Assembly (NCBI GenBank): GCA_964035545.1
Contig: OZ037771.1
Coordinates: 5,365,190 to 5,429,189 of the forward strand
Length of the DNA stretch: 64,000 nt
Direction of reading: 5' to 3'
Origin: Bugula neritina
Taxonomy: Eukaryota; Animalia; Bryozoa
Part shown: piece by piece, positions 1-64,000 of the stretch
How positions within the stretch are numbered: position 1 is the first letter of the stretch
Layout of the letters: the number at the start of each line of letters is the position of its first letter
The notes under the pieces: generated by a model
What the model was told of the DNA's origin: nothing
Database searches by the model: none
What the model saw: the letters and a program-made list of their open reading frames with translations, nothing else
Program-made: the position numbers and the translations under genes

Positions 1-35
1 AGTTAGCAAGTTTAGCAATAAATTCTGGCACATGC

Positions 36-3000
36 TTAGTAGATAGAAAATCTCATCTTGGACACATGTCCAGATGATGGGTTTAAGCAGATACTTCTTG
101 CTACTCCAGTAGACAAAAGCCATATGTAAATGTGCCCTTGAATACAGGATTCAACAGCTGTACTATTATAGCTATCTAACTAGTGGTCATACATTCAGTC
201 TTGTATTTTATACAATGTTGTATGATATATTGTGCATATGAACATACTTATAGAGTTGCTCTATACACACCTTGGCAGTAGTTGAAAGCGCAAGGTACAG
301 TTATAATATCTTCATCTCTGTCACAACTCACATAGTGTCTGTACACAGCTTTGTACTGACACTGTAGATATACTTCTTTAGTTTGAGTGTAAGGATCACA
401 ACAAGATTCTGTGGTCTCTCTTTTATATATAACCTTACTGCTCTACAATACACCTTATACATCACCTTACTACTCTACAATATACCCTATATATCACCTT
501 ACTACTCTACAATATACCTTATACATTACCTCACTACTCTACAATACACCTTATACATCACCTTACTACTCCACAATATACCTTATACATCACCTTACTA
601 CTCTACAATATACCTTATATATCACCTTACTACTCTACAATACACCTTATACATCACCTTACTACTCTACAATACACCTTATACATCACCTTACTACTCT
701 ACAATACACCTTATACATCACCTTACTACTCTACAATATACCTTATACATCACCTAACTGCTCTACAATACACCTTATACATTACCTTGAATATAACTTT
801 ACTGCTCTACAATACACCTTATTTATTACTCAAAAACTAATTATGTTGATATTTTCTGCTGATAGTTTCACATTGTTTTCTCTTTATAATCCCAAAAGTG
901 CTAAAATTAGCACACAGCACCATAAATACTGCTAATAATTCTTACCCAAACGGCTAACTCACACATTCGATAAGTGGAGGTTGCATGACTGCTGGATGAT
1001 ATTTCAAACCCAGATGGGTCATTTTCAGAGAAGGACAAGCAAGAGAGAAGGCTTATGCCAGATTCGATGTTAGAATACTCAAACTCTGCAATAGTATACA
1101 ACCTGACTATTTACTCTGCCTTCTGCCACGATAACTTATTTGGAGCCTTTACTTCTACATACTTCAAAAGCTCAGTAGTTTGTGACTAGTAACTTCTTGA
1201 ATTGAACTAAGCAACATGTAATTTCTAATTTTTGTCTTTTATTTTATAGTTAGAAAAATTTGGCTCAGCGTAGACACTAACGAAAATTAGATTTGTATGT
1301 TTTTCCTTGACTCAGCAACTATCTTGTTTTACAGTTATCACTGAATTTGAATTTAAGATTTTCTGGTATATATTACCAACAACCTCACTAATTAGCAAGT
1401 TTTCATAAAGCTGCCAACTCTCCGTAAAATAAGAATAAAGTAATATATGTTTGGTACATGTACGTATATTGGTAGCCTTTACTATATTTAACTTACCCTC
1501 GCAGCTTTTTATTTTGATGTAGATGGGTATATCTGTTAGTTCATAGTCATGAGCAATAGCTATGGTTTGGGGTATAATTAAAGGCCTGTATGTGGCCGGT
1601 GAAGTCATGAACTGTATTGAATTTGCCATCTTGCACTACAAACAGAATAAACTAATGTATCATCATTAGGTATAAGAGTGTAATAAAAAAGTATGAATCA
1701 TTGTTTAAGTTGATATGAGGTTTTACCCTAATACTGCATCATTTAATTTCATATTAGATACGACATTAAATAATAATGTTAATATTATAATCATTGAAAT
1801 AATTGACAAGTTTTGTGAAAAAAAATTTAAAAAAAAAATAAAATGAAATTTCAGTTAATAAAAATTCATTGTTACAGATGTGCAGCACTGCATATGTTTT
1901 GGGTAGCAGAAGTCAGGATACATGTTGTGTTTGTAACATGGAATAAAGGTTATAATTCTGTCTGCCAAAGAGTGCGAACAATGATGTCATGTGGGTGTCA
2001 TGTAGATGTCATGCATATGGATGTCAGGTAGATGTCATGTGGGTGTCATGTAGATGTCATGTGGGTGTCATGCAGATGTCATGTGGGTGTCATGTAGATG
2101 TCATGCATATGGATGTCAGGTAGATGTCATGTGGATGTCATAGGAATGTGCTTTTGATGTGGCACCACAAGTTTCAGATAATTTAAATTTTAATAAAACT
2201 GTCTCAAATATAGTCTATCTTATTTTGAAACATTTACCGTGAGTGTTTAACTGTGCACAAGTGTATAATTACAGCTGACCAATCTGAATTAATATTACAG
2301 TGTGTTTGAACTAAAGCAAATGTTTTCTGCCACTAACCGTTAGGTATTATGAAAATTCAGTGCTGGGGAGAACATATGGTCAATATCACGGAGTAGTAGA
2401 TAGGGTATGTGAGTATTAGGCACTATAATTTAAACTTTCTTAAAATAAATGCACTTATAATAATAACCTTAGCGCTTTTGTAAAACTATTTACCGGAGTC
2501 GTGCTACTTATTTCTGTGTTCCCATCTAAAGCGTGATCAGGAACCAGAAACTCAGATTCAGAAGCTCCCTTCAGCTGATCATACTTGTGACCAAAGGAAC
2601 TCAGTGTCACTTTGATCTCAGCAATCCGGAAGTTGATTGGTGTTGTCAGATCAGACGAGCCTTGACTGTGTCTCATCAGCAAGATGTGACTTCCAGGGAT
2701 GGAGGGTTTAGGTTTAGAGACTAAACAAGTAGATGTTGAACGTATTGCAGGAAATAAAAGCTTTATATTTTCGTTCATAATAAATACAAACATCATGATT
2801 CTAGATAGCATACAACAATCAACTTGAAACCAACATTTAGTTAAAATAAGCTAGTTCATTTATCTTGCGAAATGTTATGTATACAGTTTTTACGTTAACA
2901 ACTACATTTGATACATATTTCATACTGTATATAAATTAACAAATATATCTTTTATTCAGTTATATTTCCTTCACAAAAAATACAGTATTTTAAATATTAC

Positions 3001-6000
3001 AAAGTACAGAAATTCAAAAAAGAATATGACATACATTTGGTGTTTTTCAGGATCTGTGCAAGACTAAAGCTCACTTGGTAGCTGCTCTTGTCCCGCCCCA
3101 GACTGAAGGTTGGAGAATGGTCAGATCCTTCATCGAAGTTCATCAGAAATAAAGCTGTTTGCTTTTTAGCACAGAAGTCAAATTTTGTTATATCAACACC
3201 TGTAATATAAAAATATAAACAATGACTATAACTATAGGAAATCTATCTAAAATTTGTTGCACTCACGCACGCACAAGGCTGATCTAAGCTAGTTAAATAT
3301 TCAGCAAAACAGTAAAAGAAGTTATGTCCCCACTTTGATATGGAAACTAGTGGACTTTAATGCGATTGGCCATAACACAAAAATGAGATGTAACACAGTT
3401 TTGAAATTAAACTTTACTTATAAGGTTTATTTAACTAACTTGCACAAATGAGCTAATACAGGCAAGTTCTAAGACCTACTCAATTTATCAGCTCTTACCC
3501 GAAACAGTATAGGCCTAAATATGTTTTATTATAATTATACTGCATAATATACTTTAGCGATAGAATGGAGCTTTGTTTAAACACACTATATATTCTACAG
3601 CAGTCAGTCAATATAAACAGAGATTTCAGCTTTAGAATTAAAGCATGAAAATATTACACTATATAGTTTAAAGTACTTTGCACATAGATTGATTTCAAGT
3701 AGTTTAGACTTACTATAATTCCAAATAGCCAAACCACCCAAGTTTCCATCAAAATCATTTCCCAAGATGTTGACATAACTGCCATCTTGAATAGTGTGAA
3801 ATCGAGAAAATTCATGTTCATCTGCGCTTTTTCGTTTGTAAAGATTCTTTGCTAACAGTTTCAGATCCCAGAACGCATCTAAAATGATGTGTATTGTTAC
3901 AATGTTTACTTGAGTTTGATTTTTTGTTGTTATAGAAAAAAGGCAAATTTTAATAGGGGAATAGATGAAACTAGCATAGAATATGTATTTGTATGTGTAT
4001 ATGTGATTTTAGGTAAAAATGGCACAAATAGAAAAGTAGTAAAACTGGCACACTGATGTTGAATTTTCCCAAACCCCATCCCCAAACCAGAACCGCATTC
4101 CAAACTCCCAACCTCTACCCCAGACTTTAATTAATGATAAAACTGTGCCATTTTTACCTACTTTGCCATTAGTGCCATTTTTACCGGTGCCAATTTTACT
4201 GGACACCGTGTATATATATGTATGTGTATGTGTATGTGCATGTGCATGTGCATGTGCATGTGCATGTGCATGTGCATGTGCATGTGCATGTGCATGTGCA
4301 TGTGCATGTGCATGTGCATGTGCATGTGCATGTGCATGTGCATGTGCATGTGCATGTGCATGTGCATGTGCATGTGCATGTGCATGTGCATGTGCATGTG
4401 CATGTGCATGTGCATGTGCATGTGCATGTGCATGTGTATATATATATATATATATATGTAAGAGTTAAGTAAGCTGTTATTTTTAGCTAAAGTAAAAAAC
4501 AAAGTTTTTAAGTAGTTTTCCTCATTGCCAACTCAGGCAACTCAACCGGTTATTTATTTTTATGAACCTAATTTTAAGAGGATTCGGCAATCATTCAAGT
4601 GCATAAGAATTTGATATATCATTTTGCAAATTACAATGAGTTCTATGTGGTATTCTAATCTTTTTACATTTATCATTGTCTATTGGAGCAAAATAAGTTT
4701 TTTTGCTTTAATACTTTTATAGGCAATAAAACAATGACCACCTTGATAACAAAATTATGCTTGTTATGTTATAGAGTAGACTAAAAAAGCAGCTTAGCAA
4801 TTTTACGCTTTTTTTAAAAGTAATTTTGATGTTACAAACATGAGAAGTTAACTGTAACTCTTGAATGCATTTCAGCAAACTATTGTCACACATTTTTACC
4901 AAAAAAATCGTTTAAACAAATATTAAGGCTTTTTATCAGCAACTTAAAGCCATCAAAAGCTAAAGCAGCAACAAGCACCAGAACAAGTTAAAAAGCTGTT
5001 CACCTATACATAGCTAATTTGAAGTTGTCTGCCCACCTATGAAATAGTGCCCAGAAAGGTTGTTCTTGTAACGCACTAGGCACAAGTGGTGCCACAGAGA
5101 GAGTGTCTGTGAAGCTACCAGCTCAACCGTATCAAAACCAACTGTCAGGTAAAGGACACCTTCTGGGTTGATGAACAGTTTCACTCCTAAAGGAAGAGAA
5201 ATAAAAGATTTACATGCATCATGGCGCTGCAACTAGAGATCATACCTTTTGAACTAATTGTTCTACTGAAACACAAATTATGCAAACTTCTTGATAATAA
5301 TAATCACTAATTTTGTAATGCTGCTATAGTGGATCACATGGTTTATGTATTTATAAACATAAACACTCATCTTGAGCTACATTTTTTAAATATGAAAAAT
5401 GCAAACAACTTCGTACTACACAACTTTATAACTTTTTAACCGAGCAGTTTGAATCTACAACTACAAATCTATTATATTATATTTTTATCATAGTATCAAA
5501 TTGTTAATGAGCAGTATAACAGTAGCACATGAATGTTCTAGCATGAAATTACCACATGATTTGTATTTATCTATAATAGCATTTAAATTACCCAAACTAT
5601 AATAATGCTGTTTCTGACTCTCCAGTGATGAATGCTTTTGTCAGCTCACTACTTTAAGCTGTTCAACTGTAGCATAAGACGATCTTTACATAGTAAAACT
5701 AAGTTACATATACTCTATGTAAATGCAAGAGAAGACAATTACCGAGATTGAAATTGGGTTCAGTGATATTTAGGAAGGTTTGGTTCTGATTGAGCGGCAG
5801 CCTGAACACACGCAGCCAGAGACCAATTGACCAGGTTTCAATGAGGCCGATACTAGTGAGTGACTGTATAGGAAGGCTGGGGTACTGACTGTTATACTCC
5901 ACAAAGCTCTGTGAAACAGACTGCACATTGTGACAGTCCTGTTCATCTAGAAATTAATAAGTTCATAAAATAGCAAGTTTTAATGGCTAGAACTACACTT

Positions 6001-7592
6001 TATATATGTTACCGCATGGCTGTGGTAAATGATTTTATATTATAATTAAACGCTTGCAGTATATTATATGTCTATATTGTAAATGCGTTATTATAAAAAG
6101 AAAATATGAATTATATAAGTATTTTGAAAATAAGAGCTTAAACGCAAGCAAAATAAAAGGAAACACAAATAAAATATTTTCAAAAGGCTCAATTGCCACT
6201 CATTTTGCCCATAAATGCCTTAAAAAGTCACACAAAATACTTGTATATAGTAAAAATCTCGGGTTACTGAATTAAGGACATTAAAGAAGTGTACGTAATT
6301 ATACAAATCTGGTATTTATTTTGTTTACTTATAGTTTACCAGGTGTAAAGGTGATAATGAATTTTTCTGAAACTATAAAGTCTTACCTCTATTTATACAC
6401 CTGTAGTAGATGTATATATAAGCAGTTATCACATCCAAATTTTGCCCTGAATAGCAGTGGTCATCCTCCAAGTATCCAAAATTTATATTTGCTTCTACTG
6501 AATATGTAGTGAAGTGTGAAAATATAGCTCTCACCCTTTCAGTCATATTCGTTACACACCCGTTGGCCTAGATAAAATTAAACTGATGCATGACTCAAAC
6601 GTATCTTACATCTTTATCAAATCATTATTAAAATTTTTAGATTGCATTACATCTTAAATAAAGTTGAAGCAAGGTGACTTTAAGAGCTTGTTAAGGGTGA
6701 CTTCTTGGTTTAGGCTTTAAAATTCGTAACTCAAATATATATGCAATTCTTGCTTCTAAACCTAAAGTCATATTTTTTATCCTCAAGTAAAAGCCAAACA
6801 AAATAATATAAAGATTGTTTGGCAGTTTTCTGTTGTATACCTAAAGTGACCTTGTTTTATGCAAAGTGTTTTCCTATCATAAAAACAAACTGAATCACTC
6901 AAAAATACACCACCCTTTAGAAAGCATACAGGGTTACATCAACCTATGATAAATTCGAAAATTACACAACCCTATAAGAAGTGTAGAAAGTTACATTAAC
7001 CTATTAACATCCTATTACTGTAGACTACGGACTCACCAACGACCAATAGGCAAGCATTACGTCTATCTCCTTGTTTTTATTTTTACAATCTAATTTTACC
7101 ATGTTTCCGGTTTGTTTGCCCAGTAAATATTCTAAAAGAGATAGATAAAAATGTGTACGCTGTTACAGAGGTTTTTGAGGACTACAACCATAATATTGTA
7201 ATGAGTTATATTAATAATAATTACGCAATAAAACCCTGAAGCATTTGAGAAAGTTACCTGCTGTATCTTTTAGGACAGTCAATCTGATACTGCAATTCAA
7301 CTACATCGAAAGCTTTTTATTTAAAATGTGAAAAATCGATAATCTATAACGTGTAGCCTATATTATTATGATATATGTATATATTATGTAGTTGTATATA
7401 TACTTATACATTGTTGTTTGTTGAGTAGCATAGACAGCAGCATAAATTTAATGATAATGTAAGAAACAAATAATCTCTGTAAAAAGTGCTACAGCATCTT
7501 TGGTATTTTTAAAAAAAGTTTCAAGATTAATCCAAGAATTAGTTATTTAGATAAAGCAGGTGCCCCCTATACACACTATATGTTATTGATAT

Positions 7593-7650
<58 letters not shown>

Positions 7651-10600
7651 AGAGTGCGGTCATATAGTAGATATAGATGATATGCTATTACATTTTACAT
7701 AATATAGTAATATAGTAGATACGCTAAGTATAGAAATGTTACCGTAGTGGCCAAGACCTTGTAATTCAGCCGACAGAGGTGCTGAGGAAGGAATACACAC
7801 GTTTGTTATATATTCTTTAATCCTATAGTCACACAGTGATCCTCCATGTGTACCATTGTGTATAAAATTCACCATTCCTATATCATATAATTAATACCAT
7901 AAGGCTAAGGACATACATAACCAGCTAAGAGAAAGTTTTTATATTTTTTTTACAGTCATACTTCTTTCAGTTTTACTTCTACAATTAAAGATCTACTGAG
8001 TAATAATTACGGATGATTTTAGAAAAGTGATGTAGTATTATTTTAATATTATGTTGAAATCTACTCGTAGTTTTACGTTGTGCTTACAACTTTAAAAACT
8101 ATAAAAACTTGTATTATAGATGAAGCATAATGCAACTTTATTGAGATAAATTGATTGCAGATCTTAGAGTACAGTTTTGGTGACAAAACCATGTTTACTT
8201 AATTAGTAAAAACTACTTTAATTTACACTCAGACAAAATTATTACAACATTTTGAGCAAATTTATACTTTTTTTTACATATACACATTTTTTGTAGCTAT
8301 GAAAGTATTTTAACTGATGACATGGAAGCAGTTGGAAGGAAAGTCTACAGAAGGCAAGTTACCACAGAAACCAGAGCTGTGTCGAATATTCTTTATATCT
8401 TTGGTGGCAGCTGGCAGCGTCTTATACCTGGCAATGTCGTTGGTAGTAACGTAAATTGAGAAGTCATCAGGTCGGGTTCGGCCACACAAATCACCTCCTG
8501 CATGTAGACGAGTGTTAAAGTAGCCATGTTTGTTAGATGTGAAATATATATACATATACTATTGTTATATGTTATGATATACTTTGCACATTTAAAAGTA
8601 AAACAAAGTGAAGAAATTGAGATCACCCAAGTTTTTCAAGTTTCTTTATAAATTTTGGGTTGGAGTGTGGGTTGGATTTCCTTTGAGAACATAACGTCTT
8701 CTGCTAAATTTCTAATCTATATAACACAGGCTTTTCCCAATTTCTTCATTACTGCACCTAACTCAATTTTGTATGAAGAAAAATGTAGAAAACTATAGTT
8801 CTAGACCTTCATCTGATCATAGAAACATACTGAAATGAAAACGATCAGAAGTTATTTTAAGATAAATTAAAACTGTTTGACAAGCGAGTTGAAATGGTAA
8901 AGCCTTAAAAGCGCTAACTTGTTACTATTTTTAGTAACATTAGCAACATCTTGATCAATTGATTATTATAATAAAATTACTTGTAACTGTAACCTATAGA
9001 ATTTTAATAAAATAACTTTACAGGCTATATTGAAGTAAGATATGATATACAGATATGTAGATAAGATAAGATGTAATATACAGACTGTATATAAAATAAG
9101 ATGTAATATACAGACATGTAGATAAGATGTAATATACAGACATGTAGATAAGATGTAATATACAGACTTGTATATAAGATAAGATGTAATATACAGACTG
9201 TATATAAAATAAGATGTAATATACAGACATGTAGATAAGATGTAATATACAGACATGTAGATAAGATGTAATATACAGACTTGTATATAAGATAAGATGT
9301 AATATGCAAACAAGCGAACTCACCAACATATACAGACACAGAGTGTATTTGAACAAACTCAAACAATTTTACTCTGAACCAAGGTTGATTAAGAAGATCC
9401 ATCTGCTCATTTGGAAACCAAATATAACTTCGGTCTAAAACTATCCCAGTTTTGATGTCGTTATCTATCACGTTCCTTGAGTAAATTTTTCTATGTTGCT
9501 CTGTGCTATAACCAGTTATCAGAGTTATATACTATTGCAATTTTTGCTCTACTCTATTCCTAATTTAATATATCATAGAATACTTGCTAGAGCATCAAAG
9601 TGACATGATTGGAAAATGTCTGCTTTTTAGTCCAGGGAAATACACACTCAAATCACCAACCACAGCAATGTCATCTCTGACAAAGATGCATTTTGTGGCA
9701 GCTGACAGGTTATTATTTAAAAACCAGATCTTAACAAACAGAGGGCTTCAGCATGTTGAAGGTTCTATCCCTTGCTTCTGCATTATTATATTTATGTCAA
9801 AAGATTATTACTCTAAGTATATGCGACAATTGATGTCTACAGAATATTATGTATAAAGTTTATTGCGAGTACACTTACTTGCTTGGACCAGAGATCATTG
9901 TTGCACCTGTAGAGCTAGAGAACATTTTATCCCACAGATGATCTTGAATGTATTCTATCACGGTTGCTATAATGGCCATCAACAATATAAAAAGTATGTC
10001 TAATGGTAGATTAACTACAGACTATTGTCCATAATCAATATATGAGATGTTTTAACTTGACCTACTTTCTGTTGCTCACTATGGACACAAAAGTACGAAT
10101 TAGGACAGTACAGCCACAAGTATTACCATTTTAATAACAAAAATGAGGTATTTCATTAACCAAGGATATTATTATATAACACTTTTCATTAAAGTTTCAT
10201 TAAAAAAATTTTAGATGGCACAAATTTAGTTACTAAGTTTGTGTCATCTGAAATTTTCGAAATCATTTTGAAATGAAACTTTAATGAAAAGTGTTATATA
10301 ATAATATAATTGGTAAATGAAATATCTCATTTTTGTTATTAAAATGGTAATAATTATGGCTGTGCCGTCCTAATTGGCACTTTTGTGTTCATAGTGAGCA
10401 ACAGAAAGTAAGTTAAGTTAAAACATCTCATATATAGATTAAGTTTAAAAATTTTAGAATGCAAATTGATAAAAAATTAAGTAGTCAAAAATGTGCTTAT
10501 AATGCAGATTGTTTCAAATAAACTACTTATGAATATATTGCAGTGAAACTAGAGTCATGTAAAGTCTCTAGAGTCTAGAGCATAAATTCTCAATCATCCT

Positions 10601-11173
10601 TAGGTGTGCATCTGTGCCTTAAAAGTTAGTATGAAAAAAATTATGTTAGTCCATGATTGAAATATTTGAGGGAACCACATTGGAAGGCTTGCATTGGCAT
10701 GGACTATCTTCTCATGCCTACAGCCATGTTACATGGAAATGTCCAAAAAACTTAAAAGTATCATTCTAACAACGTCACTCTTCTAATCCTACCATTGATC
10801 TTGTAAGCTGCTAACCATCAATCTAGTTCCATGCGTCATACTAGCCAAGAGATATCATTTACCAAAAAGTTTTGAAGTTAAGGATTGGATGAACTTGTAC
10901 ATATGAAGGCGAATTAAGCACAGAAACTAATGGATATTATTGCTTTACTCTATAACTTTTCAAACATTTTGCATCTACAAATAATTTATCTGAAGCTAAA
11001 CTACTACCTGTAATATAACAGTATATAAAATAAATGAGCTTACATATAATATAGCATTGTATGAGGTAAAAGAGCTTACATATCTCCTGCTGTGTGTAGG
11101 TTCCTGAACCTTGACCCTTCACATAGCATGTCAGTAGAGCTTGGAGCAAACAAATATTTACAATGAATGCCAT
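36..11173 (-). CDS. Multi-exon secreted mosaic lectin-like protein (signal peptide; F-type-lectin/F5-8-like; LamG/pentraxin-like; second F-type-like; Cys-rich C-terminus)
   Basis: GT-AG-bounded exons read by hand: 11080-11173 (MAFIVNICLLQALLTCYVKG signal peptide), 9324-9531 (VIDND..NQPWFRVKLFEFVQIHSVSVYV), 8363-8497 (GGDLCGRTRPDDFSIYV), 7743-7877, 5743-5946 (WSIGLWLR), 5037-5186 (WHHLCLV), 3714-3878 (FDGNLGGLAIWNY), 3075-3199 (LFLMNFDEG), ~2495-2720 (DHALDGN), 1497-1635, ~946-1107 (RMCELAVW), ~271-418, 36-175 (stop TAA 36-38). Phases agree along 9531>7743 and 5946>3075. Junctions at 9.6-11 kb, 6-7.7 kb and 3075>2720 are unresolved. Confidence 0.7.
430..830. repeat. 32-bp minisatellite, ~12 copies (tactactctacaatacaccttatacatcacct)
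   Basis: Direct tandem periodicity; produces the 32-aa (3x32 nt) periodic ORFs 383-757 and 411-935. Confidence 0.95.
1984..2142. repeat. 11/22-bp minisatellite (gatgtcatgtgggtgtcatgta)
   Basis: Tandem repeats, intronic. Confidence 0.9.
4011..4208. mobile_element. Short non-autonomous DNA element (MITE-like), left end probably truncated
   Basis: ggtaaaaatggcac (4011) is inverted to repeated gtgccatttttacc subterminal motifs (4145-4200); C-rich aaaccc-type core; ends ggacaccg. Confidence 0.5.
4209..4460. repeat. (TGCATG)n microsatellite with (TA)n/(TATGTG)n flanks
   Basis: ~33 perfect hexamers; the tract alternates purine and pyrimidine throughout. Confidence 0.98.
7589..7647. repeat. (TA)n microsatellite
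   Basis: Direct; further (TA)n tracts at ~29765-29792 and ~41733-41773. Confidence 0.95.
9035..9306. repeat. ~26-34-bp minisatellite (agataagatgtaatatacagacatgt)
   Basis: Tandem units next to the donor at 9322-9323. Confidence 0.9.
10032..10441. mobile_element. ~410-bp palindromic foldback/MITE element
   Basis: Left arm taatcaatatatgagatgttttaactt... pairs with right arm ...aagttaaaacatctcatatatagatta over ~200 bp; centre near 10229 (agatggcacaaatttagt/tactaagtttgtgtcatct); TA at both ends. Confidence 0.85.
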
Positions 11174-13044
11174 GCTGAACACTGTCACCAGGCTTAAATG
11201 CATAAGGTGGGGTTTTAAGTGCAACAATTACATATATAATGTAAGTGCCCAAAGATAATCTGACTTTCTATTGTTATAGATTTTAGTTCATTATTTTATG
11301 TGTCATAAGTTCAAAGAAGTGATCCTCAAATTGCTGTTTTTTCTTTTTAGTCTAGTAACAAATTAAAAAATTGTTATAACAATTGAAGCATTAAATGCAT
11401 TGCAGAGTCAAATCAGGCTTTGAATTTCAGATAACTAGAACACACACTCAAGGCTATGTGGATACAACATGACTGCACATTTATAATTAGAGGGCTCCCT
11501 CTGTATCTCAGTAAGCTACGGTCCTGAAACCTCAACTGGAGACATAGTAGAATACCAGATTTAACTCACAGATTAATTAAACTCAGCTATTTTGTCCCTA
11601 TACACATATAATACATCAGCTACAAAATAAATTTCCAAGACTTCTCGTGACCTATAGAATTTTAGGAAAATTGGATATACATGAAATATGGAGGAAGTAC
11701 TGTACAACTGTAATGTTAGCACCACTATTTTTATCATGCATGTAACACTGAGTATATTATTCTATACACCATAACTTACAATACCCTTATATTGTAGCCA
11801 TCTTTTAACACGTATAAATATGCTTATGCAACTGCACAGGCATGCAAATATAAAAGATTGTATCTAACAGCCAGTATATTATAACGGTATTCTTCCATGT
11901 TCCTCTTCCTATAAGATAAACAAACCTTCTATGGTGGGGCAACTCTCAAACTAATGCTATATTATGTTAAGTAGAGGTCCTATAGCTTTCTATACTCTAC
12001 GTCGGTCGTGTCTAACAGTTGATATGATTTTGTAGTGATGAAATGTAAAAAACTAAAACACATTTTGCATCTTAAAAATGCACTTGCATGCAAATTTCTT
12101 AAAAACCAATAATGCTAGGAAAAAAGGTTATATACTATATAAAAAAATTTACAAATCAAGCTGCTCTAGTACGTGGTATTTGCAGCTTACTGGCTTACCA
12201 AGCAAATTTAAACGATTGCACCAAATACTACTTATATATAGCTCTATTCTTGAAGTTATTAGAAGATATGCCTGAAATGAGTCGTCAGTTACTGTTGACC
12301 CCAGAACACTCAGATACATAAAATACACACTATTGATTTCAGTGCAGATTCTATGCAATGCCCAGCACTTGAAACTGTTTAGTGAAGAAACTTTGACTCA
12401 AGACTGTTGACAATTGCAACTTAGCTGAATGTGTCCAACGCAGCACCTACATGCTGTGCTCTGCCAGCTACACCAACATATAAAAGAAATTTATTCTTAT
12501 CAATGAGTTTAGGCAACCAAATTGTTGCTATGTGTTACAAATGTGCTGACTAGGCAATAGTTACATTACATAAACTGCGATCCTTTCCATAGGTTCATCA
12601 CAGCATTGGCAGCTTTTGATAGTGTAACATCACATGATATGAACCATTATACCTGCAGCTTTATATTTGGACTACAGAACCACAACAAATTGTTTTTTTA
12701 AAAATTATGATTCCTTTGTTAGATAGTTACTTAATAGGACTTCAAAAGTTGGAATAAATATAAGGGTATATGCCTTTGACTTTATGTAGAACTACACTTT
12801 ACCACTGATGTATCGTAAAGCTAAATTTTATTGCAGCGAGCACCCACTTCAAACTTGTAGCACCAAAACTGCACATATATACCAGTGACTACAGCCCTAC
12901 TGAGAATAATATACTGGGGCAGTGTTACTAGGTTGATATAGATGATGTAGCATTATAGTACAATTTGGCTTGTTTCAAAAAGTCATTTTGATTACTATAT
13001 GTAGCAGCATTACCATGAATTGCAATAAAATAACTAGCATGAAG

Positions 13045-13510
13045 TAGATACTTGCAAACACTCAGAAAGACTTGCGTATTGCTGTAAAGATACTTGTAAA
13101 CACTTAGAGAGACTTGCATATTGCTGTAGAGATACTTGTAAACACTTAGAGAGACTTGCATATTGCTGTAGAGATACTTGTAAACACTTAGAGAGACTTG
13201 CGTATTGCTTTAGAGATACTTGTAAACATTTAAAGAGACTTGCATATTGCTGTAGAGATACTTGTAAACACTAGCTTAGAGAGAATTGCATATTACTATA
13301 GAGATACTTGTAAAAACTTAGAGAGACTTGCATATTGCTGTAGAGATACTTGTAAACACTTAGAGAGACTTGCGTATTGCTGTAGAGATACTTGTAAACA
13401 CTTAGAGAGACTTGCATATTGCTGTAGAGATACTTGTAAACACTTAGAGAGACTTGCATATTGCTGTAGAGATACTTGTAAACACTTAGAGAGACTTACG
13501 TATTGCTTTA
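13045..13510. repeat. 42-bp minisatellite, ~11 copies (gcatattgctgtagagatacttgtaaacacttagagagactt)
   Basis: Tandem units; gives the 14-aa periodic ORF LERLAYCCRDTCKH. Confidence 0.95.
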
Positions 13511-15736
13511 GGATGAAGGAAATGAAGATAATGTATTTTGAGCTCCAATGCAAAATAAAAAAACAGAAGAAACAATATTTTTCGTTTGTCTCAATTATGG
13601 AGAAAAATATTATCAATCACAATGCAAGAATATAAAAAAATGCAACAAATTTTTCACATTAGCATGAGTGGTGAAACCATAATGTTTTAAATACATATTA
13701 CTATCATAGCAGTAATACCAATACTCCCATACATTTAATAGATACAGATAATAAAATACAAAACCTATAACAAGCAATATTTCACTGATTACAAACATTC
13801 AACTGGTCAGAATAAATATAAATGTATATATATATGTATGTTTATGTCTCATTTCAGCATAATGATAGACGAAACATTCCTTTTAGTTCCAGAAACTCCT
13901 ATAAATTGCTGAGCAACTTTGAGGAAACTGCTTTGATGAAGGAGGTAAGATAACTTCTAAGAGGTCTTTATGTAAGCAATGAGTAAACAGGAAGCATAGT
14001 TATAGTGTCAAGCTTTCGATGTAAATATTATATGGCATCTGAAACACAAATTACACTCATTAAAAATAGAGTAGAGAAAATAACGAAAATACAACCGATA
14101 AACTTATACAAAGAAAAAAATAGTTGCATTACACATTAAGGTCACATGAAAGCATGATCTATAGAGGTACTAGTAGGTAGACTGAGCACCTATTCACAAC
14201 ACCATCAGGTAGTGTGGATGAATGCCCGCCCCACACTGCTATATAATTGGGTGTTGACCAGACTATTCACATTATTTTGTCTTAGAATATGTATCTCAAG
14301 TAATATAAAAAGAACCAGGAATATAGAATTGATGCTCCACTCCTAACAACCAGTTATATTTAATACTTATAAAATATGACTTGTTTTAGTTTTAATGTTT
14401 GCCAGAATACTGGCATAGCTCAAAATTATTTCTCATAATTATTAAAACAGACACATGCAGTTTTAGGTACTTGATATGTACAATCTTGTTAATGTTATTA
14501 AAATACCTCATAAGCCGTGAGAATTTTCTACTCTTTTTAGTCAAACATACAAAGTTTGAATTGAAGCGTTCCATAATTGAAAACTTGAAATTTTTCCTCA
14601 AGTCAATATTTAATAATTTCCAGTTTTAAAACTTTGAAGTTTGTAAATTGAAATTATGAACACCTAATTCAACTCAACATTTAAGACAGTTGTTCAGACT
14701 CAAACTAAACTTTAGTTTATTCACTGCAAGTACATCTGTATATAATATAGAATAAGATAGCTGCCATGAAAAATCATTTCTCAGCTAATGCTTTTAAAAT
14801 CATATTATAGATTTGTGTAGAAAATGTAGAAATATTCATATTTTTGCTAGAATTCCCAACAGGAATAACTGGGTTTGACCAGAGGCAGTAGCTGAATCTG
14901 ATACATATACACGAGAAACTACCACCTGAATGGGTGGAGGAGATTTAGCTTTCCATGTGTTTTATTACAACTCCATTCCTTCTTACCTTCTTCTGCAATT
15001 TCAGCAAGTGTTTGTAAGAGAACCTATTCTTACAATTCATCAAGTTTATTGCCGCACACTCTTGAAATGTGTAATTTATAAGAATAGATTAAATTTGTTA
15101 TCAAACTCCCTGATTGGATGAGGGTGGGGCAGGGAAAGTGTAAAATTCGAGACGAATAGCTCTTTATTACAGGAGGAAACATTATTGACGCCCTGAACCC
15201 CAAGAATAAGTTAGCTACCCCAACCAATCATTAACCTACATACATCTGCATGGAAGATTATGCTCTATATAATTCAAAGTCTTATTTGACACAATTTAAG
15301 ATTTGCACAAAATATTGCCATTTCATATTCAACAAAGATACTTTGCTAAAAGCCATGTTGTATAACCAAGTCACAAGGTTAGTATTAATGTTACTGCCAA
15401 TACCTGTATATTAATAACATATTGCAACACGGAATGATGGTTGGTGATGACAATGAATAATGCAAATAAAAATTAGTGCCAGCAGGAAATCTGGTGTTCA
15501 ATAATGAAAAATATTAAAGAAGAGGTAGTGATGATGAAACATGTTGATATTGAAAACAGTGACTCCAAGATAGTTATATAATTTAAGGTAGTTATATAAC
15601 TCCAAGTCTATGGTTACATAATTATAGTGCTTTATTGAGATGAGAGCTGCTAGTAATGGTTCTCATCTATTCCAAGTAGTGCTATCCAAAGTGTATTATT
15701 AGTACTTTTAATGATAGAGAAGCTACCTCTCATATA

Positions 15737-15926
15737 AGTCACACTACATAGTAGTCACATGACATAGTAGTCACATGACCTAGAAGTCACACTACATAGC
15801 AGTCACACTACATAGTAGTCACACTACATAGTAGTCACATGACATAGTAGTCACACTACATAGTAGTCACACTACATAGTAGTCACACTACATAGCAGTC
15901 ACACTACATAGTAGTCACATGACATA
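15737..15926. repeat. 16-bp minisatellite (gtagtcacactacata)
   Basis: Direct tandem periodicity. Confidence 0.93.
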
Positions 15927-16986
15927 AAACAGTTTCAAATAAAAAGTACGGTAAGTGTTTTCAGCAATATATAATGTTCCATGTTTAGAACTTGAAGCCA
16001 AAAACATTTAGTAAAAAGTTCTACAACATTCCTGTAAAATAAGCACAGATGTGCAGTCTTTCCAAATAGCCTTTGTTATAATATTTGTAGCATGAGAAAT
16101 AAACCCATCACATTCCCAACCCAAATGCCAAACTTAACTAAGTGAAGTCTAAATTGTTTTTCCAGCCACCAGCCTGTAAATGTTTTAGCAACTCTTTACT
16201 TTAAGAAGGTGAAAATCTCATGGCAGAGGTGATGTTATTTGAAGTAAAGATCTAGAATATGCAATGTGAGAGAGTAATGGTAATGAGTAATGACTGATTT
16301 GAGTGAATAAGTATTTTCAATTTGGTTGATATACTCTTCCTAGATGACATATCTGATTGAACATCGCCAGGACAACCAAACTCGTAACCCTAACTGGGAG
16401 TTTAGCCTGACACAGTAAGTGACTAATCCAGGTGGAGGGGGGGGGGGCATTAGTGACAGTAATTATTACAGGAAGCTATGACCATATGACAAGTCAAACC
16501 TAACCCTACCTAAAGTGTACACGTCTGCTCTTGATTACAGAGTAAGTTGCTCCCAGAACTCACTTTACCTGCGAGACATTTCACAAAGAAATCTTATAGC
16601 AGTGCGACAGGTAGATGTTATACGCAGCGTTTCCATTGCTTCAGATTTTGCAAATGAATGTTGCATTCGATGTTTGGGACCAGTTGCATCGAAGGAAAAA
16701 AAACAACCACAAGATGATGCAAAAGGTAGTCACAAATCCATCTCTATGAGCATCCATTCGAAGCGATGGAAAAGCAGTAATAGACCTATGTTGGACTTAC
16801 AATGTACACTTAATTGTAAGATTCCACTTTACATAAAAGGTAAAAGCTACAGAAAAGAGACAAAAACAGAGCAAAGTATTTTATAATAACAAAAGGCAAT
16901 TCTTGCTTTTCTATTAACAAAATTAGGGACCGTAATAAAATTTCAATTTCTAGTTACTGATACACAACATAAAGTGTCCATTACCT

Positions 16987-16992
16987 TTTATT
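16987..16992 (-). promoter_or_regulatory. Canonical polyadenylation signal AATAAA
   Basis: tttatt on +, ~19 nt after the ORF stop at 17011; first minus-strand AATAAA I can find downstream of the RBM41 stop. Confidence 0.55.
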
Positions 16993-17010
16993 TTTGAAAG
17001 TGAGAGTAGC

Positions 17011-17334
17011 TCAATCTTCAGTTTTCCCATCGGTTTGTGTGACTTCTGTTGAGTTTGTGTTTGGATCCTTAATGATGTCTTCGTAAGATGGCGGCGGGGC
17101 GTCTCCAAACAAGCTCTTATACTTGGGCAGCTGAGCAGTGGCGGGATCAACAGGAGACTCTGGAGGAACCGGTATATACTGTACTACAGGAACCGACCGC
17201 ACGTACGACCTCCGCCCATCCCCGTCAAAACTGTGCTCTGGCTCTGATGAACAGGAACAGAGTTTGGTAACAAAAGCCACTCCAGTTATACAGAGCAAGG
17301 CTGAAGCCATTGCTAGAATCACAGAGAGCACCAT
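17011..17334 (-). CDS. 107-aa single-pass membrane protein with LPKY and PPSY (WW-domain/NEDD4-binding) motifs
   Basis: MVLSVILAMASALLCITGVAFV hydrophobic segment, juxtamembrane Cys (LCSC), Pro-rich tail with LPKY and PPPSYED; ATG in ATAATGG context; acceptor ccttactgccttttag 14 nt upstream (17349-17350). Confidence 0.75.
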   Translation of the reverse strand: MVLSVILAMASALLCITGVAFVTKLCSCSSEPEHSFDGDGRRSYVRSVPVVQYIPVPPESPVDPATAQLPKYKSLFGDAPPPSYEDIIKDPNTNSTEVTQTDGKTED

Positions 17335-17517
17335 TATGGTGGTTGCAGCTAAAAGGCAGTAAGGAGCTGTGATTGTAGCACTGCTAAGTGGTAGCAATGC
17401 TTTAAAGTAAGTACAAGTACCAGCAGGTTGAGTGAATAATTCTTGAGCACACTCATACTTGTGTGCAGTTAGGGCAAAGTTACAAAAATAACTCAAGGCA
17501 CAATGCAATCACCTTGC

Positions 17518-17915
17518 ACAACATTTAGTAGGTAATACAACATTTAGTAGGTTAATACTAAACTTAGTAGGTTAGTACAACACTTAGTAGGTTAGTACAA
17601 TACTTAGTAGGTTAATACAACACTTAGTAGGTTAATACAACATTTAGTAGGTTAATACAACACTTAGTAGGTTAGTACAGTAGTAGGTTAGTACAACACG
17701 TAGTAGGTTAATACAACACTTAGTAGGTTAGTACAGTAGGTTAGTACAACACTTGGTAGGTTAATACAACACTTAGTAGGTTAATACAACACTTAGTAGG
17801 TTAATACAACACTTAGTAGGTTAATACAACACTTAGTAGGTTAATACAACACTTAGTAGGTTAATACAACATTTAGTAGGTTAGTACAATACTTGGTAGG
17901 TTAATACAGTAGGTT
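17518..17915. repeat. 20-bp minisatellite, ~20 copies (aacacttagtaggttaatac)
   Basis: Tandem units inside the putative RBM41-ORF2 intron. Confidence 0.95.
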
Positions 17916-19024
17916 GGTGTGAGAACATGCTAGTTAGCCAACTAAAAACAAAACAAAAAAATTCTAATAAGCAGCACAAACTGTATTGCATGAAATTTTC
18001 AGATGTTTTACAATGCGATTCGTCAAATTGAAATACTGGTATACGTTAAAATAAATCTTAGGGTTTGACATATAATTAGAAATGATTCAATACGTGAAAA
18101 ATGTTAGCTGCAAGAAGAGTACATGCAAACACCATACTGCCTGCAGTCTAGCAGTTCACACTGAAGCAACCAGCATAAGCCATGTTCAAGGTAGCGTTGA
18201 GTCTGCCTCAGAAATTATTACAATAATCAGCTGATGTTAACAATGCGAAGTCTGCGCTCTAACTCTATGTATGAAGTGTGTTTTAGTTGAGACACGTTAA
18301 TGAGAGGAAAATCAAATGCTTAGTTCATGTAGCTATACTTTCAAAGAGTAGCATTGGCTGATTTGAACAAAATATTCAACGCTGAGTTGAAACAAAATGT
18401 GTTTTGAACGTTCAGCTATCTACTATATTACAGGTATTAAAATGTATCATATTTAGATATAAATTTGATAAAAAATTGACACTAAGTAATTATATTACAA
18501 AAACATGGTCAGATATGTAGAATGCTTTTAATAAAATACATTTTCATATAATATGTGGAAGTATGCTGATGACTGTTTCAGAGAATATGCGATTCCCTAC
18601 CAACTTATTTTAGAATAAGTTGGTGGAAAGGTTAATGATGAATACCTTCACAGAGCACTAGAAAATAGCTACAATTGAGTGGTTTTGGTTTCCACAAGCA
18701 AAGCTACCTGATGGCTGAAAAAAACGAATTTGAGAGAATTGATCAAAATTGATTGGTCACTGTATTTTTCGTTATTTACCATTCTGAATGTTTTTCAAAA
18801 CAAGTCCGTCATGATTTAACAAACTTGCTACAATGTTGCTGTGACTAGCATGAGGTCATAACAATGATGAAATATAGCACACGCATCATTCGAAGGTGTT
18901 TAAACCGGACTGGAGCTGTGCTGGCTAGAATAGACAGAGTTTAACACTGTGTAAAAAAAATTCAGTCAAGAAGGGGGCATAAATTCACTGTCCCTGCCAG
19001 AAGTCTCCAAGAAAACATAAAGTG

Positions 19025-19033
19025 ACTCACCTA
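19025..19033 (-). other. Consensus 5' splice site TAG|GTGAGT 6 nt after the RBM41 stop
   Basis: Minus strand reads CAG TGA TTGTAG|GTGAGT; GT at 19030-19029. Confidence 0.7.
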
Positions 19034-19036
19034 CAA

Positions 19037-22000
19037 TCACTGAGTTGTTGGAGTTGTCTTATCTAAGTGAGGCTGTTTATAGCTGATTATCATTGGTCGC
19101 CCACGGAGCTTGTAGCCAATCAGAGCATGTAAACATCTGGATGCAGTTTCAATATCTACATGTTTAATATAGAAACGTATGCTAGAGAGACCACAGCTAA
19201 TAGTTATATCGATAGAGCAAATTCAAGAAATGATGCTTCTGGCGAGCTTTAAAAACATATATGCAATACTTCTACACGAAACTAATAGCTTTTAAATTCA
19301 TCAAACCAGTATTTACAAAGTACATTACTGTGTTGAGATAATCTCACCGGCACAGGTGATGAAGGCCTGGCCGCGCATCCTGCCAGTCATTAGCTTACAG
19401 GTGATGGGGATGTCTCCAGGCACCCTGAACCTTCCAAACAGGTGCACCAGGTGGTCCTGTTTCACTGTGGATCCTAAATTCTTCACATACAGAACCTGAA
19501 GCATAGGATGGTAAGTTACTACAGCATAATATCCACAATACAACAGCAAGTCATGCCATTTGCTGCATACTGGGAGTTTGCTGTAGATATTGCACAACAG
19601 CCATACTAAATCAAATTATTGTTGGGTGTGTTAGGTATATGACTATATGCTACATACAGATTAGAAAATGGTGAAGTCCATGGAAATATACACAAAAGAA
19701 ATGCTGAGTGTTAACACATGCAACATAATGCTGGTATACTAAGAAGACATAGAAACAGCAATACACCCTTGAAGCTGTTAGACTCATATTCTCTGTAAAG
19801 TAATGTAAAAAGAATTCAGGGCCAGGATTTAGCTTATTAAAAAACAAATTCTCAGAAGTGTGTCATAGGAAGCTACGAAATCCTTCACCTTTAAACTGAT
19901 AAATAGAAAAATATTATCCTAAGTTTACAAATTTCAGAGTTTCCGTGCTGAGTATAATTTGTTTAGGAAAAATAACTTGAAAATAAGATTTGAAAAACTT
20001 TGTTTATATGAAGACACATGCATTGTCTATGACAAGTAATGTTTACTTCTCACCCAACATCAGCTAATATACAACATCAAGTCTAGATCTAATATATATT
20101 GGAGTTATCTCTATAGTAAAAAGCATGAGTTGGAGTTGCGTTATCAATGTTATGACTTACAGGAGAGGGCTCACCCTTATGGTAGTTAGTAAACTTAGGG
20201 AGTTGCTTCACCTCTGCTATGGTAAGTCTATTAGTTAGCAGATCCTCATCTGAGACGTCCAGATCCGCATCTTTTGGCTTTGGACCAACAAACTCTGTAT
20301 CATCAAATGCACAAGATTAGGTATACTAAAGCTACTAACTATACTACACAGTGAAGGTGGTGAAAGTAAGACATGTCCAGTAACTGGTAGAAATGTGCGC
20401 CACACACCACAGCTTGTGAATAAAACTCATGCAGTTTTATAGTTACTATCCCTGTGAGAGAACCTCTGATGGAAAGGGTTTTTCGTTATCTCGGGCTAAG
20501 GACTTATTCAGATGGGGCACAAAAGCAATTATGACTGAATGCTCTTCCTAACATCACCGATGGCCTTTACTGGGGCGCGAAGTCATGATTTTGTGCTTTC
20601 TAGGCAAATGCTGTAACCCCTAGACCACGGCACACACCACAGTTTGTGAACAATTATCAACAGTTAATATAACCTGCAGAAGCAGCTAGCTTTGGAGTCA
20701 CTGGCACCCAGGGGTTAGGGAACGGGTGGCCGTAGTCCGGTATAGAAGGACGTCTCTCTGAAAGTTCTGAAGCTAATTGTTGTAGTTGAGATTCAGGAGT
20801 GCTGCCAGTATCAGAGGCAGGTGCTGCCTTCATCACTAGATTGCTGAGAGTGGCTTGCTCAGTACGACCTGAATACATACAGAGTAGAGGTGTTCTATGA
20901 GTAACATCAGTGTGTGTATTGCAATGAGTGAGATACTGGCTGAGTAAACACATGGGCTGACAGTAAACAATTCCACACTTTGGCAACATTACATAAATAT
21001 TAGAAATGAAGAATATTAGACAATGCTAACATGTGTCTTCTTGAGTAATAGAGAGAAAATGGGCAAAAAGGAGAGGGGCAGAGTGGATAAAGAAAGGGAA
21101 AGGGGGTAGAGAGGAGGGGTAGAGGACACTAGAATATTGGTGATTCCGTTGTGATCAACTGCCCTTTCAAACCTCAGCCATGTTGCTTAGCATAGAACAC
21201 CAGCTGGTGATTGAAGAAACTTCAAATTGTAAAGAATCAATCACTTTTAGCAGTTTGCTGCCTTAAAATGGTCAAAACTTCGTACACTCACATAAATCTT
21301 GTCTTCAAACAACTACTCATGTATGTTAAAACCTGAACTGATGTTTTTATGACTTGTTTAGAGGGCATTGAAAAATTTTATTTCCATACCTAGAAGCGCA
21401 AGGTTACAAAGATGCCTTGGATCGTATGGATAACAAGGTACAGCCAGTGGTTTGTTTGTACACTAACACTAGACTGACAGACAGACAAACAGCAATAATA
21501 AGAAATTTGAGTGTGTAAAGAAGAACATGTAGAAAGATTGGCAAACTATCAGTAGAAACCTTGATTAAGAGATTGTTCCAGCTCTAGCTTGAGTCGAGAT
21601 GCCATCTTAGCTGTAGAAAATCCTTTCTCTGATTGGACTCTCTCATCATGTGCTTTGATTCGCTGACCTAATTCTGCTAGGCGCTGCTCCAATACATCTG
21701 GATTTATTTTTGAAGTCGACAAGTTTTTCTAAAATAAAACTTTAAGTTACTAGATAGAAGATTAAGATACTTATTATAAACATTCAATCAGCTATATGTG
21801 TTCTATCTGCTTTAACTAAAACAAAGTCTTTAGAATATTAAATAATGCAAAAAATTCTCAATGAGTAACAAAATAGCTAAGAATTTGCTCAAAAAGTGTA
21901 AATATTGAACTATGAATGTTTATATAAGTTTAATACGTAATACAGTATAGGTTAAACACATACATGGTGCCTGTAATGGAGAACATGTAAACAATAATGT

Positions 22001-23733
22001 GTTTATAAACATGACTGAGTCACCCACTTGTTTCTCAAACTGACTCATCCATAACTCTATTTCATCGTCCCGGAGCCCACAGTTTCGAAGTTCCTGAACA
22101 TTCTCCCTTTCATTGGCAAGAGTTTTATACGCCACTAGAGACTGCTCTCCCTTTACCTCATCACTTGATTGCTTAAATACTGACGGTTCCTTGAACTCTT
22201 TAAATCTACTTCTCACTCCGTCTACAAAGTACCACCAGTGTACCTGCATTACTTGATATAGTATAAAGCAGTATACATGTACAGAGCACCATAGCATATA
22301 TATTTTATGAACAAACTACATTTTATTACATAGAAGGTGCTTTGTTGAAATCACTCATGACAAATATTATATTTTTATATTATGTAATACGTTGCAATGA
22401 GAACTAGCCATTTGCAAGTGTAGCATATTATTACACACCAAGAGAAACATCGATAGATGTCTGTGTCTCGTACAGCTTCTGTATCTGCTCGTCTGTTTCA
22501 GAGATTATCTTCTCCACTGGAGCATCATCTAGTCTTACTCGTTTCAAGATAGCCATGCCAGAGGGAGTTGTCTTTCTACTGCATGTAGTATACTAGTACA
22601 GTTAGTTTACTAGCCAATAATAAGCTCAGATTGAAATATTATTATGTCTGATAATGGCTATACTTGGACATATTATACAATACTAAAACATAATCATGAA
22701 ATTACATAACTAACAATTAGGTAATTAATTAAGACTATAGGATAAATCGAAGTTTAAATTAAGCAGATTGCATTTATTATTATAGCCATGACAATTTAAC
22801 AATGTTTTATGTTAGCACGGTAAAACCAAGACAAAATTGATAAATTTTCGATAGGATTTTCACAGTCTATATAAAAACTTGTCAAGAAAATAGATAGAAC
22901 GGACACCATAAACAAAAGATTGTGTAACGCTTGAAACAATTTAATTTATGTTGAAAGCATGAGTCTTTAATTTTGTTGACTACGAGGTTTATAAGGCAGG
23001 TTTATATATTATACTGAAGGCTAGCTCTGGGAGAAATCTGTTCACACAAATCTTGGGTAACTAAATCAGGTAAATTTAGTTCATCATAAACAATTAAATT
23101 GTTTGAGGTGTATTTTAAAGAAAAAATTAATAGAGCTGCATAAAACCATATCTTTTAGCAAAATGTTACACACAAAAAACTTATGTTTGATATAATGTGC
23201 AGCAATACTTATTAAATATAACAAATTTTATTGATCGAATAAAGGGCGATTATTTAAGTGGAAGATTTCAAATTTTTTTGTGTTATTTAATGTTCGAAAA
23301 TTTCTGCTTTAAAATATGCCAAGTCATTTAGCTGATCAACTCAGGCGTTTAGCTTCAGCAAAGCTACTTCAGTCTGAAAATTTCAAGTAACCAGTCAGCA
23401 AGCACTCAGGTGGACATGATTCAGGCCCAATTCTTATATTTATTTATTATAACTATAGTAAATAAACTATTTAAATTGTTACCAAAATTATTAAAGTATA
23501 GTGATATATAATCTTTATGCCAATAGCATAAAATCATGATAATAGTAGTTTGAATGAAGATAGTTATTAGTATGCCAATTAAGCACTAGCTGAAAAACTG
23601 AATGTATAAGAATGGTGATGCAACAACAATTTTGATAATAATGATATTCACAACAAGAGCAATAATTATAAAAAATAATATTGACAAAGACAATGATATT
23701 TTACCTAGACTCATCGATTTTTCTCCGGCTCAT
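19037..23733 (-). CDS. RBM41: RNA-binding protein 41 (RRM; paralogue of U11/U12-65K), 8 coding exons, ~375 aa
   Basis: Phase-consistent exons 23705-23733 (GCCATG, MSRRKIDES), 22439-22578, 22028-22221 (ELRNCGLRDDEIELW), 21560-21728, 20674-20868, 20161-20294 (NRLTIAEVKQLPKFTNYHKGEPSP), 19348-19495 (VLYVKNL...MTGRMRGQAFIT), 19037-19155 (GYKLRGRPMIISY..TGA); total 1128 nt. Motifs match the RBM41 family as I recall it. An alternative start at 22556 is possible. Confidence 0.9.
20401..20650 (-). mobile_element. Full-length tRNA-derived SINE with 20-bp target-site duplication in an RBM41 intron
   Basis: TSD cacacaccacag(c/t)ttgtgaa at 20401-20420 and 20631-20650; minus strand has A box TGGTCTAGGGG, a degenerate B box and body AGGAAGAGCATTCAGTCATAA resembling the RTE-related AGGAAGGGCATCCGG motif. 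Confidence 0.75.
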
Positions 23734-24737
23734 GGCGATTGTGGTGGTAATACTATGACAGTACGCTTTCACTGAGAAGGCTAGAAACTAAGCACAACTT
23801 TAACCTAAAATTTAATTTAAAAACAAAATATGAAATTACAAATGCTGCTGCAAGTTAGAGTGAAAATCATGATGATTATAGTCACAAAAGGTGATCAATT
23901 TTAAATGCTTTTACTTTGATGGAAAAGTTTTGTTTAGGTTGAAAGTTTGTTTGAAAAAGAGACCTAAACGCATGATTTTACTGAAATTTCAATACGTAAC
24001 TTAGTACCATTCTCAGAGCTTTTTGCTCTAAAATATGTATAGTTCAGTTAAAGTGCTGTATTAAAATGTTAACCTCAACCTTAGGTGGCAAAAATAATGA
24101 ATATATCAAGATGATAAATTACAAATATTAAAACAGAAAGCTAGAATGCAAAACAATATTTAAATATTTATATAATGGAGGTCTTTTTCTACTTGAAACA
24201 TATCTTTATTGCTAGAAAACTCAAAACATAGTGATTCTAACTAGTATGGCGGTTTTTTAATTTAACAACATAAGAGATATGCTTAAAGAAGGCATTGTGT
24301 AGATAAAACATATTTAAAATGAAGGCAAAAGGAAAAAAAAATTCCATTAGTATTACTATTAGTACTAATATTAATAATACTGATAGTATTACTATAACTA
24401 TGTTATAGTGGTAATTTACTATTTATATTTAGTGGCTAACATTGGCAGCGGTCTAGTTTAGTTCGCTGGCATACGATATTGGCTGTCTGCATATTGCTAT
24501 CTGAATTGGTCTTAAGACTGTCATTGTCCTACTAGCAGACAGCCATATCAATAAGCTGAATAGATGAATAGACACATTTACATTTAGTATTGCAACAGCT
24601 TGATTTTACTCCTTACAATTTGAATTACATAATCATTAATGATCAAGATAATAAATACTTTCAACTCATATCTCTGCTGTCTAGAAAGCAGAGTTTGACA
24701 ACCTGCAGTAATAAAGTAATATAGTTATATTGGTAGG

Positions 24738-25090
24738 TGTGATGTATGTATGGCTTGAATGAAAATGAAATGTATAAAAGGGAGTGTGTATGATAAAGAA
24801 AGAGAAAGGAGAGAGAGAGAGAGTGAGAGATGGATTGAATGAAGAGATTGAAGATTGTGTAGAATGTATTAAGCTATGTGAGTGAGTGCTAGCCCAAGAA
24901 GTCGGCGGCAGAGCATACACAGACAAATACCTCAACCCGAAGACTCGACAATACACCTACAGACAAATACCTCTATGGACTGACGGGAGCTGGAGTTAGC
25001 TCGCAGCCAAGCCAAACAACCCGTGCCTGTATGCTCACCTGAAGGCTACAACCCGATTATATTACTCGGTGAATTGTAATAACTGCAAAA
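24738..25090 (+). mobile_element. LTR/leader-like repeat with TATA box
   Basis: TATAAAAG 24773-24780, GA-rich tract, donor-like GGTGAAT ~25068; shares blocks (gtgagtgctagccca; gactgacgggagctggagtta) with the inverted copy at 28800-29140; no TSD found. Confidence 0.5.
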
Positions 25091-26219
25091 CAGCATATCC
25101 CGATATAACAACTACAAGCATAAATATAAGTAGTAAGTACAGGTATAAGATTAGGTAAATACCCAATCTACTATCTAGTAATATTAACATTAGTACACTA
25201 TTACTAGTACTAGTAGTATTAGTATAACTATAAGTATTACTGATTTTCATGTTGATTTTACAGAAAACTGGAGAAAATCACAAAATGATTTATACTATTA
25301 CCTAAAGTTAATCTGTATAATTATCAATATGATTATAAATATCTTATAGTTATTTTTATACTTATAGTTAATGTTATACTTGAAAAAATTATTTAATTTC
25401 ACTCTTAGTCTTAGTTTTACAATTGACAATTGTGAACTACTATCAGTATGAGTATCGGTCTGTATTAATCTTAGATTATTTCATTATTCTATTACTTTGA
25501 GTTTGATTGCAAACTATTATGACTAGTATTACTATCAGTATCAACTTTAAGCATTGTGATTAAATTTAGCTCTCTGCACCAAGAGTTAATTGTATAAATT
25601 CTTGAGAATTTTCATTGATAATTCAGAAAATCAAAGATTTGTAGAATAAGTCTAGTTTGACTCGCTGTAGCGAAGTTTGCTTTATGAGAAGACAACTAAT
25701 GTATACAAAACTATTCTCCAGTTTAAATTAGGAATTAACTTGTAGCATCACTGCACGTTTTTACACACACGTCAAACTACAACTTGGTGCATTGTTGAAA
25801 TAAGAAATCACAGCTGCTATAATTTTATAACTGCATAGCATATGTGGTATTACAACTCATCATGACTCCAACATCTTCTAAGCCAAAGGCCATGATATAA
25901 CAATAAATTGTAATTCTACACTCCATCATTCTCAGACACACCACAAAGCATGACAAAAGCAAAACAATGATAGCTCATAGTTGGCATAGATAATTAGTAA
26001 CTTTCTCCAATTAGGCTATAAATCCAAAAAATACCATTCCATCTAATTAGTCATTTTCATTTCATTTTCATCATTGTAATTAGAGTAGGCCTAGTATTGC
26101 CTATCAAGCTGTGTATTATCTAGGTCCTAGGAGCTAACTAACTACTGTCTGACCTAATTACAGGCTGCTATGTCAGCATGTGCATTGTTACTCTAGCTAC
26201 TAGAACATTAAAGACAAAA

Positions 26220-26260
26220 ATGCTACCTACTAATATATAATATATATTAGTAGGTAGCAT
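26220..26260. repeat. Perfect palindrome, 20-bp arms, 1-nt spacer
   Basis: atgctacctactaatatata-a-tatatattagtaggtagcat. Confidence 0.95.
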
Positions 26261-26699
26261 GATATATTATATAAGAAAAGAAAAGCCGCATCACCTATGT
26301 ACTGATGCATTGAGTATAATATAGCTAAGTAAAATTTGTCATTTCTATATATAACATTCACACCTAATAAGGTTATCTGTCCCTGATAACCGAATTTAAT
26401 TAAACATATTCACTAAAAAAAACCAATTATTCCTGCTCATATAGGTCTATATAGATGATCGCTGTTGGCAATATTTCTACTACAACGGGAAAATTTAAAA
26501 AGCGGAAGCAGTTATGATAGTAGATCCACACTAAATAACTCATCCATCATCCATGCCTATAAAATACAAAATGGCGTCGAGTTAAACTGAATATTAAATA
26601 ATATAGTGACTGATGGTTATTCTACTGGATTAAGATTACGTCTACATGTACTACTAGTACTAGCTATAACTCACTAACTTATGCTGTAAGTATAAGAAT

Positions 26700-26895
26700 A
26701 ACTTTAAGTCTATTACTATTAGTATTAGTATTACTATAAGTTGAGTATCAGTATAACTTAATATAACTATAAGTATAAGTATAAGTATAAGTATAACTTT
26801 AACTATTACTATAGTATTAGTATTAGTAAGTAAGTAACTATTAGTATTAGTATTAGACTTACTCTTAGTAATAGTAATACTTATAGTTATACTAA
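26700..26895. repeat. Degenerate (ATTAGT/ATAAGT)n simple repeats
   Basis: Direct; similar tracts at ~24345-24420 and ~25120-25240. Confidence 0.8.
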
Positions 26896-26899
26896 TACA

Positions 26900-28480
26900 G
26901 ATCCGCAAATGCCAATTACTAATAAACCCCAATATCAATGCAGAGTGTCTTCAGCATATCTTCGCTGCTTCATTAAAACAAGGTGTGCTCCCAGGTGCAT
27001 GGAAGACTCAGACTGCCAACATCACTCCTATATATAAGAAAGGTGAAAAAGAGAAGCCATGCAATTATCGACCTATTTCATTGACAAGTATCCCCTGCAA
27101 AATGCTAGAACATATTATATTACACTATCTAAATAAAACACTAAATACAATTTTGGTTAATAGTCAACATGGATTTAGACGTGGCATTTCATGTGACACT
27201 CAATTGTGTGCAACTTTTCATGATCTTGCAAGAGCCGCCGACAACTCATCAACTACTCACGCAGTAATTCTAGATTTTAAAAAGGCCTTCGATAAAGTTC
27301 CTCATTTACTGCTCATAAAGAAAATCAGGCGAATTAAAGGAATTGACCCATTTGTTGCCAATTGGATACAGAGCTTTTTGACTGACAGAAGTCAAAAAGT
27401 GGTGATCAAAGGGACAGAATCATCTGAACTAAGTGTAACATCTGGAGTCCCCCAAGGATCAGTTCTTGGACCAACACTCTTCCTAATTTACATCAATGAC
27501 CTCCCTCAATCTGTCTCATGCAAAGTTAGTCTATATGCTGACGACACACTTCTATATGCTGAAGTTAACAACAAAATACAACAGGAAGCTTTTCAGAGAG
27601 ACCTAAACTCACTTTATAACTGGTCACTTAAATGGAAAATGCGGTTTAATACCGATAAGTGCGAAGTGATTATATTTGGTAAAAATGATGACACCTCCCA
27701 TCTATATTCACTTGGTGACACCACTCTTAGAACCGTTGAAGAGGCCAAATATCTTGGGAGTAATCATGCAGTCTAACCTAAAGTTTGACAGACATATTAC
27801 ATCTAAAGTCAACAATGCAAGCAAAATACTTGGCTGTATCAAGCATACAATCTACAATGCACCCATGAAGGCAAAATTAATTGCATACCTTAGTCTATGT
27901 AGACCTATCCTTGAGTATGCAGACACGTTGTGGGATCCGACTAACAAGAGTGCCTGTGAGGAGATTGAACATGTTCAAAATCAAGCCATCAGGTTTATCG
28001 CTAACCTCAAAGGAAGATGTGGCATCAGTGACGCTCGAACTGAATTGCAGCTTAAAACTCTTGCGAGCCGACGAAGAGACCATAGAATAACTTTGTTAAT
28101 GAGAATACTCTCAGATGAAGAGCGCCATAAAGCGCTTTCATCTGCTTATGATGAACTATTAAATTCAAATCGGTCAATAAACACTCGATCTGCTAAGAAA
28201 GGAGAACCAACATCAATTTCTGCATCCTCACAGACCTTTCACCACAGTTTTCTCCCTCGAAGCATCAGAGATTTGGGGATACCACCTCATAACACAAACT
28301 CAGCTTAGCTATGTGCTAAAACCCCTTTACATTACAATTAAAATATCCAAACTTAGCTACATGCTAGAACAGATACATTTCAACACATGGTAAACCCAAA
28401 CAAAACCAACATAAGAGGCACTCATAGTTTTGCGCCTGTAGGTGTTAGCAGAGTGTTCTAATTTTTACGAGGTGAGTTAA
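26900..28480 (+). mobile_element. 5'-truncated non-LTR retrotransposon (RT domain, CR1/L2-group-like), one frameshift
   Basis: ORFs 26985-27776 and 27676-28308: NYRPISLTS, QHGFR, LDFKKAFDKV, GVPQGSVLGP, YADD, KYLG; frameshift at CTTGGGAGTA ~27755; C-terminal SFLPRSIRD; no endonuclease domain; AT/AG-repeat tail. Confidence 0.92.
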
Positions 28481-28574
28481 TAGTAACAGTAATAGAATAA
28501 GTAGAGTTAAACGATGAACTTAAAGATAAATTTAATGACTAAAGCTAAAATGTTCGTATCGACTGACACTGACA

Positions 28575-29140
28575 GTTACAGAGAGTGTGACACTCACACT
28601 CACCGTGACTGACACCTACTCACTGAAACTTGGCCTTGCATAATGATAAGGCTGAAGAGTCACTTATTATTGTATTTACATTTCAGTTTGTTATTACTTA
28701 TACTTATAGTTATTTAGTTTTAACGATAATGTTTATGATTTATAAATTGTAACTGTGTTGTGGTGGGTTTTTATAATTTAGAGCTATTGCAAACTCACCC
28801 AATAATATACATATGTCGGGGCTGCCGGGTTAGCTCGGGTCGATATGTTGATACGGGGTTGCTTAGTTTGTAATAAGATAACTCCAGTTCCTGTCAGTCT
28901 TTAGAGGGTAGAGTTAGAACTCCAGGTTATGGTGTTTGTCAGGTGATGCTCCGAAGTCTAGGATCCTGGGCTAGCACTCACTACCATACCCTAACACATT
29001 TTATTGTGTCTGTACACATTCCATGTTCACAATTCTCAATTACCCGTCAATCAATTCTTCAATTCTCGCAATCTCTCATATACACTCGGTTTTATACCTG
29101 CAACACTCATGCAGGCCACTCCGAGTGGTCTATTGGTAAA
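28575..29140 (-). mobile_element. LTR/leader-like repeat (TATA, GGTGAGT donor, AT-rich tail)
   Basis: 28800-29140 is a diverged inverted relative of 24738-25090; 28575-28800 closely matches 41510-41725. Confidence 0.55.
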
Positions 29141-29765
29141 AATTTATCAACTGGTACTGTTGAACAGCAAAAGACCAACTTTTGCTGTCAAAATTTTTTA
29201 TTTTATCCTAAAATTAAAGCATTTGCACCGCATTTTAAAGCATAATTTGCAAGTTTATATCATAGCATCAATTCAAGTATGCACCACATTTAAAAAGCAT
29301 TGTAACGAAAACTAAATGATATATAACTGTGCAGATATCTGCAACTGTGTTTTATGGTTTGGTTCCATTTGTTATGTCGCAAGTCCTAACTGAATCTATA
29401 AATGGCAAAGTAAACCTGATTTGCACTAAAGTCTACATGATGACTTTGCTAAGTAGTGGCTTTGTTACCTGATCTAACCTGTCAAAGTCTAGAACCAACT
29501 TGATGTTCAGCCTACAAGTAACATAATTTGCGAAATATTAACTTGCTACGTTATAAATCAAAATATTTCATTATAATATGACTAAAAAGTGGAAGTTATA
29601 ATTCTGAACTAGGTGTCAGATTGTCGATAAGTTGGTTGAAAAGCATACAAATTGGTTATGATGTTAGCTGGATATATGTTATATTTTATACAAAGAATAT
29701 GTTATATTTATGATAGCATGTTATATTACCAAGTAGATACAATATTAAAAGAAATTGGTGGTTAG

Positions 29766-29796
<31 letters not shown>

Positions 29797-29857
29797 AAAG
29801 AAGATAGATAGATATATTAAAAACACAAAGGTTATTAAAGGTTTCTAGCTCAATGAT

Positions 29858-31585
29858 TTACAAATATATAAGAAAACAAATAGACTGGTTATGTTTATAT
29901 CTGCAAGTCAAATATTGGCCACAATCGCTTGTAGCGTTCATTACCAGCATAACATAATTTTTGGTGCGATTGCCATCAGCAGATCGATGGGCTCTCAGCC
30001 AAGTCTTAACATAGGGAGTAGGGTTGAAGACAGATATTGGAGGACCGAGTAGGGATATAAATACCATATCTGAAACATGTATAAAAAGTTTGTTTCGTAA
30101 ATCTGTGCAAAAATTATTCATTGCACTAATTCCACGTTCGCAATCACTACTACTCACTGGCATCGAATTAACTATAGCTTTGATGTGCACAATTTGCTTA
30201 GGTATACAAGCCAGGTTATCAATGTAGTCCCTAAACGACGTTAATATGTCGTTTGGGAATTTTTTGCAGAGTGTCTTATCTCCTTTCTTCATCATACCAT
30301 GGCGGTTCAACATCACTTGGCCATTTTATTGGCTCAAGGCAGTTGAGTAGTGCAAGCATTTGTTGCAGATCATCTTTTTCACACTCACGGCGCAGTCCTG
30401 ACGAAATTGTACCTTCAAGGCGACTCTGCATATTGTCTATCAGAGCTTGTAAACATGCATCTTTGCTCATTACTGGCCCATGTAACTTCAAATCAATGCC
30501 TTTGAATTTGTTTTCGCTCTTTGCCCTAGCATATTCTTGATGCGATGTTCCAGAGCTATTTGGTCCCTTTTGACTATTCAATGCCCTTAATAGAGTTTTC
30601 AACCGAGCATATGCTGTTGCCAAATTTATATTTTCAGACTGCAAAGCTTCTGAAAAGAGTCCTATTTCTCTAAGACTATCGTGAAGTAAAGCTAAACTAG
30701 AAACGAACTGTGAATTTTGAAGCATGTTGAAAAGGCCCTTATAGAGGGAGTTGTTTGAGCTCGACTCCTGGGCATGCTGTATCGGGGCAGGATAGCAATG
30801 CCATATGGCATCAACTGTTTGGGAAACTGGAGGCAGCCCACCTTTTTTCCGCATTTGAATATTCAGTTGAGCTACACATGAATCTGCAGAAAAAAAATCT
30901 AGCTTTACAAGGCCAAGCAAAAATGAAAAAGCTTCATCATACACATTGTCTGGATCAAAATAAGATGATCTGATGTAGACTGCCAAAACCTATCTATTTG
31001 AAACAGATGTCGATTCACAAATGATTAATGACACTTTGTTGGAGTTGATTATCTTATTTATAAATTCGTTTTTCATCTCAGAAGTTATGTGAGATATTAT
31101 TTCGTAAGCTGGAGCACAAGAGTAAAGAGATATGTCACAATCACTGCCTTTCAACTTATTTAGCTCTATTAAATGAGACATATCAAAATAAGGCCTATTT
31201 AGTTTTGCAATATGGTAGGCACATCTAAAACATTTTCAGTTGCTTCTTCATGCTGTCGACTTGTAGCGGCAAGCATTGTTGGCAAAACGTGTTACTCACT
31301 TTTTTGCTTGCATATATAGCATCTCCATGTGCTTCACTGTGATTGTGGTAGACAATTTTTTTCAAGTGATGTCAACTGCTTTGTCATGGTGTCACCATAC
31401 CAGAAAACACCACTGCTTGTCCACTCCAACCTTAATCGAGATGTTTTCGTAGCGGGTGGGGTAAATCTCTTTGCAGGAGAACAGACCTGACAAAGTAATG
31501 CTCCACCTTGTTTGAGCTTGAGCCAGGGGTATTGAGCTCGTTTCTCCGCCCACTTTTCAGCAGACCAGCATGGTGGTAAATCCAT
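29858..31585 (-). mobile_element. Degenerate hAT transposase (ZNF862/KIAA1586-like)
   Basis: YPWL..LLCQVC zinc finger, VSLIICESTSVS (decayed DEST), PVSSSDCERGISAMN..RNKL hAT dimerisation motif; several frameshifts. Confidence 0.85.
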
Positions 31586-31799
31586 TCCGCCTTTTTCCTA
31601 CAAGTATATCTTCAAAATATACACACCTGCACAAAGCAATCCTAACTTAAAAAATAATATAGTTGTTAAATTTAAACCTACCCCAACTATAGTAGGGTGT
31701 GAAGTGGCACATAGAGTGCGCATGATTTGCGGCAAAACTCGGTCTCACGACCAATGTTCATAACCTACCAGAGAGCTCTTAAAAGCTTTTCCAGAGTTT

Positions 31800-32250
31800 G
31801 GTTTATTCGCTCCATCAAAGAGTTCCTTTGAGGACGGTAGAGTAAAGTTTAAATTTTCTCACATTCCCAGAAATTGCAACAGGCCTGAAAAAGTTTGGAT
31901 TGGAACTGAGAACCTTGATCTGAGTGAATAATTTTAGGGATTTCAAAAGGTGCACTTTAAGGGGTGTGTGTTCTGGTTCATTGAATATCTTTATTGAAGC
32001 TGTGGTGTCCACAATGTGTTTTATTATTACATATCCTGCCATCCCTTCATTTACTTGAAAGTCTTGTTTTTCTATGCTCTCTTGTTCTGGTAGAGTACCA
32101 TCTCACCTACTCGCAGATCAATCGGACTGGCGTTTATCTCACATTATCTCTTCTGCTTGTCTTTCCCTTTCCTTATTAGCAGTCTGGCTTAGTTCCAGAC
32201 CTCTTGCATCCTGCAATGTAGCTTGGTTACGTATGGCACGTCCATCTGGT
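31800..32250 (-). mobile_element. Gypsy family A integrase C-terminal fragment
   Basis: YVIIKHIVDTTASIKIFNEPEHTPLKVHL homologous to the 37626-39389 ORF tail. Confidence 0.8.
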
Positions 32251-32279
32251 TTCTAGCTAAGTTAACTTCCGCTGCGGTT

Positions 32280-33060
32280 TCTGATTTTAATAAGTTGTTT
32301 TATTTTCGGCAGAGCTTGATGTCGGAGGTGGAGATGCGGATTTTTCTGCTGCTTCAGCAATTTGTAGTTGTGTGATGCTACATATTGTTAGTCAATGCTT
32401 GCTAGCCGCGCAATGTGTTTGTTGAGTTATTGTTTTTTTGTTAGTTATTGATGCTTATATGCTGCTGTCTGGCTGTGATTATGAGTATCAGTTGTTTCCC
32501 AGTAATGAATTTCAGTATTGTTTTATAGTTTACCAATGTGTATAATTGCCTTGTAATCAGAGTTGACTGTTGATGTTTATCAATATTTTTAATTATTTGT
32601 ATACTTCTCATAATTAGTTGGAACAGAATGATTGCTTTTTGTTCTACTTGCAGCATTGTGGTTGATAATACCACTATGATTATCCTTGATAGTTATTTAT
32701 TACTGTCAGACTGTGTATAATAAAAGAAAGGAATGAATGGCAAGTAGGTGTGCTGACAAAGCATAAGCCACAGTCTTGGCAGTTGGATGCTTTGATAAAA
32801 GCGTAGCTGATATACCATGTCAATGTCAAACTTCTTTGTTTCCAAGTATCGAAATATGTGACCAAAATAGCCATCTGTCAGCAGTTCCGACTTGGTTTGT
32901 TGGGCTGTGTATTTGCTCTTAAGCATTTGTTCAAAGGTGTCCAGCGCATTTCTCTCAACATTTGGGGTAATAGGGTCAACTGGATTTTCACATCCTTCAT
33001 CATCGGTCAAATGAGGTCCTTCTTGGAAGTACTGACGTTATTATGTTCTTCCTAAACTTT
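32280..33060 (-). mobile_element. Gypsy-like family B pol remnant
   Basis: ENPVDPITPNVERNALDTFEQMLKSKY..DGYFGHIFRYLE matches 50540-50730; 32330-32800 matches 47290-47770. Confidence 0.7.
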
Positions 33061-33119
33061 CTCAACAATTTCCTTTACCTTCGATCTTTTGGGCTTGTCA
33101 ACTTTGATGCCTTTGTTCT

Positions 33120-33440
33120 TAATTATTCTTAATATTTTACAAACCGTACTCCTCTTTTTTTCGACCAACTGTTAAAAAGTTCTTACTAACTGCCGGCTTC
33201 ATACCACCAGCTGAAACCTCATCATTTCTGACGCAATTATGCTCTGGTGGTATACTGTCTTTATGACTGACACATGAAAAGCAAGAACTAGATGAAACTT
33301 CAGTATCTGCTATTTTAACTGGTTTTCCTACTGTGTGGGTAGTAATAGTTATAGCTACCCCATTCTTCCTATTAAAGCCCCTACGCTGCCAGGTACCATC
33401 ACAAGATTCTGCTATATTACTACTATTAGTTTTACTAGCA
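33120..33440 (-). mobile_element. Mutator-like (MULE/Phantom-type) transposase fragment
   Basis: Hand translation DGTWQRRGFNRKNGVAITIT..GKPVKIAD..CFSC..HNCVRN..SAGGMK fits the DGxWxxRG/CxxC/HxC signature; remnant may extend to ~34290. Confidence 0.75.
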
Positions 33441-34899
33441 GATTTTTTGGCCTGATTTAGTTTGTCTATAGTATATCTGTTGCTACATTAAAGGCTCATC
33501 CAACTAGTCAATATGAATATAAATATTCTCTAATAAAACTGTCAAAATAAGTAAATGTCAACGCCTTGTAGTATAAACTGTCAATAAATAAAGAGTTCAA
33601 CCTGTCTACTCTTGGTTTTTACCAGTTGGGAGAAAATTTAGATGAAGGATTGATGATAAATTGTCAGATTATTTTAGCAGGTTGGAATATCACACGTAGT
33701 TTCTTTGTTTGTGTTGGCCAACAAGATTTGCATCACATCACTCGATAAGTACAACCAATAAATGGGGCAATTTAAAGGTCGAAGTAATAAAATCCGAACA
33801 AATAGCGTAATCCAATTAACTTTGTTTTGTTACCAAGTATATAAACCAATCATTTTATAGCATTTGCAGGCTGGTGCACGTCACACCTGCAAAAGTCAAA
33901 GTAGCTTCTCTTTTTATATACCCTACATAAATGAATAGTATTATACGCCTTTTTATAAATGTCGTCTGAGAATGAAGCTGTTTTTGAACTAGTAGTTGTT
34001 TAAAAATGAAGGTTGTGGAATGACTTGTCACCCTTGATCGATTTTTTACTTTTATGGTTAACCAAACAGGGAATTTCTTCCTCACACTTCGTCTTGAATC
34101 TGTTGAGAACCATAACCTTTCCATGCTTTCTGTTTTCTTTCTATGTTGTGGTGATATATTTCACTTCCATTAACAGCAGTAATTTCCTTGAAGGATTTAA
34201 CCTCCTGTACAGATCCGACTGTCGGATCTGGCAGGGAAGCGGATTTACTTACCAGTTTATCATTTTCTTGGTTAGAAAGTTTTTTAAAAACATATGTAAT
34301 ATATGTATATATAGTATATAATTTCCAAATTTATTAGGAAACATAATATATGTGAAAAAACATATTTTTACTTCATCCAAAGTTAAAATGTTAAACTAAA
34401 TGTCACAGTAGCAAAATGCTTCATCACGCAGACTCTCTTGAAAAAGTTTACCCTGTATTGTATCTTACCTGCTTCTACACCAAATTTAGTTTTCAACAGG
34501 ACAGCCCCTACTCTTTTAGTGAGTACATCAAGATTGGCAAGAATGTTTATCTGTCATTCTCAGTTTTTACCAACAAGTCAACTTAAACCTGTTTTTGAAA
34601 ACCATTCACTGTTGTTTTTCTTCATTTGAAACGTATTCTCACTGGTTTGTGAAAAGTAAAGCCATTGAAGAAGTCTTCGACTTTAACAGTTCTTTGTAAG
34701 AGGTTTAACTCTTCCCATAGCCAAACTATTATGAGGAGTACAAGTGTGTATGTTGCATGTACTGTCTTATGTTCTACGTAATAATGTATTTATCTTACTC
34801 TGTCGAATTGTTGCCGGCTCTTCCATACCACTCCTTTGAGTTTTTTTGTTGCTGCCTTGTTTCTTAAAAGCTGGGTAATATTCATTCGTTTCAATTTAC

Positions 34900-35110
34900 T
34901 CCCACACATGCATTAACACGGTAGCTGTAGTATCAGCGGTCGTGTTTCTGGCCGCCATGATGACATCAGTGGTTCTGACTGTAGTGGTAGCTGTCGTAGC
35001 AGTGAGTCTATATAAGTCAAATATGACTTACTTGAATTTAGATCCAGAAAGGCTCATCTTTGACACAGCCGTTAAATACAAAAAACCGTAAAATTACCAT
35101 TTTTTTTCAA
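34900..35110 (-). repeat. Dispersed decayed ORF unit, copy 1 (hydrophobic segment + Thr-rich tract)
   Basis: YLTAVSKMSLS..LTATTATTTVRTT..ARNTTADTTAT; homologues at 41775-42130 and 42940-43235. Confidence 0.6.
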
Positions 35111-35479
35111 TCTTTTCAATAGTTGAGAGATGCTTCCTTAGTCTCATATAGTATATGATATTTTTTCGCATCAGCAGAGGTTACATCGTTTGCTGGCCTT
35201 GTTATAGGAGGTGGCCTTTCTCAGGGTTCTTCGTGATATAATAAAAAAATTTTCTGTTTGAGCATAAAGCTGTCTTGGAACTAGTAGAATTATTTGAACG
35301 GTGAAGTGTCACTACCTGTCATCCTTGATTGATTTTTTGCCCTTGTAGTAATCTGGATAGCGAAGCATTTCCTTGCACTCCTTTTTGCATCTGTCAGGAA
35401 CCTCGCCATGCTCTGTCTCATTTTTGTACTGTGTTAACATATTTTAGCAAAAATACACCTCCACTGAAGGTTTCCTTGA

Positions 35480-37428
35480 AGGGTTCAACTTTCAGTATTG
35501 ATCCAACTTTAAACTCCATCTTCCCGTTGGATACACTTTCTAAAGACATCAATGATGACACCCCTAATCTGATATCTCTTTCCCAACAATAAAAGACAGA
35601 TCATTGTGTTTCTTGATCGTGTCCAGTTCTTCATTGGCTGTGGGATTAGGTGAGACCTTAACAGATGACCTGGAGTTGTGGGTAAGTCCAAGTCAATTGA
35701 TACTTCTGACATAGGTCCTCTAACTAGAGGTTCCTTGTGTCTTTTTAACGAGTTCAGGTGTACTCTAAAGGGTGTTTGATCAGGTTCATTAAACAAATGT
35801 ATTGAGGCAGTTGTGTCGGTTGTGTTTTATTGCATACATGTCCTGCCATCTCTATCAATTTTGAGGTTTTATTCTTGTATGCCCTTTTATTATAGTATAA
35901 CACTATATCACCCATTCTTAGATCTATGGGGCATGATTTTCTGTCGTAATATTTCTTTTGCCTTTCCTTTCCTCTGCTTATCAGCAGTCTGGCTGTGTCC
36001 CAAACCTCTTGCATTCTGTTATGTAATTTTGTGACGTACGGGACGTCATCTGCCACAATAGGTGGGCGAGGTTTGGTCAGTTCGTACGGCTTTCGCATTT
36101 CTCTGCAGAATAAGAGCATACTTGGTGTGGTGGTGGTGTGTACCGATGAGTTGTGTACCAGTTGACAGAATGGGATGCATCTGTCCCAATCGCGATTAGT
36201 GCCTGGGTCGACGAAGTTTGTTTGATTGTTTTATTGTGTGGCAAATGGAAATTATGCACACAGTTGAGAAAAATAAACAAACTGATAAGGTCCATGGCGC
36301 AATAGCACTGCAGCTAGTCGAGGTTCCGAGCCGTGAATAGTTGACAGTCAGCGTATTATTTTCTGTTATATAAGATTTTTATAGTTTTTTGTAAAGCTTT
36401 AGCAACTCAAAGAGTATCATTTTTTATCTGTTAATTTGAAATTTGCCATTAAGTGGTCTCTTAGGGCAAGTTTAAAACCAGCCTCCCTCTCCACAGCACA
36501 ACATATTGGCGATTGTTTTATTGTATATCTCCACTTGGCCATTGGATGCTGACGAGTCAGGTACACTGAATTATGAGTCAGTCTTGAAAAGTTTATTCAC
36601 TTCAACCATGACTGAGCTCATGAATGACTTGGTCCTGTCCGAGAGTAGTCCTGACGCGGCCCCGAATTTGCAAATGATCTGCTCAACATAGACGCGAGCG
36701 ACTGTTGCTGCTGCTTGGTCAGCAGTGCAGATCATTTCACACTATTTTGTAAAATGGTCAGTAAATACTAGGACGTATTTCATTCCGTCAGTACTCTGCA
36801 CGAATGAACCGAGGAAGTCCATGGATAGCGTGTGGAATGCCCGGTCGCTATCCTTGTTGCTAGTGGGACACGGGTCTGGGTTTTTGGATTCTTCCTTTGC
36901 TGACATGAATGGCATTCCGAGACATATTTTTCAACCGCCTGGTGCATTTTCGGGAACCAGTAGTGCTGTTTTAACCAAAGCATGGTCTTTGTCACTCCTG
37001 GATGCATAGCCGTTATGCTGTCATGCATAGCGTACATCAGGAGGTGACGCTGACTTGAGGAAATTGCTAGCAGTGCTTTGTCTTAATAGTTGCGGTACAC
37101 GAGCCCGTCATTTACCTTGACTTGCTTGCTGTCCGCAACTATCTGGTTCACCTCTGCCTTAGAGGCGTTTTTCGGGAACTTCCCCTCCTCCAGGTACGGA
37201 AGTACTAGTACCAAGAAATAGTCTCGTTTTTGTTCGTTTCTTGTCTGCTCATTAATGGTGGCAAGATTCTACAGAGAGACTTTCTGCTCATGATAGAGCG
37301 TCTGCCACCACATTTTGTTTACCCGCCTGGTGTATGATTTCGAAGTCATAGTCAGCTAATTGTATTGCCCATCTGGCAAGGCGGGGAAACAAGTCCGGCT
37401 TCTTTATGATATATGTACAGGCAGCGTT
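35480..37428 (-). mobile_element. Gypsy family A RNase H-integrase, second decayed copy
   Basis: HPGVTKT..HYWFPKM..CHSCQQRK; collinear with 37970-39440; interrupted by an insertion at 36218-36497. Confidence 0.9.
36218..36497. other. 280-bp insertion of unknown origin in integrase
   Basis: Copy 1 reads gacgaagt-ggg-acaacatattgg; copy 2 has 280 bp in place of ggg; no TSD. Confidence 0.75.
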
Positions 37429-37625
37429 TTCAATAATCAAGCAGCAGATAGCAGCTGTAGAATGCAATTAGAGTTAGAGTTGAGTCTAACTAGGTTGATA
37501 GAAATACTTGATAACCAAAATATAGCAGTGAATATAATATATATAATTAAAAGAATGAACCTAACCAAAATAGTCAGTCACGTTAGGTGCTCGATCTTTT
37601 ATTGTGTAACTGTATCATGGTAAGT

Positions 37626-40600
37626 CTAATTTTTATAAGTGAATTGCGCATCCCTTTTTCGCTTTGATCTGCACCTTAGACTGTATCGTTGGTTGTTATG
37701 AGTTGGTGGTAGCTTCATTTTTTCTGCTTCCTCAGTTTCGTTGTTCTGAGGCTCTTGGACACTAGTTTGTTCTTGGTTGTCATTGCTGTATGCAACGTTT
37801 GTATCTGTCCCATTGTAGCGTGTATGCCCATCATTATGAACTTCATTGTCTGTTGTAAGTTGGCGATCAGTCCCTTGGCAGTCTTCTTCACTAGATGGTA
37901 CGTCGGAGTGGAAGTTGTCGGGTTCTGGAGCCGAAGTTTCAATCTCCTCAGAACCTGAGTCTTGAGTTGTGGGTGAGTCCAACTCAATCGATATTTCTGA
38001 TGTGGGTCCTCTAACTAGAGGTCCCCTGTATCTTTTCAGTAGGTTCAAATGCACTCTAAATGGTGCCTGATCTGGCTCGTTGAATAGTTGTATGGCAGCA
38101 GTTGTATCGGTTATATGTTTTATTATGTACATGCCCTGCCATCGCTTTATTAATTTAGCAGTCTTGTTTTTGTATGCCCTTTTATTGTAGTAGAACACTA
38201 TATCTCCCACTCTGAGATCAGTGGGGCGTGCTTTCTTGTCGTAGTATCTCTTCTGCCTTTCTTTCCCCTTTCCTATCAGCAGTCTGGCTGTGTCCCAAAC
38301 CTCTTGCATTCTGTTGTGCAACTTCGTAACGTACGGGACGTCGTCTTCCACAACAGTTGGGCGAGGTTTGGTCAGCTCGTATGGCATTCGCATTTCTCTG
38401 CAGAATAGGAGCATACTTGGTGACGTTGTGGTGGTGTGTACTGATGAATTGTGCGCCAGTTGACAGAACGGGATGTATCTGTCCCAATCGCGATGGGTGC
38501 CTGGGCCGACGAAGTGGGACAACATATTGGCGATAGTTTTGTTGTATATCTCCACTTGTCTGTTGGATGCTGGCGAGTACGGTACACTAAATTTTGAGTC
38601 AGTTTCAAGGAGTTTATTCACTTCAACCATGACTGAATTCATGAATGACTTGGCCCTGTTCGAGAGTAGTATTGATGTGGCCCCAAATTTGCAAAAGATC
38701 TGCTCAACATAGACGTGAGCGACTGTTGCTGCTGATTGGTCAGCAGTGCAAATCATTTCACACCAATTCATAAAATGGTCAATAAATACTAGAAAGTATT
38801 TCATTCCGTCAGCACTCTGCTTGAACGGACCGAGGAAGTCCATGGATAGCGTGTGGAATGGCTCGGTCGCTATCCTTGTTGCTAGTGGGACACGAGTTTG
38901 AACTTTCGGGTTCTTCCTCTGCTGACATGAATGGCATTCCGAGACATATTTTTCGACCACCTTCGGGAACCAGTAGTGCTGTTTCAACCGGAGCTTGGTC
39001 TTAGTCACTCTTGAATGCATAGCCGTTATGCTGTCATGCATAGCGTACATCAGGAGGTGACGCTGACTTGAGGGGATAGCTATAAGTGCTTTGTCTTGAT
39101 AGTTACGGTACACGAGCCCGTCAATTATCTTGAATTGCCTGCTGTCCGCAACTATCTGATTTGCCTTCGCCTTAAAGGTGTTTTCCGGGAACTTCCCCTT
39201 CTCCAGGTGCAGAAGTAATGGTCCTAAGAAATAGTCTCTTTTTTGCTGGTTTCTTGTCTGTTTATCAATAGGGCAGGATTCTAGAGAGAATCTCCGCTCG
39301 TGATAGGGCGTCCGCCACCACGTTCTGGTTGCCCGCCTGGTGTATGATCTCAAAGTCATAGTCGGCCAGTTGTATTGCCCATCTGGCAAGGCGGGGAGAC
39401 AAGTCCGGTTTCTTTATAGTGTATGTACAGGCAGCGTTGTCAGTAATTAATCTGAATTTGACGTTTATCAGATACTGCCTGTGGTGTTTGACAGCACACA
39501 CTATGGCGAAAAGCTCCTGCTGGCAGATATCCCATTTCCTTTTGGCGGCTGTTAGCGTACGGGAGTAGAACGATAGAGGGTGTTCCTTATTGTCTCGGAG
39601 CTAAGACAGGACAGCCCCAATCGCAGTATCCGACGCATCAGTCGTCAGGATGAATGGGCTTTTAATGTCAGGGAAAACCAGAATTCTTGCTGTGGTGATT
39701 CTGGTTCTCAATTATTCGGAGGCGCTCTCACACCCTGCGGACCAAATAAACTCGGCGTCTTTGGATGTGAGTTTGATTGGAAGAGTTGCGGTTCGCACAA
39801 AGTTTTTTTATGAACGACCTGTAATACCCAAAAAATCTAAGAACTTTCTTGACTTCGGTTTTATTCCACAGTCGGGAATTTTTTAATCTTCTCGGTATTG
39901 TGTGGTGCAACTGCTATACCTTTGCTCGACAATATGTGACCCAGGTGTAGGATCTCCTTCTGACATAGCTGGCTTTTACTCAGTCTGCACTTGAGTCCAG
40001 TGTAGCGGAGTCTGGAAAACACCATACTGAGTAGTTGCAAATGACTCTCATACGTGGTTGATGCCATCAGCCAGTCATCGAGGTAGACGCAGCTGCTGCC
40101 CTCACTTATTAGATCGGCCATAATGGCTAATGCGAGGCGAGTGAATGCCGCAGGTGAGCCCGACATTCCTTGTGGCATTACATTAAGTTCATAACGGCCG
40201 AATGGTATTATAAATCCTGATTTCTCTCGAGACAACTCGTGCAGTGCTACTTGAAAGAAAGCGGAGCACAAATCGATGCTGCTGAAATACTTCTTGTTCT
40301 GCATGATCTCAACAGTGTTCTCTATGCTCGATATCGCTATAGACTTCTTAATCGTTAGTGAGATCAGTTTCCGGTAATCTACACAGAATCTTCACCTCCC
40401 ATCTTTTTTTTGACCAGCACGACTGGCGAGGTCCAATTGCCCGCGTTGGGTGTAATCAGCCCGGCTTCTTGCATTTCATCCAGTTGTGCTTTTACTTCCG
40501 ACCTTATGCCTACTGGAATGGTATATGGTTGGCTGCGTATTGGTTGTGTCCCGAGGGTTGTTTCCACCACGTGTTGTGCTATATTAGTATGTCCAAGGTC

Positions 40601-41450
40601 GGTGACTCCTCCTATGATATCTTGGAATTCATCCACTAGCCCTCATGGCTTTTGAAACTGGTATAGGTGCAATGTGATATCCTCCACTTTCAGGCTCGAA
40701 CTTGGTTTGGATCGAGTCTTCGGTTTTTCTTTTAGAGAGTTGACCTTGAGTAGTTCCAGATTTTTTTTTTCTACCTGTTCCACATTACCAACAACTGTGT
40801 TTTCTGGAATATTTATAGTGGTCTTGGTGCAATTCATTATGGGTACCCAGATGCATCTCTTGACTACTTTGTCAATCGATTTGCCTATCATTACCTTTTC
40901 TGGCAATTTGTCACTATCAAAATAGCAGGTGGCACCGTCCAAGCATAGGCTTGTGATAGTAGCCACCACTGCCATCTCTGACAAGGGTGGTATGTCCACG
41001 CTATATGCCGTCCATGCTATGTTATTTATGGCTTCCAGTCCCGTGGGTATTTCCCTTTGGTTGAAACCCAATGTACACCTCTGGAAGTCGTATGTGAATT
41101 CTGCTAGTTTTGCTAGGAAGTCGGTCCCTACAATGGCGTTGTGTGTAATTGCATTGGCCACGAAGAGTGAATGTTCCACTCTTGTGTCTTTGCCTATTGT
41201 AATTACCACGTCCGGTTTTGCGATGATGTCCAGGGAATGTCCAAGCAATGTCATCCGTTTTTGTTATGTCTTCAAGTGCAGGGTATAAATTTGCTAGTGG
41301 GATGGTTGGGTTGATAGCAGAAGTGGGGGTTGTGTTTTCTGCTTGGGGATGAGTTTGGGTGGCTGGCGTAGTTTCTTCTGCTGTTGGTTGGTGTGTTCCA
41401 CCTTATTTCGTGAAAGCCACAGCATTTACTACTATTTCGCCACGCCTTTT
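37626..41450 (-). mobile_element. Ty3/Gypsy family A pol (protease, RT, RNase H, integrase), frameshifted, no LTRs seen
   Basis: AIVGTDFL (PR), WTSPVVLVKKK, IDLCSAFFQ, MPQG, YLDD (RT), ITDN/LARWAIQL (RH), HHCC, MDFLG, PYSPASNRQVE (IN); second catalytic Asp reads SNR here but SDR in copy 2. Confidence 0.95.
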
Positions 41451-41509
41451 GCAGATGTATTTTATGCACACGTAGTAATACAGTTTCCTTAAAACAAAAA
41501 CAATTGAAG

Positions 41510-41725
41510 CAGTCGTCACAGTGAGTGTGACACTGACAGTGACTGACACCTACCCACTGAAATTTAGCCTTGCATAATGATATGCCTGAAGAGTCACTTA
41601 TTTTTGCATTCACATTTCAGCTTATTATTACTTATAGTTATTTAGTTTTAACGATAAAGTTTATTATATATAAATTGAAACTGTGTTGGTGGGTTTTTTA
41701 ATTTAGAGTTATTGCAAACTCACCG
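41510..41725 (-). repeat. Copy of the 28575-28800 leader-like repeat upstream of Gypsy A
   Basis: Shared gtgactgacacctac..ccttgcataatgata..gagtcactta..attgcaaactcacc. Confidence 0.85.
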
Positions 41726-41728
41726 AAA

Positions 41729-41774
<46 letters not shown>

Positions 41775-41777
<3 letters not shown>

Positions 41778-43235
41778 AGAATTTTTTCTAAAACATTTCT
41801 TTTCCTTGCTTGTAAACTTTTCAAGTAATTTTTCTGAAGTTTTGAAATACCAACAGTCTATTTGCAGTTGTGGTTGTATCAGCGTTAGTGTTTCTGGCCA
41901 TTATAGTGACAACAGTGGTGCCGGTTGTAGTTGTAGCTGACGTAGCTCTGAGTCCACATAACGTAAATTTTACAATTATATTACTTAGTATGATCTAAAT
42001 CCATGAAAGGGTTATCTTTGACACAGCTATTAGACATGAACGACCACAGAAATAGCAATTTTATAAGCTTGTCCGATATAGCATTTTTGCAACAAAGGCA
42101 AAGAATTTAATCAATCTAACAGCTTGTACAACCGACAAAATATATTTGGCCAACTGCTGCACCCCTTAAACCAACGTGTAATTTTTTTGTGGAGAATAAC
42201 GTATCACCCTGTTGGGGGTTTCGAACTGTTGATGAGGATTGCCATGCTTCTGCCAACACTGGCAGTGCATGGTATCTCCAATCTGAATGTGTCCTAAGCC
42301 TCTATCTATGTTACTTTCCTGAAAAGTGCGTGACATTTTGTCAGTCACAGATGCTAATTAATGTTTCTTTGTGGTACAATACAGCTGGTTAGTACCTAAT
42401 ATTCAGAACTTTCTTTTAATAGTTTAATTTTTGAACAAACACATTTATCGTCTGTGAGCACTGCATGGCTTTTTTTACTTGAAACTCATTCATTGATTCA
42501 TTTTGAAGCATGTCATTTAATTCACCATGAAGTACTTTCTACTCGCCAGTATTTTGTTTCCTCGCTTTTTCTATCATTGATGGCTCCAAAGTCGAGCAAT
42601 AATTCTTTTAATGTGCTCTGACGCGGACTATTGTGTTTCACATAAAAGCTCAAGTTTGTGGAAGCTTTTAGGCTGCTTACCTTATAAACTGCTGGTATTT
42701 TTAATGTTGAAAGAAGTCAAACGGACCATGTAATGCTTGAAGTTGTCATCTTGTACAATTTAAGCTTTGGTAGATGGCTTGGTCTCATGGTCGCTCTGTG
42801 CGTGATTGTTGGTGATATGCTACCTTACACTAACTGGCATGATCGACCATGGTTTTTAGAGTGTCTAGTGCTTTTTGCTGGTCAGTTTGATTGCTGATCA
42901 CTCACTCTTGAAGACAAAAAATTAATTTTAAAGGCGTTATTTTGTGTTTTCAAAACATTTTCTAAAACATCTATTTTTTGCCAGTGGTTTTTTCAAGTTA
43001 TTTGTTAGTTGTTTTCTGCCCGCCATGGAAGCATCAATGATGCTAGTTGTAATTGTAGCTGTTGTGGCCGTAGGTCCACATAGGGCAAGTATCATTTACT
43101 ATGATCTAGATTCAAGTAAGGCTTATCTTTGATACAGTTATTAGATCTAAAAACTAAAGAAATAACAATTTTATGAGTTTTTTTTCAAATATAGAATTCT
43201 TTAGACAAAGTCAGGGAATCTAATTGATCCACAAA
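41775..43235 (-). repeat. Tandem copies 2 and 3 (~1.1-kb period) of the hydrophobic + Thr-rich decayed ORF unit
   Basis: NCYFCGRSCLIAVSKITLSWI..FTLCGLRATSATTTTGTT (copy 2) and NCYF..ILALCGPTATTATITTS (copy 3); flanks also align. Confidence 0.6.
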
Positions 43236-43400
43236 ATTAGGCCCGTATAAATTTTTTACTATATGCGAGTGCTCAGGTGTTTCCCTTACCCAACTATTTG
43301 TGGGTGTTTTCGGGATAAGTATAAGATTTCTGTCTAAACATTACTCAAATAAAAGAATCAAAAAAGGTGAAAAACAGTAGACTTAACTATAATATTTAAT

Positions 43401-46080
43401 CTAACCATGCTGGCAGTGCAGGGTGAAGAGTCCAGGAGTCAAGCTGCTATGAAACACTTTGCTGCAACTCAAAAAAACTTTTAGAAGGCTGTTCATTGTC
43501 TGCCACATAGTTCCCCCGCCCACAAAGTTGTGGCAACATTGGCAAGCAACAAAGATGTTGCTCCGCTGCCGAACCTGTGGCATTGAGTTTGTGATTTTGC
43601 AGTTTGTTAAAAATTTCCAGAATCCTCAAGCAAATTGGAAGAATGACTTGGCAGTCTCCTCCACACATATATCTTGCAAAGTTGAAAAAAATGGCGAAAT
43701 GTGCTGCAAAGCATGGATTGTGCGTGAGTCTGGCAACCTGCTGCCAAGACTCACGACACCATCAATGGCCTGTTGGTTAACCAGAGAGGTTATTGGTAAG
43801 GTTTTCAAAATCTACAAAACAACATTTGTAGAAGTAATTTTTTAAAATCTTAAACAATCTTTACGATAACGGATAAAAAATACGAATTTAAAGAGTACTT
43901 CTTTAATGAATTTTCAGTCATAAAAATTTGCGCATATAAAAAAGTCAGTTACCTATTCATTTTTATAGTGTAAAAATAGTTACATTATAATGTTGTAAAG
44001 TAACAACCTACATTTGTCAGCAGATCAATCCAATAATCGGGAACATGATTAGCCTGAAATGCATGCGTTACAATTTTTTCTAAACATGTGCTTTGTGCTG
44101 TAAAGGATATAGACTGGACATCAATATCATCAACTTTGGCCATAAACTTCAGAACACTTTCATGATTTTGAGCAGAAATACCAATAGTGCGGTCAGTAGA
44201 ACCAAATTCCGAAAGCACAGAAACCTTATTGCAAAAAAGATAGCACAACATGTTGAAATAAGAGATTTACAAAGCTTGCATTTCATTTATCGTCCAAGCG
44301 GTTCAATATGTTTGAAAAGGTAGCATAATAATGTAAAGTTAGTGATACCTGTTTCCTTTCAGCAAAACAAGTTCAGCGGCTTTTGCACCTCGTTTGCTGC
44401 GGGCATACCGTTTGGGATACCCCAGGCTTATTTCATCACAAAAGACTACATCGGGATGGGGCTACATTGGGACAACTAAACCACTCATCTTTTCTTTCAA
44501 TAGGCTGTAAGTAGGACAGCCCAGCTAGTCGAAATTGAGAATAAGATGGGCGCAACTGCATGGATTAATTTTCCATCAAACGCCATCCCCACAGTTCATA
44601 AAAGCTGTACATGCTATTCCTACAACAATAGAAACAACTTACAATTGAAATTGATGGTATATAAACATACAACTAAGTAATTATGAGAGGTTTTGATATT
44701 CTGAGGCAGCTGAAAGCTCAGATTCTAAAGCAGCATTATGTAAAAATATATATTTATGAATCTATCTAACATCACCAATGGACTGCACCTTTTCGAATAT
44801 CATCAACAAACCCAGCTTGAAGAAACAGCATCATATATTCTGCAAGCAATCTATGAGACACCAGATATGTTCCCATATTTAGAACACCCTCTTTATAACC
44901 ATCTGCGTTTAAACCTGTGCCACACTTGCATCTACCATGATACACTAAAAGTAAATAAAATTAAAAACCATGCCGTATAAATAACATACCAACATGAAAC
45001 ATTGTCACCCTTGGCAGTTAAGCTATACCTTCTTTAATATTTTTGTGGGTTTATGCGGCTGATAAAGTACATTGTGGGTAGTTGTGAGAATTACTGCTCG
45101 AACACATACTCTTTGTGAGATTGATGAGAATTTATAATTTCAATAGCTTGCAACACGACAGGACCGAAGTCTGACACCTTACAAGAGCTAGTGAAGATAT
45201 ATACAAAAATACAACTAATTATTGATAACTATATTAAAGTAGCGCTAAAGGCCGACTGTCTGCATGGGGCATTGTTTCTACGGTATATATTTGCGCAGCA
45301 CCTTCGGTTGGTCTGTAGGTTATAGTATACTATGGTCATGACACTGTGTCGATAGCCAATGAGTATCAGTCAAACATATAGTTTAGTGCCACATTTCGAA
45401 CAGTACGTGACAAAATTGATGATGTGTCAAATAGCACTCCTGACTATTGGAAGAGCTAGCACAGTAAATGTCTGTACAAGAATGTCAAAAATTCATCACA
45501 ATATGCCTGCAACACACATTCAAGCTATTACAATGCCAAAAGGATGTAAACAAGCCTGTGCATTTTTCTCACATTGCTTATTAGATATTGAAAAAGAGTC
45601 GAAGAAAGGGACCACAGCAGGCACTAGCTCCACTCCACAATCACCAGAAACTGGGCAAGGAGAAGGCATGATGTATTCTTGATTTATTGACACAGGGTTG
45701 CTAAAAAATATTAACATATTTTGCGAAACAGTTGATATATTGTAATAGCTAAAAAATAAAATTGAAAACAAGTGTGTGTACAAACAAGCTGCAACATCTC
45801 AATGCACTTGGAAATAAGGGAAATCGGGTTAATTAAATCAACCATTTTTAAATGATATAAGGAAGTGAGTGATATGCTTAAGAGATACCAAAAAGGGTTT
45901 AAACTAGGAGATGATACGCTCTTTTGCTGATACAAAGATTCAGTTGTTGAAGCAGTATTAAGTAGCTCTGAGATAACAGCCAAACTATCAGTATCATTTG
46001 AAGAGTTTTCATGAGAGGCCGTAAAGCCTAAAATAACAAAATTACATGTATAGTTGTAAATAAGTGTTACGTAATAAATC
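43401..46080 (-). mobile_element. Decayed multi-exon KDZ/Zisupton (HMGXB3-like CxC) transposase
   Basis: VYHGRCKCG..ADGYKEGVLNMG (44830-44945), WFSCP..HPDVVFCDEISLG (44350-44620), LPQLCGRGNYVAD and CSK..LTPGLFTLHCQHG (43401-43560); GT-AG introns between the blocks; stops and frameshifts. Confidence 0.7.
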
Positions 46081-48139
46081 ATAAATGTAATAAATTTGAT
46101 ACAATAAATAAGACATGAACTATTAAAAACATGAATTTAGTATGTAAAATTATTGAGTAAATACAAAATATTATAACAAAAAACATAACTAGCCTCTGCT
46201 CCTTTAAACAATATCTTTATTACAGATACACATTCTGTCAGCAAATATATTAAATTGAAGTATAACTTTATGAGTGCACTCTATGATGGTTAAATGCCAA
46301 CTGGTTACTTGGGTTAAAAATAAAAAATAACCTGTTTTGATTTGACTTATGGATGCTGTCATTGCCAGGTATCGGGTTTAATTATCTTAATTTTGACCAC
46401 CAGAAATCTGTTTATGCATGAAGACAAAGAAGTTTTATATGTATTGTAGATGATGCTCACGAATTGGTAAAGCAGATTCTACTAGTTGGTATAATGTTAT
46501 GTGTATGTGAATATGAATACATTTATGCAGTTCAGCATTATTGATAAGTAAACTGATGACTATTTTCTTGCTACCTTTACAGTTTGTTTCCCTTGTGAAA
46601 GGGAACTAAGGTTCCTCTCCTGGAAAGGGTTGCTTCTTTCGAAAACTGTTGCTAGTTTCCGTGTAGGTGCTATATAACTGTTAGCACAGCTTGGTGTGTG
46701 TTTGACTATTTACTGGTATGTTTACCATGCTGAACCGGTGAGTTTGGCTTGGATGGTGAGGGCCAACTACTCGTCATAACGATGAGGGACCATAAGGACC
46801 TCCCATCTTTCAATAAACTCCCATGACTCAGTCGAGTCATCTGAGTATGATAGAAGACTGTCTAAATTTAGCACCACACTAGTTATTATCTGTGTGTGTT
46901 GGCTTGTTTGAAAGAGGTTTTGAGCCGGTACGTTGTTGAGGAAAAGTCGTGGTTGGTAAGTTGGTACCTGCAGTATAGGTTTCATTTGTGACTGGGCAGC
47001 CAAGCCATAATGTATGACCACATGGCTGGGTGTAGGACCGATGGATGTGGAACTATTTATACAGTTCCGTCCTAATTCTTGTGTTAGTGAATTCCAGAAT
47101 TGTACTGCCTTTTCACTCGAAATAGGAATCTTCAGTGTAGTCTTAGGCTTTGTCTCTCTACAGTGGGATGGTGGGGTTGGGTCAGACAAAGTAGTGCTTT
47201 TTGTTTGTGAATTGCAGTCGAATCGGATGAGGTGATTGAAATTGTAGTTCTTGTTGCATATTTGGGATTTTGTGTCGGTAGAGCTTTATGTCGAAAGTGG
47301 AGATGTGGATCTTTCTGCTGCTTTAGCAATTTGTAGTTGTGTGATGCTACATACTGCTGGTCGGTACTTGCTACTCGTACAATGTGTTTGTTCAACTATT
47401 AATAGTTTTTTTTGTTGGTTAGTTATTAATGCTGATATGCTGCTGTCTGGCTGTGATTATGAGTATCAATTTTTTTCCAGTAATGAAGCTCAGTTTTTTT
47501 TTATAGTTTACCATTGTATATAATTGCTTTGTAATCAGCGTTGAATGTTTATGATTAGGGGTATTTTTAATTATTTTTCCAAGTCTCATAATTAGAACAG
47601 AATTGTTGCTTTGTGTTGTACTTGCAGCCTGGGATCATTTAATACCACTATGATTATCATTGATCGTTATTTATTACTGTGAAACTGTGTATAATAAAAG
47701 AAAGGAATGAATAGCAAATGGGTGTGCGAAAAAAGTATATGCCAAAGTCTTGGCAGTTGGGTGCTTCAAAGCAGCAGTACCAGTGTATCTATTGACTGCT
47801 TCTACACAAACTAACACGTTTCTGTTGCCTTGTATTGTTTTTCTCAAAGCTTGTAAGTAATCTATGTACCATGTTGAACATGTTTCTTGGATTGGAAGAT
47901 GCCTAAGTTCAAGAACAAGTTTTTCTGGTGGTCTCTTCACCATAGAGTATGTTTGGCAACCTTTGATGAAAATGTCAACATCCGGAGATGTCGACTTTTA
48001 GAAAAAAACCATTGTTTAATAGCCGAGACTGGGTGACTCCTCTATCACCACTTGAAATATTGCTGTAAAAGGCTCAGACAACGTTTTGTTACATTTCCAT
48101 AAGAACTATTAGTATCAGTTTGAAAGTTTGGGTCGTAAC

Positions 48140-50464
48140 TGTTTTGTGTTTTGATTTCAACTATTGTGAAAAGGAGACACCGTGCTCAAGTTAGTTGCTT
48201 AACGGAAAAGGCCGAAGCCGTGATTTATTACCACAATATATATACAAGATAATACTAAAATTATTACAATAAGTGAGACAACTTATTATTATGCACAAAA
48301 ATAGGAAATTAATAAAATAACATTACAAATAAATGGTTACATAAATACCCAACATCTCCCACAGAATAGAAAAAGGCTAGTTAGGTACGAATGTTTTAGG
48401 AGGGCACATAGTCTTCCATCCAACTAGGGGGCTTCCGTTCTCTGGTTGAACGCCGTAGGTTGTCGCTATGATTGGCGCTCTCGCTGGTTTCAACCTGGGT
48501 GCTACTAGCATTTTGTTTAAGATCCTTCGGTGCCTCAGAACTCACTGGCTCCGTGACGAGAGGTCTGATATCTCGCCGGTTTCTCCGAAAGAGGTTGTTG
48601 TTGTGTTGTACGGCATAGGCTCTGCTACTCAATAGTTTGTTAATTTGCGTCTCCTGCCATTTTTTCCGGTGCTGACTCCAGTCTCGAACCAAACTGGTTG
48701 CCCTTCTTTCAGCACTGCCAAATCTCTTGCACCGTCATTACATCTCTGCTGTAGTTTTTCATTGTGGCCCTGCTTTTCCCACCAACCTTGGTTGTCCTCT
48801 GTTTCTAGCTTGACTGGTAGTACTGACCTGGTGGGCCTTCCGATGAGTTGCTGAATTGGGCTGGCCGTCAGGCCTTCCTTGGTGGTATTGAGATGTTCTA
48901 GCAACGCAAGTTCAGGCTCTTCACATCTGCGGAGTATGCGTTTGACTATTTTCACAGCAGACTCTGCCTTCCCATTAAACTGAGGATGATACGGAGAGCT
49001 GGTGGTGTGTGTGAAATTCCATGATTGGCTAAAAGTAAAAAACTGGTGTGATGTAAACTGTGGTCCGTTGTCAGTGTGAACCTGTCTGGGTATTCCCAGG
49101 CGTCCAAAACAGCGCTTTTTAGAGTTGATTACAGTCTCTGATGTTTGGTTGTCCAGTCGGTCGTATTCAAGGTAGTCAGTCGTATAGTCAACAATAGTAA
49201 TATAATGAGTGTGATTGTATTCAAACAAGTCGATTCCTACTTTTGTCCAGGGTTGTTGGGGAACTGTGTGGAGTAAAACTGTTTCCTTCTGTTGTCGCGG
49301 AGCATCCAGTTGACATTGTCGACAGCTAGCAATATTGTTTTTGATGTCATTGGTGATGCCAAGCCAAAACACTGTGTGGCAAGCACGTCTTAGTGTGGAG
49401 TTAATTCCATTATGGCCAGTGTGAAGTAGTTAGAGAAACTTTCTCTGGAGTGCCTTTGGAATAATGGCTCTTAGTCCTTTGTAAACAATGCCGTTGTCAA
49501 TAGATAGTTCGTCCTGAAAGTGTTTGTACTTGTCATGAGTTGTGCAGTGGGCAACATTCCAGTCATGTTTAATAAGGTTTGTCAGTGTCATAAGTTCATT
49601 ATCCTGTGCAGTAGCAGTCCTGATGTTGTTGATTAAGTCGTCACAAACAAGAGTATCATTATTTTGAGAGTCAACATGAAAAATGTGTTCTGGTAGTTGT
49701 TGATAGTTGCGAGAGTCAAAGTATGGGTTTCTTGAGAGTAAGTCAGCCGTGATCTGTTCAGCACCCTTTTGCCAAGTTACCTTAATGTTAGGGTATCTTT
49801 GTAAGTGAAGAAGCATAGCCTGCAACCTCCGAGATGCCTTATGAATGGATTTCCTGAAAATAGATACAAGGGGTTTGTGGTCCGTTTGGATAGTGACAGC
49901 ATGGTGACCAAAGATATACTGGTCAAAGCGTTCAGTGCCAAACACTATGGCAAGGCACTCAAGCTCTAGTGGTACATAGTTCTGTTCCGACTTTGTTAAA
50001 CTGCGAGATGCATATGCTACAGGCTTGCCTCCTTTCATGAGTGTTGCACTCACACCAGCAATTGAAGCGTCAGTTTGTATAGTTACTGGCTTGTTACAGT
50101 CAAAGTATTGTAGAGTTTCCGAGTCAGTAAAATCTTTCACTCCTCAGGTAGATTCGGTTCATATGCTAATGGTTTTGGCGCTAATAATTGCTCCATGTTG
50201 TTTCAGTGTAATAATAATAGACACGGGGCACCATTTTTTGTGTTGTTTTGTGTTATTATTTCAGCTATCGTGAAAAGAAGAGAAGGTGCTCAAGTTAGTT
50301 GCTTAACGGAAGAGGCCGAAGCCGTGATTTATTACTAGAATATTTATATAAGATAATACTAAAATTATTACAATAAGTGAGACAATTGATTATTATTATT
50401 ATGCACAAAAATAGTAAATTAATAAAATAACATTACAAATAAATGTTTACATAAATACCAAACA
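48140..50464 (-). mobile_element. Internally deleted Gypsy (Mag/K02A2.6-like) LTR retrotransposon with LTR pair, 5-bp TSD and PBS
   Basis: LTRs TGTT..AACA at 48140-48354 and 50244-50464; TSD GTAAC at 48135-48139 and 50465-50469; RH (QTDAS, YASRSLT, TDHKPL), IN (GIDLF, TDNGPQF, NGKAE); gag start MEQLLAPKPLAYEPNLPEE fused to the RT-RH linker. Confidence 0.95.
50221..50233 (-). promoter_or_regulatory. Primer-binding site TGGTGCCCCGTGT (elongator tRNA-Met-like)
   Basis: + strand acacggggcacca matches the eukaryotic tRNA-Met(e) 3' end as I recall it; 10 nt inside the 5' LTR. Confidence 0.75.
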
Positions 50465-50819
50465 GTAACCAACCACAGAAGTTCTTCTGTTGCCATAATT
50501 TTTTCACGGATCTAATTTGGAAAGCTTCCGCAGCTGATGTCATGTCAATGTCAAATTTTGGTTTCCAAGAATCGAAGTATGACACCAAAATAACTATCTG
50601 TCAGCAGATACATCCTGGTTTGTTGGCCTGTGTATCTGCTCTTGAGCATTGGTTCAAAGGTGTTAAGGACAGTTCTCTCAGCATTTGGGGTAATAGGGTC
50701 AAGTGGATTTTCACATTTTTCATTTGATTTGTTAAGGTGTTGAACTTGAGATAAACCTGATACATCCCTATGCTTTCCAAGATCATTTTTCCGCTGCCTT
50801 TTGTGAAACAGCATTTTAG

Positions 50820-51915
50820 CACCTTAGTTACTTAGTTGTGGCTCTAGGTTACTCCATTTTCACCCAATTACCCATTTCCCCCATTAAAATGAGAGTTGAA
50901 ATCATCATTTTTTACATCAATTTTGCTCAATAGAGTTGACAACTCTTCTATCACACCCATTGCACAACTTTTTGTTTTCTCCACCTCAAATTTTACCTTC
51001 ATATCTGGGGCAATGCATACACCTCTTAAGCATCTTATAGTGTCCATCCTTAGATAAATTTGAATGTCACTTACTAACTTTTTCGCAACTAAACATCTAT
51101 TTTTGACTTCTGTTCCGTTTACTTGAGCTTTCATCACAGCCTCCCTCTAGCAGCTTGCACACTCCATCGAGCACTTTAACGACTTTAGTTGTATACTTAT
51201 GCAGTTAACAGTCGTGTTAATTACATATATCTTTTCCAGTGTCTATTAAAGCTCTAATACTATGAATAAACATATTGGCAGTTATATGGTTGCACAAACT
51301 TTAGTGCTGTGCAGAGATTGTGTCCGGTTCTTATGCCCCTTTTTTGCTGTTTCCCAACTTTTTATGGCATTGACGTGCTAAATGCCCTTCTTCACCACAA
51401 GTACAGCACAGTTTACTGTCTGCTCAGCAAATTAGAATAGCATCTGCTTTTTAAGGAGACAATCGTTGGCAGAGTTCCCTTGCTCACAAGTATAGCAGAC
51501 CTTTTGTTATCATGTTGCACTCGCTGAAGAGTATTGAGACTTTAGTTCTGGCGCTGGCAACCGGTGCACACAAATCCAAATTTTGTACTGTAGCGGTTGC
51601 TTTTGGCGTCAGTTAAACCATGAAGAAATTCTGCCCTGAGTGCACACATTAATAATGGCTCAGTACTCTCTTGACCCATTGATAGTGACTAACCTATTTA
51701 AGTCTGACAAGTACACATCTTAGGACTCACCTGGCTCTAGCACTCGTTTCAATTGATTATTTGCCATATAGCCGCTAGTACCAAATACCTCTATCGATGC
51801 AGCTTCTAACTCCTTATACTCATTTCTCTTTGTGTTTATATGCTGTACATGCAGGTCCATTTGAAAATTGTGGCGAAAAGATCCCGAATTCAAAACTTTC
51901 CACTTTTTGGCATCT
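50820..51915 (-). mobile_element. Gypsy gag-protease remnant (another family)
   Basis: RVLEPGES.DVYL, EFLHGL, two decayed CCHC knuckles (CYTCEQG, CCTCGEEGHLARQC), protease-like region to DFNSHFNGG. Confidence 0.75.
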
Positions 51916-52148
51916 TACCCGCCAGTTTTCGTTTTTTTATTTACTCTGCTATCTCTCCAGGTGTCTTTGAATCTATATATTCAACTATGATATCTCATAA
52001 CCTTGTGATAGTCATGGTACTGCCGAAATAACTTCTAATATTTAGATAAACAACTTTATTAACCGTTTTCAGAAAACAAATATAATACAATAAGGAGAAA
52101 GCTTACACAGTAGATAAGAATATCACAACACATTCCCATGCACAGAAC

Positions 52149-52620
52149 TTACCTCTGGCATCGATGAAGGCAACTGCACCAATGACATACCCGTGCAAAT
52201 AAAGATGGAAAAAAGTGAGACACTAAAATTTGTGATCTCTGTGAAATAGTGTTTCCCACTTTGCTTCTGTTTTCTAGCACACCTTTTTGCTGATGATCAA
52301 ATTGAAAACAGATCAGCACAGTCCTCATTATTCCAAGCATGTGTGTCCTCAGCCGTCGATGCGAAGTAAAGCTTCCATCACAGGAAAAGCACTCCTTATT
52401 ATTGGGCCCGCCTCAGCTATCAGAACCCGGGTCCCAGTACTGGTCCAGTGAGGACGAGTACTTTTTATACATGGCAACCAAAGATCCCCAGTTTCCTCTC
52501 GTTGGTAGTCGGTGCCTTGAGAGAAGACAGGATGGCTCTTTTCTGTCCTTCGTCTAGATCGATGTCAATCATGGTGGCTGGGATCTCTGCAGCATCATCA
52601 GCTCCTTCACTAGCCTGAAT
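52149..52620 (-). pseudogene. Decayed ORF with a C2H2 zinc-finger-like motif, probably TE-borne
   Basis: ECFSCDGSFTSHRRLRTH in a GC-richer stretch with many stops. Confidence 0.4.
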
Positions 52621-52742
52621 TTCCAATTTGAAGAGTTCTCCAACCGAGTGAGAGCTCTGGTAACAGTGTCAGTGACCCTATTGTCGTGTTTGTGTTGCAA
52701 TCAGCCACTTGCACAACTTGTTATTGTTGTTTACTACTTGTT

Positions 52743-53930
52743 TGTAACAACAGGATATTGCAACAGGAAATAATATTCTTTCATATTGTTTAATAATAAT
52801 GTATGATTGTACACCACCTATATATAAATGGTTTAGTTTATAAAATAAAATAGTTTAGGTTATAACAGTACCGCTGTGTGTTGCCTCAACTGTAATAGAA
52901 GCACTTGCATTGTATATAACGGAAATAACATATACAATACAATATGAATATGAAATTGGCGACGAGGATGTTTTAAGATTTTAACTCTTACATTACAAAT
53001 ATACAGCATGGCTAGTTCATCAGTACCGTCATTTTCTGAAGGAGGAGTGAAAGTGTTCTTAGAAAGCCTAGATAGCTACTTTGCATTGCAAAAATTCAAG
53101 GCTAAGGTGCATGTGCTAATTCTGGGTCCAAGTGCAAAGCTGTACTTATTAGCTAGAGACCATGCAAATCCAAAAATTCCCTCTGAGATGAGTTACGAGA
53201 ATGTGCTGGATATTTTGAAGCGACACTTCAAAACTACGCACAACAGACTGACAGAGAGAGGACAATTACGAAAGATCAGAAGGTCTAACGGGGAGTCTGT
53301 CAGTGACTTTGTTGCTAGATTATAGGGTGCTTCAAGATATTGTGAGTTTAATAAGAAGCTCACTGAAAACTTGGTGGAGCAGTTCCGCAGGGTAATAAAT
53401 GACAGCTTAATAAGGGAAAAGCTAATTGACATGCCATTTGCTCAGCAAGAAGATTTTGAGGAAGTGATAAGGAAGGCTCAAGAAGTAGAATTAAAAAGAA
53501 AGATGAGTGACATTTCTATGAATGACCAACCAGCAGTACAAGCAGTATAATGCAAAAAAAAACAAAAAGCTGCCAACATTTAAGCGTCCTATCCATACAG
53601 TAAATAATGACAGGAAGTGTTTCAGATGTGGCAAAGCAGACCACATGGCTAATGACCGGGCATGTCCAGCAAAAGACAAGTAATGTGTAGTGTGTAGCAA
53701 ACTGAGATATTTTGCTAAAAGCTAGTTTTGCAAAGGTGTACCGGTAGTTCGAAACGTAATTGAAGAAGCTGCTCAATCACCGCAAATATCAAAGCTAGAA
53801 GAGGAGGATGCAACATTAAATGCAACATTAAATCGAGCAGCAATATACCAATTCCTAAATGCTATGACAGCATTGAAGCTTAAACAATGGAATTCATTGT
53901 GGACACTGGGGCTTGCGACAACGTTGTATC
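52743..53930 (+). mobile_element. 5' part of a Gypsy (Mag-like) element: LTR, tRNA-Ser PBS, gag, start of protease
   Basis: PBS TGGCGACGAGGATG 52957-52970; gag MASSSVPSF..GESVSDFVARL; CFRCGKADHMANDRACPAK knuckle; FIVDTGAC protease motif; LTR left boundary approximate. Confidence 0.88.
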
Positions 53931-54962
53931 TGTCACCAAGTGCTGCCTACCCAGCTGCCTTCATCATGAAAGGTCCTCCTGCTGGTCCATCGCTGAGCTC
54001 GAGTTCTTGTGCTGGCCTCAACGAATCCATCTTCACTTATTTCCTTTTAGAGGAGCATCAGCTGTCTGTTGAAGACAGGATCCCACCGCTGCCACCAATG
54101 TAATAATTCATGCTTTGAATGCTATTATTCTCCTCATGAAATTATATAGGTGCGTTTTAGCTGATGTGAACACAGTGACTCTCTGCTGAACAAGACTACT
54201 TGTAATATGAATACAGTGACTCTTTGTCAAACAAGACTGCTTGTAATCAATAAGCAAGAATGTTTCATTTTAGAAGTATTAGACTAGATGGTTTTCAACT
54301 TTTCATATTGTTACAGCATGCAGACTTACCTATTGGAACATTGGTTAGGAATATTGGCCAAAACTTTATTTTTTCTGTTTCAGTGTGTAAGGTGCTAGCC
54401 ATTTTATGCTCTTTGCTGCAGATGTGAAATATTTTGGCAAAATGTGCTAGAGCTCTGGACCTATATGTTGTATTACAGTATAGTGAAGACTAAAAGGTTC
54501 CGCTACCAATAAGTGGAAGAATAACATTCGATTCATGATGAGGTGAGAATGTGAAAGAGGCTGTCCCGTCCCCACTGATTGAGAAGGTATGCCCATCCTG
54601 AAAGACTGAAAGTGATGACAATGAAGCAGCTGTTTCCCCTAAAGTGAGGTGTCCTTTCTAGCTTCTACTACTAAATATATACTAAAAACATGTTTGTGTT
54701 TAGAATAGAAAAGATTCACTTTTTCAAAGTTTTTCACCGCATGTTATAAGTTGCCTTCTAATGAACCCTTTTCAATTTACTGTAACTCTGCTAATTGTAT
54801 CCTATCTTCACCTTTACCACAAATTTATTAAATTATACATGTTGCATTATGTATTATTTTAGAAACTTGAAACTCGCGTGATATTTTTTTATGTATGACT
54901 GTGTAGGCAGCTTCTAAAGCAGTTATACATATTCTGTATCTTGTGGACGGAACTTCACTTAC

Positions 54963-55700
54963 CTTTCTTTCACCATTTGATGTACCCAGTCCACAACTAT
55001 ATAGACCTTTGCAGTCATTTCAGCCCGTCCATCTAGACGCATCCCATATCATAAGGCAAGTTGAAAGAACATTTACAGCTTGCAATTGGGTCGTTGATTG
55101 TTACTGCATAAATCATAAGATACTTAGCCACATGTGTGATTGATGTCATATTCTGTAGATGTAGTTGAAAAATATCTATTTAAAATGAGGTTTGCAAACA
55201 GTGCTTTACTCAGCATTGAATTTCCATAGACAATTTATTAAAATAAAAATGACAATTCGTTTATGTGTGTTAACTTCATATAATTCAAGTTGAATATTTA
55301 TTTTTTAAAAGATTGCAACCGTAACATTGTTAGTCCAATTATAGTCCACATCTACTCTAAGTATTTTGCTAATAAATGCAGCTCTACGATTTTATATTGT
55401 TAGTAAGTATTGCCATGTTATAAGTATTTTATTAACTCTTCCGTCCTTAAATATAGGTTATGAAGATGACAAATATGGGACTGAGGAGGTTGTGGTGTAT
55501 ACACGAAGCAGTATGACAAACACCAGAGGGACATTGTTTGAGTCTTCAAATGACGATAGGAGTTGTTATTTGGTACTCAACAGGGCCGTAGCTTTAGTGA
55601 TATCTGTGAAGGATATAGTAAACTGTATGGGACTAGTGAACACAGCAATATGTGTATTTTATAGCTCAACTATTGAAACATTTTGATAACCTCAGCTGTT
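54963..55700 (-). pseudogene. Pseudo-exons resembling TSP1 and VWA domains
   Basis: WDASRWTG*NDCKGLYSCGLG..ERK|GTAAGT (TSP1-like, stop where W is expected); HIAVFTSPIQFTISFTD..FKDGRVNKILI (VWA-like) with stops. Confidence 0.4.
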
Positions 55701-56273
55701 TAAAAGATGATATATCCAACCTGCTTTTTATAGATTAGGTATAATGAGTAAATGGGCTGCTCATATTTGTAAAATGAAAGGTTGTGCAGAAGATTTGTTA
55801 TGTGTGATGGCAGTGAATTTCACTGAGATGTCACTTGTTTCCTATTCAAATGGTTGAATAACTTTTTCATTTTGCTTTACAAATACACTAGTATATTTAC
55901 TTATTACCTCTTATGTAAAACTGAATTATTTAAAATAAACTTTGAATATGAAATAAAGATGAATGGTTAAAGTGACAACAGAAATATCTAGCTATTTAAC
56001 ACTTCAACAAAATATTTAAAAACCTTGTCTGACACTTGCAACAAATCCGAAGCACCCTTCAGCCATTCTCTAGCAGTTGTATTAATAGTGTTCTACACAT
56101 TTGAAAATGTTGGTAAGGCTCATTTAACAGAAATGTAAGGGCTTTCGTCAAAATCTAACCATATAGTGAAAGTGTTTTTTCAAAAATCTCCATTACTGCA
56201 CCTAGTTGCTTCTCATGCACATCCCTACATAATATACTGGTACATAGTTTTGTGAACTACATCAGTGGGGTTT

Positions 56274-56649
56274 TGTTGTATGCTGAATTACTGGCTCATA
56301 ACCTAGCTATGAGGTTGAGAGAGAAAACCGAGGAATAGTAGCGTTCAAATAAGGACTATATTTTATGTCTAATTAAAAGAGCAAAAGATACAATTAATTA
56401 CAAAAGAGTGCGCATAAAAGCAGTTGCACAGTATACTAGTCTATCTAATAGATACCCTGAGACTGGGCGCTACTTATAACTAGAGGGTTTGATCTGATTG
56501 GCCGGTGGGGTTCGGGGGGGTGGCCGTAATGAGTAGTACGGTGCCGCATCTCCATGTGACATTTTACAATGTTAGCCTAGGCACAGTATGTAGAGTTATC
56601 ATCTCTTGGAACTTTATAATAATTATAATACTCTGCATTTTCTACAACA
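56274..56649 (-). mobile_element. Candidate solo LTR
   Basis: Termini TGTTGTA..TACAACA; CCAATCAG and TATA-like boxes on the minus strand; no clean TSD. Confidence 0.55.
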
Positions 56650-57616
56650 AGTGTTAGTGACATGCTGGTTGAGGAACAATACTTCTCACACCCCTACATA
56701 CTATGGTAATAATTGAGAAATATTAGCTATGTAAGTGGATTCAGCAGTTTGTATGTATAAAACCACAGACTCGCTGATTTTAGCAATTTGCTTCTTTTTA
56801 ATATCTACTGCATCATGTACATGTAACTAGAAAAGCAAGGGTAGAACTGAAATATTCTGACTTCATGAGACTTGTTTAGATCGAAATGAAGTTCCCCAAC
56901 ATTAAGAGCCTAAATTCCCGGCAGGTTAAGAACTGTACTGAGCTAAACTCTATTTCAACTGACAGATAATTTTGACTTGTGGCAAAGTACTTTTTAAAAT
57001 AGCCCATCCTTTTACGGTTTTTATTTGCTTATTAGGTTACTAAATCTTAATAAGCTTCTTTTGCTAGGGTCAGACACAAAAATGATAAATATTAACCACT
57101 AAACCAGACATGATTAAAGCCTGTAGTATATACACACTGTATTAAATAATCAACTTGCAGTTCACAGGAAAATTATTTCTATTACTCTATAGATATAATA
57201 ATATATAGAAATACAAATACACAACACTACTTGGTGTATAGCTGAAAAGAGTGTTTTTAATATCTAATTTAACAATTATGTAACAGAAACATGTGTAACA
57301 GGTTATTCCTTACAATAAAAAGCGATGTAAATGTAACACACAACTGAGTGTTTACACTAAATTACATAATGAAAATATTATTGAACGAAAATAGTTGTAT
57401 TGGTATTGTAAACAAATTTACCTGCCATTGAATAATTATTTGCCACACATTATATAAAAACCACATAATTAGCCAATTGTAATTTAAAAGGTCAAACTTT
57501 ACTGCTATAGCATACATTATGTTTCAGTTCAATAGTCTGATATTATAGAGAGCCAATATCTGTTAAAGTAGAATTCTGATTTGACCGCTCATTACTATGT
57601 GTAATCTTTCAGGTTA

Positions 57617-60600
57617 CTATGTCGAGCACTCTCGCGTGCTGAAGTACAGATAGTTAGCAGCAATAATTAAATCATCTTCATCATATAAATCGGTGACATC
57701 ATTTAATTCACAGGTTCTTGATATCTCGTGGTAGTTCACAGAGTAGCAACGAGCTTCTTTTACACACATGGTAACACAACTCCTTGATGACAAAGCTGTC
57801 ACCGTAGAGATTACGTGATTTGTCAGCCGCTTGTTTGATGCTTTGCAGAATATTTGTTGCTGCTTACCGTTATCAAAAGTCTTAGAGAGCTCCAGGTGTG
57901 ACTCTACAATAACAAAGTTATCAGTAAAACCAACACAGCAAAAACCCAAGATACTGGTAGCATGCCATTTTGTTTTCTTTGCTCATTTTATTCTGAAAAA
58001 ATCCTCTCACTTTCAGTTAATCCTTAAAAACTTTTTACAATGATGTGGAGCGACTTATGAAAGGTTAAAACAAATTCAATAAGAATTTTTTCACATAGCA
58101 AACTTTCGAAACTTGGTTCCATGCATGTTAAAAAAATTAATTAGAATTTAAAATGACACAAAAAATAATTTAAGACAAACAATTGTTACTTCAGGTTTTG
58201 CAAACCATATTGGGCTGAAAGCAATTTTAAGTCACTGTTCATGGTACATGAAGCATGTAAAACTGCAGACTTAAGGTAAAATTCTGAATACCACATACCA
58301 CATAGATAGCTACTTTTGTAAACAGTGAGTATACATACAACTTGAGAACACTGAGTAAAACCTGTGAACATTAAGCACAACTTGTGAACACTGAGCACAA
58401 CTTGAGAACACTGAGCACAACTTGAAAGTACTGAGGACAACTTGAAAGTACTGAGGACAACTTGTGAACACTGAGTGATATAAAGCTGAGAACAGGACCT
58501 TCACAAGGAAAGTTCTCATAATGAAATGTTGCATCTCCCATTACACTGAGAGTGTTCCAGTTGATATATAATATTTCCTTCATCACGACAGTCAAGGTTC
58601 AGGACTTGGTCAGCAGACATTTCTCTATCCCAGAGATTTATCCATGATAGTTTACCAGTCAGCATTTGCGAAATATCTAGACCTCCAACTAAAATGAGAA
58701 GCAGGGGGTGGGTGTATGAGCATTCATCAATTAGAAAAATTATTTATGCTGCATCCAGGATTTAACATACTGATTGCTACATCAAAATGCTGCATTTGAG
58801 TTGCTACATTTAAGTTGTCATACATGAATATCAAGTTTGGCGCGTAATAATATAGTCAAACTGCTGCACAGAGTAAACCTACCCATGAAGTTTAGTTGTA
58901 CACAAGTACACATACTCAAATTACAACATTCACCATTTTTGATTCACAATACTAATCTTCATCCTTCAACGTTATTGATTGACTCAAAATAATAATTATA
59001 ATCATTCAATGTGATTGGTTGACTCACGACACCGATCTCTCTATCATTCATTATGATTGGCTGATTCGCAATACTAATCTTTATCACGCAACATGATTGG
59101 CTGATTTGCAATACTAATCTTCAACACACAGCGTGATTGGCTGACTCACGATACTGATCTTGATCATTCAACATGATCAAAGCTCCCCCTCTCACGAACT
59201 CTGAGCCAGCTGTATCTGATGTTCTGTACAGTTGAAGTTTACCAGACTCCTCAACGTCTGTGTACCACTGTATATAGTTGCAAATAATTTAACTTCAAAA
59301 ATAGCAACAGTAGTAACTAAATTTGCCAAGTCTTAAGATTTATAAAAATACGTAACTGCTACCTATAAAATACAGCATATATGAAAGCATGTATTAATAA
59401 TTTGTTAATGCTTTCAGGAATCCATGACATGAATTTTCATATATACTTTGAGGCATTACTAGGTTACAATTTACTATAATATATACATGTATAACTTGGT
59501 TACAGATAGATCACTATACATACAGCTATAGAGCATTATAAATACAAATATATTGTTGCACATATAAAATATATCTAATACAATACATACAGACATATTA
59601 TTACACATTATAAAGGTAATATACAACTATAGGTACATACTGTTTTAATATTAATTATTCATGCAATTATAATATTCTTATGCAATATACAGTTATATTT
59701 TATTATACTTACAGATATGTTAATATATACTCACATATATTTATACCCTGATATAATATACTCAAGTGTTACACCTACAGCATGCAGCTAAATTATAACC
59801 ACATCACTCACCGCCAGGCTGTCATTAGCCCGCCACGTAAAGCAATGCTTATTCCATCCTTTCAACAAGGTTGAGGCCTCTGACAGAGGAACTGCCCACA
59901 GAAAGAACTGCGCATTTCTGATGTAGATTTTAAAATTCAAATTTGGACCGGAAGAATACAAATTCAAAAGGAACTCGTTGTGAGGAGAAGCTATAAAATT
60001 CAGAAACCAAGATTATAATCACCCATTCATGTGTGAGTGTGTGTGTGTGTTATTTCGAAGATTATTGTGATGAGAAACAGTCTCTATTTTTGAGAAGCAT
60101 TGCCAATAGGACCAATAAAGGTTTATACTCATGTATACAGAAGCTCATATACCTGTATATATACAGTGAGGGCCCTGAAGCGTGCACAGAACAAGTCCCA
60201 TATTTAATATTTAATGGAGAAATTGAGAAAAGCTTTGTGTTTCAAATTAAAAATGCAGCATAGGAAGTTATGTTCTTTTGATAATTTCAACCCGCACCCC
60301 AAACAAAAATTTAATAATAAAATTAAAGAAATTAGGCTGTCTCAATTTTTCCACTATTGTTCCTAAGTGAAAGCCAGGAGTAAAAATATTTATTCAAATA
60401 TATTTTAACATATGATCATGTATAACTAGCGTTCTCTTGGCAGGTATACATGCATTTTCACTGCAAGATAAAAATATTCACTTGAAATTCTGATTCTACT
60501 GTCTTGCAGTTGCTGCTATTGAAACATTTACATGCAGTCATTAGTCTTGATTTGAAGAAGCATAATATTTTTATTGCTAACTATTGAAGTGTCAACTGTC

Positions 60601-63542
60601 TTGCTTATCTTTCATTGTAAATAATTAGCATGTTGCATGTGACCATTAGAATAAAACATTAATTTTATTGGAACTGTAACTGAAACTGTAGCAGACTTAA
60701 AAAAAAATATCTCACAATATTTTAACATGTAATTAAATCTGAAATTTTTGTTCATAAGATTATAATGTTACCACATATTTTGAGCCAGCTATTATATGGC
60801 ATATACTTGGGTGCTCATACTATATTTTAATGACAGCTTGTCTACTAGAAAATATAATTTTTGCTATTGTTTTCTAAGCCATGAGGTCTCTATGGCTATG
60901 CATGCAACTAACATTTACTCATGTCATTATCTTCTTAGCCGTATTTGCCTTAATTAAAATCAATATATACATAACTTTAAATATCTGCCTTCCCAAACTT
61001 TTTTAGATAAATCATTTGTTAACTACAAAAAATATCGACTTTTGCCATGACAGCTTATTTTAACCTGTTTGGTTAATGTGATTCGAGACAATTGTAGGAT
61101 TGGAATCACGGTAGACCTGCTATATCTATTATAGGGCACATTAGTTTAAATTTCCAGCTACATGTAGGTTCAGATTTTAACATTGTGTTTGTTTTCCATA
61201 CACACAACTATATTGCTATTGTATGGCTTTCTCTGAAATATTATATGCAAACATACAGATCAGTAAAATCATGTGCATAAAGTATTACAGTATTGATTTA
61301 TTATTATATATAGCAAAATATTGCTACATATTATACAGAGTAACAGAGAAACTGCTGGCAACTTATATGAGAAATATACTTAAGTTAGGTCTCAGCTCAT
61401 AAATGCACAAAATAGAATTAGCCACAAGGTTCTAGAATTCTAAAACTTCTGCCTCCTTCCAGGATTTGAACCACAGACCTCTAACTTGCAGGCCAATTAC
61501 ATTATGGGATTGCTGGGGAATCACAACTCTACGCAATAATCTCAACAAAAAGAAAACTGAAATTTAAGAACTGGAAAAGGTGGCGTGTATTATAACAATA
61601 ATTGAACAACGGTGATGCAGCTATATAACAAGAGAACACAACTAATAATTTAATTAAGTAACAAAATGTACTAAAAAGTGTAAACACATATTGTCACTAC
61701 ACCTTTGGTAGTTTGATATTTTTGCAATGAGTTTTTAAACTGGGTATATGAATGCTTCAGTGAGCTTAAAGCAAAGTTGGTGACACTCTAAAATATATAA
61801 TAACAGTATTATGCTAATTTATTAACCAAACAAACTGTAATATTGAACTGCTTAAAATATATTAATTAAAAGCATTGGCAGAGGCTATCATAATTTAGTC
61901 AGATTATTCATTTAGTAATTATGCTATGTGCATGCATGTTTGCTACAAACTCTATTGAGCAACAAATATACATGAAATATATTAATTATTAGTTATTAAG
62001 CATACCGGGAAACGCATAAAAGTAAGTAAAGATTGCATAAAAATAGTAGATAGTCACTAAATTTATTTAGCAAAGATCAATTTTGAGAATCACCCAAGCC
62101 TTAAAACTTGGATAATAAGCTTGCACAGTTGAGCAAATTTCTCATCAAATTGATATTCAGTACCTCATGTTGTATAAATGTGTTGTAAACATCATGACAT
62201 ATATTACCTATCAATAATTTAAAAGTTCAATACTTTAAATTATGACGTGCTAGCTGATATTGATTTTATGTCAGATTGTATTCAGAGCTAATTCCTATGC
62301 AAAAATATTCTGCTTGAAGCTCTATATTCACTGTTTTATTAAAATTAATTGCTCTAAAAAACTTAAAATTTTTCTGGTATTTCTTGGCAAGCTTTACTGC
62401 CGTAATCAAATTTTATCCAATTATTCACACTACAATAAACCTGCTATTTATGAATACATCTTTTGCTTCAGCTAATTCCATTTTGCTCTCTGTTAATATT
62501 TTATAGCATATTTTATTAGCTAGATGTTATCACAATTATGCTATATATATTATTTAAAATTTTGAACAAAAAATATATATTGAAATGTGTAGGTTGTTAG
62601 CTTCTTATTTTCCCATATACACCAGCTGAGAGCAGATAGTAAACATGTTTTTAAAAAATGGCTTTCATTGTTAATTTGTAGCCTGTGAAATTATTGCTTG
62701 GTAATTATTATGAAGCTTTTGCTGCTCGGGGCCCCAAAATCTAAGCCAATACTGACCTGGAAACTTAAGCTTTGCAATATAGAAACAGAACAATATACGT
62801 TATATAGTCTCTATTAAATGACATCGCTACTCAAAGCTGGGGGATAGCACACTACCCAACTTCACTGCTAATATTGCTGATATGTATCTAATAATCTGCT
62901 CTCTTAACCATTTAGGATCAATAGCTGAAAAATTGAGATAGCCTATGTTCTTTAAATTTCATTATAAATTTTGGTTTGGGGCACGGATTGAAATTCTTGC
63001 GAGAACATAACTTCTTTTGCTACATTTTTAATCTAGAACACAGGCTTGTCTTAATTTCTTAGTTACTGCACCTGCCACCTCCTAACAAGGAAGTTTTTGC
63101 CATAGCCTACAAGAGTTTGTGCTTTGCAGTTATAGCTTCATTCTTACGACAGCTTACAGTAGCAACGCTGGGTTTTGATGTAAAAAGTTATAATAGCTTC
63201 TATAGTTGTTATTTAAAAAAAACTTTGCCCCCACTGAGATTCGAACTTGAGACCTCCGGCTTGCAAGCAATTATGTGCATCATTACACCACTAGGACCAC
63301 TGGGTGATCACAACACTACATGTTACATACACATAATGGCTGGCAATATTCCGTGACTGCGAAAACACACAACTTACATGATAAAGGTGTGGAAAAGCTG
63401 AACAAATGAAGATCTCCAGATGCAAAATAGCCAGCAGAAAACCAGAAACAGAAAGTAAGCTCTGGAAGATCTGGTAGACTCTCCTGGTACAGGTAGGTGC
63501 TGATGGTGTGCTGTTGATGGTATACAGGCAGCCGTAGAGCAT
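57617..63542 (-). CDS. Pentraxin-domain + C-terminal PAN/Apple protein; 5' end outside window; frameshifted at ~58564-58570 (null allele/pseudogene or assembly error)
   Basis: Exons 63378-63542 (LPELTFCFW..LFSFST), 59812-59990 (NEFLL..WNKHCFTW), 59150-59267 (GGALIMLNDQD), 58499-58688 (GKLSWINLWDREMS..C..GNI/INW), 57617-57903 (CVTMCVKEARCYSVNY..TCELN, PAN). All phases fit except the 190-nt exon. Confidence 0.8.
58337..58476. repeat. 20-bp minisatellite (acaacttgagaacactgagc)
   Basis: Tandem units ~20 nt from the donor at 58497-58498. Confidence 0.9.
58938..59178. repeat. ~40-bp minisatellite containing an exon end and splice donor
   Basis: tgattgg recurs at 59012, 59054, 59094, 59134; terminal unit spans the donor at 59148-59149. 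Confidence 0.85.
61451..61527 (-). mobile_element. Degenerate tRNA-derived SINE head
   Basis: B box GGTTCAAATCC; aligns with 63227-63314. Confidence 0.55.
63227..63314 (-). mobile_element. tRNA-derived SINE head
   Basis: A box TGGTCCTAGTGG, B box GTTCGAATC; does not fold as an intact cloverleaf. Confidence 0.65.
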
Positions 63543-64000
63543 CTGAAACTAAGAAAAACTGAGTCATAGTTTTGTTTGATGATTTGTTTATACATGCATG
63601 GTATACTACACTATTAAATTTCTATATAAAATACTATGAATTAATTAAAGGCACTCGCATAAAACTTGATTATTATTTTAGTCGCGATTTAAATGTTTAT
63701 GCTTTCGGAAGAACACAGTTGTACATTAACAAGTACCACTGAGACTAAATTGTTTACAATGTTTTTTCCTATTATTCATGTTGAACTAGTCATGCTTTTC
63801 TGACTAAATTTCTACGTAACTATACTTTCTAATGTGTGATAAAACAATGCAAGTAATGCACAGCTCATTAACACTTTAGTGCAAATTACTACGTATAATC
63901 ATGGCAATATGAAGACTTCAATCCCGCTTAGCATTAAAAGCTACATTTATTTTCTATTGCCAAAGTTAAAATTTGTTGTGCATGTGAAGAGTTTCTTATA

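What the first reader, a model, noticed from the sequence alone, without database searches (positions are those of the whole stretch)
16987..19155. Candidate spliced bicistronic mRNA: RBM41 followed 20 nt later by a PY-motif membrane ORF
Seen: the RBM41 stop (TGA 19039-19037) is followed 6 nt later by a perfect donor TAG|GTGAGT. A good acceptor (ccttactgccttttag, 17350-17349) lies 14 nt before a strong-context ATG opening a 107-aa TM+PPxY ORF. The spliced junction would read TGA TTGTAG|CTGCAACCACCATA ATG G, and a further RBM41-frame stop overlaps the ATG (TAATG). By eye there is no minus-strand AATAAA between the RBM41 stop and 16987-16992, just after ORF2 (only an ATTAAA near 18530). I found no separate first exon for ORF2. 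Established: an intron <50-55 nt after a stop escapes EJC-dependent NMD; animal bicistronic mRNAs exist but are rare. Inference: a minor-spliceosome-associated RRM protein and a NEDD4-adaptor-like protein share one transcript, decoded by reinitiation, SL trans-splicing at the acceptor, or an internal promoter.
Basis: partly seen in the sequence, partly recalled or inferred. Interest (0 to 1): 0.85.

Follow-up and report, generated by a model that had tools for sequence, protein, structure and literature searches.

The report
RBM41 3'UTR intron heading into orphan gene
In the bryozoan Bugula neritina the splice donor six bases after the RBM41 stop codon is real, but the one available messenger joins it to a different acceptor than predicted, so the strongly conserved small membrane-protein gene downstream probably shares RBM41's transcription unit and gets its own messenger by leader trans-splicing, which is still unproven.

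Summary
The genome is Bugula neritina.

**Shown:**
- A fully spliced RBM41 mRNA contig from a sibling lineage (L007) uses the donor 6 nt after the stop.
- It joins that donor to the acceptor at 17943-17942, not to the one at 17350-17349. This gives a 1,089-nt 3'UTR intron (19030-17942).
- The next exon starts 607 nt before the ORF2 ATG and runs into the 20-nt minisatellite, where the contig ends.
- There is no AATAAA or ATTAAA from 17941 until after ORF2.
- The same contig starts with 10 non-genomic bases at an AG acceptor. These bases match the exon end of multi-copy SL-RNA-like genes on other chromosomes, so RBM41 mRNA is probably trans-spliced.
- ORF2 shows 13 synonymous and 0 non-synonymous differences between lineages, so it is a real protein-coding gene.
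- ORF2 has no detectable homologue, and no ORF2-like frame follows RBM41 in three other bryozoans.

**Inferred:** ORF2 is the downstream gene of an operon-like unit and receives a leader at its otherwise unpaired acceptor.

**Not tested:** This scan had already reported a spliced leader in this genome, on other DNA (s1-457112).

The parts
23705..23804 (-). RBM41 exon 1 (5'UTR and ATG at about 23733). The predicted leader acceptor AG is at 23806-23805.
   Evidence: L007 bases 12-117 align here. In the sibling genome the 10-nt non-genomic leader abuts an AG. The window's own acceptor position is inferred.
19348..22578 (-). RBM41 coding exons 2-7: 22578-22439, 22221-22028, 21728-21560, 20868-20674, 20294-20161, 19495-19348.
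   Evidence: Exon-by-exon alignment of the spliced contig L007, with GT-AG enforced at each boundary. tblastn of P0011 agrees.
19031..19155 (-). RBM41 last coding exon, with stop TGA at 19039-19037 plus 6 nt (TTGTAG).
   Evidence: It is 119/120 identical to L001, so even synonymous sites are frozen.
17942..19030 (-). 3'UTR intron of RBM41 (GTGAGT...tttttag), 1,089 nt. It contains the conserved non-coding blocks 18874-18775 and 18474-18050.
   Evidence: The junction CAGCAG|TTGGCTAGC in mRNA contig L007 falls exactly on GT/AG in L001, and both sites are conserved in the window. Block identities are 0.94 and 0.945 against 0.83-0.92 for the introns, with no triplet periodicity.
17518..17941 (-). 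RBM41 3'UTR exon 9: 33 unique nt, then the 20-nt x 20 minisatellite (17908-17518). Its 3' end is unknown.
   Evidence: L007 bases 1223-1309 align from 17941 into the repeat and the contig stops there.
17335..17517 (-). Conserved non-coding element directly upstream of ORF2. It includes a possible donor CAAG|GTGATT (17513|17512), a 35-codon uORF (17456-17349) and the strong acceptor AG at 17350-17349.
   Evidence: It is 180/183 identical to L001. All 3 changes would be non-synonymous in the ORF2 frame, so it is not coding. The fold z-score of -2 is not compelling.
17011..17334 (-). ORF2: a 107-aa single-pass membrane protein with PPSY and LPKY motifs.
   Evidence: 13 synonymous and 0 non-synonymous differences from L001, pS 0.165, P about 1e-8. 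Single copy in the genome. No Pfam family and no homologue found.
16987..16992 (-). AATAAA 19 nt after the ORF2 stop. The aligned hexamer in the sibling lineage is GATAAA.
   Evidence: Conservation falls from 0.94 to 0.83 just downstream.

Best explanation
RBM41 and ORF2 form one operon-like transcription unit.

**Shown:**
- RBM41 mRNA carries a non-genomic leader at its 5' end.
- It has a 3'UTR intron (19030-17942) that starts 6 nt after the stop.
- It continues in an exon that begins 607 nt before the ORF2 ATG and runs into a minisatellite.
- ORF2 is a strongly constrained protein-coding gene.

**Inferred:**
- Polymerase that started at RBM41 reads on across ORF2, because no canonical poly(A) signal intervenes.
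- The strong acceptor 14 nt before the ORF2 AUG has no partner donor in the observed mRNA, so it receives a spliced leader. This would give a short-5'UTR, monocistronic ORF2 mRNA.
- RBM41 mRNA ends in or just after the minisatellite. The 183-nt ultra-conserved element would then be the intercistronic processing region.
- ORF2 is predicted to be a membrane protein with its C-terminus in the cytosol, whose PPxY, LPxY and YxxPhi motifs would recruit NEDD4-type ligases and sorting adaptors.
For: - **The contig is a real mRNA.** The spliced contig L007 (SRR4125604) covers all 8 coding exons and is not a retrocopy.
- **The junction is precise.** It falls on GT/AG exactly 6 nt after the stop and joins to 17941.
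- **No canonical poly(A) signal.** There is no AATAAA or ATTAAA between 17941 and 16992 in the window. In L001 the first one after the exon start lies 455 nt beyond ORF2.
- **Leader evidence.**
  - The first 10 nt of L007 are absent from the genome at an AG acceptor.
  - They are absent from 40 kb upstream.
  - They are identical to the exon end, followed by GT, of six near-identical small genes on another chromosome. A second family of at least 16 copies also exists.
- **Cis-splicing of RBM41 mRNA at 17349 is unlikely.** A second 3'UTR intron far from the stop would expose RBM41 mRNA to NMD (established rule).
- **Translation of ORF2 from the long RNA is unlikely.** Six AUGs lie between 17941 and the ORF2 AUG.
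- **ORF2 is a real gene.** dN/dS is 0/13.
- **The upstream element is constrained.** The CNE is 98.4% identical against about 87% for introns.
Against: - No RNA molecule linking exon 9 to ORF2 was seen, and none carrying a leader on ORF2. The contig stops in the repeat.
- The distance from the RBM41 stop to ORF2 is long for classical operons.
- No poly(A) signal was identified for RBM41.
- ORF2 could have its own promoter in the conserved element. AUGUSTUS with transcript hints called it as a separate single-exon gene.
- The leader evidence at this locus rests on 10 nt of a single contig.
- No clear Sm site and no Rfam match was found for the SL-like genes.
Confidence: 0.42

Rival explanations
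1. ORF2 is an independent gene with its own promoter in or just upstream of the conserved element (17517-17335). It may or may not lose a short outron by leader trans-splicing. RBM41 mRNAs end at a non-canonical site in or near the minisatellite, and the two genes are simply close neighbours.
For: - The exact ORF2 protein is found only on DNA contigs and not in the run that yielded full-length RBM41 mRNA, which suggests uncoupled RNA levels.
- The ATG context is strong (A at -3, G at +4).
- The compact conserved block 17517-16980 looks like a self-contained gene.
- The adjacency is absent in Watersipora and in two other bryozoan lineages.
Against: - No recognisable TATA or initiator element, and no upstream first exon, was found.
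- RBM41 transcription demonstrably enters the region 600 nt upstream, with no canonical poly(A) signal.
- A 98% conserved 183-nt promoter is unusual when synonymous sites next door differ by 16%.
Confidence: 0.3
2. One reading: some RBM41 transcripts use the alternative acceptor at 17349 with the same donor. This would give a bicistronic mRNA with a 20-nt spacer, and ORF2 would be read by termination-reinitiation.
For: - The donor is real.
- The acceptor at 17349 has the best polypyrimidine tract in the region and is conserved.
- The junction would be NMD-immune.
- Other notes of this scan report short-spacer two-gene mRNAs in this genome. One, s1-457112, claims RNA support; I did not check it.
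Against: - The only assembled mRNA uses the acceptor at 17942.
- No contig carrying both ORFs exists in the collection.
- Reinitiation after a 375-codon ORF is inefficient in eukaryotes (established knowledge).
Confidence: 0.1
3. A second 3'UTR intron (donor CAAG|GTGATT at 17513, acceptor at 17349; 164 nt) removes the conserved element. This would give an RBM41-minisatellite-ORF2 mRNA, or an ORF2 mRNA whose non-coding first exon lies in the minisatellite region.
For: - The donor matches the consensus at 8 of 9 positions, which is better than four of RBM41's real donors, and it is conserved.
- The intron length is typical for this gene.
Against: - It would place an exon junction more than 400 nt after the RBM41 stop, which predicts NMD.
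- Five AUGs (17928 to 17524) would remain upstream of ORF2; the sixth, at 17456, would be removed with the intron.
- An intron that is 98% conserved along its whole length is unexplained.
- There is no RNA evidence.
Confidence: 0.08
4. Exon 9 runs unspliced through ORF2 to the AATAAA at 16992, and ORF2 is translated from this long bicistronic mRNA by internal initiation directed by the conserved element.
For: - There is no canonical poly(A) signal before 16992.
- The conserved element contains a 10-bp hairpin.
Against: - ORF2 is not assembled in the run that assembled RBM41.
- The fold z-score is only -2.
- Cellular IRES claims are rarely upheld (general knowledge).
Confidence: 0.07

Closest known systems
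Spliced-leader-resolved operons (nematodes, tunicates, flatworms, chaetognaths)
   Same: - Two same-strand genes.
- The upstream transcript reads toward the downstream gene.
- The downstream gene has an unpaired strong acceptor a few nt before its AUG.
- The organism appears to have leader RNA genes in two sequence families.
   Different: - No leader-ORF2 junction has been seen.
- The gap is 1.7 kb in the genome, or 613 nt after removal of the 3'UTR intron, against roughly 100 nt or less in classical operons.
- No AAUAAA lies upstream of the acceptor.
- I found no paper reporting leader trans-splicing in Bryozoa in the searchable library.
Stop-proximal 3'UTR introns (NMD-immune class, junction less than 50-55 nt after the stop)
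   Same: The junction lies 6 nt after the stop, as shown by the mRNA contig. The donor is conserved between lineages even though the spacer has turned over.
   Different: - The intron holds exon-level conserved non-coding blocks.
- The following exon is mostly a minisatellite and leads into another protein-coding gene.
Animal bicistronic or conjoined transcripts (Drosophila stoned and Adh-Adhr, SNURF-SNRPN, CERS1-GDF1)
   Same: Two unrelated ORFs lie on one strand in one apparent transcription unit.
   Different: No mature mRNA with both ORFs has been demonstrated. In the observed isoform, six upstream AUGs separate the two ORFs.
Small PY-motif membrane proteins (NDFIP1/2, WBP1/TMEM92, TMEM52, PRR7, PRRG)
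   Same: - One transmembrane helix.
- A proline-rich tail with PPxY and LPxY.
- The nearest Atlas feature clusters with a Pfam family are of this general type.
   Different: - No sequence homology and no Pfam hit (best is TMEM171 at E 0.13).
- NDFIP proteins have three helices.
- Binding to NEDD4 is untested.

Membership tests
Stop-proximal (NMD-immune) 3'UTR intron | A spliced junction in mature mRNA less than 50-55 nt downstream of the stop codon. | tested here: met
   L007 joins stop+6 to the exon at 17941, with GT/AG exact in L001 and in the window. The evidence comes from a sibling lineage; the sites are conserved in the window.
SL trans-splicing operon | The organism trans-splices a leader from dedicated SL RNA genes. 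| tested here: met
   A 10-nt non-genomic 5' end sits at an AG acceptor. The identical exon end plus GT occurs in 6 (type A) and at least 16 (type B) small conserved genes, which share a compensatory stem change. There is no cis copy. This rests on a single contig, and no Sm site was recognised.
SL trans-splicing operon | One primary transcript spans both genes. | tested here: inconclusive
   RBM41 exon 9 runs toward ORF2 with no AATAAA or ATTAAA before it. The contig ends in the minisatellite.
SL trans-splicing operon | The downstream gene's mRNA carries the leader at its acceptor. | not testable with these tools
No RNA-derived contig with ORF2 exists in the collection.
   The only mRNA contig shows 19031>17941. 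A minor isoform cannot be excluded.
RBM41 (paralogue of U11/U12-65K) | Full-length orthology to named RBM41 proteins, with a C-terminal RRM. | tested here: met
   - All seven hits of P0011 (Bugula neritina RBM41, residues 10-375) in the window are 85-100% identical.
- P0011 is 57% identical to Watersipora 'RNA-binding protein 41-like' and 46% to the Amphiura protein.
- RRM_1 hits exon 7.
NDFIP-type NEDD4 adaptors | Three transmembrane helices plus cytosolic PPxY motifs, with membership of the Pfam family. | tested here: not met
   ORF2 has one hydrophobic segment and no Pfam family. Only the PPxY and LPxY motifs are shared.

The most novel reading that the evidence does not exclude
Bugula neritina (phylum Bryozoa) has leader-resolved operons. 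RBM41-ORF2 would be one of them. The two SL RNA gene families (C3 type ending ...TTGCTAAAAG, C8 type ending ...TTGCATAAAAG) would divide the work as SL1 and SL2 do in nematodes. The ultra-conserved 183-nt element would be the signal that couples RBM41 3'-end formation to ORF2 trans-splicing.
Probability: 0.2. Interest if true: 0.8.

Novelty: new member of a known kind. Interest (0 to 1): 0.58.

Why it matters
I found no published report of spliced-leader trans-splicing or operon-like gene pairs in Bryozoa in the searchable library. This locus adds an independent, sequence-level case:

- a leader fragment on RBM41 mRNA, and two families of leader-RNA-like genes;
- a concrete downstream candidate gene whose mRNA structure can be tested with a single RT-PCR.

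It also shows that a lineage-restricted 107-aa membrane protein, more constrained than RBM41 itself, sits in what would otherwise be annotated as RBM41's 3' region. Annotation pipelines would split or miss this arrangement.

Tried and rejected
- **Joined model.** I did not build or search the joined spliced model. I used the natural contig L007 and the stored protein P0011 instead.
- **Conserved variant poly(A) site.** AATACA at 17987 with a T-rich downstream element looked like RBM41's poly(A) site. I rejected this because the T-run is the polypyrimidine tract of the acceptor that is actually used.
- **N-terminal extension of ORF2.** The frame is open for 58 codons upstream. I rejected an extension because all 3 substitutions there are non-synonymous and synonymous sites are frozen.
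- **In-frame RBM41-ORF2 fusion by exon skipping.** Four of the six RBM41 donors have the compatible phase, so the frame match is not significant, and there is no support.
- **Convergent 442-aa neighbour gene in L001.** This is a 30-nt minisatellite read open in several frames.
- **Rfam.** There are no hits in 16000-23500 or on the SL-like loci.
- **ORF2 homologues.** None were found by word-indexed search. The Atlas gave only generic small transmembrane proteins. Nothing ORF2-like lies downstream of RBM41 in Watersipora or in two other bugulid-like lineages.
- **Most TTGCTAAAAGGT hits.** Many of the hits I inspected are a retrotransposon coding sequence or chance matches.
- **L002 and L008.** Both are DNA contigs and give no RNA evidence.
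Full report
**Organism and material**

- The window is G000:C7:5365190-5429189 of a 216,009,554-bp assembly. That size matches the chromosome-level Bugula neritina assembly described in PMC11480708.
- ORF2's exact protein also occurs in GCA_010799875.2, the 2020 draft of B. neritina (PMC7576161). That locus (L001) is a diverged sibling lineage. Its introns are 83-92% identical to the window, which makes it useful for comparison.

**Observation**

- stop TGA at 19039-19037, then TTGTAG|GTGAGT;
- an acceptor with AG at 17350-17349, 14 nt before an ATG in strong context;
- a 107-aa ORF at 17334-17011;
- AATAAA at 16992-16987;
- no AATAAA in between, and one ATTAAA at 18532.

The candidate donor and acceptor are stronger than any of RBM41's own splice sites. 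GGTRAGT occurs about 0.2 times per kb on this strand. Only two sites in the interval meet my acceptor criterion, at 17942 and 17349. In L001 the donor and the following 10 nt are identical, although four of the six spacer bases differ. The acceptor region is also identical.

**ORF2 is a real gene**

- Window and L001 differ at 13 sites in ORF2, and all 13 are synonymous (pS 0.165, pN 0, P about 1e-8). RBM41 itself has about 5% amino-acid differences between the two lineages.
- ORF2 is single copy in the genome.
- It has no Pfam family and no homologue by word-indexed search. The Atlas gave only generic look-alikes among small PY-motif membrane proteins.
- It has one hydrophobic segment (residues about 2-23), followed by a lysine and a cysteine cluster. 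Its motifs are LPKY (69-72), PPSY (81-84) and three YxxPhi. A NEDD4-adaptor role is inference only.

**RNA evidence**

The protein cluster of Bugula RBM41 instead held a 375-aa member on a 1,309-nt Logan contig (P0021, L007, run SRR4125604).

- L007 is collinear with all eight coding exons and contains no introns.
- G000 contains no retrocopy of RBM41, so L007 derives from mRNA.
- After the stop it reads CAGCAG and then TTGGCTAGC.... The donor 6 nt after the stop is therefore used, but it is joined to the acceptor whose AG is at window 17943-17942.
- The 3'UTR intron is therefore 19030-17942 (1,089 nt), and exon 9 starts at 17941.
- The contig then enters the 20-nt minisatellite (17908-17518) and ends there. 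This is what a k-mer assembler does at a tandem repeat.
- The predicted 19031>17348 junction is not seen.

**What lies between exon 9 and ORF2**

- From 17941 there is no AATAAA or ATTAAA until 16992 in the window. In L001 there is none until 455 nt beyond ORF2.
- The 183 nt before the ATG (17517-17335) are 98.4% identical between lineages, whereas introns are about 87% identical and ORF2's synonymous sites differ by 16%. The three changes there would all be non-synonymous in the ORF2 frame, so this element is non-coding.
- Six AUGs with short uORFs lie between 17941 and the ORF2 AUG. The last uORF ends exactly on the acceptor TAG.
- Translating ORF2 from an unspliced exon-9 mRNA would need reinitiation after a 375-codon ORF and bypass of six uORFs. 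I consider that unlikely.
- The exact ORF2 protein is found only on DNA contigs (L001, L002; L008 is a stop-loss variant). It is not found in the run that assembled RBM41. This argues weakly against abundant RBM41 mRNAs that include ORF2.

**Spliced leader**

I treated that as a lead to test.

- The first 10 nt of L007 (TTGCTAAAAG) do not match the genome. The genome has a pyrimidine-rich tract and an AG at that exact point.
- That 10-mer followed by GT is absent from the 40 kb upstream of RBM41 in the window and from L001.
- In G000 the 12-mer occurs 85 times against 16 for the reversed control. Many of the hits I inspected are a retrotransposon or chance.
- Six hits on chromosome piece C3 (31.46-31.63 Mb) are near-identical units of about 260 nt, in which the 10-mer is followed by GTAAATATCA.
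- A second family of at least 16 copies lies on C8 (11.85-13.14 Mb). It shares the upstream boxes, the donor and a conserved 3' domain with a compensatory stem change. Its exon ends ...TTGCATAAAAG.
- Rfam has no match for these genes, and I could not point to a canonical Sm site.
- I found no paper reporting leader trans-splicing in Bryozoa.
- My reading is that these are SL RNA genes and that RBM41 mRNA is trans-spliced. This rests on one contig end plus the gene families.

**Synthesis**

- The stop-proximal donor is real, and the junction lies within the distance that escapes NMD (established rule).
- A further 3'UTR intron ending at 17349 would place a junction more than 400 nt after the stop and should trigger NMD. 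The acceptor before ORF2 is therefore probably not cis-spliced in RBM41 mRNAs.
- In an animal with leader trans-splicing, a strong acceptor without a partner donor is the expected substrate for the leader.
- I therefore favour an operon-like unit in which ORF2 receives a leader at 17348, with the conserved element acting as the intercistronic processing region (confidence 0.42).
- The main rival is an independent ORF2 promoter in that element (0.30).

**Phylogenetic range**

- Watersipora subatra RBM41 (P0006, L003) has no strong donor after its stop and no ORF2-like frame within 10 kb downstream.
- Contigs of two more distant bugulid-like lineages (L065; L067 and L068) have longer RBM41 tails, no donor after the stop, and no membrane or PPxY ORF within 3.3-6 kb downstream.
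- As far as the data go, the arrangement and ORF2 itself are restricted to the B. neritina complex.

**Limits**

- No read-level data were available.
- The RNA evidence comes from one contig of the sibling lineage, not from the window's own lineage.
- Absence of ORF2 from RNA contigs depends on how complete the collection is.

Noticed in passing
G000:C3:31460316-31629802 (L039-L042, L044, L045) and G000:C8:11.85-13.14 Mb (L053-L064): There are two families of SL-RNA-like genes, with 6 and at least 16 copies. They share upstream boxes, the donor AAAAG|GTAAATATCA and a 3' domain with a compensatory stem change, but their exon ends differ (...TTGCTAAAAG versus ...TTGCATAAAAG). There is no Rfam match and no obvious Sm site.
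   Followed up: partly
window 17518-17908 (-): The 20-nt x 20 minisatellite is transcribed as part of RBM41's 3'UTR exon 9. Many of its units contain TACTAAC- or ACTAAA-like words. It abuts the conserved element directly.
   Followed up: partly
L001:10990-12318: The 442-aa 'gene' called next to ORF2 in GCA_010799875.2 is a 30-nt minisatellite that is open in three frames on both strands. It is an annotation artefact, and the window has almost none of this repeat.
   Followed up: yes
L008:783-1169 (JGI 3300002729 DNA contig): One sibling-lineage haplotype has the ORF2 stop TGA changed to TGG, which extends the protein by 21 residues to 128 aa. If that allele is functional, the mRNA must extend at least 66 nt past the normal stop, which is beyond the AATAAA/GATAAA site.
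   Followed up: no
window 19037-19156 and 18050-18474, 18775-18874 (-): RBM41's last coding exon is 119/120 identical between lineages, so its synonymous sites are frozen. Two non-coding blocks inside the 3'UTR intron are 94-94.5% identical with no triplet periodicity. Their function is unknown.
   Followed up: partly
window 19019-19042 (-): A 7-bp hairpin pairs the stop-codon region (AGUGAUU) with donor positions +4 to +10 (AGUCACU). In L001 the stem is kept through a C-to-U change (G-C becomes G.U). It could modulate use of the donor. The overall fold z-score is not significant.
   Followed up: partly
window 17349-17456 (-): A 35-codon uORF in the conserved element ends exactly on the TAG of the acceptor, 14 nt before the ORF2 AUG.
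   Followed up: no
L003:38961-39420: In Watersipora subatra the RBM41 stop is also followed by a minisatellite (units of about 20 nt, ...ATGCCACAGTATGCAGCC...), although its sequence is unrelated to the Bugula one.
   Followed up: no

What the first reader, a model, noticed from the sequence alone, without database searches (positions are those of the whole stretch)
28575..52620. ~24-kb transposon mosaic with one-strand orientation: flamenco-like uni-strand piRNA cluster candidate
Seen: every TE relic I could orient from 29.8 to 52.6 kb is on the minus strand (hAT, three Gypsy-A pieces, two Gypsy-B pieces, MULE, KDZ, the nested LTR element, a gag-PR remnant, Thr-rich units, C2H2 remnant). They span DNA-transposon and retroelement classes, are mostly fragments, and no host gene is evident. 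Only the edge elements (LINE 26.9-28.5 kb, Gypsy 52.7-53.9 kb) are plus. Established: uni-strand piRNA clusters such as Drosophila flamenco accumulate TE fragments antisense to cluster transcription, and some piRNA clusters use bidirectional promoters. Inference: a plus-strand precursor starting at ~23.8-25 kb, divergent from RBM41 (first exon 23733), would be antisense to all of them. Caveat: some pieces may be local duplications rather than independent insertions.
Basis: partly seen in the sequence, partly recalled or inferred. Interest (0 to 1): 0.8.

Follow-up and report, generated by a model that had tools for sequence, protein, structure and literature searches.

The report
Same-direction transposon pile, piRNA role unproven
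A 24-kb gap between two genes of a (probably bryozoan) genome is filled with dead transposon pieces that all point the same way, but most belong to one giant retrotransposon and its local duplicates, so only about five insertions are independent and nothing shows that the locus makes piRNAs.

Summary
The transposon pile is real. Every piece that I could orient by protein evidence between 29.1 and 50.7 kb lies on the minus strand, and none lies on the plus strand. That covers about 14.2 of 24 kb. The count of more than twelve relics does not hold up. One old copy of it probably runs from 37.4 to about 50.7 kb. Four kinds of repeat exist only inside this locus and are all direct, which points to local duplication. 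What remains is about five clearly independent minus-strand insertions: hAT, MULE, a second Gypsy fragment, the giant Gypsy, and an LTR element nested in it. Up to seven can be counted. Plus-strand elements bound them on both sides.

The chance of such a run in this intergenic region is 0.04 to 0.16, before correcting for a 216-Mb genome with at least 2,192 reverse-transcriptase loci. About 31% of the interval is not recognisable transposon. The KDZ, C2H2 and "Thr-rich" calls are weak or cannot be oriented. No RNA data could be reached, and nothing marks a plus-strand promoter.

I read it as an ordinary transposon nest. A piRNA source locus remains possible at about 13%. The scan has flagged at least four similar co-oriented piles elsewhere in this genome.

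The parts
26898..28479 (+). Left boundary: young 5'-truncated LINE fragment, outside the co-oriented run
   Evidence: RVT_1 E 3e-39 on the plus strand. It is 97-98% identical to many genomic copies that share the 3' end at 28479 and are truncated at varying 5' points; the first look found 1,211 candidates.
28575..29122 (.). Locus-specific unit R1 (28575-28750) joined to a MITE/SINE-like repeat of about 370 bp; no intrinsic direction
   Evidence: 28754-29122 has dozens of 71-78% copies on both strands. 28575-28814 matches only 41515-41742 of this window.
29124..31688 (-). hAT transposon relic with a frameshifted transposase
   Evidence: Paralogs on contig 1 are 86-92% and about 75% identical. 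The paralog's 679-aa ORF has Dimer_Tnp_hAT and DUF4371 and reads against the window's plus strand. A hAT C-terminal motif is visible in 29861-30325, minus strand.
31698..32242 (-). 545-bp integrase fragment of a further Ty3/Gypsy family ('Gypsy-D')
   Evidence: 31698-31954 is 75% identical to the inside of a 1,459-aa PR-RT-RH-IN ORF (L036). 31947-32242 matches giant-Gypsy pol residues 1044-1142. The two stretches are contiguous on the minus strand.
32306..33000 (-).
   Evidence: 83-84% identical to 47275-47766 plus 50529-50723, in direct orientation. No other genomic copy was found except a 78-bp match to the intact element's 5'UTR.
33128..33829 (-). Internally deleted MULE relic
   Evidence: Mutator E 2.6e-10 at 33140-33487, minus strand. 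At least 10 genomic copies are 84% and 74-75% identical. The paralog's transposase matches Mutator at E 1.4e-39 on the corresponding strand.
33830..35511 (.). Unclassified sequence with one 'T unit' (34927-35069)
   Evidence: No other copy in the genome apart from the T units in this window. No Pfam family on either strand.
35512..37432 (-). Giant Gypsy integrase fragment (copy I), abutting copy II
   Evidence: Integrase_H2C2 E 1.1e-20. tblastn matches to pol of the intact element. 83-86% identical to 37961-39450. The junction at 37432/37434 joins element position about 10351 to about 8300 with no filler.
37434..41525 (-). Giant Gypsy copy II: pol (PR-RT-RH-IN) and the C-terminal end of ORF1
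   Evidence: RVT_1, Integrase_H2C2 and rve on the minus strand. 87% identical over 3.8 kb to two other genomic copies. tblastn matches pol and ORF1 residues 1112-1207.
41515..46577 (.). Filler inside copy II: R1 duplicate, (AT)n, two T units, three non-coding repeats and a weak CxC4 trace
   Evidence: tblastx scores all frames alike, so the repeats cannot be oriented. CxC4 E 0.029 at 44775-44960, minus strand. AT skew turns positive at 43-46 kb.
46578..47766 (-). gag N-terminal part and upstream region of copy II
   Evidence: tblastn matches ORF1 residues 68-278 at 56% identity. ORF1 carries Retrotrans_gag. The order is colinear with the intact element.
48140..50464 (-). Nested LTR element with an internal deletion, belonging to a high-copy family
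   Evidence: RT_RNaseH and rve on the minus strand. LTRs 48140-48354 and 50244-50464 are 89.6% identical, with TG..CA ends and a GTAAC target duplication. At least 40 genomic copies are about 93% identical. It lacks about 2.1 kb relative to a 4.5-kb copy.
50529..50723 (-). Continuation of copy II's upstream region beyond the nested element
   Evidence: 84% identical to 32802-33000, which is uninterrupted in the duplicate.
50724..52680 (.). Unclassified, single-copy sequence with a weak C2H2 trace
   Evidence: No other genomic copy. zf-C2H2_4 E 0.016 at 52152-52412, minus strand.
52681..53931 (+). Right boundary: LTR-like repeat plus gag-like frames
   Evidence: 52681-52950 has about 30 copies at 75-89%, and the five fetched match over the repeat alone, without the adjoining gag-like region. 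The adjoining 52953-53931 is 84-88% identical to two loci, one of which directly follows such a repeat. The plus-strand frames have no Pfam support.
55560..55817 (+). KDZ transposase relic outside the claimed interval
   Evidence: tblastn of the genome's 451-aa KDZ ORFs, E about 1e-13, plus strand.
57620..57982 (-). Exon of the right-hand host gene (PAN domain)
   Evidence: PAN_1 E 6.6e-9 on the minus strand.

Best explanation
This is an ordinary intergenic transposon nest.

Its core is one old copy of a 12-kb-class Ty3/Gypsy retrotransposon lying on the minus strand from 37.4 to about 50.7 kb. Later material entered that copy: a 2.3-kb LTR element with a clean 5-bp target duplication, and several non-coding repeats.

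Local direct duplications then multiplied pieces of it. A pol fragment abuts the parent copy. A second copy of the region upstream of gag sits 15 kb away. The R1 unit occurs twice and the T unit three times.

Three other elements inserted nearby and happen to be on the same strand: a hAT, a MULE and a fragment of another Gypsy.

So the uniform orientation is mostly shared ancestry, plus a run of about five independent insertions that chance readily gives in a genome this full of transposons.

Shown here: the identities, orientations, nesting and locus-restricted duplicates. Inferred: that 37.4-50.7 kb is a single insertion, that the 37432/37434 junction is a tandem duplication, and that no special function is needed.
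For: - **One family, not several.** The intact relative is 12,318 bp long with 640-bp LTRs, a 1,220-aa gag-bearing ORF1 and a 1,288-aa PR-RT-RH-IN ORF2. Its proteins hit the window at 31947-32242, 35674-37440, 37632-41236, 41241-41510 and 46578-47204, all on the minus strand and colinear. The 'Gypsy-B' sequence touches that element's 5'UTR.
- **Local duplication.** Every repeat inside the interval is direct. R1, the T unit and 32306-33000 have copies only in this locus. Copy I abuts copy II with no spacer.
- **Modest statistics.** A same-strand run of at least 5 among 8 oriented elements has probability 0.16, and at least 7 among 10 has 0.04.
- **Crowded genome.** It has at least 2,192 RVT_1 and at least 1,304 rve candidate loci. 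A hand tally of neighbouring intact elements within 35 kb gave 13 on the same strand and 8 on opposite strands.
- **Mixed region overall.** Plus-strand elements bound the run on both sides. The whole intergenic region therefore holds 5-7 minus-strand and 3 plus-strand elements.
Against: - Not one plus-strand coding relic lies inside 24 kb. Even the unclassified stretches share the negative AT skew.
- DNA transposons (hAT, MULE) and retroelements agree in direction, which shared ancestry cannot explain.
- The scan's notes list at least four other co-oriented piles of 17-26 kb between genes of this genome. If those hold up, the pattern may exceed chance.
Confidence: 0.7

Rival explanations
1. 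The locus is a uni-strand piRNA source. A plus-strand precursor would start between RBM41 and the pile, read through it antisense to all the transposons, and be cut into piRNAs that silence the matching active families.
For: - All orientable pieces are antisense to a plus-strand transcript.
- They come from several classes, including families that are still abundant. The nested LTR family has at least 40 copies at 93% and the MULE family at least 10 copies. The giant Gypsy family has a copy with identical LTRs.
- The size is close to mollusc piRNA clusters of 2.7-17 kb (PMC11067994).
- Similar piles were noted elsewhere in this genome.
Against: - No RNA evidence of any kind.
- Only about 5-7 independent events support the bias.
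- No promoter feature at 23.8-25 kb.
- A 98%-identical LINE in sense orientation, presumably carrying its own 3'-end signals, lies between the supposed start and the pile.
- It is 10-40 times smaller than flam-like clusters.
- In molluscs piRNA clusters make up less than 0.1% of the genome, so the prior for any one transposon island is low.
Confidence: 0.13
2. The orientation bias comes from selection or insertion preference tied to ordinary transcription of the neighbouring minus-strand genes. Examples are read-through from the PAN-domain gene or a distant upstream start of RBM41. piRNAs would play no part.
For: Earlier follow-ups on similar piles kept 'ordinary transcription' open.
Against: From general knowledge, the usual bias inside transcription units is against sense-oriented retroelements. 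That is the opposite of what is seen here. No exon or transcript spanning the pile was found. The plus-strand elements at both edges lie in the same intergenic region.
Confidence: 0.07

Closest known systems
Drosophila flamenco and flam-like uni-strand piRNA clusters (PMC10643416)
   Same: A gene-free region dominated by Ty3/Gypsy fragments that lie on one strand, next to a protein-coding gene.
   Different: - Flam-like clusters span 227-1,085 kb and were defined with 100-kb windows. This locus is 24 kb with about 5-7 independent insertions.
- Flam is defined by strand-specific piRNAs and a mapped promoter. Neither is available here.
- Here hAT and MULE share the bias, whereas in flam-like clusters the bias is driven by Gypsy elements.
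Mollusc piRNA clusters predicted from small-RNA mapping (PMC11067994)
   Same: Spiralian animals, clusters of 2.7-17 kb, and in some species enrichment for LTR/Gypsy and DNA transposons.
   Different: Those clusters are defined by mapped piRNAs, while this locus rests on layout alone. They make up less than 0.1% of the genome. Strand uniformity of the transposons is not reported as a defining property in the passages I read.
Nested intergenic retrotransposon blocks ('TE nests'), as described in plant and animal genomes (general knowledge)
   Same: Old LTR elements serve as landing pads for later insertions with intact target duplications. The blocks also show fragmentation, internal deletions and local duplications.
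   Different: Nests normally show mixed orientations. Here all orientable members agree, though with few independent events.

Membership tests
flamenco-like uni-strand piRNA cluster | Abundant 23-32-nt, 5'-U-biased small RNAs mapping almost only to one strand | not testable with these tools
   No small-RNA data can be reached. No relevant paper on Bugula piRNAs was found.
flamenco-like uni-strand piRNA cluster | One upstream Pol II promoter driving a long continuous precursor | not testable with these tools
   No transcript of the locus is in the collections. The proposed start zone shows no CpG or GC peak and holds a repeat.
flamenco-like uni-strand piRNA cluster | Strong transposon enrichment with no host genes | tested here: met
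   About 59% of 28575-52620 is oriented transposon and about 10% is unorientable repeat. No host-gene domain was found. About 31% is unclassified.
flamenco-like uni-strand piRNA cluster | Transposon fragments overwhelmingly on one strand, beyond chance | tested here: inconclusive
   Oriented bases are about 14.2 kb on minus and 0 on plus. After collapsing one family and the locus-specific duplicates, only 5-7 independent events remain. Run probability is 0.04-0.16 without genome-wide correction.
flamenco-like uni-strand piRNA cluster | Size of hundreds of kilobases (227-1,085 kb in Drosophila) | tested here: not met
   The co-oriented run spans 29.1-50.7 kb, bounded by plus-strand elements at 26.9-28.5 and 52.7-53.9 kb (size range).
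Ty3/Gypsy LTR retrotransposon (the 'giant' family behind most of the pile) | Two LTRs flanking gag and a pol ordered PR-RT-RNase H-IN | tested here: met
   The full-length relative has 640-bp LTRs, Retrotrans_gag in ORF1, and Asp protease, RVT_1, RT_RNaseH, Integrase_H2C2 and rve in that order in ORF2. The window copy itself has no detectable LTRs.
hAT DNA transposon | Transposase with the C-terminal hAT dimerisation domain | tested here: met
   Dimer_Tnp_hAT (22.2 bits against a cut-off of 21.4) and DUF4371 (21.4 bits, below its 32.1 cut-off) in the 679-aa ORF of the 86-92% identical paralog. The window copy is frameshifted and gave no Pfam hit of its own.
KDZ (Kyakuja-Dileera-Zisupton) transposon inside the interval | KDZ transposase domain or a significant associated CxC domain | tested here: not met
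   Only CxC4 at E 0.029 and 14.7 bits, against a cut-off of 26.9. The genome's KDZ proteins match the window only at 55560-55817 on the plus strand.

The most novel reading that the evidence does not exclude
This pile and the four or more similar 17-26-kb co-oriented piles noted between genes of the same genome could be the piRNA source loci of a bryozoan. They would be small, uni-strand and gene-adjacent, and each would be read from a neighbouring promoter. That would be the first description of piRNA clusters in the phylum, and it would show that flamenco-type architecture exists in Spiralia at a tenth of the Drosophila scale.
Probability: 0.12. Interest if true: 0.6.

Novelty: already known. 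Interest (0 to 1): 0.27.

Why it matters
If the plain reading holds, this is a routine transposon nest. Its main use is as a warning: fragments of one 12-kb element and its local duplicates can pass for a dozen independent co-oriented insertions.

If the minority reading is right, one small-RNA library from Bugula gonad or whole colony would give the first piRNA cluster map for Bryozoa. It would also test whether uni-strand clusters are older than arthropods. Because similar piles recur in this genome, a single genome-wide orientation test plus one sequencing run would settle all of them together.

Tried and rejected
- **Transcript evidence.** An exact look-up of ten ATG-started window ORFs found none in the collection. 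The word search with the 595-aa integrase ORF gave a best hit of 57% identity, so no assembly of this locus is held. No usable paper on Bugula piRNAs exists in the library.
- **Genome background test.** I planned to fetch about 1.6 Mb of random blocks and annotate them with a protein library taken from this genome. Only a crude hand tally of neighbouring RT and integrase hits was possible (13 same strand, 8 opposite).
- **Plus-strand relics.** Twenty plus-strand frames gave no transposon family.
- **KDZ inside the interval.** Not supported.
- **Orienting the non-coding repeats** at 45036-45472, 45923-46011 and 46022-46581 by tblastx. All frames score alike, so they cannot be oriented.
- **Missing middle of ORF1.** A sensitive tblastn for ORF1 residues 279-1111 in 41.5-46.6 kb found nothing credible. 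The single-insertion reading of 37.4-50.7 kb therefore rests on colinearity alone.
- **Intron of a plus-strand host gene** as the cause of the antisense bias. Rejected, because both flanking genes are on the minus strand and no plus-strand exon was seen.
- **CpG observed/expected as a promoter marker.** Values are low everywhere (0.1-0.8) with no island, so it is uninformative.
- **Pfam on the plus-strand gag-like frames** at 52954-54100. No support. Their plus orientation rests on the order of LTR and open frames and on two paralogous loci.


Full report
**Setting**

The window is contig 7, 5,365,190-5,429,189, of a 216-Mb assembly in 321 contigs. Earlier notes of this scan name the organism as the bryozoan Bugula neritina and place RBM41 on the minus strand just left of the finding. 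I did not verify the species. The right-hand neighbour is a minus-strand gene with a PAN domain from 57.6 kb (PAN_1 E 6.6e-9). The finding therefore lies in a 34-kb intergenic gap. Repeats fill that gap from 24.4 to 57.4 kb.

**What can be oriented**

Protein-family matches in the window itself put the following on the minus strand:
- Mutator at 33140-33487.
- Integrase_H2C2 at 36783-37082.
- Integrase_H2C2 and rve at 37629-39413.
- RVT_1 at 39864-40391.
- rve at 48632-49429.
- RT_RNaseH at 49433-50143.

The hAT call needed a paralog. Window 29190-31688 is 86-92% identical to a stretch of contig 1. The 679-aa open frame there carries Dimer_Tnp_hAT and DUF4371 and reads against the window's plus strand.

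The MULE was confirmed the same way, with the paralog matching Mutator at E 1.4e-39.

A 257-bp repeat at 31698-31954 lies inside the integrase part of a 1,459-aa Gypsy pol ORF elsewhere in the genome. It is contiguous with 31947-32242, so the two form one 545-bp integrase fragment of a further Gypsy family, also on minus.

Twenty plus-strand frames of 60-130 aa gave no transposon family. Stop-free stretches of at least 100 aa total 3,675 aa on minus against 895 aa on plus. AT skew is negative across 30-43 and 47-52 kb.

**Why the count shrinks**

I used that relative only as a yardstick. It has 640-bp LTRs, a 1,220-aa ORF1 with a gag domain, and a 1,288-aa PR-RT-RH-IN ORF2.

Its proteins hit the window colinearly on the minus strand:
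- pol at 37632-41236.
- The C-terminal end of ORF1 at 41241-41510.
- The gag N-terminal part at 46578-47204.

So 37.4 to about 50.7 kb is most simply one old element with inserted material. The caveat is that the middle of ORF1 could not be found in 41.5-46.6 kb.

The LTR element at 48140-50464 is a clean nested insertion. It has TG..CA ends, a GTAAC target duplication and LTRs 89.6% identical. Its family has at least 40 copies at about 93% identity.

**Local duplication**

All eight repeat pairs inside the interval are direct. Four kinds of repeat have copies only in this locus:
- R1, present twice.
- The 150-bp 'T unit', present three times.
- The upstream-of-gag piece, 32306-33000 against 47275-50723. 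The 32306-33000 copy lacks the nested element.
- The pol fragment 35512-37432. It abuts copy II at 37432/37434 with no filler, joining element position about 10351 to about 8300. That is the signature of a tandem duplication.

These rest. A family that had transposed independently would be expected to leave copies elsewhere in the genome.

**What is left**

Five insertions are clearly independent and on minus: hAT, Gypsy-D, MULE, the giant Gypsy and the nested LTR element. The count is seven if the two duplicated giant-Gypsy pieces are treated as separate.

The weaker calls do not add to this:
- The KDZ call rests on a sub-threshold CxC4 hit (E 0.029). The genome's own KDZ proteins match only 55560-55817 on the plus strand.
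- The C2H2 trace is E 0.016.
- About 31% of the interval has essentially no other copy in the genome and no family match. This covers 33.83-35.5 kb, most of 42-45 kb and 50.72-52.68 kb.

Plus-strand elements bound the run: a 98%-identical, 5'-truncated LINE at 26898-28479, an LTR plus gag-like piece at 52681-53931, and the KDZ relic.

**Statistics**

With random orientation, a run of at least 5 among 8 oriented elements has probability 0.16, and a run of at least 7 among 10 has 0.04. Neither figure is corrected for the genome. The genome holds at least 2,192 RVT_1 and at least 1,304 rve candidate loci, many of them intact. A hand tally of neighbouring intact elements within 35 kb gave 13 on the same strand and 8 on opposite strands.

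**The piRNA reading**

The layout is compatible with it, and the size is near that of mollusc clusters (2.7-17 kb, PMC11067994). Against it:
- The locus is 10-40 times smaller than flam-like clusters (227-1,085 kb, PMC10643416).
- No transcript or small-RNA evidence could be reached.
- The proposed start zone has no compositional mark and contains a repeat.
- A young sense-oriented LINE sits between the proposed start and the pile.

I put this reading at about 13%.

**Recurrence**

The scan has noted at least four other co-oriented piles of 17-26 kb between genes of this genome. These are unchecked notes, and first readers select for bias. Even so, the recurrence justifies one genome-wide test.

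Noticed in passing
L025+L026 (contig 7, about 4.541-4.554 Mb) and contig 5, about 9.055-9.068 Mb: An unusually large Ty3/Gypsy family: 12.3 kb long, with 640-bp LTRs and a 1,220-aa ORF1 in which only residues 221-315 match a gag domain. The other roughly 900 residues of ORF1 have no family match.
   Followed up: partly
window 48140-50464; L035 2258-6734: An LTR family with at least 40 copies that are all about 93% identical to the window copy and score almost the same as each other. The one 4.5-kb copy I inspected has only broken frames of about 190-200 aa. It may be a non-autonomous element amplified in trans.
   Followed up: partly
window 26898-28479: A very active LINE family. The first look found 1,211 candidates. 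Many copies are 97-98% identical, share one 3' end and have staggered 5' truncations.
   Followed up: no
window 55560-55817 (+): A KDZ transposase relic matching the genome's intact 451-aa KDZ ORFs (E about 1e-13).
   Followed up: partly
window 24346-24395, 25343-25381, 26711-26898: Short-period arrays upstream of RBM41, with a TATTAG hexamer repeated about 28 times and 12- and 18-bp variants.
   Followed up: no
window 57620-63621 (-): The right-hand host gene has a PAN/apple domain exon. Further minus-strand frames at 58.5 and 63.3-63.6 kb look pentraxin- or lectin-like by eye, but Pfam gave nothing for them.
   Followed up: no
window 43000-46000: The AT skew flips to positive (+0.03 to +0.12) inside the otherwise negative pile. 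The stretch is nearly single-copy and has no family match, so its origin is unexplained.
   Followed up: partly
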